Source: Rebecca billardiae RCC1528 (Eukaryota > Protista > Haptophyta). From it: DNA of 64,000 nt. Positions 1 to 64,000 of the stretch are shown piece after piece (the stretch's first letter is position 1; every line of letters begins with the position of its first letter). The notes under the pieces are model-generated. The model had not been told where the DNA came from and ran no database searches. It saw nothing but the letters and a program-made list of their open reading frames with translations. The translations under genes were made by a program, and so were the position numbers. The stretch covers positions 3,038,001 through 3,102,000 of the forward strand of contig OZ251224.1 in the NCBI GenBank assembly GCA_965240325.2, in the 5' to 3' direction.

Positions 1-1246
1 GTCCACCGTGTCAGAGGCTAAGATCGTGTGCGCAGAGGAAGGCGCGGGCGATGCCGACGGCTCCACACGGGCGGGCGCTGGCGCGCAGGGTGCGCCGCCG
101 CTCGCCCTCATCCCGAGCACGCGCGGGCCACAGATGAAGGTATCGTCCTCCAGCAGGTAGCACTCGTACGACTGGCCGCCCGGTCGGAAGGCGACGCGCA
201 AGCGCATGCGCAGCGAGACGCGGCTGCCGTTGACAAGCACGTTGACGTGTGCGGGCGCCGGCCCCTCGATGAAGCACATCTGCTCGGGATCGCGCGCGCG
301 GGCGATCGTCTCCACCCACAGCCGCACGGCACTCGGATCGGCCCCACCAATGCTGTTCCAGTACGCGTCGTCGCACGCGACGCACGCCTGCTCGAGCTCC
401 TCGAGCGAGGCGCCGATGTGCTGCCACCACGCGGGGAATGCGGCGTTGTAAAAGTAGCGCGCGCCGCCGGGCACCTCCACGCGCGTGATGCACGGCAGGG
501 GCAGCCCGTGCCACTCGGCCACAAACTCGGGCAGCATCGCCTCGCTCGGCGGCGGTGCACTCGGGTCGACCGACTCGGAGCCGAGCGTCATCATGCGCAT
601 GGCGTCGTCGAGCGTGAGGCGCAGCTCGCTCGCCATGCGCAGCCCCTCGTTGGTGAGCTCTGGAAGTGCAGGGACCCGGCGGCGAGGAGCGGGCGGGCGG
701 GGCGCGTGCGTGGGCGCGCGTCAGCGCGAGGGTGCGTGATCGAAGGGGCCAGGCGCCCCGCAGGCAGCGCGCACCCCAGCTCTGGTGGCGCTTCGCCATC
801 GAGAAAGCTGACTTGACGAACACAAGTCGCACCCCGTAGCCCTCGGGCGTGTCTAATCGGAGCAGCTCATCGCGGTAGTGCTGCCAGACCTCCTCCTCGA
901 GCTGTCTCGCGACTGCGATCGGCCGCGCCGGGGCCTGCGCAACCAATGGTCCAACTGGCGTCGCGCTCGGTGCTTCCGCCCCGGCCCCGTTGGGGCTTGA
1001 GCGCGCCGGCTTCATGAGCGCCCGGACGGCTGGGCTGAGCCGCTTTGTCGTCCCCGCGTTCCCGTGCCGCCCACGGCGGGATGGCTCGTTGGGGATGCAG
1101 ACAAGCCCAAGGCGTTCGCAGCGGCTGCAAGTCGAGCCCTCGCACGCCTCGAGGTCGCATCGGACCTTGCTGAGCCGGCAGCCCTTGCACGAGACGGCCG
1201 CATGCTTCCGCTGCGTGCTTGACGTGGTTCCCGTGGCGGCAATCAT
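1..1246 (-). CDS. Zn(II)2Cys6 (GAL4-type zinc cluster) transcription factor, 2+ exons (1246-775, 659-<1), 3' end outside window
   Basis: N-terminal CKGCRLSKVRCDLEACEGSTCSRCERLGLVC six-Cys motif. A GT-AG intron at 774-660 joins ...QSW|ELTNEGLRMASELRL... into a frame that stays open to the window edge. Confidence 0.8.
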
Positions 1247-1460
1247 CTCGTCCGTCAGCGCTCAGAGCGCCCGGCCTGGCCAGCCAGCCGCCGCCACCTT
1301 GTGAGCGCGCGAGCCAGGCAGCAAGCTCAAAGCAGACGGAGCTCCGACGAGAATCCACCCGGAGTGCACACCGTGCGCACACGGTGCTTCCAACCGGAGC
1401 GGATCTGCAGCCGGACTCGTCCCGCCGCTTGGAGGGCCAGGCGGCTGCGTAGCAGGCCGC

Positions 1461-3395
1461 ATGGAGTTGAGTACCGCGATGAGATGGGCGGAGGGCGGCC
1501 GGCAACGCTCGCTCCTCGCGCTGGCGTTGCTGGCGCTGTCCGCGCCGCCGTGTGGCGGCGCGGGGCATGCGCGATTCAGCCGGGTGCCCCGCCGGGCGCA
1601 CGTCGTGGCGCGCGCCCCGCCAGCTGCCTCGAGCGAGGCGGTTGAGCAGGCGGCGGAGCCCTGCAACGTCGTGCTCACGCACACATCGGCCGACTTCGAC
1701 TCGCTCGCGGGCAGCGTCGCGCTGGCGAAGCTGTGGAACGCGGAGGGTGGCGACGTGCCCACGGTGGTGGTCATGCCCCGCGGCGCCAACCCCACGGTCA
1801 AGCGCTTCCTCGCGTACCACAAGCACCTGTACCCGATCCGCGGCTTCAACACCATCCGGCCGAGCGACGTGCGCAAGGTGGGCGTCGTGGACACGCAGTC
1901 GCGCGAGCGGCTCGGCCGTGCGTCGGAGTGGCTCGAGACGGCCGACTCCGTCGTGGTCTTCGACCACCACGTCGACCTCGGCGAGTCGGCGGTGGGCCCG
2001 CCCGCGCCGGGCGACATTGCGGGCGCCAACGCGCACGTGGAGACGGTGATCGAGCCGGTGGGCTCGGCGACGACGCTGCTGATCGAGCGGCTCCGCGAGC
2101 GCGACGTGAAGCTGCGCGATGCGGAGGCCACGCTCTTCGCGCTCGGCATCCGCGCCGACACGGGCTCCCTCACCTACGAGCACACCACCGTGCGCGACGC
2201 CAAAGCCCTCGTGTGGCTGATGGAGCAGGGCGCGTCGCAGCAGGCGATCGCCGAGTTTGGCCAGGCGCGCCTCTCGCACCACCAGCGCTCCGTGCTCACC
2301 GACGCGCTGGCGGTGCGCGCGACTGTCGCGCCCACGACTGCGACCCGGCGCGCCCGCGACCGCGACCGCGACCGCGACCGCGACCGCGACCCGCCCCCCT
2401 CCCCCCGTCGTGCGCGCCGCACGCGCCCGCGCCAGCAAGCGGAGGTGTGCACGCACCACGGCATCAAGATGTCGACGGTGGTGGTCGACACGAACGAGTT
2501 CCTGACGGGCATGTCGCGCGTGGCCGAGGAGATCCTCGAGCTGACCACGTGCGACGTCAGCCTGCTCGGCGTCGTGCACCACGGCGGCGGCAAGCAGCGC
2601 TCGCGCTACGTGTCCATCATCGGCCGCGTCGCGCCGCGCGCGATCACGGTCGACCTGAACGCCGTGCTGCAGCCGTACGGCGGCGGCGGCCACCCCAAGG
2701 CGGCGGCGGCGTCGGTGCGCCTGCGCACGCGCGAGGCGGACGGCGCCGCCCCAGCCGACGACGCCGCACAGGCCGACGGCAGCGCGCCCGTCGACGAGGA
2801 GGCGGTGGACGAGGCGCGCGAGCTGCTCGCCAAGGTGCGCGAGGCGGTCGAGGCGCAGATCCCGGACGAGGTGCGCGCAGAGTCGGTGATGACGACGGAC
2901 GTGGTGTGCCTGGAGCCCGAGCAGACGGTCGACGAGGCGCAGACGGTGCTCCGGCAGTGCCGGCTGCGCGGCGCGCCCGTCGTCGACCCGACCTCGGGCA
3001 AGCTGCTCGGCCTGCTCAAGCTCTCCGACGCCGTGCGCGCCGCGCAGGGCGGCAAGGGCGGCGCCAAGATCAAGGGCATCGTCCGCTCCAACGTGCCGAC
3101 CGTCACGCCGCAGATGACGTTCCTCGAGCTGGAGAACTGCATCATGGACATGGGCATCGGCCGGCTGCCTGTCGTCAGCGAGAGTGGGAAGCTCGTCGGC
3201 ATCATCACGCGCACCGACATCCTCCGCCACCACAACCTGTACGCATCGCTGCGCGATCCGTCGACGTCGACCGAATCGCGCGTGGTCGAGCGGCAACAGC
3301 TGCACGAGGCGGGCGCCCACGCTGACCCTGCCGGCGAGGCGGGCTCGCCCACCCAGCCCGATCCGCCCCAAGCCGAGCCCGCGGCCGCTTCGTGA
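1461..3395 (+). CDS. DHH/DHHA1 phosphoesterase with C-terminal CBS pair and N-terminal signal/transit-like leader; probable in-frame intron 2313-2435
   Basis: Motifs HTSADFDSL, VVDT, FDHH, GIRADTGSL and GGGGHPKAAAAS, followed by two CBS repeats (VMTTDVV..GAPVVD; IGRLPVV..GIITRTDIL). A 123-nt GTGCGC..CCAG segment carrying (CGCGAC)n is low-complexity when translated. Confidence 0.85.
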   Translation: MELSTAMRWAEGGRQRSLLALALLALSAPPCGGAGHARFSRVPRRAHVVARAPPAASSEAVEQAAEPCNVVLTHTSADFDSLAGSVALAKLWNAEGGDVPTVVVMPRGANPTVKRFLAYHKHLYPIRGFNTIRPSDVRKVGVVDTQSRERLGRASEWLETADSVVVFDHHVDLGESAVGPPAPGDIAGANAHVETVIEPVGSATTLLIERLRERDVKLRDAEATLFALGIRADTGSLTYEHTTVRDAKALVWLMEQGASQQAIAEFGQARLSHHQRSVLTDALAVRATVAPTTATRRARDRDRDRDRDRDPPPSPRRARRTRPRQQAEVCTHHGIKMSTVVVDTNEFLTGMSRVAEEILELTTCDVSLLGVVHHGGGKQRSRYVSIIGRVAPRAITVDLNAVLQPYGGGGHPKAAAASVRLRTREADGAAPADDAAQADGSAPVDEEAVDEARELLAKVREAVEAQIPDEVRAESVMTTDVVCLEPEQTVDEAQTVLRQCRLRGAPVVDPTSGKLLGLLKLSDAVRAAQGGKGGAKIKGIVRSNVPTVTPQMTFLELENCIMDMGIGRLPVVSESGKLVGIITRTDILRHHNLYASLRDPSTSTESRVVERQQLHEAGAHADPAGEAGSPTQPDPPQAEPAAAS

Positions 3396-3878
3396 GCTGC
3401 TTCGATCCAGCGCCGTGCTACCGCGTGCCGACTGCCCGATGCCAACGCCCGTGGATGCGGCGCGCGACCGCGGAGGCGTGCTTTCAGCCTTTCTTTCACC
3501 GACCCCGACGTCGGGGCTGTGATGCCAGTCACACGCGACACTGCGACGGCTCGAACGAGACGTCATGGCCGCTGCTGGTGGTGCTTACTGCTGACCACGC
3601 CTGGGCTGCCGAGCGCTTGGTCGAAGTCTCCGGCGAAGACTCATCGGCGCCAGTCGTAACATGGCGGCTGGACGGTGCCAGTAGCGCGCGCGCAGGCACT
3701 AGGCAGCAGAAAGATGTCGCTTGATTCATGATTGACACTCACTGACAGACAGACTTGACACGAGGACGTACGGAGTGGTACGGACTATATATATATATAT
3801 ATAATATGTATGCCCAGGGGTCTATATTAAGTGCTGCCCGTGCTATTATTTATACTACTAAATTTTGAGTATGATAAT

Positions 3879-5461
3879 GGCCCGCGGTGCAGGGCGGAGC
3901 GCGCAGCGTGGAGCCCGCACCAGCGGGCCCGAACCACGTTTCAAAAAGATCTTTGATCAAGAAAAAAGGGACGGGGGGCGATTTTTAGGGCTGGCGGAGA
4001 CCGAGTTTCGAGTTTTTGAGATCGCATAGAGAGGTCTATTAGGCCGAAAATAACCGCGCCCAGCTCATTCCCTTAAGTAAAGTGCGATCTGGACGTCAGC
4101 TGGACGTGACATTAACGTAACGGTTCGTTACGAGCGCGATTTTGTGGGTAGACTCTCGTTCATGTGTGATAGTTTGCCTCCGCCTTGATGAATATGAACT
4201 TGGCTTCGCGGCGGTTGGTATCTAGAGTCTAAAACCCGCAAGCCTTATTGAAAATACCCGCGCAGCTATTCGTTGCCAGCCCATTCCATAGTCACTGACT
4301 TACCGAGCTGGCGAGCTCAAAACCTGCCGCCGTCGCAAGGACGACGTAGCGAGCCTCGACGACTCTTGGTTGGTCCGCAAGGGGGCGCTCGATGGGCAGG
4401 TGCGCGTGGCAAGTGCCGAGTGGCGCCTGGAGCGCGCGTCTGCGGCGGGTCCCGACGGCCGTCGACATCGCGTTCGTGCCCGCTCACTAGTCACTCCGCA
4501 CGCCCCTGCCGCGCCCTGTCGATGCCTGCGCGGCCGGCCGGCGCGCGGCCGCGCCGCCGCCGCCGCAGCCGCCGCCCTGTGTTCGGGCTCTCGCAAGCTC
4601 GGGGGCAGCGGCGCATGATGCCGGACTGATCGATCTCTGAGTCTCCGACTTCACCACACGCCCCCCTTGCCATGCCTCTCCGCCAGGGTCTCCCAGAACT
4701 CATCTTCAGAGCAGGCGCAAGTCGAACTCGGAACTGGCCGCGGCCCCGCGCGCCGTCGGCTCCCCGTGGCTGTCAGCTCCGCGTGGCCTGGGCGCCTGGC
4801 GTGCCCAGAGCTGGCCGTGCCTCTGCGACGCGTGCCGAGCCTGACCGAGGTGTGTCACCCCGTGCACGCGCGGCGCGCGCAAGCACCGGTGCTGCATGGC
4901 TGCTCGCACCGTGCTCCCTGGCTCGCGGTCAGTCAGCTCGGCCGCGTGGTGCCTGGTGTGCACGTAGAGTCGCGCTCATGCGTCGCTCACGCCTCGCGCC
5001 CGCCTGTCGGCCGTCGCGCAGGCGCGCAGGTCGAACCCTACTGACCTGCAGATCATCTACTCCTGCGCTGCTGGCGTCGCGGCGACGACGGTCAGCGGCA
5101 GGCCCGAACGAACGGTCGAATCCGCGCGGTCCCGCGCCGTCCGGCTCCCTGGCTGTCAGTCAGCTCCGCCGGTGGCCTGGCGTGCAAGAGTCGCGCTCGT
5201 GCGTCGCACGCCGAGTCGCATCCGCCTGTCGGCCGCCGCGCACGCGCAGGGGGTCAGGTAAGGGCCGTCTGTGATGAGGGCAGCTCGGCCGACGACCGAC
5301 ATCCACACTCGGCGCACGCCGGCGGCGGCGCGGCGCTGGGGCGGCGCGCCGCTGGATGGAGTCTAGTTACACGTGTACGGGACGACTGCGACGGAGGGTG
5401 CACCGCCACCGCGGGCCCCGAACTACGTTCGTTCTACGGAAAAGGACCGCGGAACGCGGTC
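3879..5461 (+). mobile_element. Non-autonomous Helitron2/Helentron-like element, family H1 copy 1
   Basis: AT|GGCCCGCGGTG start; its reverse complement CACCGCGGGCC at 5407-5417; terminal hairpin GACCGCG-GAA-CGCGGTC|AT. The same ends occur at 20876-22478 and 32884-34171. Confidence 0.75.
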
Positions 5462-5582
5462 ATTCAATATGACACGATGCCAGTACTTATTTACCGCGGC
5501 TACGTACGGGTCGTACGCGAACTTAATATTGATGATGACGATGATGCGAACATCATCAGCAGACGACAGTCACTAAATAAAG

Positions 5583-5686
<104 letters not shown>

Positions 5687-7751
5687 TCCTGGTCCTGGAC
5701 CTGGGACTACTGACTCCAATCAGCAGTCAGTTTTTCATGCAGCGTCCTCAGTCGGACCACAACTCCCGCATTTACCCGCGCCACCGTCACGACAGGCCTA
5801 CCGACTGGCACCGAGTACTCCTCAGTCAGTCAGTCGCGACGGTAACGACTGTGTCGTTGCTCACAGTCACACGGTCCGCGATCACGGTGAAGGTGAAGGA
5901 TCAGACGACTCCGAGATGACGCCACGACTCGGACTGATCGTGAGTCGGCGTCGAACCGAGTCTCGGCGCCAGTCATCGTTATATTTATCCCGCGACTACG
6001 ACCCGATCCCGGCGTCTGATTACGCCTCGGCGTCCTCAGACTGTCGCCACTGCCAGTCGCCCAGTCGCGTCAGGCCGGGCCCGGTGACGGGCAGCTGCCC
6101 ACAACCTGCCTCACTAGTCGACAGTCACAGACGACAGTTAACGACGATTAGACTATTAATAAGTCAGTCGCGCGCGCCGGTTGTCGTAGGTTACTACTCG
6201 GTCTCGGGAACTGAGTTAAGTTATATAGTTAAGTAACTCAGCGAGTCAGCGCCTACGTTGAAAATAATAACGTCGTGTAAAACGTCTGACGTCACCGACT
6301 CACCGGCACGCCGCACGAGCCCGGCGACAGAGTCCGCGTGACAGAGTCAGCGTGAGCGGCGGAATCACGCAGCCTACTTGAGTCTTGCGGACTGCACTCG
6401 CAGACCGTGACCGCTGCGGACGACGTCACTGGCTGCGGGACTGACCGGCCAGCCCGCCTTTGCAGTCAGAATTAATGCTGTCACTTGTCCGGAGCATCAT
6501 CATCGGACGACTCTGCTGATTCTCTGAATCAAGTGATGTCATTAATTTGACGACAGAGACTTTGCTGCGGCAACGCGAGCGCCGACGGCCGAGGCCTCAG
6601 CTTCATCGCAGGTTCCTGAGTTCTGGTCGGAGCCCGGGCGCCCAGCCTCGGACCCCCGCAGCTGACGGCCCGCACCGTTTCGATCTCGCGAGAGAAGACG
6701 CACCGTGCCCGGCTCGGCCCGCATGACGCCGAGCCGAGCCCGCGCACTTGGCTGCAGGCTGCCGGGCTTGCTGAGACGTGCCCACCACTCGCCTCACCCC
6801 TTCTTGTAGAGTGTCTTCAATCATCAATCGTCAACCGCCGTCAACCGTCACCATCGCCATCGCCGTCGCCGCCGTCACCGTCGCCATCGCCACCATCACC
6901 TCCGCCGCCTTTTCCTCGTTCTTTGCGGGGCGTCGATGGCATGCAACCCATTCCCCTACAGGACGTGGCCTCCCCTGAACCTTGAGTTCCGAGGACGACT
7001 TGCTCAGCTTGAGACGCCCTCGAGGATGACGGTTCGACGCCCGGCCGGTGCCAGGGCCGCGGTGCAATTTGGAAAGGGTGGGAAAGCCTCCGGCAGCGGG
7101 GCTTGGTGTAAATTGGTGTAACCGCTCAAGCTTTTTACGCACGTTAAAACAAATAAACTGTCAATCTCGCCTGCCTGAGCTGTGTGCGTCTCTTATTCTT
7201 AGTAAACTGTACGATCGCGGTGCAGGCTATGCTCTGCCACCAACGCCGACTTCGTGTCGACGATCGGGCACTGCCGCCGACGAATCAGGAGACCCGCGTC
7301 GTCCTACCTGTGTCGTTAAATCATAGAATGAGTCCGAGTGGCACCGTGAAGCGCCGGCCGGGGCGGGCGGGTGGGTGCGCACTCGTTGCACCGGCACTTG
7401 CAAGGGCCGTGCTCGTTGGCTTGGCCGCGCCGGACCGAATTTGACCCCGGATCCAGCGGAACTGCGGATCCTTGGGGAACCGCGCCTGAGCGCGCCTCTG
7501 CCGAGTGAGTCATTGACGACTTCTAACTGTGCGCACATGACGGCCACGGACGGCGCCATCATCGGCCGTGACTACAGAGTATCGTCCCCGATCAAATGTT
7601 ACAGACGGCTCGTGGTTCCGAGTGGTGGCCGCACTGTCATGCCACCACATCTGCGGCGCGGACTCGCACTCCGACGCAGCGCGCACACGCATCACGCATC
7701 AGTAGCTGCGCTGGCCGACAGATCAGCGCGTGGATCGCTCGCGCTCGCTCG

Positions 7752-8579
7752 CTAGCTCGCCTGCTTTGCCGCGCGCAGGGCCGCCTCGACGTCGCCGTCC
7801 GCCGCCTTGAGGAGCTTGCGCAGCTCGTCGGACGAGGCGGCCGGCATCCGCATCCTGAGCTCGTCGACTTTGTCCTCGAACAAGGCTTCGCTCAGCACCG
7901 GGCGGGCGCCAACGCCCTTCATCACCTCGCTGTACGCCTCCTCCGACATGCTCTTCTTGATGTCGGCTGAGCTGGGGCCCTTGGGACCGAGAGCGAGGCT
8001 GTGCGTGCTGCGGAACTGCTTCTGGATCTTGGCCGCAGCGCTGTGCGAGCCCTCGTCGTACGCGGCGTGCGAGAAGTGCGACTCTGTCTCGCGGCGGCTG
8101 CGCGCGAGTGCCTTCTCGTTCGCATCAAGAGCGGCCTTCGCCGCGGCGAGCTCCTCCTCCTGCGCCTTGGCGAGCGCAGCAGCCTCGCGTGCGACGCGCT
8201 CGGCCTCCGCAACGGCCGCGCTCTCCTCGAGCGCGCGCCGCCGCGCCGCCTCGGCCTCCTGCTCCGCGCGCTGCTTGGCGGCGCGCGCGAGCATGCGGTG
8301 TGCGCTCCCCTGGATGACCACAGCCGCTTTGTCTCGTTTCAGCTGCTCCAACGCGGCCTTCTCCTCGGCAGCCTTGGCGGCCGCAGCCTCGCGCGCGCGC
8401 CGCTGCGGATGCCCCTTCGTCTCCCTGGGCTTGGCGGCGGGTGCGGGCTTGGCGGCGGGCTTCTTGTTCTCGTCCACAATCTCGATGGGCACGTCCGACG
8501 TGTCCACCGTCTTCTTCACCTCCAGGCCTGTCGTCGCGTCCTCATCATCGTGGCGATCCACCGACGCGCACGAGCCCAT
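7752..8579 (-). CDS. N-myristoylated/palmitoylated IQ-motif coiled-coil protein with C-terminal UBA/CUE-like helical domain
   Basis: MGSCAS N-terminus; IQ-like motifs AAVVIQGSAHRMLAR and AAAKIQKQFRS; C-terminal KVDELRMRMPAASSDELRKLLKAADGDVEAAL; host-like codon usage. Confidence 0.7.
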   Translation of the reverse strand: MGSCASVDRHDDEDATTGLEVKKTVDTSDVPIEIVDENKKPAAKPAPAAKPRETKGHPQRRAREAAAAKAAEEKAALEQLKRDKAAVVIQGSAHRMLARAAKQRAEQEAEAARRRALEESAAVAEAERVAREAAALAKAQEEELAAAKAALDANEKALARSRRETESHFSHAAYDEGSHSAAAKIQKQFRSTHSLALGPKGPSSADIKKSMSEEAYSEVMKGVGARPVLSEALFEDKVDELRMRMPAASSDELRKLLKAADGDVEAALRAAKQAS

Positions 8580-8972
8580 GATGGCCGGGTTCGCACGTTT
8601 GACCGTGTTCACGCGCGATCCGTGGCCGGAGATTCCCTCCCTCATCTGTGCATCCCTCATGACCGCCTCATCAAACCTCAGCTCCTTCGCGGTGCGCTTC
8701 AGACCTCCGTTGAGCGCCGTCTGATTTGGTCTGATGAACGCTTGTTATATCCTTATCCAGGTGCAGCACCCTCCCCGTGTGGTGTCAGAGCGCGCTCCCG
8801 AGCGCGTGCCTCCGAGCGCGGGGCGGCCGCTTGCTGCAATGGCCGCCTCGATGAGGTGCGGCAACGCGCCCCTCACCTGCCTGCGCCGGTCTGTTTTGTG
8901 GCGGTGTCTTTGTGCAGTGTTGGATGGCGTCAATCACGCCTTAACCAAGTGTGCACGTTAAAACATAGTAAA

Positions 8973-9642
8973 CTGTACGCAAAACACCTCTTAACCTGAT
9001 GCCCACCCCCGTGGTCTTCTACCGTATTAGCAAATAGGACAAAGTTCGGGCGCAAAGCGTCCAGTCTTTGTATGTGTGGACTCGTTTACTTGCTGCATAG
9101 AAATCTTCCTCCTAGGACTATAAATTCCCCTTTATAACGGGCTCCGGGTGATCAGGCTGGCCGGCGAAGCCTCCAGCCCTACCCTGGCCAGCCCCCAACC
9201 AACCACCACCCTCACCCAACCTCAAACCACTGACCGAGACACCTAGTGCCTTGACACCACTCCACTGTGGACAGCCCGGCGCCTCCAGAGGGGGCGGGGG
9301 TATGCCATTGCCAACAGCATACAAGCCCAACACTGTGGGGTGGTCCCAGGTACAAGCAGTGTACGGCCTTGCAATTCGAGATCATCGAGTGTGAGCCGAC
9401 TACTACTAACTGCGGCGAGTCCAACTACTACCAACTTCGGCGAGTCCAACTACTACTAACTCAGGCAAGTCCAACTAAGACTACTAACTTCGGCCACAAC
9501 ATCATCCACCAGCTGCTGACCAAGAACAGGCTACACCACCGTCCACCATGACCTGCCACTGACCAAGTAGGCGACGACATCATCCGCACCAGCTGCTGAC
9601 CAAGTAGGGGACGGCCTGGCCGACGCCAACATGCTCACTCGC
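8973..9642 (+). repeat. 670-bp direct repeat, copy 1 (copy 2 at 11344-12010)
   Basis: Near-identical CTGTACGCAAAACACC...GCTCACTCGC segments; internal short CCAACTACTA-containing tandem repeats. Confidence 0.9.
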
Positions 9643-9647
9643 ACTGT

Positions 9648-11343
9648 GACAGGTTGCACGGAGAAATGACCGCCCGCGACTGACAGATCACAGATGTTAC
9701 ATTCACAGTGGACGCGACCTGTCCACCCGTCTTTCGGTACATCGCGCCCGTCCCATGGCGGCCGGCGCGTGGCGCGAGTGCTTGGAAACCACGGAGCACA
9801 CGAATGCCGGTGGTTTCCGACCTTCGCCGCCACGGCCCGCCTCCCCGTTCGCCCGCAATCGGTACCGCAGTCTGGTGCCCAGTTCCTCTCACTCCCGCGT
9901 CGGCAGTGGCGCGAAGCCGAAGCGCATCGGGAAGAAGCACAACTGGGACCTGGATACAGGTGGTAGATAGAGCCTTCAAGGAGGCTGCCGTCGCGAACGA
10001 GCAGGATGCGCCGGTTGTAGTATGCGCGTGCACCCTTGCACGAACGTGTGCTGGTCTCCTGCTGCACTGCTCATACCGTACGCACGAGCACGCAACCGTG
10101 CGCACGCGCTCAGGTGGCTCGGACCACACACGCGAGTGCTTGTGAAGCTCGCCTCACGAGGCCTTCGTAGAAGAAGGCGGGCAACCGGAGCGCGCTAAGG
10201 AAGCAGAAGACGATGCTCGCCAAACGCGTCCAGCGCGCGAGGGCGAAGCTTGCTACGGCGCGCGCGGCCTCTGCTGTTGCAGCTCGGGCCGCTGCTCCGG
10301 CCGTGCAGGCGTCTGGCGCGGGGTCCTCGGACAAGCAGGCGAACTCTGGGCAGTCTGCCTTTGCCGCCGGCAAGAAGTATCGGAAGCGCACGCATTTGGT
10401 CGAGCGCGTGGCGCGCTCGCGCGCCGTGACGCAGCAAGCAGGCGATCCTTGACAAGCGCCTCGCTGACGCTCCGCAGGCCGAGGCAACGAGCTCGGCGCT
10501 CGACCACGCTGACAGGCACGCCCTGAGTGAGGGGGAAGGCACCTTTCGAGACAGCACTCAGGCGCTCGACGTTGAGTATCTCATTGATCGCGCGCGTGTG
10601 TGATCACGTCAGCAAGACTAAGTCGCGCGAGGTGGAGTAGGTGGTAGCGCGCCTCTTCGCCGCATCATCCGCAGCTGACTGGCGTGCACCCACCAGCTCG
10701 CTCACGTCGCGCGCGGCAGCGGTCGGCTTCCACCCTGTTCGCACAGCGCGGCGCCGGCTGCACCGCCCGTTCCGCTGGACGCCGGCTCGCTCGTTGTTGA
10801 CGACTTCTTCTTCAACCCGGTCGCGCGGGCGCGGTGATGGTACACTCCGGCAGGCAGATGCGGCGCACTGTCTGATGCTCTATGCGTGCGTGTCCCTTTC
10901 CACAACGTCGACTCGGGCTGCTACGCGTGGCATCCAGCTCGAGGCGGAGGTCGCCAGGGCTCGCCCAAGGTCGAATCTGCCTTGCGTGTGCTGGGTCACC
11001 GAGGTGCGGCCGCAGGGTGCTCGCTGGCTGACTCCTGACGATGACGAGGAGTTGCGCGCCGTCGCAACCTCTCGCACGTATCGTGCCGACCGCGAGTCGA
11101 GTGGATGACGCTCGTGGCGGCTGCTCTTCAAATGACGCGGTCGGGCCCTTGGCGAGCTTGGGAGGAGGGCTCGGTCTGCTACATGTGCGTCAGTAGTCAC
11201 GGCCTAAACCGTGCGCAAGACTCATTGAGTCGTACATGGCGCGGCAGCAACGGCCGCACCCGCGAGCGGGGCACCGTGGGCGGGCAGCCATGCTCCAAAG
11301 GGCCGAAATGTAACACCAAGGTCAGTTTCCCGTGCAACCTGTC
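9648..11343 (-). mobile_element. TIR DNA transposon remnant (possibly Mutator-like, degenerate transposase)
   Basis: TIR GACAGGTTGCACGG(A/G)... of about 24 bp at both ends; CTGT on both flanks. Broken minus-strand peptides weakly resemble MULE motifs (CSC..C..H SWIM-like). Confidence 0.6.
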
Positions 11344-12010
11344 CTGTACGCAAAACACCTCTTAACCTGATGCCCACCCCCGTGGTCTTCTACCGTATTA
11401 GCAAATAGGACAAAGTTCGGGCGCAAAGCGTCCAGTCTTTGTATGTGTGGACTCGTTTACTTGCTGCATAGAAATCTTCCTCCTAGGACTATAAATTCCC
11501 CTTTATAACGGGCTCCGGGTGATCAGGCTGGCGGCGAAGCCTCCAGCCCTACCCTGGCCAGCCCCCAACCAACCACCACCCTCACCCAACCTCAAACCAC
11601 TGACCGAGACACCTAGTGCCTTGACACCACTCCACTGTGGACAGCCCGCCTCCAGAGGGGGCGGGGGTATGCCATTGCCAACAATCAGCATACAAGCCCA
11701 ACACTGTGGGGTGGTCCCAGGTACAAGCAGTGTACGGCCTTGCAATTCGAGATCATCGAGTGTGAGCCGACTACTACTAACTGCGGCGAGTCCAACTACT
11801 ACCAACTTCGGCGAGTCCAACTACTACTAACTCAGGCAAGTCCAACTACTACTAACTTCGGCCACAACATCATCCACCAGCTGCTGACCAAGAACAGGCT
11901 ACACCACAGTCCACCATGACCTGCCACTGACCAAGTAGGCGACGACATCATCCGCACCAGCTGCTGACCAAGTAGGGGACGGCCTGGCCGACGCCAACAT
12001 GCTCACTCGC
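11344..12010 (+). repeat. 670-bp direct repeat, copy 2
   Basis: Matches 8973-9642 apart from a few indels. Confidence 0.9.
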
Positions 12011-13049
12011 CTTTGATTTCGTACCCATGCACTTCCTGGTGGGCCTGACGACGTCCGGACGACGACAACAACGACATCCGCCATGGGGACCAACATCAAC
12101 GCGCTCACACCACTGCAACTGCTGCAAGCTTCGACAAGTACCACTACAGACGAATCAGGAGAGCTGCGCCCTCGTGCCTGTGTCTTTAAATCATAGAATT
12201 AGTCAGCAGAACTCAAGAAGGGGCAGGGCCAGCCAGGTTTGGCGTTTGCCACTGGCGACTGCACACGGCAACAGGGGCGTTTGCGCCCTGTTGTCGTGTG
12301 CACACTGGGGCGCAAAAGGGGTCACCCTCAGGGGGTTTCGCACTGCTGTTGCCGTGTGCACCGGCCCGCTGTGGCCGTGCACACGGCAACAGGGCGCAAA
12401 CGGCCCTGTTGCCGTGTGCAGGCGTGCATGGCTTGCGATGGCAGCCAGCCGTCAGCAGGGCGCCACGCCCACTGTTCGTTGGTAGGCTGGCCCGATGGCG
12501 TCGCGGAGCTCACGCGTACGGGGGAGGAGGGCATCGACGAGGAGACGACCAAGGGCGAGAAGCAGCAGGGGGCACGCAGCACGGGGCTCGGAGCATGCCG
12601 CGAGCACGCGTGCCTCCACACCGTCGCACATCAACCTTGCTCGTAGCTGTGCGCTGTGCTGCCACTCATCTCACCATCGCCCATGCTACGGGCGCGGCCG
12701 GGTGGTGGGCATCTACCTGTCGGCGCAGCACTGGCACCGGTGGTCGCCAGACACTCCTCGACTTGCTCTGCGCGTCACAGCAAGGAGACGGCAGCGGCAC
12801 AGCTGCGTGAGCACATGAGGTCCTACTACTCTAGTAGTACTCGGCGAGGCAGTACAGGCATGGACTGCACTCCAGGTGCATGCGAGCTACTGGCATACTC
12901 CCCTACTCAGACCGCAGGACCATCAATGCGGCGCTGCTTCGGATACACGAGCGCAGCGCTGCTGGTAACAGCGGCGCTGTTGATGCTGCAGCAGCAGTAC
13001 GTACAGTATAATGACGGGCGGCAGCAGTTGCTCCAACTAACAGCTCGGT

Positions 13050-14900
13050 GGTGCTCGCTTGAACGGCCTGGGCAATGGCGCGCCAAACGCAGCGACCTGG
13101 CCCATCGCGCCCGCCGCGATGGGGTCGCTGGCACCTGATGATGCTGCACCCGCGCCCATCCGGGCCGCCAACACCAGCGGCAGCCACGCTCGAGTCTGCA
13201 CTGCATGCGGCAGCAGCTGCTGGAATGGTCCCGCGGCGGATGACGGCTTTCGCCGCAGATGACAGCTCGGTGTCGCTCGCTCGAGGGGCCTCGTCGATGG
13301 ACGCGCCGAGCGCCGTGACGTTGCTCCACACGACCACGGCACTGCCCAGCGCGCTGGAGCCGCTGCCATCTGGTGCTGCTGTGCCCGCGCCCAGCTGGGG
13401 CCCAGCTGCAGCTGCACTTGACTCCGCGCCGCATTGGCTGCAGCAGCAGGGATGGTGCCACGGCGGGCGGCGTGGCTCGGCGCAGCTGTCAGCTCGGCGG
13501 TGCGCGCCCGAGGGGCCCGGGCATTGGATGCACCGAGCGCGGTGTCACTGCTCGCCTCCCGCAGCGCGCTGGAGCCGCTGCCATCCGACGCTGCTGCGCC
13601 CGCGCCCAGCTTGGGCAGCAGCGGCTGCGCTAGACTCCGCGCCGCGTGCGGCAGCAGCAGCAGGGATGGTGCCACGGCGGGCGGCGGCGGTCGCTGGAGC
13701 TGAAAGCTCGGCTGTGTGCGCCCGAGGGGCCTGGGCGGTGGGCGCACCGAACGCGGTGCCGCTGCTCGCCTCGCCCATGGCGCTCGAGCCGCTGCCATCC
13801 GACGCTGCTGCGCACGCGCCAAGCTTGGGCAGCAGCGGCTGCGCTCGACTCCGCGCCGCGTGCGGCAGCAGCAGCAGGGATGGTGCCACGGTGGGCGGCG
13901 GCGGTCGCTGGAGCTGAAAGCTCGGCTGTGTGCGCCCGAGGGGCCTGGGCGGTGGGCGCACCGAACGCGGTGCCGCTGCTCGCCTCGCCCATGGCGCTGG
14001 AGCCGCTGCCATCCGACGCTGCTGCGCCCGCGCCAAGCTTGGGCAGCAGCGGCTGCGCTCGACTCCGCGCCGAGTGCGGCGGCAGCAGCAGGGATGGTGC
14101 CACGGCGGGCGGCGTGGGTCGCTGGAGCTGAAAGCTCGGCGGTGTGCGCCTGAGGGGCGTGGGCGCTGGACGCACCGAGCGCGGTGCCGCTGCTCGCCTC
14201 GCCCATGGCGCGCGAGCCGCTGCCATCCGGTGCTGGTGCGCCCACGCCCAGCTGGGGCAGCAGCAGCAGCGGCGCTCGACTCCGCGCCGCGTGCGGCAGC
14301 AGCAGCAGGGATGGTGCCACTGTGGGCGGCGGCGGTTGCTGCAGCCGGCAGCTCGGCGGCGCACGCCCGAGGGGCCTGGGCTGCAGACGCGCTGAGCGCG
14401 CCATCGCCGCTCGCCTCCCGCAGCAGGGATGGTGGCACGGCGGGCGGCGGTGGTTGCTGCAGCCGGCAGCTCGGCGGTGCACGCCCGAGGGGCCTGGGCG
14501 CTGGACGCACCGAGCGCGGTGCCGCTGCTCGCCTCGCCCATAGCGCTGGAGCCGCTGCCATCCGGTGCTGCTGCGCCCGCGCCCGGCCAGGGCAGCAGCA
14601 GCAGCACTCGACTCCGCGCCGCGTGCGGCAGCAGCAGCAGGGATGGTGCCACGGCGGGCGGCCGCAGCAGCTGAAAGCTTGGCAGTGCCCACCCGAGAGG
14701 CGTGGGCGCTGGACGCACCGAGCGCGGTGTAGCCGCTCGCCTCGTTCCGTAGCGCGCTCGAGCCTCTGCCATCCGATGCCGCTGCGCCCGCGCCCCGGCG
14801 CCGCTGCACGGCTGCAGCTGGCAGGCCTGGCAGCAGCTGCGCTCCGGAGGCTTCGCGCCGCATGCGGTGGTAGCAGCAGGGAGGTGCCACGGCCAAGCCG
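13050..14900 (+). repeat. 214-bp tandem array (left arm of foldback)
   Basis: CTGCCATCCGACG recurs at 13578, 13792 and 14006; outer units are degenerate. Confidence 0.9.
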
Positions 14901-15699
14901 GCGGCGGTGGTCTGGCGGTGCTGAGTGCTGCTTGGCACGCGCGCCGACCGGTCGTCGTTAAATAAACTACGTATACGTACTCTACTACAGTACTACGGTC
15001 CCGGCGTAAGTATAAACTGCTGACCAGCTGACCGTGACCGTGTCGCGCCGGAGTGTAGCACGGTGATGACGCCAGCAGTCGAGCTGCTACTGCTGCTGCT
15101 CACTACTGATGCTCTTACATTGATGAGTTAGCTTCTACTAGTAACTTACACTGTGAGCCGCCAGGCCCAGCACGACTTGTCGTCGCGACAGTCCGGATGC
15201 GGACGACGAGACCATCACATCACTGAAAAGTGACTAGCTACGCGAGCAGTCAGGCTGTGACGGCGGACAGACGACAACACCGCCGCCAGGGTACCGATCC
15301 GGATAGACCGCTAGGTGGAGTAAGAGTCACTTATATATATACTGTACGCACATGACGGCAGAGTGTCGGACAGCCGCCGCCCCGGAGCTGGCTGATGCGC
15401 ATCGTCGTAGTCGGAGTACCGCTCTGAACGGCTAGTCGGAGATTGACGATGATATTCGAGATATATATGCTCGGCGGTGCCGTAGCAGTACGCGTGGATA
15501 ATTTAAAGAGTAGTTCTTACGTACGTACTCGTCTAGGCAGATGCTGATGTAGTGATGACGATGCATGATGCTGCTGATAACTTCTTCATCGCCTACCTGC
15601 CGGGCTACGACTGGTCTGCGCCGCCGGCCTTATGAATATGAGCTGACCGGCATTGCCCGCCCCGGAACCTGCTGGCGGCTCGGCTCGCACGGCAGGACA

Positions 15700-17370
15700 G
15701 AAGAAGTGTCGTAGCAACAGCTCCGGGGGCTGGCCAGCGCGCCTGACGCGTGCATCAGCGTCACTGCATTGCGCACGTCTGCCGCCCAGGCCCCTCGCGC
15801 GTGCAGCACCGAGCTGCTAGCTGCATGCACCGCCGCCCGCCCGCCGTGGCGCCATCCCTGATGCTGCAGCCGCACTCGGCGCGACAGGGCGCGGGCGCGG
15901 CAGCATCGGATGGCAGCGGCTCGAGCGCGCCGGGCGAGGCGAGAGGCGTCAGCGCGCTCAATGCACCCACCGCCCAGGCCCCTCAGGCGCACACCGCCGA
16001 GCTTTCAGCTCTAGCGACCGTCGTCGCCCACCGTAGCACCATCCCTGGTGCTGCCGCCCCACGCGGCGCGGAGTCGAGCGCAGCCGCTGCTGCGCAAGCT
16101 TGGCGCGGGTGCAGCAGCGTCGGATGGCAGTGGCTCCAGCGCCATGGGCGAGGCGAGCAGCGGCACCGCGTTCGGTGCGCCCACCGCCCAGGCCCCTCAG
16201 GCGCGCACCGCCGAGCTTTCAGCTCCAGCGACCGCCACCGCCCGCCGTAGCACCATCCCTGCTGCTGCTGCCGCACTCTGCGCGGAGTCGAGCGCAGCCG
16301 CTGCTGCCCAAGCTTGGCGCGGGCGCAGCAGCGTCGGATGGCAGCGGCTCGAGCGCCATGGGCGAGGCGAGCAGCGGCACCGCGTTCGGTGCGACCACCG
16401 CCCAGGCCCCTCGGGCGCACACAGCCGAGCTTTCAGCTCCAGCGACCGCCGCCGCCCACCGTGGCACCATCCCTGCTGCTGCTGCCGCACGCGGCGCGGA
16501 GTCTAGCGCAGCCGCTGCTGCCCAAGCTTGGCGCGTGCGCAGCAGCGTCGGATGGCAGCGGCTCGAGCGCCATGGGCGAGGCGAGCAGCGGCACCGCGTT
16601 CGGTGCGCCCACCGCCCAGGCCCCTCGGGCGTGCACCGCCGAGCTGACAGCTCCGTCGACCGCCACCGCCCGCCGTGGCACCATCCCTGCTGCTGCCGCC
16701 GCACTCTGCGCGGAGTCGAGCGCAGCCGCTGCTGCCCAAGCTTGGCGCGGGCGCAGCAGCGTCGGATGGCAGCGGCTCGAGCGCCATGGGCGAGGCGAGC
16801 AGCGGCACCGCGTTCGGTGCGCCCACCGCCCAGGCCCCTCAGGCGCGCACCGCCGAGCTTTCAGCTCTTGCGACCGTCGTCGCCCACCGTAGCACCATCC
16901 CTGCTGCTGCCGCCGCACTCTGCGCGGAGTCGAGCGCAGCCGCTGCTGCCCAAGCTTGGCGCGTGCGCAGCAGCGTCGGATGGCAGCGGCTCCAGCGCCA
17001 TGGGCGAGGCGAGCAGCGGCACCGCGTTCGGTGCGCCCACCGCCCAGGCCCCTCAGGCGTGCACCGCCGAGCCGACAGCTCCGTCGACCGCCGCCGGCCG
17101 CCGTGGCACCATCCCTGCTGCTGCCACGGCACGCGGCGCTGAGTTGAGCGCAGCTGCTGCTGCCCAAGCTGGGCGCGGGCACAGTAGTGCTCGAGGCAGC
17201 GGCTCCAGCGCGCTTGGCAGTTCCGTGGGCGCATCGAGCAGCGTCACCACGCTCGGCGCGTCCGTCGTCCAGGCCCTTCGAACCAGTGACACCAAGCTGT
17301 CAGCCGCGGCGACCGCCGTCATCCGTGCAGGACCATCCCAGCGGCCCAGCTGCTGCTGCCGCGTGCAGCA
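15700..17370 (-). repeat. 214-bp tandem array, inverted (right arm of foldback)
   Basis: Reverse complement of the 13050-14900 unit. Confidence 0.9.
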
Positions 17371-18048
17371 TAGAGTAGAGCGCCCCTCAGCCTGCCGGCA
17401 GAGTGGGGCGCAGGTGTTTGAAGCAGCACCCGGCGGTTGGTCCTGCGCTCCTGGGCACGGCTATGTACCTGTTGGTCTCATGAATGCGGGGGAATGCCAG
17501 CGCTCGCCACGCGTGCTCAGCCTCTCAGCCTCGCAAAGCAGAGGAGCACTTCATCTGCGAGCTCACACAGCTGTGCCGCTGCCGTCTCCTTGCTGTGACG
17601 CGCAGAGCAAGTCGAGGAGTGTCTGGCGACCACCGGTGCCAGTGCTGCGCCGACAGGTAGATGCCCACCACCCGGCCGCGCCCGTAGCATGGGCGATGGT
17701 GAGATGAGTGGCAGCACAGCGCACAGCTACGAGCAAGGTTGATGTGCGACGGCGGTGTGGAGGCACGCGTGCTCGCGGCATGCTCCGAGCCCCGTGCTGC
17801 GTGCCCCCTGCTGCTTCTCGCCCTTGGTCGTCTCCTCGTCGATGCCCTCCTCCCCCGTACGCGTGAGCTCCGCGACGCCATCGGGCCAGCCTACCAACGA
17901 ACAGTGGGCGTGGCGCCCTGCTGACGGCTGGCTGCCATCGCAAGCCATGCACGCCTGCACACGGCAACAGGGCCGTTTGCGCCCTGTTGCCGTGTGCACG
18001 GCCACAGCGGGCCGGTGCACACGGCAACAGCAGTGCGAAACCCCCTGA

Positions 18049-18781
18049 GGCTTGCAAACCAAGCCCCCCAAAACCCCTCGCGCGGCGAAAGGCACCGTCC
18101 CTTAGGAGTCGATGCCTTCCGGGAGCTCTTTGAATACGCGTTGCGCGTGCGCGGGCACTCCCGGACAGCCGCCGCCAAGAAGGCCAGCCTGCGCGCGCCC
18201 TCCTCGTCGTCCCCCGCGGCGCGTGCGCGTCGAGGCGCATGACTGGCTTTGTCGTGCAAGTCGTGCCCGTGCTCGCGGCTCATGCACACCTCACGACCGA
18301 GATGCATGTCTTGCGCGCCCTACTTTTGCTCGCACTGCGGTCTCCTCGCCGACAGCCTTGTGATCACGCGCGCCGCCATTTCAACCGGTTGCTGGCCTGC
18401 CAGCTGTCGAGCGTGTGTGTGCGGTCTGATCGATGTCGGCATGGCTGCCGGCGAAGCAGTGATATTGAGTACACCCATGCCCATCTCGCAGAAGCGAAAA
18501 AGCCGACCTTTGAATGTCCCAGGGGCGCACGCGTGCCCATCACGCTCGTCGGACAGGCCTTCTCCAGAACTGCGCTTGCTATCCGGCAGGTCTCTGCGCG
18601 CGGAGAGGGCGGCGAGGGCGTCGGCGAGGCGGCACGATTGCTGCCTACGGGTCTTCTAGCCCCCACAAAGTGCCCGCGCACGGCTGTCACGCCCGCATGC
18701 GGCCTTGGGAGCGCTGCGCAGGCGGGCCCTCGCGTCGCCCAGTGCTCGCCATCCCGTTTTGGGGGGCTTGGTTTGCAAGCC
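18049..18781. mobile_element. PIF/Harbinger-like MITE, copy 1, TSD TGA
   Basis: 25-bp TIR GGCTTGCAAACCAAGCCCCCCAAAA; TGA on both sides; empty site CCCTCAGGG at 12325-12333 in the sister arm. Confidence 0.85.
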
Positions 18782-19920
18782 TGAGGGTGACCCCTTTTGC
18801 GCCCCAGTGTGCACACGACAACAGGGCGCAAACGCCCCTGTTGCCGTGTGCAGTCGCCAGTGGCAAACGCCAGACCTTACTGGCAGGGCACAGTACGAAA
18901 ATGTGGCGAGAAGTACCCACTTCGCTATGAGCCTGTGAATATGGCTGATGAACGCTTCTTATATCCTTATTATTATAATAAAGACGCACAGTGGTACTAC
19001 TATTAGCAGTAGGATACTTACCTACCTGCACGTGAGAATCGCGGGAATCCTGGGCCGGCTGGGTCTATTCAACATGTCGTACAGCTTATTAATTATTATA
19101 CGCCGGCCGCGGCGGCCCATGGCTGCCGCACGTGCGCGTGCCCCGCATGCCTCGTGTACATGCACGCGACTGGTGTCCTGACAGCGAGGGCGGGGTGGCG
19201 TAGATGGTCTCGTGGGAGGTGCGTTAGTGTGCCGAAGACGTCTCGACACCTTGGTGGCATGCCCACATCTCTCCTTGTCGCCGCTTGCGCGCTGTGTGCT
19301 CGGCCAGCTGTTCAGAGTGCACGCCTGCCTGCACCTGCACGGCCAGTGTCGGGCGGATCGAGCCGCAGTGAGTGGTCGTGCGGGTACTCCCACTCGGTGC
19401 GCCTCTCTACCACTGTTGCAAGCCCTCGTGCGTCAACCCCAAGCCGTGCACTCGAACCCACGCCCTTCGTCATTCACGCGCAGCTCGTCGGAGCAGCCAC
19501 TTGTGAATTCGTGCAGCACTGCTGCTCAGTGACTACGGCGACGCAGCGAGGCATTGACGCGGGAGGGACTCTGTCACTCTGCGGAATTCTCGCGCGGGCC
19601 GCTCGCAAGACGTCAACATCGCGTCCATCGCCTAGAAACTGAGACTAGCGATTGGCTGGTTCGCTCAGATACCGTATACGCACAGTCCCACTCAGACTGC
19701 GGGCACTCAGAATAAACCGAGACTACGCCCTCGCCGGTGCCGCCGGCGGCCGGCTCAGCCCGTCAGCCGCTCCACCGAGCAAGGCGGCGCGCGGTGCGGC
19801 GCGCGCCTACTGTAGCCTGGACTCCAAGTCACTGTCATCAGCACGCTTCTGACCTGACTGGCAGTGCGCCGGCATCATGTCAACATTATAATGATGGCAC
19901 CATATATATATATATATATA

Positions 19921-20867
19921 CATGCGCCCTTCAGGTTGTCCCGGCTCAGCCGGTCGCTTCGGCGGCCGACGGGCCCTCGGCCGGCTCCCCCTTCCCGGGG
20001 ACTCGGTGGGGCACCGCCAGGAGTGTCTCGCGGCGGGCGGGCCGAGCGCGCGGGTCGCCAGCTGCCACCCCGCGACGTTCGATTCGACTGCTCTGCGCTG
20101 GCACGTGCACGCGGAGATCAACCACACGCAGCGGGTCCGGGATAGGCACTGGCACCCTCTTTCTCCAGCCGGCCGCCGGCTGCATCGCCTCGGGGGGCGA
20201 TGCAGCAGGTGGACGCCGCTGCACCCATCTGGCCCTTGGCGCTGGCCTCCACCGTGCCCCTCGCTCCACCCTAGGTGGGACAGGGGGTGCGGGGTGTGAC
20301 GAGCCCAGGGGCCAGGTTCCCCAGCATCAAGCACTGCATCTGCAGCAGCCCGCCGGCGGGCCGGGCTGCGACATCGACTACAACCTCATCTGCTTCATCG
20401 CCCAGAGCGCGCTAGGCGGCGCGCTCACTCTCCAAGCCCCTCTTCTGCAGCTGCGCGCAGCTTGGACGGCGCGTGGCGACGCGTACTACGACCTCATCCT
20501 CATCCAGGCGCCCACGCGGGCGCACGGGGGCGACAGCCGCGGCTGCCGCTTGCCGGAGCTGCTCGCCGCTAGGTCGGCGGGCGGCGACATGAACATCGAC
20601 TACGACCTCACCCTCATCCTGAAGTGCTCCGGAAGGCGCTCGGCCGCGGCGGCATCTGCCGTCGACGCCGCGTGCCCCACTCCCAGGCCGAGGCGGTGCT
20701 GCATCGCCTGCATCCCGGCCCCGCTCCCATTACCATAGTCCATAGGGGGGCAGGGCTGCGGGTGGCGCACTGCCTGACCTGGTTGGAAGGCGCCGGGACG
20801 CATTCTATGTGTCTGCTGCACCGTCTCGGAGCCTGACGCCTGCTTGCCCGTTGCATACCACGTCGTT
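19921..20867 (+). mobile_element. Unclassified repeat between (TA)n tracts; 3' part repeated in inverse at about 43523-43835
   Basis: About 330 bp (20540-20867) match the reverse complement of 43523-43835. Both copies abut TA runs. Confidence 0.5.
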
Positions 20868-20875
20868 ATATATAT

Positions 20876-22617
<1,742 letters not shown>

Positions 22618-24461
22618 CAGTGGGCGGGTCTCACTGGGGGACCTGCAAAACAACGGACCGGAGTTTTGGCGAAGCTTCGGCGGTTGCGCGGCGGACGGCG
22701 GCGGCGGCTTCGAAGCCGCCCCCGCGAGGGGGCGCGGGCGCTGTGGCGCGAGGCGAATGCAAGTCCGCCGCGTGAGCCGGCGGGGAAGTGAGCACCACGA
22801 GTTGTGAGGCGAACCTGGGCGATTGCGGACGCGCGCAAGCTCAAGGCGCCGCCGAATCGTGGCGACTGGCTCCACGACCAGAGGCACAAGCCGGGTGCCC
22901 GCGCTGGTGCGCGCTCGCTCGGCGCGCCGACCGTGCGTCCGCGGGGTGCAAAATCGGGCACGGTGGTTCCGCACAAGTTTCAGTGAGCAACGCGTTCCAG
23001 AAGTTCCGCTTGAAAACGCCCGCCGGAAGCGCGGTCACCATACCTGACATCTGCTGCGGCGCCCCTCGCGTCGACATCGTGCGGCGCGGCCACCGACTCC
23101 GCGCCCGCGCGCAGAATGGGAGGGGCTGGTGCAGGAGCAGATGCAGGACTCGGACGCCGAGGAGAAGTCGAGCGCCACGTTCCGCACCCACCGCTACGCA
23201 TACGGCGCTCCTGGGCGAAGACTGCCACTGTGCGGGTGGGCTGTCTCTTCGCGAGCTCTCAGCGTGGAGTCAGCGATCAAGCTGAGGTTGCAGCGCGGCA
23301 ACATCGTGCAGGGTGGGCGGGTACCGACGCCGCGCTTCGCACGCCGTCTGCGACGGCATCAAACGCCGCGACCACCGCGGCGCCCGGCCAGCGTGGCAGC
23401 ATCGGGCCTGCTGACGGCGGGCGTGACGTCGGTCGGGCGCGGGCGCGGTGGCATCCCGGGGCGCGGCGGCGAGTGCAGCAGCGGTGGCGGGCGCGGCTGC
23501 TGGCAGAGGCATCTCGCGACGAGGAGTCACTCGGCGCGCACGTCACGCCGCGCGCGATATCGATTCGTCGCCCGGCGAGCGCGGCAGCACCGGGCCTGCT
23601 GAATGCGGGCGTGACAGCCGGGCGGGCGCCGCAGCGGTCGGGCGCTGCGCCGGCACTGTCTGTAGCCGGGGCGGCGCGGTGGCAGACGCCGCGGCGGCGG
23701 ACGCCGCGGCGGCCGGCGCGACGGCGGGTGGAGCGCATCTCGCGACGAGGAGTTACTCGCCGCGCACGTCACGCTGCGCGCATCTTCGAGGGGTCGCCCG
23801 GCGAGTGCGGCAGCACCGGGCCGGCTGATGGCGCAGCGACTCGGCGGTCGCTGCGGCGGCAGCCGGCGCGGCGGCCGCAGCGGCGGCCGGCTCGGCAGCG
23901 GCGGGCGCTGCGGCGGGCGGTGCGCATCTCGCCACAAGAAGACGTTCGGTGCGAACTTCACGCCGCGCACACCATCGAGCGGAGTCTGCGGTGCTGCTTC
24001 GGCGAGCGCGTCAGCTGCACCTCCGGCCGAGCGACGAGTCGACGCAAACGACGACGCGCGACGCATCGAGCTGTTCCGAGCAGTGCCATTCACATTGGCG
24101 CTAGTGGCAGCGGTGGGCTGTACACGCTGACGACGCAGCGAGGCGTGAGGTGGTGGTCCACGCCACCGTCGTACCGCGTCGCCTCGCGCACCCCGAGCGC
24201 GCGCGACGAGCTGTACGGGCTCGGAAGCTGACAGCATCCCCGCGCCCGGCGCCGCGACCGCGACCCCGCGCAGGCCAGGGGCCCTCCCGGAGAGCTGATT
24301 TTCGTCCGCGCGCTTTGCTGAAGTCGCGCTGGTGAGCTCAGACGCCGGCGCATACCCCGCCGGCGCTAGTCTGTCGCACCCCGTTTGTTCCGAGTCGCTG
24401 AGACCGCGCCGATCGTCAGATAGTTTTGAATTTCTGCTCCGCCAGTGGGACCAGCCCACTG
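22618..24461. mobile_element. Non-autonomous Tc1/mariner-type element, TA TSD
   Basis: TA|CAGTGGGCGGGTCTCACTGG...CCAGTGGGACCAGCCCACTG|TA; internal duplication of about 230 bp; no intact ORF. Confidence 0.75.
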
Positions 24462-24464
24462 TAG

Positions 24465-24665
24465 TATGTATGTATGTACATGTATGTATGTATGTATGCA
24501 TGTATGCATGTATGTATGTATGTATGTATGTATGTATGTATGTATGTATGTATATATGTGTGTACGGTGTGGTGTGTAATGTGTGTGTGTGTCTGTCGTG
24601 TGTGTGTGTACTGTGTGACGGTGTGTGTGTGTGTGTGTCGGTGTGTGTGAGTGTGTGTGAGTGCG
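24465..24665. repeat. (GTAT)n/(GT)n compound microsatellite
   Basis: Direct reading. Confidence 0.9.
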
Positions 24666-24792
24666 TGACTCAGGCTTGCTGTCGTCAGCACGCATGTGCG
24701 ATGCGTGCTCGCGTACTCTATCGAGCGTCGTTGGTGGCCTTCCTCTGACTCTGACTCTGAGGCAGACTGGCAGGCTCAGCCCGCCCGCCGCC

Positions 24793-25575
24793 TCATTGGC
24801 GAGTCTTCTGTCCCTCAACGTAGAGGCTGCGCTCAAACTCGTCTGCCTCTGTGCGGCAACCGGGGGCCCCTTCAAACGAAAAGAGAGGGCTTTTGCTTTG
24901 TCGAAAATGCGATTCATGGACCTTGGTGCGCGAGAAGCCTGCGCGGACGAAATCCTTGATCATCGTGACATTGTCCCAGGCATTTTGGTGTGCCAGGCCA
25001 TTCTCACCTAGAAAAGCAGTCTGCTTCGAGAATGAAAGGAAATCCAACCGGAGCAACTCAAATAGTGTCCAATCCCTGGACCCGCGATTGGCCTGTATGA
25101 TCCTGCGACGTTTGAAGAGAGAGAAGCCAGCATCACCCCGCAAGTAGTGTTCCATGGTCACCCGTGGGTTTGGTGTGATCACACGCATCCAACCTCCTGG
25201 TTTGAGCACGCGGTAGCACTCTCTCATTACGGATGGGAAAACTGGAATCGCTATGTGCTCGAAGACGTGCGATGCATAGATTGCTCCGACGCTGTTCGAC
25301 GGCAGCGGGAGACCCGTGAAGTTGACATTGAAATTGACGATGATCGCACCATACGCTGGATCGATGTCGACACCAACCCATGTCGAGTGATCGACGTGGC
25401 CACAGTGCTTCCAATTCGGCCCTGGCCCGAAGATGACATTCGTCTCGGCGAGCGCGCGCGGGACGAGCTGCGCAGAACCCAGAAGGGTGAGCACGTTGCA
25501 GAGCACCGTGACGAGCGGGCACGACCGCGGGGGCGATGGCCGAGGGGCCATTTCTGGCCGAGCCGGAGGGGCCAT
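24793..25575 (-). CDS. Class I SAM-dependent methyltransferase (Methyltransf_11-like) with N-terminal hydrophobic leader, intronless
   Basis: NVIFGPGPNW, VGVDID, LPLPSNSVGAIYASHVFEH and ECYRVLKPGGWMRVITPN motifs. Confidence 0.8.
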   Translation of the reverse strand: MAPPARPEMAPRPSPPRSCPLVTVLCNVLTLLGSAQLVPRALAETNVIFGPGPNWKHCGHVDHSTWVGVDIDPAYGAIIVNFNVNFTGLPLPSNSVGAIYASHVFEHIAIPVFPSVMRECYRVLKPGGWMRVITPNPRVTMEHYLRGDAGFSLFKRRRIIQANRGSRDWTLFELLRLDFLSFSKQTAFLGENGLAHQNAWDNVTMIKDFVRAGFSRTKVHESHFRQSKSPLFSFEGAPGCRTEADEFERSLYVEGQKTRQ

Positions 25576-25842
25576 TTCCGGATGCCCCCTCGGGGCACGA
25601 TGGCTGCCGGCAGTTGAGGCAAAAGCGTGCCGCACTTGGTCGTAGATGACTCTTCTTCAGAGTTGTGGGTGGTGGATGTTTGCGCATCGTTCATGGCTTT
25701 CATTCCTTTGATGGAACCACCCGTTCCACGGGGTGTTGTTCCGCCGCCAGGCGCCCCGCACAGCGGCTGGTGGCGGACTGGCGGCAGGATGGCGATCAAG
25801 TGGCGCGTGGCCGACGTGCGGCCCGAGAGAAACGTGACTTGG

Positions 25843-26831
25843 GCGCCGCGCGCCGGGCTGGCGGGGTGGCCTGGACCCATGCGCGCCTTCGAACCCCCGG
25901 CGACCGCGCGCGCATCGGCTTCCTCCGCCTGCGAGTCGCCCGCGACCGCGCCCGCCGCCCGCTGGGAGTGGGTTGACCGCGCCCGAGCCTGCTCGCCGCC
26001 GAGCGCAGGGATGAGTTGAGCGCGGCGCGAGGCGGCGATCGTGGTCGGGCGATCGCATGCGCCCATATGGGCCCCATCTGCCACGGCGCGACCGCTTCAG
26101 CATGCGTATGTGACCCCACTTGTCATGGTTGTCTCATGTCGGGTAGCAGGTGAGCACTGTCAGCCAGCGTGTCCGCGCGCGCGCGCGCGCGCAGGGCTCT
26201 GCGGGTCGGATGCCGCTCCGTGGCGTCTCGTGATGTCTGCACTACGCATACTGGGTGGCACGAGTGGTCCGCATCTGTAGTCATGTGGCGTCTGCTGATG
26301 CCGTGTTCGCGACGAGAACTCAAGCAAGTTCTTCTCGACCAGAGTTGCCGTCAGCATTGACGCACGTTGCGAGCTGGCAGTGCAGTGAAGGGCATGCCCT
26401 TGGTGGCCCACGCAGGGCAATACACGGCAATCGGCATGCCCTGATGCCAACTGTGCCGTGTTTCCGACCCGTCTGGCCCTGCTCAGGTGCGGCGCGCGCG
26501 GACACGCTGGCTGACAGTGCTCACCTGCTACCCGACATGAGACAACCATGACAAGTGGGGTCACATACGCATGCTGAAGCGGTCGCGCCGTGGCAGATGG
26601 GGCCCATGTGGGCGCATGCGATCGCCCGACCACGATCGCCGCCTCGCGCCGCGCTCAACTCATCCCTGTGCTCGGCGGCGAGCAGGCTCGGGCGCGGTCA
26701 ACCCACTCCCAGCGGGCGGCGGGCGCGGTCGCGGGCGACTCGCAGGCGGAGGAAGCCGATGAGCGCGCGGTCGCCGGGGGTTCGAAGGCGCGCATGGGTC
26801 CAGGCCACCCCGCCAGCCCGGCGCGCGGCGC
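25843..26831. repeat. Foldback/inverted repeat (arms about 335 bp, loop about 310 bp); TSD not found
   Basis: 25843-26180 is the reverse complement of 26493-26831. Confidence 0.85.
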
Positions 26832-26937
26832 AAACAGCAACTCCTCGACAGCAGAACGCGTGGACCGCCGCGACGTCGACGTCGCCCGCCCGCCCCCGCC
26901 CCTCCTCAACGGCCGCGGCCCCGCGGGCGCCCACTGT

Positions 26938-26985
26938 GGTCCGGGAGGGGTTTAGGTGCCGTGGCACCTAAACCCCTCCCGGACC
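26938..26985. repeat. Perfect 23-bp-stem palindrome with a 2-nt loop
   Basis: GGTCCGGGAGGGGTTTAGGTGCC-GT-GGCACCTAAACCCCTCCCGGACC. Confidence 0.95.
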
Positions 26986-27037
26986 GTGTCCGAACTAATC
27001 GCCTTTCTGGAACTGGCGGGCCGTCAGCGCTCTCGCA

Positions 27038-30021
27038 CCCCGGCGTTAGACTGCCCTGAGGCTTGCAAACCAAGCCCCCCAAAACCCCTCGCGCGGCGAA
27101 AGGCACCGTCCCTTAGGAGTCGATGCCTTCCGGGAGCTCTTTGAATACGCGTTGCGCGTGCGCGGGCACTCCCGGACAGCCGCCGCCAAGAAGGCCAGCC
27201 TGCGCGCGCCCTGCTCGGTCGTCCGCCGCGGCGCGTGCGCGTCGAGGCGCATGACGGGCTTTGCCGTGCACGTCGTGCCCGTGCTCGCGGCTCATGCACG
27301 CCTCACGACCGAGATGCATGTCTTGCGCGCCCTCCTTTGGCTCGCACTGCGGTCTCCTCGCCGACAGCCTTGTGATCACGCGCGCCGCCATTTCAACCGG
27401 TTGCTGGCCTGCCAGCTGTCGAGCGTGTGTGCGCGGTCTGGTCGATGTCGGCATGGCTGCCGGCGAAGCAGTGATATTGAGTACTCCCATGCCCATCTCG
27501 CAGAAGCGAAAAAGCCGACCTTTGAATGCCCCAGGGGCGCACGCGTGCCCATCACGCTCGTCGGACAGGCCTTCTCCAGAACTGCGCTTGCCATCCGGCA
27601 GGTCTCTGCGCGCGGAGAGGGCGGCGAGGGCGTCGGCGAGGCGGCACGATTGCTGCCTACGGGTCTTCTAGCCCCCACAAAGTGCCCGCGCACGGCTGTC
27701 ACGCCCGCATGCGGCCTTGGGAGCGCTGCGCAGGCGGGCCCTCGCGTCGCCCAGTGCTCGCCATCCCGTTTTGGGGGGCTTGGTTTGCAAGCCTGAGGGC
27801 AACGGGGCTTATACTGCCCTGACCCAGGCGCCGCGTTTCGGCCCGCACTGGGGCGCGGCCAGGGCAGGCCAAGGCGGCTGCCCTGACCTCTCGTCTCGGC
27901 AGGCTGCCGGTGGGCTCCGACGGGCGACGGCTCCGCTACTCGCGTGCGACGCTTTCCGCCAAGCGCGATACCGGCCCGCCCACCCCGCGTTGAAGCGCGC
28001 TGGTGCACGAGCTCGCGTGTTGAGCGCCATGGACGCTCTACGTTGGGCAGCGCCTCGCTCGCTCGCGCCTGTGGAGCCGCGCGCGCGCGTGCGCGCATGC
28101 TCAAGAGCCGCCGCCCGGCAGAGCTGATGTACGCACGCGAGAGCACCGCCTTGATGCTGACCAGCGCGGTGGCTCGCATCTCGCAAGATGAGACGAATCC
28201 GATGTTTGCTTTCACCGCCTTGGAGCCCTCTCGCGCGTGGCCACCACAAGCACGCGCGTGCGCACGCACTGAGCAGCGCAGCGCAACACGACGCGTGTGC
28301 TCTTCTCGCGCTGCCATCCATCTCCCGACGCAGAGGGCTCGAGCCTGTGCGCGCGCCTTGCCCTGCAGATGTGCGTATGCTCGCTGAACAGATCCGTGGG
28401 GGCGCCGAGCAGTCGGCGGCGTGCAGGTTGGGGGAGCAGCTTGAGAGTTGGCCTTGCGCCGCTGCTGCAGAGCCTAAGTCTCCCGGGACGCAGCCCTGGC
28501 GGCGCTGGGGGCGCGCACAGCGCGCGCTCGTACGGCCGTGGATGCGGCCGTGCAGGCCGAAGCCGCCTCTGGGCAGCCGCGAGAGAGCGCGCGGCGCCCT
28601 CCCATGCCGCGCGCCTCGCTCGCGCCACGTTCGCCTCGTCTCAGGCCAGCGCGTACGCGCACGCGAGCGCGAGCGCCAGCCGTGCACGCAGCCAACTGTC
28701 ATCAGCTCGCGCCGGTGCGGGCCGCTGTGCGGTCGGCGTGAGTCAGGCGAGCCGCCGGGTGAGCCATTGGATGAGTTTGAGATGTCTTTGACGTGTAAAC
28801 TGCTTCTCGCATCGTCGCGCTCGCGCGCCCGTGCCCCCGCGCCCGTGCTGTCATGTGACGATGCGTACGCAGCTTGTGCTACTTGCAGTGTGGCGGCCCA
28901 GCGCACACAAGTCTTGGAACACCTCAGATATGCACGTCGAAAGGAGAACGGCGTAGCTTCCGCACGGGGCGTGAGCGAGCTCATGCTAGACGAGGTCATT
29001 TGCTTAGCTGCTTAGCACCAACGAGATCTCAACCTCACCCGGCGGCTCGCCTGACTCCGCCGACCGCACAGCGGCCCGCGCCCGCGCGAGCTGATGACAG
29101 TTGGCTGCGCGCACGGCTGGCGCTCGTGCACGCGTGCGCGTACGCGCTGGCCTGAGACGAGGCGAACGTGGCGCGAGCGAGGCGCGCGGCATGGGAGGGC
29201 GCCGCGCGCTCTCTCGCGGCTGCCCAGAGGCGGCTTCGGCCTGCACGGCCGCATCCACGGCCGTACGAGCGCGCGCTGTGCGCGCCCCCAGCGCCGCCAG
29301 GGCTGCGTCCCAGGAGACTTAGGCTCTGCAGCAGCAGCGCAAGGCCAACTCTCAAGCTGCTCCCCCAACCTGCACGCCGCCGACTGCTCGGCGCCCCCAC
29401 GGATCTGTTCAGCGAGCATACGCACATCTGCAGGGCAAGGCGCGCGCACAGGCTCGAGCCCTCTGCGTCGGGAGATGGATGGCAGCGCGAGAAGAGCACA
29501 CGCGTCGTGTTGCGCTGCGCTGCTCAGTGCGTGCGCACGCGCGTGCTTGTGGTGGCCACGCGCGAGAGGGCTCCAAGGCGGTGAAAGCAAACATCGGATT
29601 CGTCTCATCTTGCGAGATGCGAGCCACCGCGCTGGTCAGCATCAAGGCGGTGCTCTCGCGTGCGTACATCAGCTCTGCCGGGCGGCGGCTCTTGAGCATG
29701 CGCGCACGCGCGCGCGCGGCTCCACAGGCGCGAGCGAGCGAGGCGCTGCCCAACGTAGAGCGTCCATGGCGCTCAACACGCGAGCTCGTGCACCAGCGCG
29801 CTTCAACGCGGGGTGGGCGGGCCGGTATCGCGCTTGGCGGAAAGCGTCGCACGCGAGTAGCGGAGCCGTCGCCCGTCGGAGCCCACGGGCAGCCTGCCGA
29901 GACGAGAGGTCAGGGCAGCCGCCTTGGCCTGCCCTGGCCGCGCCGCAGTGCGGGCCGAAACGCGGCGCCTGGGTCAGGGCAGTATAAGCCCCGTTGCCCT
30001 CAGGGCAGTCTAACGCCGGGG
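27038..30021. mobile_element. Foldback element with about 1-kb TIRs and probable 9-bp TSD (Mutator-like)
   Basis: GCTCTCGCA|CCCCGGCGTTAGAC...GTCTAACGCCGGGG|GCGCTCGCA (8/9 match); loop about 28764-29032. Confidence 0.7.
27060..27793. mobile_element. PIF/Harbinger-like MITE, copy 2, TSD TGA
   Basis: Same TIR and interior as 18049-18781; empty site CCCTCAGGG at 29997-30005. Confidence 0.85.
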
Positions 30022-30610
30022 GCGCTCGCAGCTCGCATGTAGCTTCGCTCGCCGCTCCAGGGCCAGCGTCTCCGCTCCTGTGGTAGTCTGCCAGGCATGA
30101 CGGTGATTGCTTTTTGAATTGGGATTTTTCTGCAGCTTCTGTCGTGTATGGCTCTGGAGCTCTTCCTGGGGGTGTCTGCAAGGATCGGATGGGCTCGAGA
30201 GCTCGCGCACGCGCTGGCAGCCTCCCTCCGAAGGCTACGTGCACTGCTCGCTTTCACCCATCCAGGAGCGCAGGGTAAGAATCCGAGCAGGGCGCCCGTG
30301 CGGGCAGGCGTACGATCAAAGATCACAGCAGCGGTCGCTTGCACAAGCCAAGCGACAATGGAGGTAGATTACAGGCGCCAATGTGCGTAGATACCTCAAG
30401 CACGTACATGTCACGCAACCCGCAACGCCACACGCGCCGTCGCGCCCGTGGTGTCCGCGTGGGCGCTCCCTCGTTGTGCGAGAGATGGCCCACGCTGGGA
30501 GCGATGGGCAGCCATCTCGCGAGCCGCGGCAACGCTTTTGAGCCGGACTGGCGCCCCGAGGGGACTATCTCCCTTGCGGAGGCTCACTCTCAACTCATCG
30601 CGAGGTCGCC

Positions 30611-31592
30611 GCTCGCCAGTGGCACTCGCCCGCCCGCCGCCGTGCACGGCGGCGGAGCCGCTCGCGCCGTGCGCTCCTGCGGCTGTCGAGTCGGGCCTCG
30701 GAGGCGGCGCGGGGCTTGAGCCGTCGCAGAGCCGCCCGGCGTCCCTCGCTGCGCCGCGCGCCTTCCTCGTCCTCGCCTCCTCCGCGCCTTGAAGCAGCAC
30801 GCACACGCGCGGCACCGCCACAAGCGCAGCGCAGGCGCTCGCGTGCAAGCGCGCGCGCGCAGCGCGCGACGGGCTCGACTCGGGGCTCGAGTCTCTACGG
30901 GGGCATGCAGCGCTATCGCATGCGCGCGCGACGCCACCTTGAGCCTGCGCGTTTGACCGTCAGTGGACGCTGATGCACGTTCAAAATGTTCTGACATGGC
31001 CGATCATCACACGTGCACGGAAAGCATGCACAATGGGCGTTGCGTGCGTCGACGCGATCGATGCGGAGACGGTCATGCTTGCGTGCGCCTCTCTTGGGAT
31101 CTCCGCACTGTCTGTGAAGCGCCGTATACATAGCTGTCATCGTGTCTTGTCTAAGAAGTCGTCCTGACGCATGGCAGGTGATGGTCAGACTGTGGCCTTC
31201 TTTCACAGAAGACGTGTGAGCATTAATTTTGGGGCGCGCCCAGCACAGCGATGCGCGGGCTCGAGGAGGCATCGCGCGCGCATGCGATAGCACTGCATGC
31301 CCCCGCAGTGGCTCGAGCCCCGAGTCGAGCCCGTCGCGCGCTGCGCATGCACGCTTGCACGCGAGCGCCTGCGCTGCGCTTGTGGCGCTGCCGCGCGTGT
31401 GCGTGCTGCTTCAAGGCGCGGAGGAGGCGAGGACGAGGAAGGCGCGCGGCGCAGCGAGGGACGCCGGGCGGCTCTGCGACGGCTCAAGCCCCGCGCCGCC
31501 TCCGAGGCCCGACCCGAAAGCCGCAGGAGCGCACGGCGCGAGCGGCTCCGCCGCCGTGCACGGCGGCGGGCGGGCGAGTGCCACTGGCGAGC
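30611..31592. repeat. Foldback/inverted repeat (arms about 320 bp, loop about 340 bp); TSD not found
   Basis: 30611-30930 is the reverse complement of 31273-31592. Confidence 0.85.
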
Positions 31593-31937
31593 TGCCCGAG
31601 AGCGAGGCAGCGAGCGCCGAGCGGTCAATTAATGATTAATACTTTCGGAACCGTTGCGGTTTCTATTTGTCCGGAGTCTGAATACGGGAATTGAACCATA
31701 TCCAGACTCGCGAGATACAATAGATGATCATTGACGATGAATCATGATCATCGATAGTTTTTTTTATTATAAAAAAACTGTGCCCTGGCGGGCGGGCGGG
31801 GGGGGGGGGTCGGCCCACCAGCCCCACCTACGCCCTTCAGGGAATTCCGGGCCCGGCGGGCGGCGGCGGAGCTCCCCGGCTTGGCCGAGGCCTCGCTGAC
31901 TCATAGCTCGTCGAGCTCAAGACGGGCACGCCCCGAC

Positions 31938-32753
31938 ATGCCCAGCGGCCGGTCGCTCTGGCTGCTACTCGCGGTCGCTCAACCATCGACATCGTTTGCG
32001 GCCGCGCCCGCGAGCGCGCTCACGCCTTCGGAGGCATCCTCGGAGCGCACGCCCGCTGCGTCGCCTGCCGCGCGGGTACTAGTCGGAAATGCCTCGCAAG
32101 CAGCCTCGTTCGAGTACCAAAAGCTCTACGAGACCCTTGATAAGAAGGCCAACTACCATAATCCTAACTTCGCACTGGAGACGACACTGGTCCCATTCAC
32201 GTCCCAGTGGATGCGACTTCGCGGAGCCAAATTGACGGCTCCGGGCCGTGTCATCTCCCTCGGATGCTCAACTGGTCTCGGCGTGTTCACGCTCGCGAAG
32301 CTGGGACTGGACGCATACGGCGTCGACGTGTCGTCGATCTCAGTTGCCACTGCGCACGCGCTGAAGCGGGATACCATGTGCAAATATCCTCCTTGCATTC
32401 AACAGGCCAGTTTGGTGTCGCTCCCCTTTACAAGCGGCTACTTCGTTGCTGGCCTCTCTGCGGACGTGCTCGAGCACATCACGCCGAGTGACGTGCCATT
32501 AGTGGCAGCAGAGATTTCTCGAGTGGTCCAGAGTGCTCTCTTTCTTCGCATCGCCTCTATTCCGGAGGTCAATAAGGTCTACGTGGATGGGCAGCTGCAG
32601 CGCCTGCACCTCACCACTGAGGACGAGAAATGGTGGTTCAAAACGTTTGCCGTGCATGGCTGGCGGAAAATGTCCTCGTCGATGTGGGTCGGCATGCGCA
32701 AGAGCTTCCCAGCCTCAAGCAAGGCTACTGCATACCTCGCCCTGGAACGCTAG
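31938..32753 (+). CDS. Class I SAM-dependent methyltransferase with signal peptide, intronless
   Basis: MPSGRSLWLLLAVAQ leader; VISLGCSTG motif I, YGVDVS, SLPF..ADVLEHI and LHLT..EKWW. Confidence 0.8.
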   Translation: MPSGRSLWLLLAVAQPSTSFAAAPASALTPSEASSERTPAASPAARVLVGNASQAASFEYQKLYETLDKKANYHNPNFALETTLVPFTSQWMRLRGAKLTAPGRVISLGCSTGLGVFTLAKLGLDAYGVDVSSISVATAHALKRDTMCKYPPCIQQASLVSLPFTSGYFVAGLSADVLEHITPSDVPLVAAEISRVVQSALFLRIASIPEVNKVYVDGQLQRLHLTTEDEKWWFKTFAVHGWRKMSSSMWVGMRKSFPASSKATAYLALER

Positions 32754-32883
32754 GAACCGCAGGCAACCTGCACTCAGTTATGAGTTATCTCCCTCGGCCA
32801 CGGCCACGCAGGCCGGTGACCTTCTTTATAAAGTAGTTCTTACTCTTAGAATCACGAATGCGGTCCGACGGATATTTAGTTAT

Positions 32884-34171
32884 GGCCCGCGGTGCAGGGC
32901 GGAGCGCGCAGCGTGGAGCCCGCACCAGCGGGCCCGAACCACGTTTCAAAAAGATCTTTATGATCAAGAAAAAAGGGACGGGGGGCGGCGGAAAAAAAGG
33001 GACGGGGGGCGATTTTTAGGGCTGGCGGAGACCGAGTTTCGAGTTTTTGAGATCGCATTGAGAGGTCTATCAGGCCAAAAAAAAGCGCGCCCAGCTGATT
33101 CCCTTAAGTAAAGTGCGATCTGGACGTCAGCTGGACGTGACATTAGTGTAACGGTTCGTTACGAGCGAATCGTACTCGTCTTCCCGGATCGCGTGACGTC
33201 CGGACTGGGCCACATCCGGATCGTCGGAGGTGACGTGCCCCGGCACGATGGGCGATGGCGGATATGCGGGACGGCGCCTGCACGTGCCTCCGGACCCGCC
33301 TCCCGCTTGCTGCTCACGCAGTCAGCTGCGACCGTGGCGCATGATCGCAGAAGCAGTGCCGGCAGTACGGCCTGCATCAGCTAGTGCCGCGCCGTCGTGG
33401 CGCGCGCGGTACGGTTGCGCGTTTGCAGCGCTCGCCACTCGCCCTCGGCGACGGCACGCGCGTGCGGCTCAGGTGTGTCAAATGCGGTCTCGTCGGCGCG
33501 CTTTCGCCTGCCACCTCGTGCACCCGTGCCGCCAGTTTCATCGTCTTCATGAGGACTGCTGCTGCTGTCGCCATCCGCTCTCCATCACCCCGAGTCGCCG
33601 GTCGCGCGGCGCGCGCGGTAGGCACTAGGCAGGGCGTACGGTCACTCACCCGTGCAACGGGTCAAGTGGCCAGAGTACGTCTGGTCGTTGGCTGGCACGG
33701 GCCGCAGCGCTAAAGCACCCTGCTGTCACACCCGACTCCTTCAGTACTCCGAGCTCCGCGGCACGACTCACTCGGCACGATCGCGGACGGGTCGGATCCG
33801 AGCTGATCAGCCAGAGTTGGACACAGTTTGGCAGCTACTAGTAGTAATTCCGATGCCGATGGCACGATCGCGGACGGGTCGGATCCGAGCTGATCAGCCA
33901 GTTGGACATTTGGCAGCTAGTTGTCAGACGGACGTCCGATTTGACGACCGGTGCCGGGTGCGGTCTCAGGTCCGCTGCTGTGATTGTGTGAAGTGTGAAT
34001 GAGTCTCGCGGTCGCGCAGGCAGGGCGACGGTCGGACTAATATAGCTTCAGTCATCTCAGAACCGACTTCAACTGGCGAACTGCCACTACGGCGGAGAGC
34101 CGCGATTGCACGGCCACCGCGGGCCCCCAACTGCGTTGATTCTATGCAGAAAAGGACCGCGGAACGCGGTC
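32884..34171 (+). mobile_element. Helitron2-like family H1 copy 3 (different interior)
   Basis: First 280 bp and last 60 bp shared with copy 1, including the hairpin GACCGCG-GAA-CGCGGTC|AT; the middle appears unrelated. Confidence 0.75.
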
Positions 34172-34354
34172 ATTTTAAAACATTATTATTAGTCGTCACG
34201 TTCATTATTGTTAAACTTATTATAATTAAATTAAATGTAATAATCAACGTACTACTAGCGACTAGTATTAGTAGTAAAGTGCCGCTGCCTGTCCGAGTCG
34301 CGGCAGTGGCACACATGCCAAGTGACGGAACCTAGTGAACGGCTGAGTAATTAT

Positions 34355-35098
34355 GGCGCACCCCCCCCCGAAAGGTCTGAGCGTGAGCGAAAGCCGGGGC
34401 CGGGGGGCACGTGCTCTGCAAAATCAAAAAAGAGGATGCGCGCAGGATTTGGGGCTCGGGCACTGTGGCAGCAGCCCGCGCATGTGTGGTGACTGGTGTG
34501 GGTCGTCTCGGGTCGGCGCGAGTGCCAAGTCCGCCTCGGGGCCATCGGTCGAGGTTATCCTACCCTGCTTCGGCTCGGCTGCTCGCCGCCGTGCACGGGC
34601 CGCTCGCGCCGTGCGCTCCTGCGGCCGTGAGGTCGGATCTTGCATGCCGCTCTGCCTCGCTGCGTCGCCGTTACACTCACACTGAGCAGCAGCATGGCTG
34701 CATGGTCGCCCTCGGACTCGGCTGCACGGCTCATGCACCGTCGAGACTCGCGCGAGTGCCGAGTCCGCCTCGGGGCCATCGGTCGAGGTTATCCTACCCT
34801 GCTTCGGCTCGGCTGCTCGCCGCCGTGCACGGGCCGCTCGCGCCGTGCGCTCCTGCGGCCGTGAGGTCGGATCTTGCACGCCGCTCTGCCTCGCTGCGTC
34901 GCCGTTACACTCACACTGAGCAGCAGCATGGCTGCATGGTCGGCTCGGACTCGGCTGCACGGCTCATGCACCGTCGATACTCGAGTACCGTCCGACCGTG
35001 ACCGCGTCAAGGGCCGTAATAATCGTGAACGCGACAACTAGGGCCGCCGTGCGCCTTCAAATTCGTTGTTTACTACCCAAAGATCGGCGTAGCCGATC
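34355..35098 (+). mobile_element. Helitron2-like family H2 copy A
   Basis: AT|GGCGCAC start; subterminal GTGCGCC; terminal hairpin GATCGGC-GTA-GCCGATC|(AT)n; interior is a tandem duplication of about 234 bp. Confidence 0.75.
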
Positions 35099-35313
35099 AT
35101 ATATATATATATATATATATATTCATATATATATATATATATATATATATGGATATCATTATCATCAGCAGCATCAGTCGTCGTAATCCTGGAAACCCAC
35201 TAGAACAAAGGCACGACTTCACGCTGGGGACCAGCCCGTCGCAGGCCTTTTTTGACGCCCCTCTCCCCCCTTCGTCGGCCCACCGGGTCACATATGCGCA
35301 ATTCGCGTACCCG

Positions 35314-35790
35314 CTATAGTAGTTGCTGCCAATCGGCTTTGCGCGCGCCCTTGCTCAGCGGCTCGCCGTCCGCGCCGTGCGTGGGCAGGCCGCTGTCGTC
35401 CCACCTGCCGCCGGGGGGCGTCGGCCAGCGCCCGAGGGGCGGTGAGCGGCGGATGCAGGCGTGGCAGGCGTGGCGCGCGCGGCGCACGGCGCGCGGCGCG
35501 CACTGCGTGAACGGCGCCTCGCGTCCGAAGAGCACGTCGTTCTCGGGGCGGAACATCTGCTCGGGCGGCACGGCGCGCATCGCCAGCCGCGCCGCCTCCT
35601 TTGCCTGCACCGCCTCGCGCGCGCTTGCGCCTTCTTGCGCTCCTCCTTCGCCGCCGCCGCCGCCTATGCCTCGAGATCGGCGGGCGAGACGAGCCTCCAC
35701 TCGCCGAGAGCACGCGCACGCGCTCGCGGAACTCGGCGAGCACCTCGACGATCGGCCCTGCGATCTCCTCGCGCGAGAGCACAGCGGCGT
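35314..35790 (-). pseudogene. Cysteinyl-tRNA synthetase C-terminal fragment with a retained intron (35503-35405)
   Basis: VEVLAEFRERVR...VPPEQMFR...FTQ|WDDSGLPTHGADGEPLSKGARK resembles the eukaryotic CysRS C-terminus. No catalytic domain nearby, and the fragment is frameshifted. Confidence 0.6.
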
Positions 35791-35830
35791 TGTCGGCGGC
35801 GCCGGCGCGCCGGGAGGCGCCGGGCGGCGG

Positions 35831-36789
35831 TCATTCGACCCGCCTAGCCATCACCACAGGCCGTACAGGATGCGGTAGTGGTGTCGATGCAACGCGGGCC
35901 TTGACCACCGGCGGCAGCTGCGACCGCGGCCGCGGCTGCGCTGCGGCTGCTGCGGCGTCAGAGGTCGTGCCTGTGCTGCTGGTGCGCGTCCGCTGTCGCT
36001 TGGCGGCGCTCAACGCTTTGGTGCTCGAGCCTTGCTCCAGCCCATGCTTGTGCCGAATGTGCGCACCACTCGCAAGGCGCCTCATGGCAGCCAGCTTGTG
36101 CACAGCGCACCGGCTGGCGCGCGCGTCGCCCGGCATGCCGAACGAAGGCCGCTTGGTGCAGCCCGCGCGCTCACACTTGAGGTGCTTCAGGTCGACCATG
36201 CCAGCCAGCTTGTGCGCAGCGCACAGGCTGGCGCGTGCGTCGCCTGGCATGCCGAACGACGGCAGCTTGGTGCAGCCGGTGTGATCACACTTGAGGCTCC
36301 TGACGTTGACCATGCCGGCCAGCTTGTGCACAGCACACCGGCTGGCGCGCGCATCGCCCGGCATGCCAAACGAAGGGCACTTGGTGCAGCCTGCGTGATC
36401 ACATTTGGGCTTCACCACGTCGACCATGCCGGCCAGCTTGTGCGCCCAGCGCACCGGCTGGCACGCGCGTTGCCCGGCATGCCAAACGAAGGCTGCTTGG
36501 TGCAGCCCGCGTGAGCACACGTGCGGCTCCTCACGTCGACCATGCCGGCCAGCTTCTGCGCAGCGCACCGGCTGGCGCGCGCGTCGCCCGGCATGCCAAA
36601 CGACGGCACTGTGGTGCAGCGGGCGTGTCGACAGGGCACACGGGATGCGCGAATGAGAGACCTCGCACCGTCCCGACTGACTAACGCCAAAATGCATCGT
36701 GAGGCGATGGCGGCCTGATACTTGTACAAACGTTTCAGCCAATCACGAGCTTGGAGGTCCAATAATGTTGAGCTCCCGGACGTGTTCAC
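35831..36789 (-). pseudogene. EsV-1-7-type cysteine-rich repeat protein (5 repeats), frameshift at about 36446
   Basis: Repeated C..AGCTK.PSFGMPG.ARAS.CA.HKLAGMV.V units at about 36085-36630, split across two frames. Confidence 0.7.
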
Positions 36790-36793
36790 ACTA

Positions 36794-37387
36794 CAGGTGG
36801 ATACGGGCTAACTGGACACAGGGGCTATCTGGACACTCAGCGGGCGGCGGGCCTCGTGGCGAGGGCTCGTGGGCGAACGAGCACGAGCGCCCACTGGCGG
36901 GTCGCCACGACGGCGCACGATGTTCGCTGAACTCACCTGGTCGTGAGACGTCGTCTGCGCACGCGCCAGGTCGCGCTTCTCGCCGCCTTCGCCTTGTTTC
37001 GTGAGTCCCGCGCACAAGGGCGAACGCCAGCGTTTCAAGCCGCAAGGCGCGTGCGCGGACTCAGGAAGGGCGGACTCCGAGGCAAGGCGCGGTTGCGCTG
37101 GCGTGGGTAGGTCCCAGAGCAACCGTCCGAGCCGCTGCACACGCTTTTCCTCCGCGCGCGCGTCTCTGAGCTCGATTCCCATGCCTCAGCCAGTGCCAGG
37201 GGCTAATTGGACAGTGCCATTGCGGCCGCCACGCGCGGAGACGGGCCCGCAGCGCAGAAAGCGCGCTGCGGCGGAACTCCAGGGACCCCCTGAAGTCCGT
37301 CCCTGGCGCCCCTTCGACCCCAATGCTCCCAGGGAGGCCTCCGCGTGAGTTGGGTCGGCCACTGTCCAGATCACCCGTATCCACCTG
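36794..37387. mobile_element. Tc1/mariner-type (Stowaway-like) MITE, TA TSD
   Basis: TA|CAGGTGGATACGGG...CCCGTATCCACCTG|TA. Confidence 0.8.
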
Positions 37388-37490
37388 TAATCGCCCTTCG
37401 TGGAACGCCCTGTGCCGTGCCGGTGGGAGGGCCAACCTTGGGAGGGCGATCTTCCATCAGACGACAGACGCAGTCGCTCTGTGCATACCG

Positions 37491-38918
37491 ATGCGCTCCG
37501 ACGCCGCCGCGAGAGCGCGCATGTTGATGATGACATGGGCTGTGATGCTGTCATCATCGTGTCATGGAGCTCTCGGTGGCGTTCATCCTCGCTCGGCCCG
37601 ACCTTGGGCGGTCGTTCATGTCGGGCCGCAGAAGACTGGGAGCAGCAGCCTACAGTGGCACCTCCTTACCGCTGAGAACCGGACGGCATTCGCACGGCTG
37701 CTCGTTGTCAACGACCGCGTAGACGTGCCTTGCACGCCTCGCGTGCTCTCAGCGGGCGGGCCTCCTCACTGCGGTGGGCGCCGGGCGGGCCCTAAAGGCC
37801 ACATGGACATCGCGAGTGCGCTGTGCACCTGGTCGCACGGCGGGCAGAGCGAGTGGAGTGGATTCGTCGCGCAGCTCAACGTGACTGCGCGCAGCTTGCG
37901 CAACGTGATTCTCTCGAGCGAGTTATTCTCGCGCTCGGGCGTGCGTGGAGAGCAGCTGCTCGCTGCAATGCGCCCGACACACAGTGTGCGTGTGGTCCTC
38001 GTGTACCGCCACTTCTTCGAGTGGGTTGTCAGCAAGTACCACCAGAAATACAAGGTGGACGGATCGCCCTCGGTATATGAGCGGTGGACGCTCCAGACGC
38101 GCGCCTTAGGGCTGCACCTGACGCTGCGCGAGTTCCTCGACGAGTGGAGACTGCACCCAGATGTCCATGATGTCTCGCCCTTTGGTGCACACGCGCTGTG
38201 GACGGCGAGCGTGGCCCGCACCGACGCCGGCGGCGGCGGCGCAGCGAGCGTCGAGGTGCTCAACATGCACGAGGAGGAGCGCGGGCCCCTCCTGACGCGC
38301 TTCATGTGCGAGCACACGGGGGCGACGCACGTGTGCGACTGGCTGAGAAACAACGGCAACGGCCAGGCGGCTGCCTCCTCGGCGCACAAGAATCAGCGCG
38401 GCTCGTTCGCGCGTGCGGCGCTGGCTGACATCGTCGTCGCTGCTGCCCGGCGCGGACTGATTCCGGCCGATGACCCGAGGTGGCAGATGCCCATGAGGAA
38501 GGCGTTGGATGCCACCGCCGCCAATGACCTCAACGGTGCAGGGGGCGAGCCACCACATGCGTGCGTGCCCGAGGCCGAGCTGGAGTGGGTCTGGAAGCGC
38601 TCGCTCTCGGACGCGCAGCACCTCGTTCCAGGGTGGCTGGACGTGCGCCGACTGCGCTCTGCATTCGAGGCCAAGCTGCCTGGCGCCAAACGCCAGCATC
38701 CTGCTGGCATCTCCGCCTCCAATAACACATTTTTCTGCTATGGGGACGCGGACGCGGCGCTCGGCAGAGCGGGCAGCGGCAGGGATAGCAGCGGCAAGCT
38801 GGGCACTGGCGTGCTCAACCTGGTCAATGCCACGCTGCTGAGTGCACTCTGGCGAAATCTGACTGAACTGCCCCGCTACCCGGAGTGTGCTCCTCCAGGA
38901 CACTTTTTTTGGACGTAA
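37491..38918 (+). CDS. Sulfotransferase-like P-loop-fold protein with signal anchor, intronless
   Basis: VVHVGPQKTGSSSLQ (5'-PSB-like), VILSSELF and VYRHFFEWVVSKYHQ (3'-PB-like) motifs; hydrophobic N-terminus. Confidence 0.7.
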   Translation: MRSDAAARARMLMMTWAVMLSSSCHGALGGVHPRSARPWAVVHVGPQKTGSSSLQWHLLTAENRTAFARLLVVNDRVDVPCTPRVLSAGGPPHCGGRRAGPKGHMDIASALCTWSHGGQSEWSGFVAQLNVTARSLRNVILSSELFSRSGVRGEQLLAAMRPTHSVRVVLVYRHFFEWVVSKYHQKYKVDGSPSVYERWTLQTRALGLHLTLREFLDEWRLHPDVHDVSPFGAHALWTASVARTDAGGGGAASVEVLNMHEEERGPLLTRFMCEHTGATHVCDWLRNNGNGQAAASSAHKNQRGSFARAALADIVVAAARRGLIPADDPRWQMPMRKALDATAANDLNGAGGEPPHACVPEAELEWVWKRSLSDAQHLVPGWLDVRRLRSAFEAKLPGAKRQHPAGISASNNTFFCYGDADAALGRAGSGRDSSGKLGTGVLNLVNATLLSALWRNLTELPRYPECAPPGHFFWT

Positions 38919-38938
38919 TAATATATCAGTAGTATAAT

Positions 38939-41564
38939 GATCGGCTACGCCGATCCTCGGGTAGTAAACAACGAAGTTGAGGGCGCACGGCCCTGACAGT
39001 AGTTGTCGCGTTCTTCACCGAATCACGATGCGCGCGCGCGCCCGGCGCGTCGCCGTGCAGGAGGCGCGGGCGCGAGTAATCGACGCGATCGACGGCCTCG
39101 GGGGGCTGCGCCGTGTCGCGGCTCTTCATTCAGTCTTCGTAACGCAGCCGGCTTGCCCCTCGAGCGCGCGCACGCACTCTGACTCGGCGGTGTCCCACGC
39201 CCACAGCCGCACGACCGCGTCGCTGTCGTCGCCCGCGCTCGCCGCGACGCGCCCGTCGGCCGAGAGTGCGACCGCCTCCACCCAGCCGGCGTGCGCTAGC
39301 AGCACAGCCTCGCACGGCCCGCGCGCGGCGAGCAGGGGCGCTCGCGCGCAGTGCTCGCGCCCGCGCGCCCAGCTGGCGCGGGCGGCCGGGTGCGCGGCGC
39401 GCGGCGCGCGCCGCGCCCACGCGGACTCGTGCGGCGCCGAGCCAACCGGCTGCTCGAGGCACAGCGCGAGGCAGCGGCCCGGCGCCGCGGCGGCGGCGGA
39501 GGCGCTCAGCCGCGCGAGCTGCAGCCAGTCTGCGACGCGCGCGCGCAGCGCTGCAGCCTCCGCGCGCGCGGCCGCGCCCGGCTCGCCGCCGCCGCCGCCG
39601 CGCGCGTCGGCGTCGGCGAGCGCCGCGGCCGTGTCCGCGAGGTCGCGCACGTACTCGGTCTCGAGGCCGTGCCGCGCGCGCGCCTCCCACCCGTCCGCGC
39701 CCGCGTCGGTGAGCTCGCGCGCCGCGTCGGCCGCGCGCCCGGCCGCGAGCAGCGCTTGCGCTAGCACCTCGCACCGGCGCACATTGAGCACGGCGGCGTT
39801 GCGGCCGGCGAAGGCCGAGGCGCGCGGCGGAGAGGAGCAGGGGCTGCGGCGCGACGCGCCGCCGCCCGTCCTCGCCGCCGGTGGCCTTCGGGTGGCGCAG
39901 CGGTTTGGCGGCCTCGCCCGCCCACGTGCCAGCCCAGAAATCCGCGAGCGCGTGCGCGTCGGCCGGGCGGGCGCACCGTGCCGCCGCCGCCTCGGCCACC
40001 TGATGACGGTGGTACCAGCGCAAAGGGCCGTCGCCGCCGGCGAGCAGCGAGCCGAGCGCGTCGCGCACGGCGAGCCACACGGGCAGCCGCACCACCGCCG
40101 GCACCCAGAACTCGAACACGGACGCCCAGCACGTCCTCGTGCAGAGGGAGCGAGTCCTCCAGCTCGGCACTCGAGAGGCCGCGGCGCGACGCGCAGATGG
40201 CGCCGCACGCACGAGCATCGCGCCGTGCAGCCGCTCGACGCGCTCGAAGGTGGCGGCGACGGCGGCGCGCGCGTCGGCGGGCAGGTGCGCTGGCGGCGGC
40301 TCGCCCGAGCGCCACTCCGCCGCCGCGTCGGCGAGCAGCACGGCGTGCAGCGCGCTCGGCGTCTCTCCGTGTGCCGAGCGCACCGCCTCGGCCTGCCGCG
40401 CGTCGAGCGTGCGCCCCGCCGCGCCGAGCCGGCCTCGCACCACCGCCTCAGCGTCCGCCGCCGAGAGCCCGCCGAGCTGCAGCGCGGGCACGCCCAGCTG
40501 CGCGAGCCGCGTCGCGCACCCGTAACGGTAGCCGCCAGCGTCACCGCCAGCGTCACCGCCAGCGTCAGCGCCCGCGAGTCGATCTGCGCCAAAAAGGACA
40601 GAGTCAAGAAGCGTGTCGAGCGGCGCGGTGGAGAGCAGCGCGGAGTAGCGCACGCGCTCGCCGCCCTCAAGCACCGCCTCGTGCTCGTGCGCCGCGAACG
40701 AGCGGCTCGCGCCGCCGTCCTCGCTGGAGCCCGACGTGACGACGCGGCTCCGCGATCCGCGCGCGCGCAGCCGCGCAAGCACCTGGGTATTTTTCGAGCA
40801 CTCTGTCCCTTAAGTGCGGCAGCTCAAAAAATGGCGTTTCGCTTCAAAGAATCAGCATGTACGTATAAATCAAGGGGCTTAACCAAATAACCTGCTTGAA
40901 TCGCTGTTTTTGAAGTGCGGTTCTCTTAAGAGGAGAGGGATGCTACTAATCTATGTTCCCGTGTATTACTCGTGTATGAATCAAGGGTTATTAAGGGGCT
41001 TAACAAGGGGCTTAACCTGATGATACCCGCCACTGAGAAGCGACGGTTCATGACATCATATCGCGTGCCTAGGCGTTTTTGATTAGACTTAGGCGAAGAT
41101 CTAACAAGGTTCATTTCGCGGGTACCAATAGACAAACGAGCCGCGATGACGAACGTCGTGCCATAATACGTTGATACTGAAACGTTGTTTTTGAAGTGTG
41201 GTTCTCTTCAGAGGAGAAGGATAATTGGAGACGATACTTTACTCTTTGAATTGGAATCAGCAAACCAAGAGTGTATATCAGCAGGAGAATCACGAACGGC
41301 CCACCATATAATTATCAGAAAGATGCAGACGCCTTTGTCCTATTCGAGTTCGATTTCTTCTATTACTTACTATCCAAGGATTAAGGAGCAGTACAAACGC
41401 AATCATGAGCAGCGATATCGAGTCAAATGCGGATTTCACACCTAAATCCACCTACAAAAATCCCCCAAATCCTGCGCGCATCCTCTTTTTTGATTTTGCG
41501 GAGCACGTGCGCCGCCCCCCCCGGCTTTCGCTCACGCTCAGACCTTTCGGGGGGGGCGTGCGCC
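38939..41564 (-). mobile_element. Helitron2-like family H2 copy B carrying a captured gene fragment
   Basis: AT|GATCGGCTACGCCGATC...GTGCGCC|AT; both ends match copy A. Confidence 0.75.
39126..40560 (-). pseudogene. Frameshifted fragment of a NACHT-WD40 (NWD/TEP1-like) gene
   Basis: TFERVERLHG..ASRRGLSSAELED..VRLP..LRWYH..LADFWAGTW..RRVAPQPL and a WD40 repeat (HAGWVEAVALSADGRVAASAGDD..VRLW), spread over several frames. Confidence 0.6.
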
Positions 41565-41566
41565 AT

Positions 41567-43441
41567 ACAGCATAGAGACCCCATTTCGCTGCTCATGATT
41601 GCGTTTGTACTGCTCCTTAATCCTTGGATAGTAAGTAATAGAAGAAATCGGAATCAAATAGACGAAGTCATCTCTGATACCTTTCTGATAGTCAAGATTC
41701 GTGTGTTGAACTGACCATAAAAAGGTGAGATATCGAACTAATTCTCTGGATAGCTGTTCACTGCTCAGATTCATCAAAGCGACGCGATATGGTATTGCGC
41801 GGGCAGCTTGAATCGACGTTCCCGCGCGCCCTTGTATCATATGGTTATCAAGCTACCCTTGCTGATATAGTTTTGGTCATCTACTGATACGACGTCAATG
41901 CGGGTGGCAATCCTGACGGGCCTGATGAAATCTCATGAGCATAAGAATTTCTACCGCTTCACGCACGACCCTTGATTCTCTCCCATTTAATACCGGCGCG
42001 TCCGGGACTCACCGGGAGAGCTTGACGAATATGAACGATAAACTTGAGCGGACAAATCTTCATAATATCTCCCTTCATGATTAATACTATGCCATGGTAC
42101 GGCCTTTATAGCTCGCGCATTGACGGGCGGGCAGCCGAGGCTCCGAACGCAGAAAGCCGCCACTGCCCATGTAGGCCGCCGCCGCACGATCGTTCAATCC
42201 GACAGACTCAGCGCAGGTGCGCGCGGCTGCGGTGGGTCCCAACGGCCGTCGGCATCGCATTCGTGCCTCTTTCCCCCCTCGCGCCCCGCCCCGGTGCCGA
42301 CCCGCGTCCACGCGCGTCGGCGCTGACGCCCGTCGCGCAGTTTCTTTGTGGCAAGCTCTTGGCAGCTGCTGCTGCAACTACGAGTCGCTCGCAGACGGCA
42401 GAGGTGATGCTGCTGGCGGCCAGAGGGCGATACGATGCCGTGTCTTTGACTGGGCTGTGCCGACCCATCACGGCCACGCGCGCGGTGCGCGGCGTGTGAC
42501 CTACATCGCCTTGCGAGGGCAGCCGCGGGCGAAGATGTGGTGCAGGCTCGAGGCACACTCGCCCCGTGCCGTGTGTGACGTCCGTGGCTGCTGCATCGTC
42601 TGGGAGCGGCGAGCGCACGATCAGCTTGCAGCTGCCATCGCGGGCGACGGCACTGTCTCGTGGTCAAACACAGCGCTCGGCGTGAGTGAGCAGCCCGCGG
42701 GAGCGGTGGCAGTGACCGAGCTGCGCCGCACCGCCGGCCGCACGCGCGTGCGCCAGTTGGGTGGCGTCGTGGCCTCGCCTTTCAGCCGTTTCATCCGCCG
42801 CGCAGGCCGATTTTACGCCGTCAGCAGCCATTTGTCGACGCGCTACGCGTCAGACGGCTGACGACTGCCGGGTGATCCGCCAGTGTCGGGCCGAGGTGGT
42901 CCCCGGGAGCGCGCGCTTCGCCGGCGTTTACTGTAACTAATCTGTATAACCCGACTGCTCAGCCGCATCACCCAGCGCAGCTTCGCCCGCGACGACGGCT
43001 TCGCCTGGCTACCACTGCTCATCAGCCGCGTGCCCGGCTTCGGCTCGGCGGGCGTCCGGTTCGGCCGAGCACGGCTGCAGCGCAGCACGCGAGACCTCGG
43101 GCTGGAGCGGCCGGCTGTGACGCGGATGGCGGAGGTGGGCTTTGGGCTCGGGCTGCCCATGAGCCACCACGGGCTGTACCGTCTGCGCAGATCGCGCTCG
43201 GCCCGGCCGCAGCCCTCCTGAGCGCGCGCCTCAGAGCTGAGACTGATCACGGGCAGGCGCACGAGCGACACTGCCGTGCGGCTGTGTCGAGCCGCCGCGT
43301 GTGCTCGCAGGCGCGGCGCTCGCATGGGCTCAACGTGGGCGCAGCGGGTGCGCGCAGCTGGCGCACGCAGCCACGCGCGGAACTAGCTAGGGCCGTGCGC
43401 CCTCAACTTCGTTGTTTACTACCCGAAGATCGGCGTAGCCG

Positions 43442-43444
<3 letters not shown>
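41567..43444 (+). mobile_element. Helitron2-like family H2 copy C (5'-truncated, head-to-head with copy B)
   Basis: 3' end GTGCGCC...GATCGGCGTAGCCGATC|(AT)n; 41586-41650 is the reverse complement of copy B's 41350-41414. Confidence 0.6.

Positions 43445-43522
<78 letters not shown>
43445..43522. repeat. (AT)n microsatellite
   Basis: Direct reading. Confidence 0.95.
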
Positions 43523-43525
<3 letters not shown>

Positions 43526-44090
43526 ACAGACGTGGCAGCAACGAACAAGCGTCAGACTCAGAGTGCAGCAGACACATAGATGATAGAATGCGTCCGCACC
43601 TTCCGTCCAGGTCAGACAGTGCGCCACCCGCAGCCCTGCCCCCCTACGGGAGCGGGGCCGGGGTGGACCGTGGAGCCGACCGCCTCGGCCTGGGGCTGGG
43701 GCACGCGGCGGCGACGGCAGATGCCGCCGCGGCCGAGCGCCTGAGTCCGGAGCACTTGGATGAGGGTGAGGTCGTAGTCGCTATCGCCGCCCGCCGACCT
43801 ACATAGCGGCGAGTAGCTCCGGCAAGCGGCAGCCGATATATATATATATAACGACGCAGACAACTTATATATTCGTCATCAGCTAGTCTTTGGTCTTATA
43901 GCGCGCTTCTGAACCGACGCGGTTAGTCACCGCTGATGTGAATTCGTCGGCTGATCGACTATCGTACTCGTACTCAGTACGACTCGTAGTCGGGCGACGT
44001 ACGCGGTACTCTCTGGTGTGTGCCTGGCCTAGTGACGCAGACGTGTACGCAGGCGGTCCGACTGTCCGAGTTGCTGCGGGTATTTGGGGG

Positions 44091-45540
44091 TGTTAGACTG
44101 ACGAAGAAGAAGCGTGGGTGCTCCCTACCGCGCGTGTGGGCGATAGGTCCACCGGAAGCGACCAGGCGGGCTAAGGACCGGCCCCGAAGGGGCAGGCGGA
44201 CGGGGTCACATCATCGGATGATGGGTCGGACAGCCCCAAACCCACGGGGTTTGGGGCTCCGGACTGGCAGAGATAGTGTCGGATCGTGCCTCCGCCGGTA
44301 CGTACGGGTAGATGTGGAAACTTACCCGCGACTCCTGTGGAACGGTGTCACCGAGGACTGGTGCCCAGTCTGACACTCCTCCTCACCGACCACAGCGAGG
44401 TGCGGTGCCTGAGTGCGCGTGCGCGTGTGCGTAAGTGAGTGAGTGGGCGCGTAAGGCGAGCGTGCGTGTGCGTGCCCGACTGTCTAGCTGCCAAGCTGTC
44501 CGGAAGCTGCGAATCGCAGCAGCGATCGAGGGACGTCTGGAGTTGCTCGCGAATCCGTCCGAGCAGTCGTACTCCAGTGAATGGACGCCTGCCGAGCTGG
44601 CTGACCAGGCTCGGGCTCGGCTTGGGCGTCGACGGGGGCGTGGTGCCCCAGGCAGTTGATCGAGCGATCGTGTGGTCGTGCCAGCTGCTGTGGACTTACC
44701 GAGATCCACCTGCCTGCTCCTCCTCGATGGGTCGCGTCGACGGCGACGGTGCACCACCGCGTGTGGGCTGGTGCAATGGGACATGGACTGGTCTCACGCG
44801 TAGAACCTTGTGTCGGCTTCGGCCGCAGAATGACGCTGCCTCGCAACCGCGTGTCACGAAGAAGCTGCACATAGCGAGCGCGGAGATGATCGAGCGGCGC
44901 GCGGTGTCGATCGACGTGATCGTATCCGCTGTCGTCTAGTGAACGCGTAGATCGCGCCTCATCTCCTCCTTGCAAGCTGCTCGGCCATCTTGGCGGTCGA
45001 GGGCTGCATTCATGAAGTCAATCGACTTGGCCGTCGAGACTCCTCCTGCATCTGAGCAGGGCGTGCGACTCGGCGCACGATGACGACGCGAATGTCGTCG
45101 GAATGAGGTACGTCAACACCTCCTCCTTGAAGGCTGCCGCGGTTGGGCTAGCCTGCCTTGGACCATCCGACTCAGATGTGAATCGTCTCGCGAGCTCGCA
45201 ACGCGCGATGCGCGCGAGCGCGTTCCTTGCGCCAGCGAGGTCGGGTCCGGTAACGAGCGCGTCTCGTTGCTGACTCCGATACCATGTTAGACTGAAGAAG
45301 AAGCGTGGGTGCTCCCTACCGCGCGTGTGGGCGATAGGTCCACCGGAAGCGACCAGGCGGGCGGACGGGGTCACATCATCGGATGATGGGTCGGACAGCC
45401 CCAAACCCACGGGGTTTGGGGCTCCGGACTGGCAGAGATAGTGTCGGATCGTGCCTCCGCCGGTACGTGCGGGTAGATGTGGAAACTTACCCGCGACTCC
45501 TGTGGAACGGTGTCACCGAGGACTGGTGCCCAGTCTGACA
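44091..45540 (-). mobile_element. Non-autonomous LTR retrotransposon (TRIM-like)
   Basis: LTRs 44091-44375 and 45285-45540 (TGTTAGACTG..CAGTCTGACA); PBS TGGTATCGGAG (minus, 45284-45274); PPT GAGGAGGAG next to the other LTR; GGGGG on both flanks. Confidence 0.9.
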
Positions 45541-46539
45541 GGGGGGTTGGCCTGAAATTGCCGCACCCGTCGCCATTGTCGCACCCGTCCGCATGCGTAT
45601 CAGCATGGGTCAGCGCTGCTTGAGCCTGAGGCCCTGCTGCCCGGTCAGGCGCGCGCGTCAGCGAGCGGGCCTCCACCCTCGCGGCACCGCCGCCGAAGTG
45701 CGAGACGCGGAAGGGGCTGTCTCGCCCGCGTACAGCGCTAGGCTGCGCGCCGGGCGGGACACGCCCACCACGCCCGGCGGGTACGAACTCCTCAGGCTCC
45801 GAGCGCCGACGCTGTATGTATGTGTAACGTGAAGCCTTATTGATGATGCTTGATAATATTATTACCGGCGTCGAGTCATTATTTACAGTTACGGACTACG
45901 GCGGAGCCACTAGCTAACTAGTGCATGCTAGCAGTAGTTAGCTCCGAGATTATTGATCATCATAACTAGCAGGACCGGGTCCGACCATGGATCATAGCTA
46001 TCATCATGGGGGTCGACGCCCGCCATTATGTGCAGCCCGCGCGTCGCGGGCGGCTCCGCCGTCGGCATCCCGGCCGATTCACGCCGGACCTCGCCACGTG
46101 CGAACGGAATTGCACGCTGGACCTCCTCTCGTGGGCCGTGCATCCACTCTGGGACGCAGGCCGACGTACGGCAAAGAGCTTCGAGGACAACCGCGGCCGG
46201 GCTTGGCGGCTTCGGCGGTTTTTCGGCCATCGCGGCCACCGCCGTTGCGCCGGCCAGGGCGGCAAGGGCCACACGTCTCGTCGTCAGCAATAACTCGAGG
46301 TGTGGCCACATGCACGCTTCGAACGGCGGCGGGCCCGGCGGGGCGGCACACCGATGACGCTCGTGGTCGGTTATCGAAACGGCAAGGCGTTCCGCACGGC
46401 ATAGGAAAGTACGAATGGCATATGCGAGCGAGTACTTCTCCACACGACATATTTTTGTAGGTTGTCCTAGGAGGCCCGTTTGTATGAAAGTAATCCCAGC
46501 AACGCCACATACATCAAAGAATCGAGATCGCGGGCGCGA

Positions 46540-46948
46540 ACAGGGTGGTGGTTGGTTGGGGGCTGGCCAGGGTAGGGCTGGAGGCTTCGGCCGCCAGTCT
46601 GATCACCCGGAGCCCGTTATAAAGGGGAATTTTAAAAATGTCCTATTATTTTGCCAATGTGGCGTCGCTCACAGCGCAGGCAGGTGTTTGGCGCGGCTGC
46701 ACTCTCGAGGTGGCTGGGATACAACATCCAGGTGCAGCACCCTCCCCGTGTGGTGTCAGAGCGCGCTCCCGAGCGCGTGCCTCCGAGCGCGGGGCGGCCG
46801 CTTGCTGCAATGGCCGCCTCGATGAGGTGCGGCAACGCGCCCCTCACCAGCCTGCGCCGGTCTGTTTTGTGGCGGTGTCTTTGTGCAGTGTTGGATGGCG
46901 TCAATCACGCCTTAACCAAGTGTGCACGTCAAAACATAGTAAACTGTA
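46540..46948. repeat. Rearranged pieces of the 8755-9210 repeat (one inverted, one direct)
   Basis: 46540-46632 is the reverse complement of about 9121-9212; 46726-46948 matches about 8755-8977. Confidence 0.8.
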
Positions 46949-47818
46949 GAGGAGTCGGGGGGGGAGCATCAGGTAAAAGTGTGTTGAGCCTCAGGTAAAA
47001 GTGTGTTGAGCGTAAGGGGATCCCACCCTTCACCTACGCTGACACTGTGACACATTGAGGCGCTCTGGTCAGCCAGACACGCGTGCTACGAGTGCAGCGT
47101 GGCCAGGAAGCATCACCCACTACTCCCTGGCTTACTTCACCCCGTGTCGGACGCCCTGAGTAGCAGTTCGCTTCATCGCGCGCGGGTGCGCGCGCACGTA
47201 GCCGCTGGCCGACGTGGTGAGCGCGTCGGGCGGCTGTGCACGCGCACGAATCGAGTGTCAGCAGCAGCACTCGCTCGCGCTCAGGCGGGGTAACATGTTT
47301 GCTCACTAGATAGGCGTCTGGATCAGCAAGCTACCAGCCGTGGTAGACGTTGCACCTGATGGGGTCGAAGGCTCGACCGCACGCCTGGCAACAGGAGGGC
47401 CACGAGCGCGCCCGCAACCACCGCCGCGCCTGCGTCCGCAAGGCGCAAGGGGGCTGAGCACCTATTATTGACCTTACGCGTCGCCCTGGCTGGGCCTTGG
47501 GCCAGATGTATCTATCCGCCTACCCCCAGCGTCGCGCGCAGGCTCTGAGACGGTTGGCGTCTCAACGGTCTCCTCGTCCGCGCAGTTGGTGCCGCATCAT
47601 CGAGGGAAGTGTCGTAGGCACGACCAAAATGACTGACCTGCTTGATGAAATCGGCCAGATCGACTGCCAGATCGTCGAGCTGACGAGTCGAGCTCGAACG
47701 GCCAGCGGGCCATCGAGTTCCGCGTCCTCAGATGGCAGCCCATCGGTGGGTCAATCGTCTACCTCGTCACCCATACCGACCGTACCGACCCTTCCGCTCG
47801 CCACACTGACTCTCTGAG

Positions 47819-48947
47819 CAAGGGCGGTAAGGGCTGTCAACTCCCAGTGGCGGCGGTGGCAGAGGTTGGTCGCCGCTTCGTCGCTGCGCGGCCTCGCTCC
47901 AGCGACTAACTCTCGTGGGCGCCCGCCCTGGGGGGCGAGTGGGGCGCGCACGGCGCGAGCTCCTGTGGCCGTGTACGCGCGCGCGGAGGCGGCGCGCGTG
48001 GCTGGGCAGGTGCTAAGGAGTGTATGTCGCCCTCCCACGCCGCGCGCCTTGCTCGCCGCCGCTTTCGCCGCGCCTCAGGCCAGCGCGCACGCGTGCGCCG
48101 CCTCCAGAGCCAGCCTCGGGCAATCGGCAGCCGCCCGCGCATGTGTGGTGCGCGGTCTGGTCGGCGCGAGTCGGTCGGGGCCATCGGGCGAGGCTCGCAT
48201 ACTATAGACGCGCGCCATGCTGCCTCGCGCCGCCGCGCGTGGGTTGTCATGGGTCGACACGCAAGCATCTTAGGTCTGACACGAACTGCAGCACGAATGC
48301 GAAAATGCTCATGTTTGGACGCTCATGGAGACGCTGGAGAGCACAATAGACGCGCGCAGGCGATGAAGAGCGGGGCAATGCACTCATAGGACGCCGTACA
48401 CGCGCCCAATGCGGCCGCCTATCACGCGCATGTGCGCTCACTGTCACGTATTCGAGCTCATTTCTGCTTGTCGTGCATTCATCGATCAGCTTCCTTCAAC
48501 AGCTTCACGGGATGGGACCGGGCCCATGCGCGGCGGCGCGAGGCAGCATGGCGCGCGTCTATAGTATGCGAGCCTCGCCCGATGGCCCCGACCGACTCGC
48601 GCCGACCAGACCGCGCACCACACATGCGCGGGCGGCTGCCGATTGCCCGAGGCTGGCTCTGGAGGCGGCGCACGCGTGCGCGCTGGCCTGAGGCGCGGCG
48701 AAAGCGGCGGCGAGCAAGGCGCGCGGCGTGGGAGGGCGACATACACTCCTTAGCACCTGCCCAGCCACGCGCGCCGCCTCCGCGCGCGCGTACACGGCCA
48801 CAGGAGCTCGCGCCGTGCGCGCCCCACTCGCCCCCCAGGGCGGGCGCCCACGAGAGTTTGTCGCTGGAGCGAGGCCGCGCAGCGACGAAGCGGCGACCAA
48901 CCTCTGCCACCGCCGCCACTGGGAGTTGACAGCCCTTACCGCCCTTG
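47819..48947. mobile_element. 1.13-kb foldback element (P/Galileo-like), 7-bp TSD CTCTGAG
   Basis: CTCTGAG|CAAGGGCGGTAAGGG...CCCTTACCGCCCTTG|CTCTGAG; arms about 420 bp, loop about 290 bp. Confidence 0.85.
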
Positions 48948-49134
48948 CTCTGAGCCTTGCGCCGTCGTCAGCGGTCAGAGCTCGCGCGCACGGGCGCCTT
49001 CGCGAAGGGTGGGACCGCCCACCCTTCCGCGAGTTCCGGCCCGCGCCGGTAAAAGAGATACCTATTACCTTAGTTAAGCTACACTAGTGTAGGCTACAGT
49101 ATACAGTGACTGGCGCCGCGCCCGCGACTCCGGC

Positions 49135-50114
49135 TCAGTACCCCGTGTCGCGCACGAGGTCGGTGTAGGTGCCAAATACCGCGTCCACGTCGCCCGCTGG
49201 CTTCTTGCTCGGCGCCGCCTTGCGCACGGCCGGGGGCGCGAACGCGTAGATGCGCAGTAGCTCGTCGCGCGCGGCGCGCACGTCGGCGTCGGCGCCGTCC
49301 CACGCCGTGCCGGCGAGCAGCGCGCTCGCCTCGTCCGGCCGGTCTGCGGGCAGGTCGGCCTCGTTGGTGAGCACGTGCTCGTACAGCAGGTTGGCGGTCG
49401 CGCGCCGCACGCGCGGGTACTTGTGCGCGAGCGAGACGAGCGCGGCGCGCAGCATGTACCGCCGGACGGGGAGCGAGGTGTACGGCAGCAGCGAGACGTG
49501 CGCGGACGCGCTCGCGAGCAGCCGGCGCGGCTCGCGCACGCCCACGGCCTGGCGGCGCACGAGCAGCGCGAGCTCGTCCGTGGGCGCCGACGGCGGCGGC
49601 TCGGTCGCGCCGTCGCCCTCCGCCTCCGCCACGCCGCCGCCCTCGCGCAGCGCGTACAGCGCGCCCGCGCTGGCGAGGAACTCGAGGGCGCGCAGCGCGG
49701 GCGTGAGCACGCGCTCGTCGTCCGCGTGCGCGTCGAGCTCGGTGTGCAGCATGCGCACGAACGCGCGCAGGCCGTCCTCGTCCAGCGCTGCGAGCGCGCG
49801 GCGGCGAGCGGGGCGGGGGCGCGCGTGAGCGCGCGCGGCGCGCGGCGTGGGCGGTGGGTGCGCCGCGGCGGCGCGCGCGCGCGAGAAGGGGCGGGCGCGC
49901 GCACAGCGAAGATGGGCGACGAGCGCGTTGCCCGCGCCGCGCACGGTCGACTCCGTCAGCCCGCCCACGCTCACGAGCAGCCCGAGCAGCGCGGCGCGCG
50001 CGTACGGCCGCAGGCCGAGCACGCCGACCGTGTGCGCAAACGTGTTCACCTCGCCCACCGCGTCGGCGCCCGCGCCCTCCGCGTCGGCGTCGGCGGGCTC
50101 GGCGGCGGCGTCGG

Positions 50115-50146
<32 letters not shown>

Positions 50147-51270
50147 GCGTCCGCGCCGTCCGCCTCCTCGCCCGCGTCCGCGTCCGCGTCCGCCTCCGCG
50201 CGCGCGGCTTGTGCGTACGGCGCGAACATGGCGCGCAGCTCGTGCGCGTGCGGCACGAGCGTGAGGGCGGGCTGCGCGCGCGTGAGCAGCGTGCCGAGGC
50301 AGCGCGCGGCGCGCAGGCGCGTGCGGTTGATCTTTTCGTGCGCCTGCTGCACGAGCGCGGCGGCGAGCTCCTCCGCCATGGCGGCCGTCCACACCGGCTC
50401 GGCGCCCGGCACGGCGGCGCGCGCGTCCTGCGCGCGCACGAGCATCGGCGCCATCGTCTGCAGCGCGCCCATCGCCGCCTCGCGCACCCAGCTCCCCACG
50501 TCGCCGCGCTTGTCCACCTCATAGTCGGCGCGGAGGCACGCGAGCAGCTGACCCCACACCAGCCCAACGAGCCGCTCGTCGAGCCCGTCGCGCGCCACGG
50601 CGGTCTCGTCCGCATCCGCCGGCGTCGGTGGCTCCGCCGCGTCGGCCGCGTCGGCGGTGTCGGCGGCGTCGGCGTCGGCTGCGCCGGCTGCGCCCGCGCC
50701 CGCGCCGCCCGCGCCCGCCGGCGGCGCGACGCGGAGCGTGGCCACGACCGCGGCGAGCGCGCGCACCGCGTTGCGCCGCGTCTCGGGGTCGCGCTGCTCG
50801 ACCACCTCGGGCAGCTGCGCGGCGCGGACGAGCGCGCGGACGACGCGCGCGGCGCACGGCAGCAGCTGCGCGCGCGGCAGCACGCTGAGCGCCAGCGCCG
50901 CGCCGCGCGTCGCCGCGGCGTTGTCGTCGCCAGTCAGCACGGCCGCGAAGCGCTCGCCGAGCCGCGCGTTGCGCGCCGCCGCGGCCGTGTCAAGGTACGC
51001 GGCGGCCATGGCGCCGAGCGCGGCGGCGGCGGCGGCGGAGATGGCCTCGTTCGGGTGGCGGAGGCAGTCGGCGACGGTCGAGTCGATCAGCTTGACCTGC
51101 GCGCGCCCCGTGCTCGGCAGCCGCGCGCTCGCGCAGCACTGCAGCACGCGGCACGCGGCCGCGCGCATCACCTCGCCGCCACGGCCGCGGTACAGCCGCG
51201 CGCCCTCGACCGCCGGGACCACGCCCTGCAGCGCGCGCACGTTCGCGCCGCTGAGCGCGCCGTGGGCGAG

Positions 51271-51307
<37 letters not shown>

Positions 51308-53664
51308 CCGGCGCTCGCCGGCGCCGCGCTCAGCCGCGCGAGCGCCAGCGCGAGCTCGGCGAGCATGAGCGCGGCGCCGTGGCGCACGCGCAGGTCTGCG
51401 TTGAGCGCGCGCTTGCACAGCTCGGGGATGACGACCGCGCTCGCGTACTGCGGCTCGCGCTCGCAGAGCACGCCGGCGGCACGCGCGGCGAGGTGGCGCA
51501 CGCCGTCGTCCCAGTGCTGCGCCTTCACCGTCCACAGGTGCTCGAGCAGCGCGCGCGCGTACTCGTCGAACCCGCCCACGAACTTGCCCACCGTCAGGTA
51601 GGCGCGCGCGCGAGAGCCGACGCCGTGGTAGTCGCACACGGTGATGATGTCGATGCCGTGCGCAAACGTGCCCTGCCGGCCGACGTGCTCCTGGAAGGCG
51701 GCGGCGGCGGCGCGGCGGCAGTTGACCTCGCGGTCGAAGCACGCGCACACGAGCATCGCCGGCGCGAGCGCCTCCACGTGCGCCGCCATCACCGCGGGCG
51801 CGTACGCGCGCGCAAACGCCCAGCACGCGTACGCGGCCGCGTCGCGCACGTGCTGCCCGACCGAGTGCGCCGCGCGCTGCACGTCGTAGGCGAGCGCGGC
51901 GCAGACGAGCGGCACGGCGTGGGCGAGGCGCGCGGGGAGGAGGAGGCCGCGGCGCGCGAGCTCGGCCAGCGCCAGGCAGCCGCCGTGCCACGCGCTGTGC
52001 TCCTCCGCCTCGCGGAACAGCTCGAGCACGGACGAGACGATCTCGTCGCCCAGATCGAAGGGCAGCCGCGCGACGATGCGGCCGACGCCCTTCGCGGCCG
52101 ACCAGCGCACGACGGTGTCGTCGTCGGCGAGCGCGCAGAGCATGTGCTCGACCGCCGCCTCGAGCTCCTCCGGCACCTCCGCCCCCTCGTCCTCCTCCGC
52201 CGCGCCCGCCTCGGCCGCAGCCGCCGCGCCGCCGTTCGCGGCGGCGGCGGCGCCGCGCGCCGCGCCGTTGGCGTCGCCGCTCGCGCCGCCCGCCGGCGCC
52301 GCGCCCTCGGAGGGCGGCTCGGCGCCGCCGGCCTCGCTGCTCGTGGCGTGCACGCCACAGCGCCCGGCGGGCGCCGCGCCCGCCACGCCCGACGCCTGCA
52401 GGTTGCCCAGCAGCGAGCGCGCGCCGCGCTCGTACCGCCACGCCGCGACGCGCGGCGGCAGCATCAGCAGCGCCACCCGCTGCGCCAGCTTGGCCGCGAG
52501 CTTGCGACACAGCGTCGAGCTGGGGCGCGGCTCGGGCGGCGCGAGGTGCGGCGTGAGGAGGCTGAGCGACGCGCGGAGCTCGGAGCGGTTGCCCAGGCGC
52601 AGGCACGCGCACAGCGCGCTGTACGCGCCCACGCGCTCGAACTGCGCGCGCGCCAGCGCCGCGCTGCCCGCGCCCTCGTCGCCCCCCTCGGGCGCGCCGA
52701 TCAGCTCGGTCGCCCACGCGATGAACGCGCCGAGGTGCGCTTCCATGCGCGGCCTGCGCGCGCGCGCGAGGGGCGGCGCGCGAGGGGCGGCGCGCGCGTC
52801 AGCCCGCGCCGCGCCGAGACGCGCGCCGCGCCGCGCGCGCGCGAGCGGCACGCGCGCGCGCGCGCGCCGCGCCCCGCAGGGTCAGCCCGCCCCGCGCGCG
52901 CGCCGCACCTCGTGAGCAGGCGGCCGAGGAGCACCGCCGCCGCGTCGCGCGACGGGCCCGTGGAGGAGAGCTGCTCCTTCGCGAGCTCGATCACGCTGGC
53001 GATGAGCCCGCGCGGCGCGTCCGCGCCCGCGCCGCTCGCCAGCGTCGAGTCGATGATGTTCAGGTCGAAGGGCAGCAGCATGAGCACAGACAGCCACAGC
53101 TGCACGCCGTACGCGAGCTGCCAGCCGCCCGGGGCGCTGCTGCTCGTCGCGGAGCGCAGCAGCGCGACGGCGGGCTCGAGGTCGGCGACCTGGTGCGGGA
53201 AGAACTTGACTGCGCGCGGCGGCGTGGCGCGCACGCACGGCGGCGGAGCGTGGGCGGGGGCGGGGGCGATGGTCAGCACGAGACGCCGCCAGTGCCACGA
53301 GCGCGGCGCGCGCGCGCGCGCGCGCGCGCGTCCGTCGCGCACCGATGGTCTTGTACCCGCGAACCTTGCACAGGATGTACACGACGTGCATGAGCTCGCG
53401 CATCTTGGGCGTGTCGCCCTCCGCCGTGCGCGCGCGCACGGCGCGCATCAGCGGGCCGACGATCGCCTCGAGGTGCGTGTCGAGCAGCACGGGCTGCTCC
53501 TGGTACTTGTCGAGCGTCTCGCGCACCCACTCGAGGGTGCGCGGCGTGGAGGCGGGCGAGGGCTCCGTGCCATCGACGGCCGTGTGCGCCTCGATCGTCG
53601 CAATCACCTCGTCCGCCTCGCGGAAAAGCGGCGCGGCCTCCGCGGCGTTGTCGAGAGTGGCCAT
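49135..53664 (-). CDS. TBCD: Tubulin-specific chaperone D (exons 53664-53343, 53209-52909, 52753-49905, 49787-49135)
   Basis: LDKYQEQPVLLDTHLE, KVRGYKTI|VKFFPH, DTVVRWSAAKGVGR, WHGGCLALAELARRG, FDREVNCRRAAAAAFQEHVGRQG and DKRGDVGSWVREAA; three frame-preserving GT-AG introns. Confidence 0.95.
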
Positions 53665-54320
53665 CGTCGGCCAGTTGCGACCGTTGTCAGGGCCGTGGTC
53701 GCGCGCGCCTGCCCAGCCTGATCATCTGTTGTGCAGTTGGTTTGGTGGGTCTGGCGCTGTGCAAATCCAGCCGCAGAATCCGGAGCAGCAGGACTCAGAG
53801 CCCAGAGCTCAGCGATTATCGCCCCAAGCAGCAGGCACGAGGTTGCCGCAAATGGCGGCACGCAGCGCCGCAGCAGCAAAGGGCATTCATTGTGGCAAAT
53901 CGCGTCGGCGTCCGTGCGCGTGCGTCGGCGGCCGATTCCTTCGCACGCGCAGGCGCAGGCTCCGCTGCCCGCGGGCAGCGGCCGGGCAACACAGGCATGC
54001 GTGATTTCCTGCAGCAGCGTGCAGAAGTGGCAGGTGCCCAGTCAGCCCGAGCGGCTTTCCTGCAGCATGCAGAAGGGGCCGCAGCCCAGCCCGCACGGCT
54101 TCCTGCAGCAGGCAGAAGGGGCTGCAGCCCAGCCCGCAGCAGCCCCCCCCTCAACAGCTCTCTCGGCCCACGGCCGCCGCACCGAGCGCTGCCAGGCGCT
54201 CGTGCATTGCTCAGACCCTCTCGCGCGGCGAGGGAGGCTCCCAAAGGCCCGCAGGCCTTCGTCATCGCGCACGTGTCAAGAGCTCCGCTTGAGCCTTGCC
54301 CAGGACTCGCAAACGTCCTC

Positions 54321-54757
54321 CATCGTCCTCCGGCCAGCGGCCGTCGAGGCTGCTCTGCTCCACCGTCCTCCGGCCCGCGGCCGTCGAGGCTGCTCGGCTC
54401 CACCGTCCTCCGGCCAGTGGCCGGCGAGGCTGCTCTGCTCCACCGTCCTCCGGCCCGCGGCCGTCGAGGCTGCTCTGCTCCACCGTCCTCCGGCCAGCGG
54501 CCGTCGAGGCTGCTCTGCTCCACCGTCCTCCGGCCCGCGGCCGTCGAGGCTGCTCTGCTCCACCGTCCTCCGGCCAGCGGCCGTCGAGGCTGCTCTGCTC
54601 CACCGTCCTCCGGCCAGCGGCCGTCGAGGCTGCTCTGCTCCACCGTCCTCCGGCCCGCGGCCGTCGAGGCTGCTCTGCTCCACCGTCCTCCGGCCCGCGG
54701 CCGTCGAGGCTGCTCTGCTCCACCGTCCTCCGGCCTGCGGCCGTCGAGGCTGCTCTT
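54321..54757 (+). repeat. 40-bp minisatellite, about 11 copies
   Basis: CACCGTCCTCCGGCC(A/C)GCGGCCGTCGAGGCTGCTCTGCTC with an exact 40-bp period. Confidence 0.95.
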
Positions 54758-56449
54758 TGCGGCCCGCCGGGCCCTAGAACCCGGCCCGCAAGAGCTCCGC
54801 CTGAGCCTTGCCCAGGACTCGCAAGCGTCCTCCACCGTCCTCCGGCCCGCAGGCCGTCGAGGCAAGGGCTTAGCACGCTGCAGGTGCCGCTTGTGCCCGC
54901 AGGCAGCAGCCAGGCAACACCTAACACAGGCATGTGTGACTTCCTGCTAAGCATCAATAGTACTTGCACTAGCAGTACTACGCGAAAGGTGCATTCATCA
55001 GCCGCCCAATAAGGCATACGCGGATTTCCTGCATATCGTCATGCAGAAGGGGTGGATGCCCAGCCGGTGCGGACCATGGCTGTCCGTCCGGCGCTCGCCG
55101 TGCAGTGAGGCAGCTCCGCCGAGCAGCAAGGCGCAAGCCCGCTGGCTGCAGCAGGCAGATCCACTTGGCACTGCAGCATACGGGCAAGGCCGGCAGAGCC
55201 TGCCTTGCTAATTAGGCCTGAGCAGGCCGCTGGAGACCAGCAGGCCTGCACTGCCGCTTACTTGCTGGAACCTGGGTATACAGCAGGGCCGCTACGTTGC
55301 TATCAGCGCACTGGCCTGCCAGGCAGCACGGGCCGTGCCGGTAGGCCGCAGCCAAGGCCCTTGCAGCAGCCGAGAGGCCGCTCAACGCCTGCCTCGTCGT
55401 CGTCAAAGCCAAAGGCAGCAAAGCAATCGAAAAACGAACACCGCCACCGTGCGCATCATGCAGTTGGGATACGGATTACGGTCCCCGACCCTACAAGCAC
55501 AGCCACCCGACGCCCCTGTGGAACGATTGGGAACGTCAGCGCGGCAAACACGTCGCAGCCGCAAGTACCCTGGTGGCACAGTGGGCTGCAACCACTCGGG
55601 CCTCCACTTGGAGGTATCCCAACTGTCGACGACGTCGCCGATCTGGTGACTGCGTAGCAGTGGGCATAACATACTACAATCATGCGGCGAACAAGGAACA
55701 AGGACCGCTTGTGTTGTGCAGTTGGTTTGGTGGGTCTGGCGCGAAGCTCACAAGGGGTCCGCAATGTACTGGAGACGCAAGCGCTGTGCAAATCCAGCCG
55801 CAGAATCCGGAGCAGCAGGACTCAGAGCCCAGAGCTCAGCGATTATCGCCCCAAGCAGCAGGCACGAGGTTGCCGCAAATGGCGGCACGCAGCGCCGCAG
55901 CAGCAAAGGGCATTCATTGTGGCAAATCCTCCCACCCACCCACCCTGACTACCAGGCAAGCAGCTGAGGGTGCTCACCACTGGCCCCAGCAGGAGCTGAC
56001 ACCAGTGCTGGCTATGCACTACCACCGCAAGGGTGGCTCTCTCACTGCCAGCAGGCAGTCGACACAGGGCACTGGTTGGGCGCCAGCGAGCAGCTCACTC
56101 CAAGATGCCGATGGCGCGAGTGTGTGCTTGAGCATGGCCTGAGGGCCTCATATTGTCTTTGCTGACGAAGGAGATGACGACGTTGGCGCATCGGAGGCAG
56201 GTCGGAGAGTGGTGAGGCGATGACTGGTTGGAGGCGCAATGGCGGGTCGGAGCGCGATGACGGGTCGGAGGCAGGGCGAGTCTTCCAGGTCGAAGGTGGG
56301 GGTTTGAGGTCGGAGAGTGGCGAGGCGATGACTGGTCGGAGGAGCGATGACGGGTCGGAGCGATGACGGGTCGGAGTCACAAGTTGCAACCGACGCTGGC
56401 ATTCGGCTGTGCAAAGCCGCTAATCAGGCAAGGAACCACTGCGATCGCA

Positions 56450-59400
56450 GTTTCGAGGGCCCTGCAAGCTGCAGGCGCCGCTGCCCACAGGCAGCTGCCT
56501 GCAGGGCAACACAGGCATGCGTGATCGCCTGCAGCAGGAGGCAGAAGGGGCAGCCAGCCCGAGCTAATTTCCTGCATCATCGATCATGCAGAGGAAGGGG
56601 CAGCTGCCCTGCAATGGCACGGAACATCGCGCTCACAGTGCCAAGGGCTCAGCACACCACAGGCGCAGCTGCCAGCAGGCAGCTGCCAAGCAACACAGGC
56701 GTGCCGTATTTACTGCAGCAGCATGCAGAAAGTGCAGTCAGCCCGAGCGGCTTCCCTGCATCATCATGCGGAAGAAGGGGCAGCGGCCCAGCCGGCGCGG
56801 CACATTGCACGTGCAGTGTCAAGCCCCTGGCTAAGCAAACCGCAGCCGCAGGCGATGCGATTTCCTGCAGCAGCATGCAGAAGGGCAGCCGGCCCGAGCG
56901 GCTTTCCTGCAGTATGCAGAAGGGGCAGCAGCCCAGCCGGCGCGGAACATCGCGCTCGCCGTGTCAAGAGCTTAGCACTCAGCAGGCACAGCTGCCAGCA
57001 GGCAGCTGCCAGCCCACGAGCGGCTTTCCTGCAGCAGGCAGAAGGGGCAGCAGCCCAGCCAGAGCGGCTTTCCTGCAGCATGCAGAAGGGGCAGCAGCCC
57101 AGCCGGCGCCGAACAACGCGCTTGCAGTGTCAAGGGCTTAGCACTCCGCAGGCGCCGCTGCCCGCAGGCAGCTGCCAGCCCACGAGCGGCTTTCCTGCAG
57201 CAGGCAGAAGGGGCAGCAGCCCAGCCCGAGCGGCTTTCCTTCAGCAGGTGAAGGGGCAGCAGCCCAGCCGGCGCGGTGAAGGGGCAGCAGCCCAGCCGGC
57301 GCGGCACATCTCGTTCACAGTGTCAAGGGCTTAGCACTCCGCAGGCGCCGCTGCCAGCAGGCGGCTGCCAGCCCAAGCGGCTTTCCTGCAGCATGCAGAA
57401 GGGGCAGCAGCCCAGCCAGAGCGGCTTTCCTGCAGCATGCAGAAGGGGCAGCAGCCCAGCCGGCGCCGAACACGCGCTCGCAGTGTCGAGGGCTTAGCAC
57501 TTCGCAGCCGCCGCTGCCCGCAGGCAGCCGCCAGCCCGAGCGGCTTTCCTGCAGCATGCAGAAGGGGCAGCTGCCCAGCCGGCGCTGCACATCGCGCTGG
57601 CAGTGTCGAGCCCCTGGCTCAGCAAACCGCAGCCGCAAGCGCGACTGCCAGCAGGCAGCAGCCTTACAAAACAGGCATCATTGTGATGCGATTTCCTGCA
57701 GCAGCATGCAGAAGGGGCAGCCAGCCCGAGCGGCCTTCCTGCAGTATGAAGAAGGGGCAGCAGCCCAGCCGGCGCGGAACTCGCGTTCGCCGTGTCAAGA
57801 GCTCAGCACTCTGCAGGCGCCGCTGCCCGCCGGCAGCTGCCAGCCAGAGAGAGGCTTTCCTGCAGCATGCAGAAGGGGCAGCAGCCCAGCCAGAGCGGCT
57901 GTCCTTCAGCAGGCGAAGGGGCAGCAGCCCAGCCGGCGCGGAACTTGCGCTTGCCGTGTACAGCCCGAGCTGCTTTTCTGCAGCATGCAGAAGGGGCCGC
58001 AGCCCAGCTGGTGCTGAACATCGCGTTCGCAGTGTCAAGGGCTTAGCACTCCGCAGGCGCCGATGCCCGCAGGCAGCTGCCAGGCAACACAGGCATGCAT
58101 ATGTGATTTCCTGCAGCACTGAGGCATGCAGAAGGGGCCCCGCCAGCCCAGCCAGAGCGGCTTTCCTGCAGCATGCAGAAGGGGCAGCAGCCCAGCCGGC
58201 GCCGAACAACGCGCTCGCAGTGTCGAGGGCTTAGCACTCCGCAGGCGCCGCTGCCGCAGGCAGCTGCCAGCCCGAGCTGCTTTCCTGCAGCATGCAGAAA
58301 GGGGCAGCTGCCCAGCCGGCACGGCATATTGCGCTCGCAGTGTCGAGCCCCTGGCTCAGCAAACCACAGCCGCAAGCGCGGCTGCCTGCAGGCAGCAGCC
58401 TGGCAAAACAGGCATGTGGTGCGATTTCCTCCAGCAGCATGCAGAAGGGGCAGCCAGCCCGAGCGGCCTTCGTGCAGTATGCAGAAGGGGCAGCAGCCCA
58501 GCCGGCGCGGAACTCGCGCTCGCCGTGTCAAGAGCTTAGCACTCTGCAGGCGCCGCTGCCCGCGGGCAGCTGCCAGCCCGAGAGAGGCTTTCCTGCAGCA
58601 TGCTGAAGGGGCAGCAGCCCAGCCGGAGCGGCTGTCCTTCAGCAGGCGAAGGGGCAGCAGCCCAGCCGGCGCGGAACTCGCGCTTGCCGTGTACAGCCCA
58701 AGCTGCTTTCCTGCAGCATGCAGAAGGGGCCGCAGCCCAGCTGGTGCTGAACATCGCGTTCGCAGTGTCAAGGGCTTAGCACTCCGCAGGCGCCGCTTCC
58801 CGCAGGCAGCTGCCAGGCAACACAGGCATGCATGTGTGATTTCCTGCAGCACTGAGGCATGCAAAGGGGCCCCAGCCCAGCCAGAGCGGCTTTCCTGCAG
58901 CATGCAGAAGGGGCAGCAGCCCAGCCAGAGCGGCTTTCCTGCAGCATGCAGAAGGGGCAGCGGCCCAGCCGGCGCCGAACACGCGCTCGCAGTGTCGAGG
59001 GCTTAGCACTTCGCAGGCGCCGCTGCCCGCAGGCAGCCGCCAGCCCGAGCGGCTTTCCTGCAGCATGCAGAAGGGGCAGCTGCCCAGCCGGCGCTGCACA
59101 TCGCGCTGGCAGTGTCGAGCCCCTGGCTCAGCAAACCGCAGCCGCAAGCGCGACTGCCAGCAGGCAGCAGCCTTACAAAACAGGCATCATTGTGATGCGA
59201 TTTCCTGCAGCAGCATGCAGAAGGGCAGCCAGCCCGAGCGGCTTTCCTGCAGTATGCAGAAGGGGCAGCCGCCCAGCCAGCGCGGAACATCGCGCTTGCA
59301 GTGTCAAGAGCTTAGCACTCTGCAGGCGCCGCTGCCCGCCGGCAGCTGCCAGCCCGAGCGGCTTTCCTGCAGCATGCAGAAGGGGCAGCATCCCAGCCAG

Positions 59401-60420
59401 AGCGGAACTCGCGCTCGCCGTGGGCGTGTAGCCGTGTACAGCCCGGGCGGCTTTCCTGCAGCATGCAGAAGGGGCCGCAGCCCAGCCGGCGCGGAACATA
59501 GCGTTCGGCGTGTCAAAGGCTTCGCACTCCGCAGGCGCCGCTGCCCGCAGGCAGCTGCCATCCCGCGAGCGGCTTTCCTGCAGCATGCAGAGGGGGCAGC
59601 AGCCCAGCCTGAGCGGCTTTCCTGCAGCATGCAGAAGGGGCCACATCCCAGCCGGCGCGGAACATCGCGTTCGCAGTGTAAGGGTTTAGCACTCCGCAGG
59701 CGCCGCTGCCCGCAGGCAGCTGCCAGCCCGAGCTGCTTTCCTGCAGCATGCACAAGGGGCCGCAGCCTAGACGGCGCGGCACATCGCACTCGCCTTGCAG
59801 GGGCTAACACGCAGCAGGCGCCACTACCCGCAGGCAGCGGCCAGGCAACACAGGCATATGTGATTTCCTGCAGCAGTATGCAGAAGGGGCGGTCAACCCG
59901 AGCTGCCTTCCTGCTCATGCAGACGGGCAGCAGCCCAGCCCGAGCGACTTTCCTGCAGCGTGCAGAAGGGGCAGCAGCCCAGCCGGCGCGGAACCCGGCC
60001 CGCAGGCCGCTGGAGCCAGTGCAGGGTCGGGCACTCGCACTGAACGACAGACCTGAGGCTCTCGGAGCTGGCACAGGAAGGGGGTTCTGCTACGACCCTC
60101 CCCCAGCGGCCCGCCAGGCCGCAGCAGGTGCAGATGCTGCTGGTCAAGACGCCAGCTGGAGAGCATCGTGCCTCGTGCCTCGTGTCAAGAGCCCAGCAAG
60201 CCCTCTGCAGACCGAGGTCGCTGCAGCATGCAGCAGAGCCTGCTCGTTACACCGGCACGCGCGGTTTCCTGCTGCAGGTCACGGGGCAGCTGCCCGGCTT
60301 GGCTGGAGCCGCTGCTTTCCTGCAATGCTGGACGTGCGGCAGTCGCCCGTGCTGCAGTCGGCGCACGGTTTCCTGCAGCAGCATGCAGAAGGGGCAGCCT
60401 GCCCGAGCCGGAATTCCCTG
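56450..60420 (+). repeat. Modular satellite with higher-order periods (733 and 1509 bp)
   Basis: Core TTTCCTGCAGCATGCAGAAGGGGCAGCAGCCCAGCC recurs dozens of times; distinctive markers repeat at 58008/58741 and 57671/59180. Confidence 0.85.
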
Positions 60421-60853
60421 CATTGTGCAGGATGTGCTCCTACCACCTCTGCTGTACAAGGTGGCCGGCTGGGGCTCTGCGCAGGGCCCTGCGTAGTTGC
60501 AGCTCCGGTCCGGCGCATGCGCTTCGGCTGGCGGTCCGAGACGGCGGGCCCCTGGCTCGCGGGCGGCACTGTGGGCAGTGCGTCCGCGCCCGGGTGGGCG
60601 GTTACTGTGTGCGGGGAACGTCAGCGCGGCAAACACGTCGCAGCCGCAAGTACCCTGGTGGCACAGTGGGCTGCAACCACTCGGGCCTCCACTTGGAGGT
60701 ATCCCAACTGTCGACGACGTCGCCGATCTGGTGACTGCGTAGCAGTGGGCATAACATACTACAATCATGCGGCGAACAAGGAACAAGGACCGCTTGAGAG
60801 CAGTTCTACAGTTCACGCTCGCTCGGCGGGCGGTGCCGACCGCCCGGCGTGCC

Positions 60854-61964
60854 CAAGGGGAGTCAGGGTACAGCACGTCCAGTTGGGCTGCAGCTCAAAA
60901 GCTTCCCGCGGCGCAGCGGCACTCGCCGCCGCCGCCGCCGTGGAGGGGCGGTTGTGGCGCGCACGGCGTGAGCCGCTGCGGGCGCTGAGGTGCGCGCGAC
61001 GGCGGCGCGCCCGGCGGCGCTGCTGTAGGAGGCCACTGCCCTCCTCTCTGCCCCGCGCGCTTCGCTCGTCGTCGCCGTCGCCGCGCCTGCGACTAGCGCG
61101 CACGCGAGCGCCGCACCGCCCGGAAGCCGGGGCAATCTCAGTCGTGACTGCGCATGTGCGTCGCGACCTGGTCGGCCCAGCGCGCGAGGCGCGTGCGGGC
61201 GAGGCAGGGCCAGTGTGGCCGCGCGCCATGCCGCCTCGACCTTGCGCCAGTGGGCATGTCGCGGGCCTTGCACCTCTGTCGACAACGTTGACAAACAATG
61301 CGGCACCCAAGCGCAGACGTCAGTGTGCACGATCGAGACAGTAGGCGTACAGACGCGATAGTTGCAGAGCCTTTTGTGATCATGCGAGTCATGTATCGTC
61401 AGTGACTCTCGCCCAGGTCGTCTGCGCGCTGAACTGACGTTTTGACTGAGTGCCTCGAGATCGCCTCGACGATGGCCCGTGCATTGCTTGAAGACTCGAC
61501 ACCGAGTCCAAGCGGCCAACCAGACACACGTGCTCAGTTCCCTGTTGTACGCTCAGATGGGCTTACTTGAGGCGGCATGGCGCGCGGCCACACTGGCCCT
61601 GCCTCGCCCGCACGCGCCTCGCGCGCTGGGCCGACCAGGTCGCGACGCACATGCGCAGTCACGGCTGAGATTGCCCCGGCTTCCGGGCGGTGCGGCGCTC
61701 GCGTGCGCGCTGGTCGCAGGCGCGGCGACGGCGACGACGAGCGAAGCGCGCGGGGCAGAGAGGAGGGCAGTGGCCTCCTACAGCAGCGCCGCCGGGCGCG
61801 CCGCCGTCGCGCGCACCTCAGCGCCCGCAGCGGCTCACGCCGTGCGCGCCACAACCGCCCCTCCACGGCGGCGGCGGCGGCGAGTGCCGCTGCGCCGCGG
61901 GAAGCTTTTGTACCCAAGCTCCAGCTGCAGCCCAACTGGACGTGCTGTACCCTGACTCCCCTTG
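60854..61964. mobile_element. 1.11-kb foldback element (P/Galileo-like), 7-bp TSD GCGTGCC
   Basis: GCGTGCC|CAAGGGGAGTCAGGG...CCCTGACTCCCCTTG|GCGTGCC; arms about 390 bp, loop about 330 bp. Confidence 0.85.
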
Positions 61965-61988
61965 GCGTGCCGCACGCTTGCGCCCGCC

Positions 61989-63108
61989 CAAGGGGAGTCA
62001 GGGTACAGCACGTCCAGTTGGGCTGCAGCTGGAGCTTGGGTCCAAAAGCTTCCCGCCGCGCAGCGGCACTCGCCGCCGCCGCCGCCGTCGATGGGCGGTT
62101 GTGGCGCGCACGGCGTGAGCCGCTGCGGGCGCTGAGGTGCGCGCGACGGCGGCGCGCCCGGCGGCGCTGCTGTAGGAGACCACTGCCCTCCTCTCTGCCC
62201 CGCGCGCTTCGCTCGTCGTCGCCGTCTCCGCGCCTGCGACCAGCGCGCACGCGATCGCCGCACCGCCCGGCAGCCGGGGCAATCTCAGCCGTGACTGCGC
62301 ATGTGCGTCGCGACCTGGTCGGCCCAGCGCGCGAGGCGCGTGCGGGCGAGGCAGGGCCAGTGTGGCCGCGCGCCATGCCGCCTCGACCTTGCGCCAGTGG
62401 GCATGTCGCCGGCCTTGCACCTCTGTCGACAACGTTGACAACCAATGCGGCACGCAAGCGCAGACGTCAGTGTGCACGATCGAGGCAGTAGGCGTACAGA
62501 CGCGATAGTTGCAGAGCCTTTTGTGATCATGCGAGTCATGCATTGTCAGCGACTCTCGCCCAGGTCGTCTGCGCGCTGAACTGACGTTTTGACTGAGTGC
62601 CTCGAGATCGCCTCGACGATGGCCCGTGCATTGCTTGAACACTCACCACAGTCCAAGCGGGCAACCAGACACATGTGCTCAGTTCCCTGTTGTACGCTCT
62701 GATGGGCTTACTTGAGGCGGCATGGCGCGCGGCCACACTGGCCCTGCCTCGCCCGCACGCGTCTCGCGCGCTGGGCCGACCAGGTCGCGACGCACATGCG
62801 CAGTCACGGCTGAGATTGCCCCGGCTGCCGGGCGGTGCGGCGATCGCGTGCGCGCTGGTCGCAGGCGCGGAGACGGCGACGACGAGCGAAGCGCGCGGGG
62901 CAGAGAGGAGGGCAGTGGTCTCCTACAGCAGCGCCGCCGGGCGCGCCGCCGTCGCGCGCACCTCAGCGCCCGCAGCGGCTCACGCCGTGCGCGCCACAAC
63001 CGCCCATCGACGGCGGCGGCGGCGGCGAGTGCCGCTGCGCCGTGGGAGCTTTTGTACCCAAGCTCCAGCTGCAGCCCAACTGGACGTGCTGTACCCTGAC
63101 TCCCCTTG
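61989..63108. mobile_element. Second copy of the same foldback, 7-bp TSD GCCCGCC
   Basis: GCCCGCC|CAAGGGGAG...CTCCCCTTG|GCCCGCC; same loop sequence as the first copy. Confidence 0.85.
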
Positions 63109-63216
63109 GCCCGCCCTCTCACTCGTTCGCCAAGCCGAAGGGCCGTATCGGTAGGACCGCACAGCGCCACAGCCACCGCCACTTGCGACAACACCCAAGC
63201 AGCGCTTCGGGCTCCC

Positions 63217-64000
63217 ATGGAGGAGCTCCGCTCTCGCGTGGACCAGTGCCTCCACGGCGGTCCCCCATCGAGTCGACACAGCCATGAGCCGTGGTTCCAA
63301 GCCACGCTGCTCATCGCGTCTCAGCTGCCCGACTGGCTCGTCGTGCCGGCGGGGCCGAATGAACCCTTTGCGCCCCGCACGCCGTCAGCCCTGCTGCTGA
63401 CGGCCGAGGGTTGGGTAGAGGGCTGCATCTCCGCGATGAGTCCGATCATGTCGCGGTGCCATCTGGCCATGACGGACCGGCGCGCCGCCCTCGTCATGTG
63501 GTCCCAGGCCGTGGACGCGTGGGCGGACGGCAACGTGGGCATGGCGCGCGTCTTCTGCTCGGCCGCATACCTCATCGAGGTGGGCACGACCACGCCGGCG
63601 GCGTGGGCGGCGTGCGCCGCTCGATTCCACGCGCCCGATTCGGTGGAGAGGGCAACCCTCGCCGCCCTCGCGCCCAGCGCGGGCCCCGCCGCTGTGTTCG
63701 ACGCCGTGTTCTCGCGCACGCGCGATGCGTGCGCGTGCATGCAAGACTGCGACCGCCTCGGGCTCGGATTCCGGCTGCCGCCGGCCGTGCCCGCGGCGAC
63801 GGCAACGGCCAAGGCACGTGCCGAGGCCTGCCTGCGTGGCGGCGACCTCGCGGGCGCGGACGCCGCCTACCGCGACGCGCAGCGAGCCATCGAGGCCATC
63901 GCGCCTCCCGCGCTGCTTAGCCCACTGGCCCTGGCGCGCGCGGACGCGGCGGCGCTCGCGGCGGCGGCGCGGACGCGCCACATCGCGCCTTTCTCGCAGA
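63217..64000 (+). CDS. Hypothetical protein, partial (runs off the window), possible TPR-like helices
   Basis: Open frame MEELRSRVDQCLHGG...AKARAEACLRGGDLAGADAAYRDA... with host-like codon bias. It is absent from the ORF track because there is no stop in the window. Confidence 0.55.
   Translation, partial: MEELRSRVDQCLHGGPPSSRHSHEPWFQATLLIASQLPDWLVVPAGPNEPFAPRTPSALLLTAEGWVEGCISAMSPIMSRCHLAMTDRRAALVMWSQAVDAWADGNVGMARVFCSAAYLIEVGTTTPAAWAACAARFHAPDSVERATLAALAPSAGPAAVFDAVFSRTRDACACMQDCDRLGLGFRLPPAVPAATATAKARAEACLRGGDLAGADAAYRDAQRAIEAIAPPALLSPLALARADAAALAAAARTRHIAPFSQ

Follow-up and report, generated by a model that had tools for sequence, protein, structure and literature searches.

The window analysed here, a stretch of 64,000 nucleotides from contig OZ251224.1 of the haptophyte Rebecca billardiae RCC1528, contains four palindromic elements with long terminal inverted repeats (TIRs), one of which carries a fifth, nested element (Table 1). 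A tubulin cofactor D gene lies close beside one of the palindromes. The preliminary description had assigned to each of the four elements CA..TG ends and its own exact 7-bp target-site duplication (TSD), and to three of them a CAAGGG start; direct reading of the ends, such as CAGCC..CTTACTG in E1, bore out both points, and the CAAGGG start proved to mark a genome-wide group with a shared terminal motif. An 8-bp duplication is possible in three of the four if the symmetry of the ends is given up, while only 7 bp fits all four; for E1, the 7-bp TSD is based on a single copy that can also be read as 8 bp.

Table 1. Elements, duplications and repeat arrays identified in the window
Feature	Positions	Remarks
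Left TSD of E1, GCAGGGC	12223..12229	Identical 7-mer at 18883-18889
E1, 6653-bp non-coding foldback element	12230..18882	Ends CAGCCAGG.. and ..CCTTACTG
Left 214-bp tandem-repeat array in E1	13042..14800	Period 214, 89% matches
Right 214-bp tandem-repeat array in E1	15888..17342	Inverted relative to left array
TSD CCTGAGG of nested 729-bp element	18044-18050 and 18780-18786	
Nested 729-bp element, right arm of E1	18051..18779	24-bp TIR starting CTTGCAAACCAAGCC
Right 7-bp TSD of E1, GCAGGGC	18883..18889	
TSD CCTGAGG of second nested-type copy	27055-27061 and 27792-27798	
Second nested-type copy (98%)	27062..27791	Target CCCTGAGGG
Left TSD of family B element, CTCTGAG	47812..47818	
Family B foldback element, 1129 bp	47819..48947	Ends CAAGGGCGG..CCGCCCTTG
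Right TSD of family B element, CTCTGAG	48948..48954	
Left TSD of first family A element, GCGTGCC	60847..60853	
First family A foldback element, 1111 bp	60854..61964	Ends CAAGGGGAG..CTCCCCTTG
Right TSD of first family A element, GCGTGCC	61965..61971	
Left TSD of second family A element, GCCCGCC	61982..61988	
Second family A foldback element, 1120 bp	61989..63108	Ends CAAGGGGAG..CTCCCCTTG
Right TSD of second family A element, GCCCGCC	63109..63115	

The three small elements possess arms of 385-432 nt with a complementarity of 96-100%; in the family B element, arms of 425 bp (99.5%) enclose a loop of 279 bp, and the 425-bp stem has a hairpin potential of -765 kcal/mol. The two family A elements, which share 96% identity, represent separate insertions 17 bp apart, the left TSD of the second lying 10 bp past the right TSD of the first.

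The palindrome of E1 extends for approximately 2.5 kb per side, including the inverted arrays of 214-bp units, which comprise 4.9 and 6.2 copies and are 82-92% complementary to each other. Its arms pair at 12230-12332 with 18780-18882 (97%) and at 12326-12812 with 17561-18050 (99%), and at least 16 near-identical copies of 5.5-7.3 kb are present in the genome. Long TIRs with internal tandem repeats, known from Galileo, to which the preliminary description likened all four elements, are a property of E1, whereas none of the three small elements contains tandem repeats. The right arm of E1 is interrupted by the 729-bp element with a CTTGC terminus, which had been overlooked in the preliminary description; the uninterrupted left arm (~12320-12340) holds one CCTGAGG/CCTCAGG only and therefore represents the empty site of this insertion. 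For the second nested-type copy, the empty site is likewise visible in the other arm of its host foldback. The window also contains a separate foldback (27038-30021) with a 9-bp TSD, the flanks of which match at 8 of 9 positions.

At the genome level, the 15-nt terminal motif CAAGGGNNGTNAGGG gave 273 forward and 268 reverse matches, compared with 0 and 2 in the control. Family A has 40 or more full-length copies that are 94-100% identical, and family B has at least 33 copies, of which 8 are ~100% identical; since many copies are 99.5-100% identical, transposition was recent. The tabulation of TSD lengths proposed earlier yielded 54 distinct insertion sites with a TSD of exactly 7 bp, and an exact 7-bp TSD flanked 47 of the 53 copies fetched (24/27 and 23/26). 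Over the 54 sites the target is biased towards G/Y/Y/N/R/R/C, a weak palindrome GYYNRRC, with a flanking W at positions -3 and +10. The TIRs range from 100 to 2500 bp. The CAAGGG group comprises five or more subfamilies, in which arms of ~400 bp are homologous from one subfamily to another and end at the conserved motif CGCGCGCCATGCCGCCTCG, whereas the loops are unrelated. Elements are also inserted into one another, with proof from the empty site in nested cases. Exchanged TSDs were considered as a sign of inversion, and one flanking 7-mer is shared by L028 and L029, as against approximately one such case expected by chance among 132 ends. In metagenomes, the terminal motif and the inner motif gave 31 matches, all of them lone motifs in unrelated GC-rich contigs and attributable to chance.

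The four elements and the fifth, nested one are thus very probably non-autonomous cut-and-paste DNA transposons that encode nothing and belong to at least three families, namely the CAAGGG group, the satellite-bearing E1 foldback and the 729-bp nested type. These are new families of a known kind, the non-autonomous long-TIR or foldback DNA transposons. Their protein-coding capacity is zero, as judged by the absence of any Pfam match. The first 100 of the 541 terminal-motif sites (contigs C1, C3 and part of C5) contained no long-range pair of ends, and no autonomous copy was found among the elements examined and those 100 sites. Three candidates for a coding partner were rejected: the 3.06-kb interval L065:1408-4463 is a 1.1-kb foldback in which a 1.93-kb element, marked by duplications of TA, is nested; L064:253-3498, related to family B, is a foldback interrupted by an insert of 2.1 kb, with zero Pfam matches; and L066 is a dimer.

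Pfam models of the P/THAP9 transposase identified one locus in 72 Mb, L061:5331-9953, which contains an intact 1317-aa open reading frame matching PF21787, with a GTP-binding insertion domain present in its homologues. Together with at least five identical deletion derivatives, at C23:1265570-1266745, C23:1157903-1159078, C7:1885130-1886305, C7:879446-880621 and C3:3940671-3941846, it constitutes a genuine, mobile P-type transposon. Its terminus, AGGGGGTAGAACC, begins with AGGGGG rather than CA, and a nested LTR-like element hides the other end, which is expected on C21 immediately to the left of position 1524538. PF12017 gave zero matches in the genome and also in the control. Relatives of the P-type transposase were not retrieved by word search, nor by protein in the metagenome scan; an exhaustive search returned 609 relatives, located on AT-rich, transcript-like contigs of 2-7 kb without TIRs.

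The preliminary description had interpreted the elements as Galileo-like foldbacks of the P superfamily, an interpretation that stands as far as mobile foldback and long-TIR insertions are concerned; membership in the P superfamily is not upheld, the sole P-type locus having unrelated ends. That the families are non-autonomous Galileo-like members of this superfamily, moved by a P/THAP9-type transposase, is accordingly a doubtful reading, which nevertheless draws on several observations in addition to the existence of the mobile P-type transposon and its derivatives. The 7-bp TSD of the 54 insertions lies within the 7-8 bp of the P superfamily and is shared with Galileo and 1360, and the TSD consensus of Galileo is also palindromic, of the form G....C (PMC2775673), although the weak GYYNRRC differs from its GTAGTAC. 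Galileo F combines long TIRs with internal tandem repeats of ~210 bp (PMC3573991), comparable to the 214-bp units of E1. In the P-type terminus and in that of the TAGTA subfamily alike, positions 4-9 read GGGTAG. At L045:3027-3063, a candidate excision footprint consists of intact TSDs with 6-11 nt from both ends left between them, as in P-element excision (0.023 expected by chance), but it is a single case, and deletion of the palindrome by the host would look alike. Against this reading, the P-type terminus AGGGGGTAGAAC agrees with CAAGGGTAGTAA at only 7 of 12 positions, and falls short of the Repbase rule, under which a non-autonomous element should have the same TSD length and align over terminal positions 1-11 with no more than one mismatch (PMC4455052). 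The 500 subterminal bases of the P-type transposon score 22-33 against every arm of the 7-bp families, equal to background, compared with 166 for family A against family B. With its terminus and subterminal bases unrelated, the P-type locus was rejected as master of the foldback families, and a single such locus stands against ~270 CAAGGG elements. The term Galileo-like is apt for the shape of the 6.65-kb E1 only.

A 7-bp TSD with CA..TG ends is not in itself diagnostic of P and is insufficient for placement in the P superfamily, because hAT7 shares the former and Kyakuja both. An assignment to a 7-bp-TSD lineage of hAT transposons, like the fungal hAT7 with its published 7-bp TSD, is unlikely: hAT termini follow the rule YARNG, with which the CAAGG end is consistent, but the CAGCC end of E1 and the CTTGC end of the nested type do not fit it, and the excision of a hAT element normally removes every transposon letter, whereas the candidate footprint keeps some. 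An assignment to Kyakuja/KDZ-type elements is very unlikely; Kyakuja-1/2_LB do exhibit 7-bp TSDs and CA..TG termini, but the described families have no TIRs (PMC12730594), and the Pfam KDZ model PF18758 had zero matches in this genome, which is weak evidence given that the control genomes also had zero. A transposase lineage of the RAG1 fold, related to CACTA/Mirage/Chapaev/Transib, may be put forward only tentatively as the mover: CA..TG ends are typical of the CMCT group, but its described elements generate TSDs of 2-5 bp (PMC12730594) instead of 7 bp, and the CAAGGG, CAGCC and CTTGC ends have no heptamer-like CAC..GTG start. Finally, long perfect palindromes are a known class of assembly artefact, and the read data for the window, which consisted of short Logan contigs from other copies, contained no spanning piece, no joint and, being uninformative on this point, no empty allele. 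An origin from chimeric reads is nonetheless extremely improbable, as it is contradicted by the nested insertions with empty sites and by the dozens of copies, spread over many contigs and flanked in each case by a unique exact 7-bp TSD, in agreement with the earlier claim that the palindromes are real insertions.

For these non-autonomous elements, a mechanism can be proposed in which a DDE-type transposase supplied in trans would bind the conserved ends CAAGGG-NN-GT-N-AGGG, in which the half-site AAGGG occurs twice at a spacing of 9 bp; conserved motifs in the arms would probably be bound as well. The enzyme would excise the element and join it to a target cut with a 7-bp stagger, presumably as a symmetric dimer, as the weak palindromic target W..GYYNRRC..W suggests. 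Each subfamily may have originated when one end of a longer element was duplicated in inverted orientation, a route suggested by arms that are homologous up to the conserved motif around unrelated loops. It is conceivable, if somewhat improbable, that one undescribed transposase lineage making 7-bp staggered cuts, for example a branch of the RAG1 fold, moves the CAAGGG, E1 and nested-type families alike; in that case, the recent burst of hundreds of hairpin elements in this haptophyte would have been the work of an enzyme related to Transib/RAG but with a P-like target stagger.

The elements represent young, abundant, near-perfect palindromes of 1-7 kb within a gene-rich region. Comparable elements are a cause of inversions and deletions in flies, and by analogy the genome of this alga is probably shaped by them. 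The identity of the mover would show whether a 7-bp stagger evolved in lineages other than P, hAT7 and Kyakuja, and its discovery would provide an active DNA-transposon system, consisting of a marked hairpin and a transposase, for an algal group in which few genetic tools exist.

Among known systems, hAT7 resembles the present families in its 7-bp TSD and in a hAT-style terminus that fits CAAGG, and differs in its short TIRs, as opposed to arms of 400 bp. The TSD of Mutator-type Foldback elements is generally 9 bp, like that of the separate foldback at 27038-30021 and unlike the 7 bp of the five elements. Drosophila FB and nematode Tm1 are comparable in their hairpin structure, satellite-like arm repeats and mostly non-coding nature (PMC3169594). 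Kyakuja matches in TSD and termini and is set apart by the absence of TIRs in its described families (PMC12730594). BuT5 offers a parallel as a non-coding MITE of ~1 kb that was long unclassified and later tied to a low-copy, divergent P-type master, but that master has the ends of the MITE, whereas the sole P-type element here does not (PMC3698922). The likeness to Galileo comprises the 7-bp TSD, a palindromic target in which positions 1 and 7 are G and C (PMC2775673), very long TIRs with internal tandem repeats of ~210 bp, matched by E1 (PMC3573991), and many non-coding two-TIR derivatives with nested and chimeric copies (PMC3573991, PMC2775673). The present families differ from it in their target, GYYNRRC versus GTAGTAC, in small elements without tandem repeats, in a Galileo-like or P-type partner with these ends not having been found here, and in their host, a GC-rich alga.

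The four foldback elements are genuine, recently mobile insertions of Galileo-like shape, their target-site duplication (TSD) being fixed at 7 bp, and direct reading of their ends confirmed them at the positions assigned in the preliminary description. The genome comprises 72 Mb in 41 contigs with a GC content of about 66%, the window corresponding to C5:3038001-3102000; within this otherwise 66% GC region, (AT)n microsatellites occur at 22479-22574, 35099-35162 and 43445-43522. The three small elements, whose ends begin with CAAGGG (one of family B, two of family A), are hairpins with arms of 385-432 nt (96-100% complementary) and a loop of 280-330 nt, and the family B element, as single-stranded DNA, is computed to fold into a single 425-bp stem (-765 kcal/mol). 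This element is located about 190 bp beyond the end of the gene for tubulin-specific chaperone D. The two family A copies are independent insertions, with 17 bp between them. The palindrome of the large element E1 extends about 2.5 kb on each side, unique outer arms being followed further inward by two arrays of a 214-bp tandem repeat in opposite orientations (4.9 and 6.2 units).

Mobile elements and genes considered here (window coordinates unless a contig or the fetched genomic locus L061 is named)
Feature	Position	Strand	Ends, structure or domains	TSD, flanks or copies
E1	12230-18882		ends CAGCC..CTTACTG	TSD GCAGGGC
Nested type, first copy	18051-18779		729 bp; 24-bp TIRs starting CTTGCAAACC	CCTGAGG on each side
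Nested type, second copy	27062-27791		98% identity	CCTGAGG on both sides
Foldback	27038-30021		2.98 kb; arms ~960 nt, 99% complementary	flanks match at 8/9 bases
Foldback	30608-31595		arms 343 nt (96%), loop 302 nt	no clear TSD
Family B element	47819-48947		ends CAAGGGCGG..CCGCCCTTG	TSD CTCTGAG
Tubulin-specific chaperone D gene	49135-52851	minus	PF25767 (9e-100), PF12612	
Family A element 1	60854-61964		ends CAAGGGGAG..CTCCCCTTG	TSD GCGTGCC
Family A element 2	61989-63108		ends identical to element 1	TSD GCCCGCC
P-type ORF	L061:5843-9796	minus	1317 aa, open throughout, PF21787	
P-type transposon (part)	L061:5331-9953 = C21:1532330-1536952		intact 1317-aa ORF	at least 5 deletion derivatives, 100% over 1 kb
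LTR-like element inserted in P-type transposon	L061:1-5330 + C21:1524538-1525100			at least 10 copies, 98-99%

Family A is represented by at least 40 full-length copies genome-wide (identity 94-100%) and family B by at least 33, 8 of them essentially identical, the median pairwise identity within each family being 96-97%. Among 60 fetched loci, a perfect 7-bp TSD is present in 24 of the 27 copies belonging to family A and in 23 of the 26 belonging to family B, and no copy shows another length; once other subfamilies are included, 7 bp is found at all 54 distinct insertion sites, rather than the variable or mostly 8-10-bp duplications that would have spoken against the earlier reading. The multi-copy nature of the families and the uniform, exact TSDs at separate sites demonstrate that the palindromes are not read chimeras, as had been argued previously; the reads on 59900-63900 are short Logan contigs from other copies, no piece of which spans an insertion. 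The terminal motif CAAGGGNNGTNAGGG has 273 forward and 268 reverse matches genome-wide (the reversed control has 0 and 2), indicating about 270 CAAGGG elements, in which at least five subfamilies can be told apart by the variable motif positions (TA-A, TG-C, CG-A, GA-C and CC-A). For E1 itself, 16 or more copies are present, ranging in length from 5.5 to 7.3 kb, their arms being 99-100% identical, and the size steps fit differences in satellite copy number together with a 736-bp insertion.

The right arm of E1 is interrupted by a 729-bp element overlooked in the preliminary description. The uninterrupted left arm contains the CCTGAGG site once and thus provides the empty site, proving that the nested element duplicated 7 bp. 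The second copy of this type is inserted in the foldback at 27038-30021, whose other arm is again the empty site, and both copies share the target CCCTGAGGG, which suggests, from these two sequence cases, a strong target choice. The matching flanking bases of the host foldback assign it to another kind of family, one with a 9-bp TSD and possibly Mutator-type, so the foldbacks in the window are not all 7-bp-TSD elements. The foldback at 30608-31595 is probably older.

Base preference at the 54 target sites is weakly palindromic: the duplicated heptamer tends towards G,Y,Y,N,R,R,C, and A/T is favoured six bases to each side of the centre, a pattern that a symmetric transposase dimer cutting with a 7-bp stagger would produce. 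The arms of four subfamilies can be aligned across the full 400 nt (mean column identity 65%) and contain invariant blocks, which may be candidate binding sites; the terminal 15 nt carry two AAGGG half-sites spaced 9 bp apart, and the inner end of the arms is the strongly conserved motif CGCGCGCC(A/G)TG..GCCTCG, beyond which the loops are unrelated. Each subfamily may therefore represent an inverted duplication of one end, of about 400 nt, of a longer element.

Insertions are clustered and nested, with nesting at the fetched loci L065, L064 and L067. At L045:3027-3063, a 23-nt remnant, combining 6-8 nt from the left end of family A with 9-11 nt from its right end, lies between two exact TCTCGAG copies, a configuration for which chance alone predicts 0.023 cases (32 candidate motif pairs; background 7-mer match rate 7.3e-4). 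This single sequence is a candidate excision footprint, although the leftover of a host deletion of the unstable palindrome would look the same. Several other configurations were also observed. Two family A copies 57 kb apart, C14:2397174-2398292 (L028) and C14:2339300-2340418 (L029), are 100% identical, and neither has its own TSD; one flanking 7-mer, CGCAAAC, is common to both, which could reflect rearrangement between copies or a chance match. At L066:254-2457, a 2.2-kb "dimer" of two tandem foldbacks has one CAAGGG end pair, one 7-bp TSD and an inner junction lacking the end motif, and at L067:202-1390 a second full terminal motif (CAAGGGTGGTCAGGG) lies in the arm, 56 nt inside the outer motif, representing either a repeated end or a new subfamily built on an older end. 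A 1.93-kb Tc1/mariner-like element at L065:2017-3945, with inverted ends CAGGTCGCTGCTTC.. and TA flanking both sides, has at least 18 copies, 100% identical, and its 393-aa ORF has no Pfam match.

The Pfam scan revealed no recognisable coding sequence in the foldback elements or the nested type. Long CAAGGG-ended elements considered as coding partners turned out to be nested composites or dimers; a coding partner may lie among the terminal-motif sites beyond the first 100 of 541 listed. Pfam models of P/THAP9 transposases identify a single locus genome-wide, with one PF21787 match and a weak PF21789 match in the same ORF, while PF12017 has no match in the genome, its control being silent too. 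A protein search of the genome found no paralogue of this ORF, and an exhaustive library search yielded 609 relatives, the full-length ones combining an RNase H N-terminal domain with the GTP-binding insertion domain that is a hallmark of P-type transposases. Five other loci carry the segments L061:8945-9953 and L061:5331-5524 fused to each other (identity 100% and 94%), so the ORF belongs to a mobile P-type transposon with recent internal-deletion derivatives. The sequence to the left of L061:5331 belongs to a nested element of about 7.8 kb, present in multiple copies and LTR-like in view of the 563-bp direct repeats at its bounds, in whose scanned ORFs no Pfam match was found; it displaces the other end of the P-type transposon, which is why no TIR pair was found at L061.

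The terminus of this sole P-type transposon that was read, AGGGGGTAGAACC, has GGGTAG in common with one CAAGGG subfamily at positions 4-9, but matches it at 7/12 positions overall, and its first 500 nt score 22-33 against the arms of A, B, TAGTA, TGGTC, E1 and the nested type, which equals background, compared with 166 between the family A and B arms. The unrelated terminus and the background subterminal scores rule it out as parent, and its mobilising the foldback families in trans has no support. The Galileo-like shape and 7-bp TSD proposed earlier are thus retained, while P membership, for which the parent test failed, becomes only one possible affiliation. The window adds a satellite-bearing E1 family, a target-specific nested family, a target-site profile and the characterisation of the genome's only P-type transposon, excluded as parent.

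A 7-bp TSD with CA..TG ends is not diagnostic of the P superfamily. The CACTA/Mirage/Chapaev/Transib group has CA..TG ends with 2-5-bp TSDs (PMC12730594), and Repbase includes hAT entries annotated "7-bp TSD" (PMC4455052); a KDZ model returned no match from the genome, nor any from its control. The Galileo TSD consensus is GTAGTAC (PMC2775673), with which the target preference observed here agrees only at the outer G..C and, as Y/R, at positions 2 and 6.
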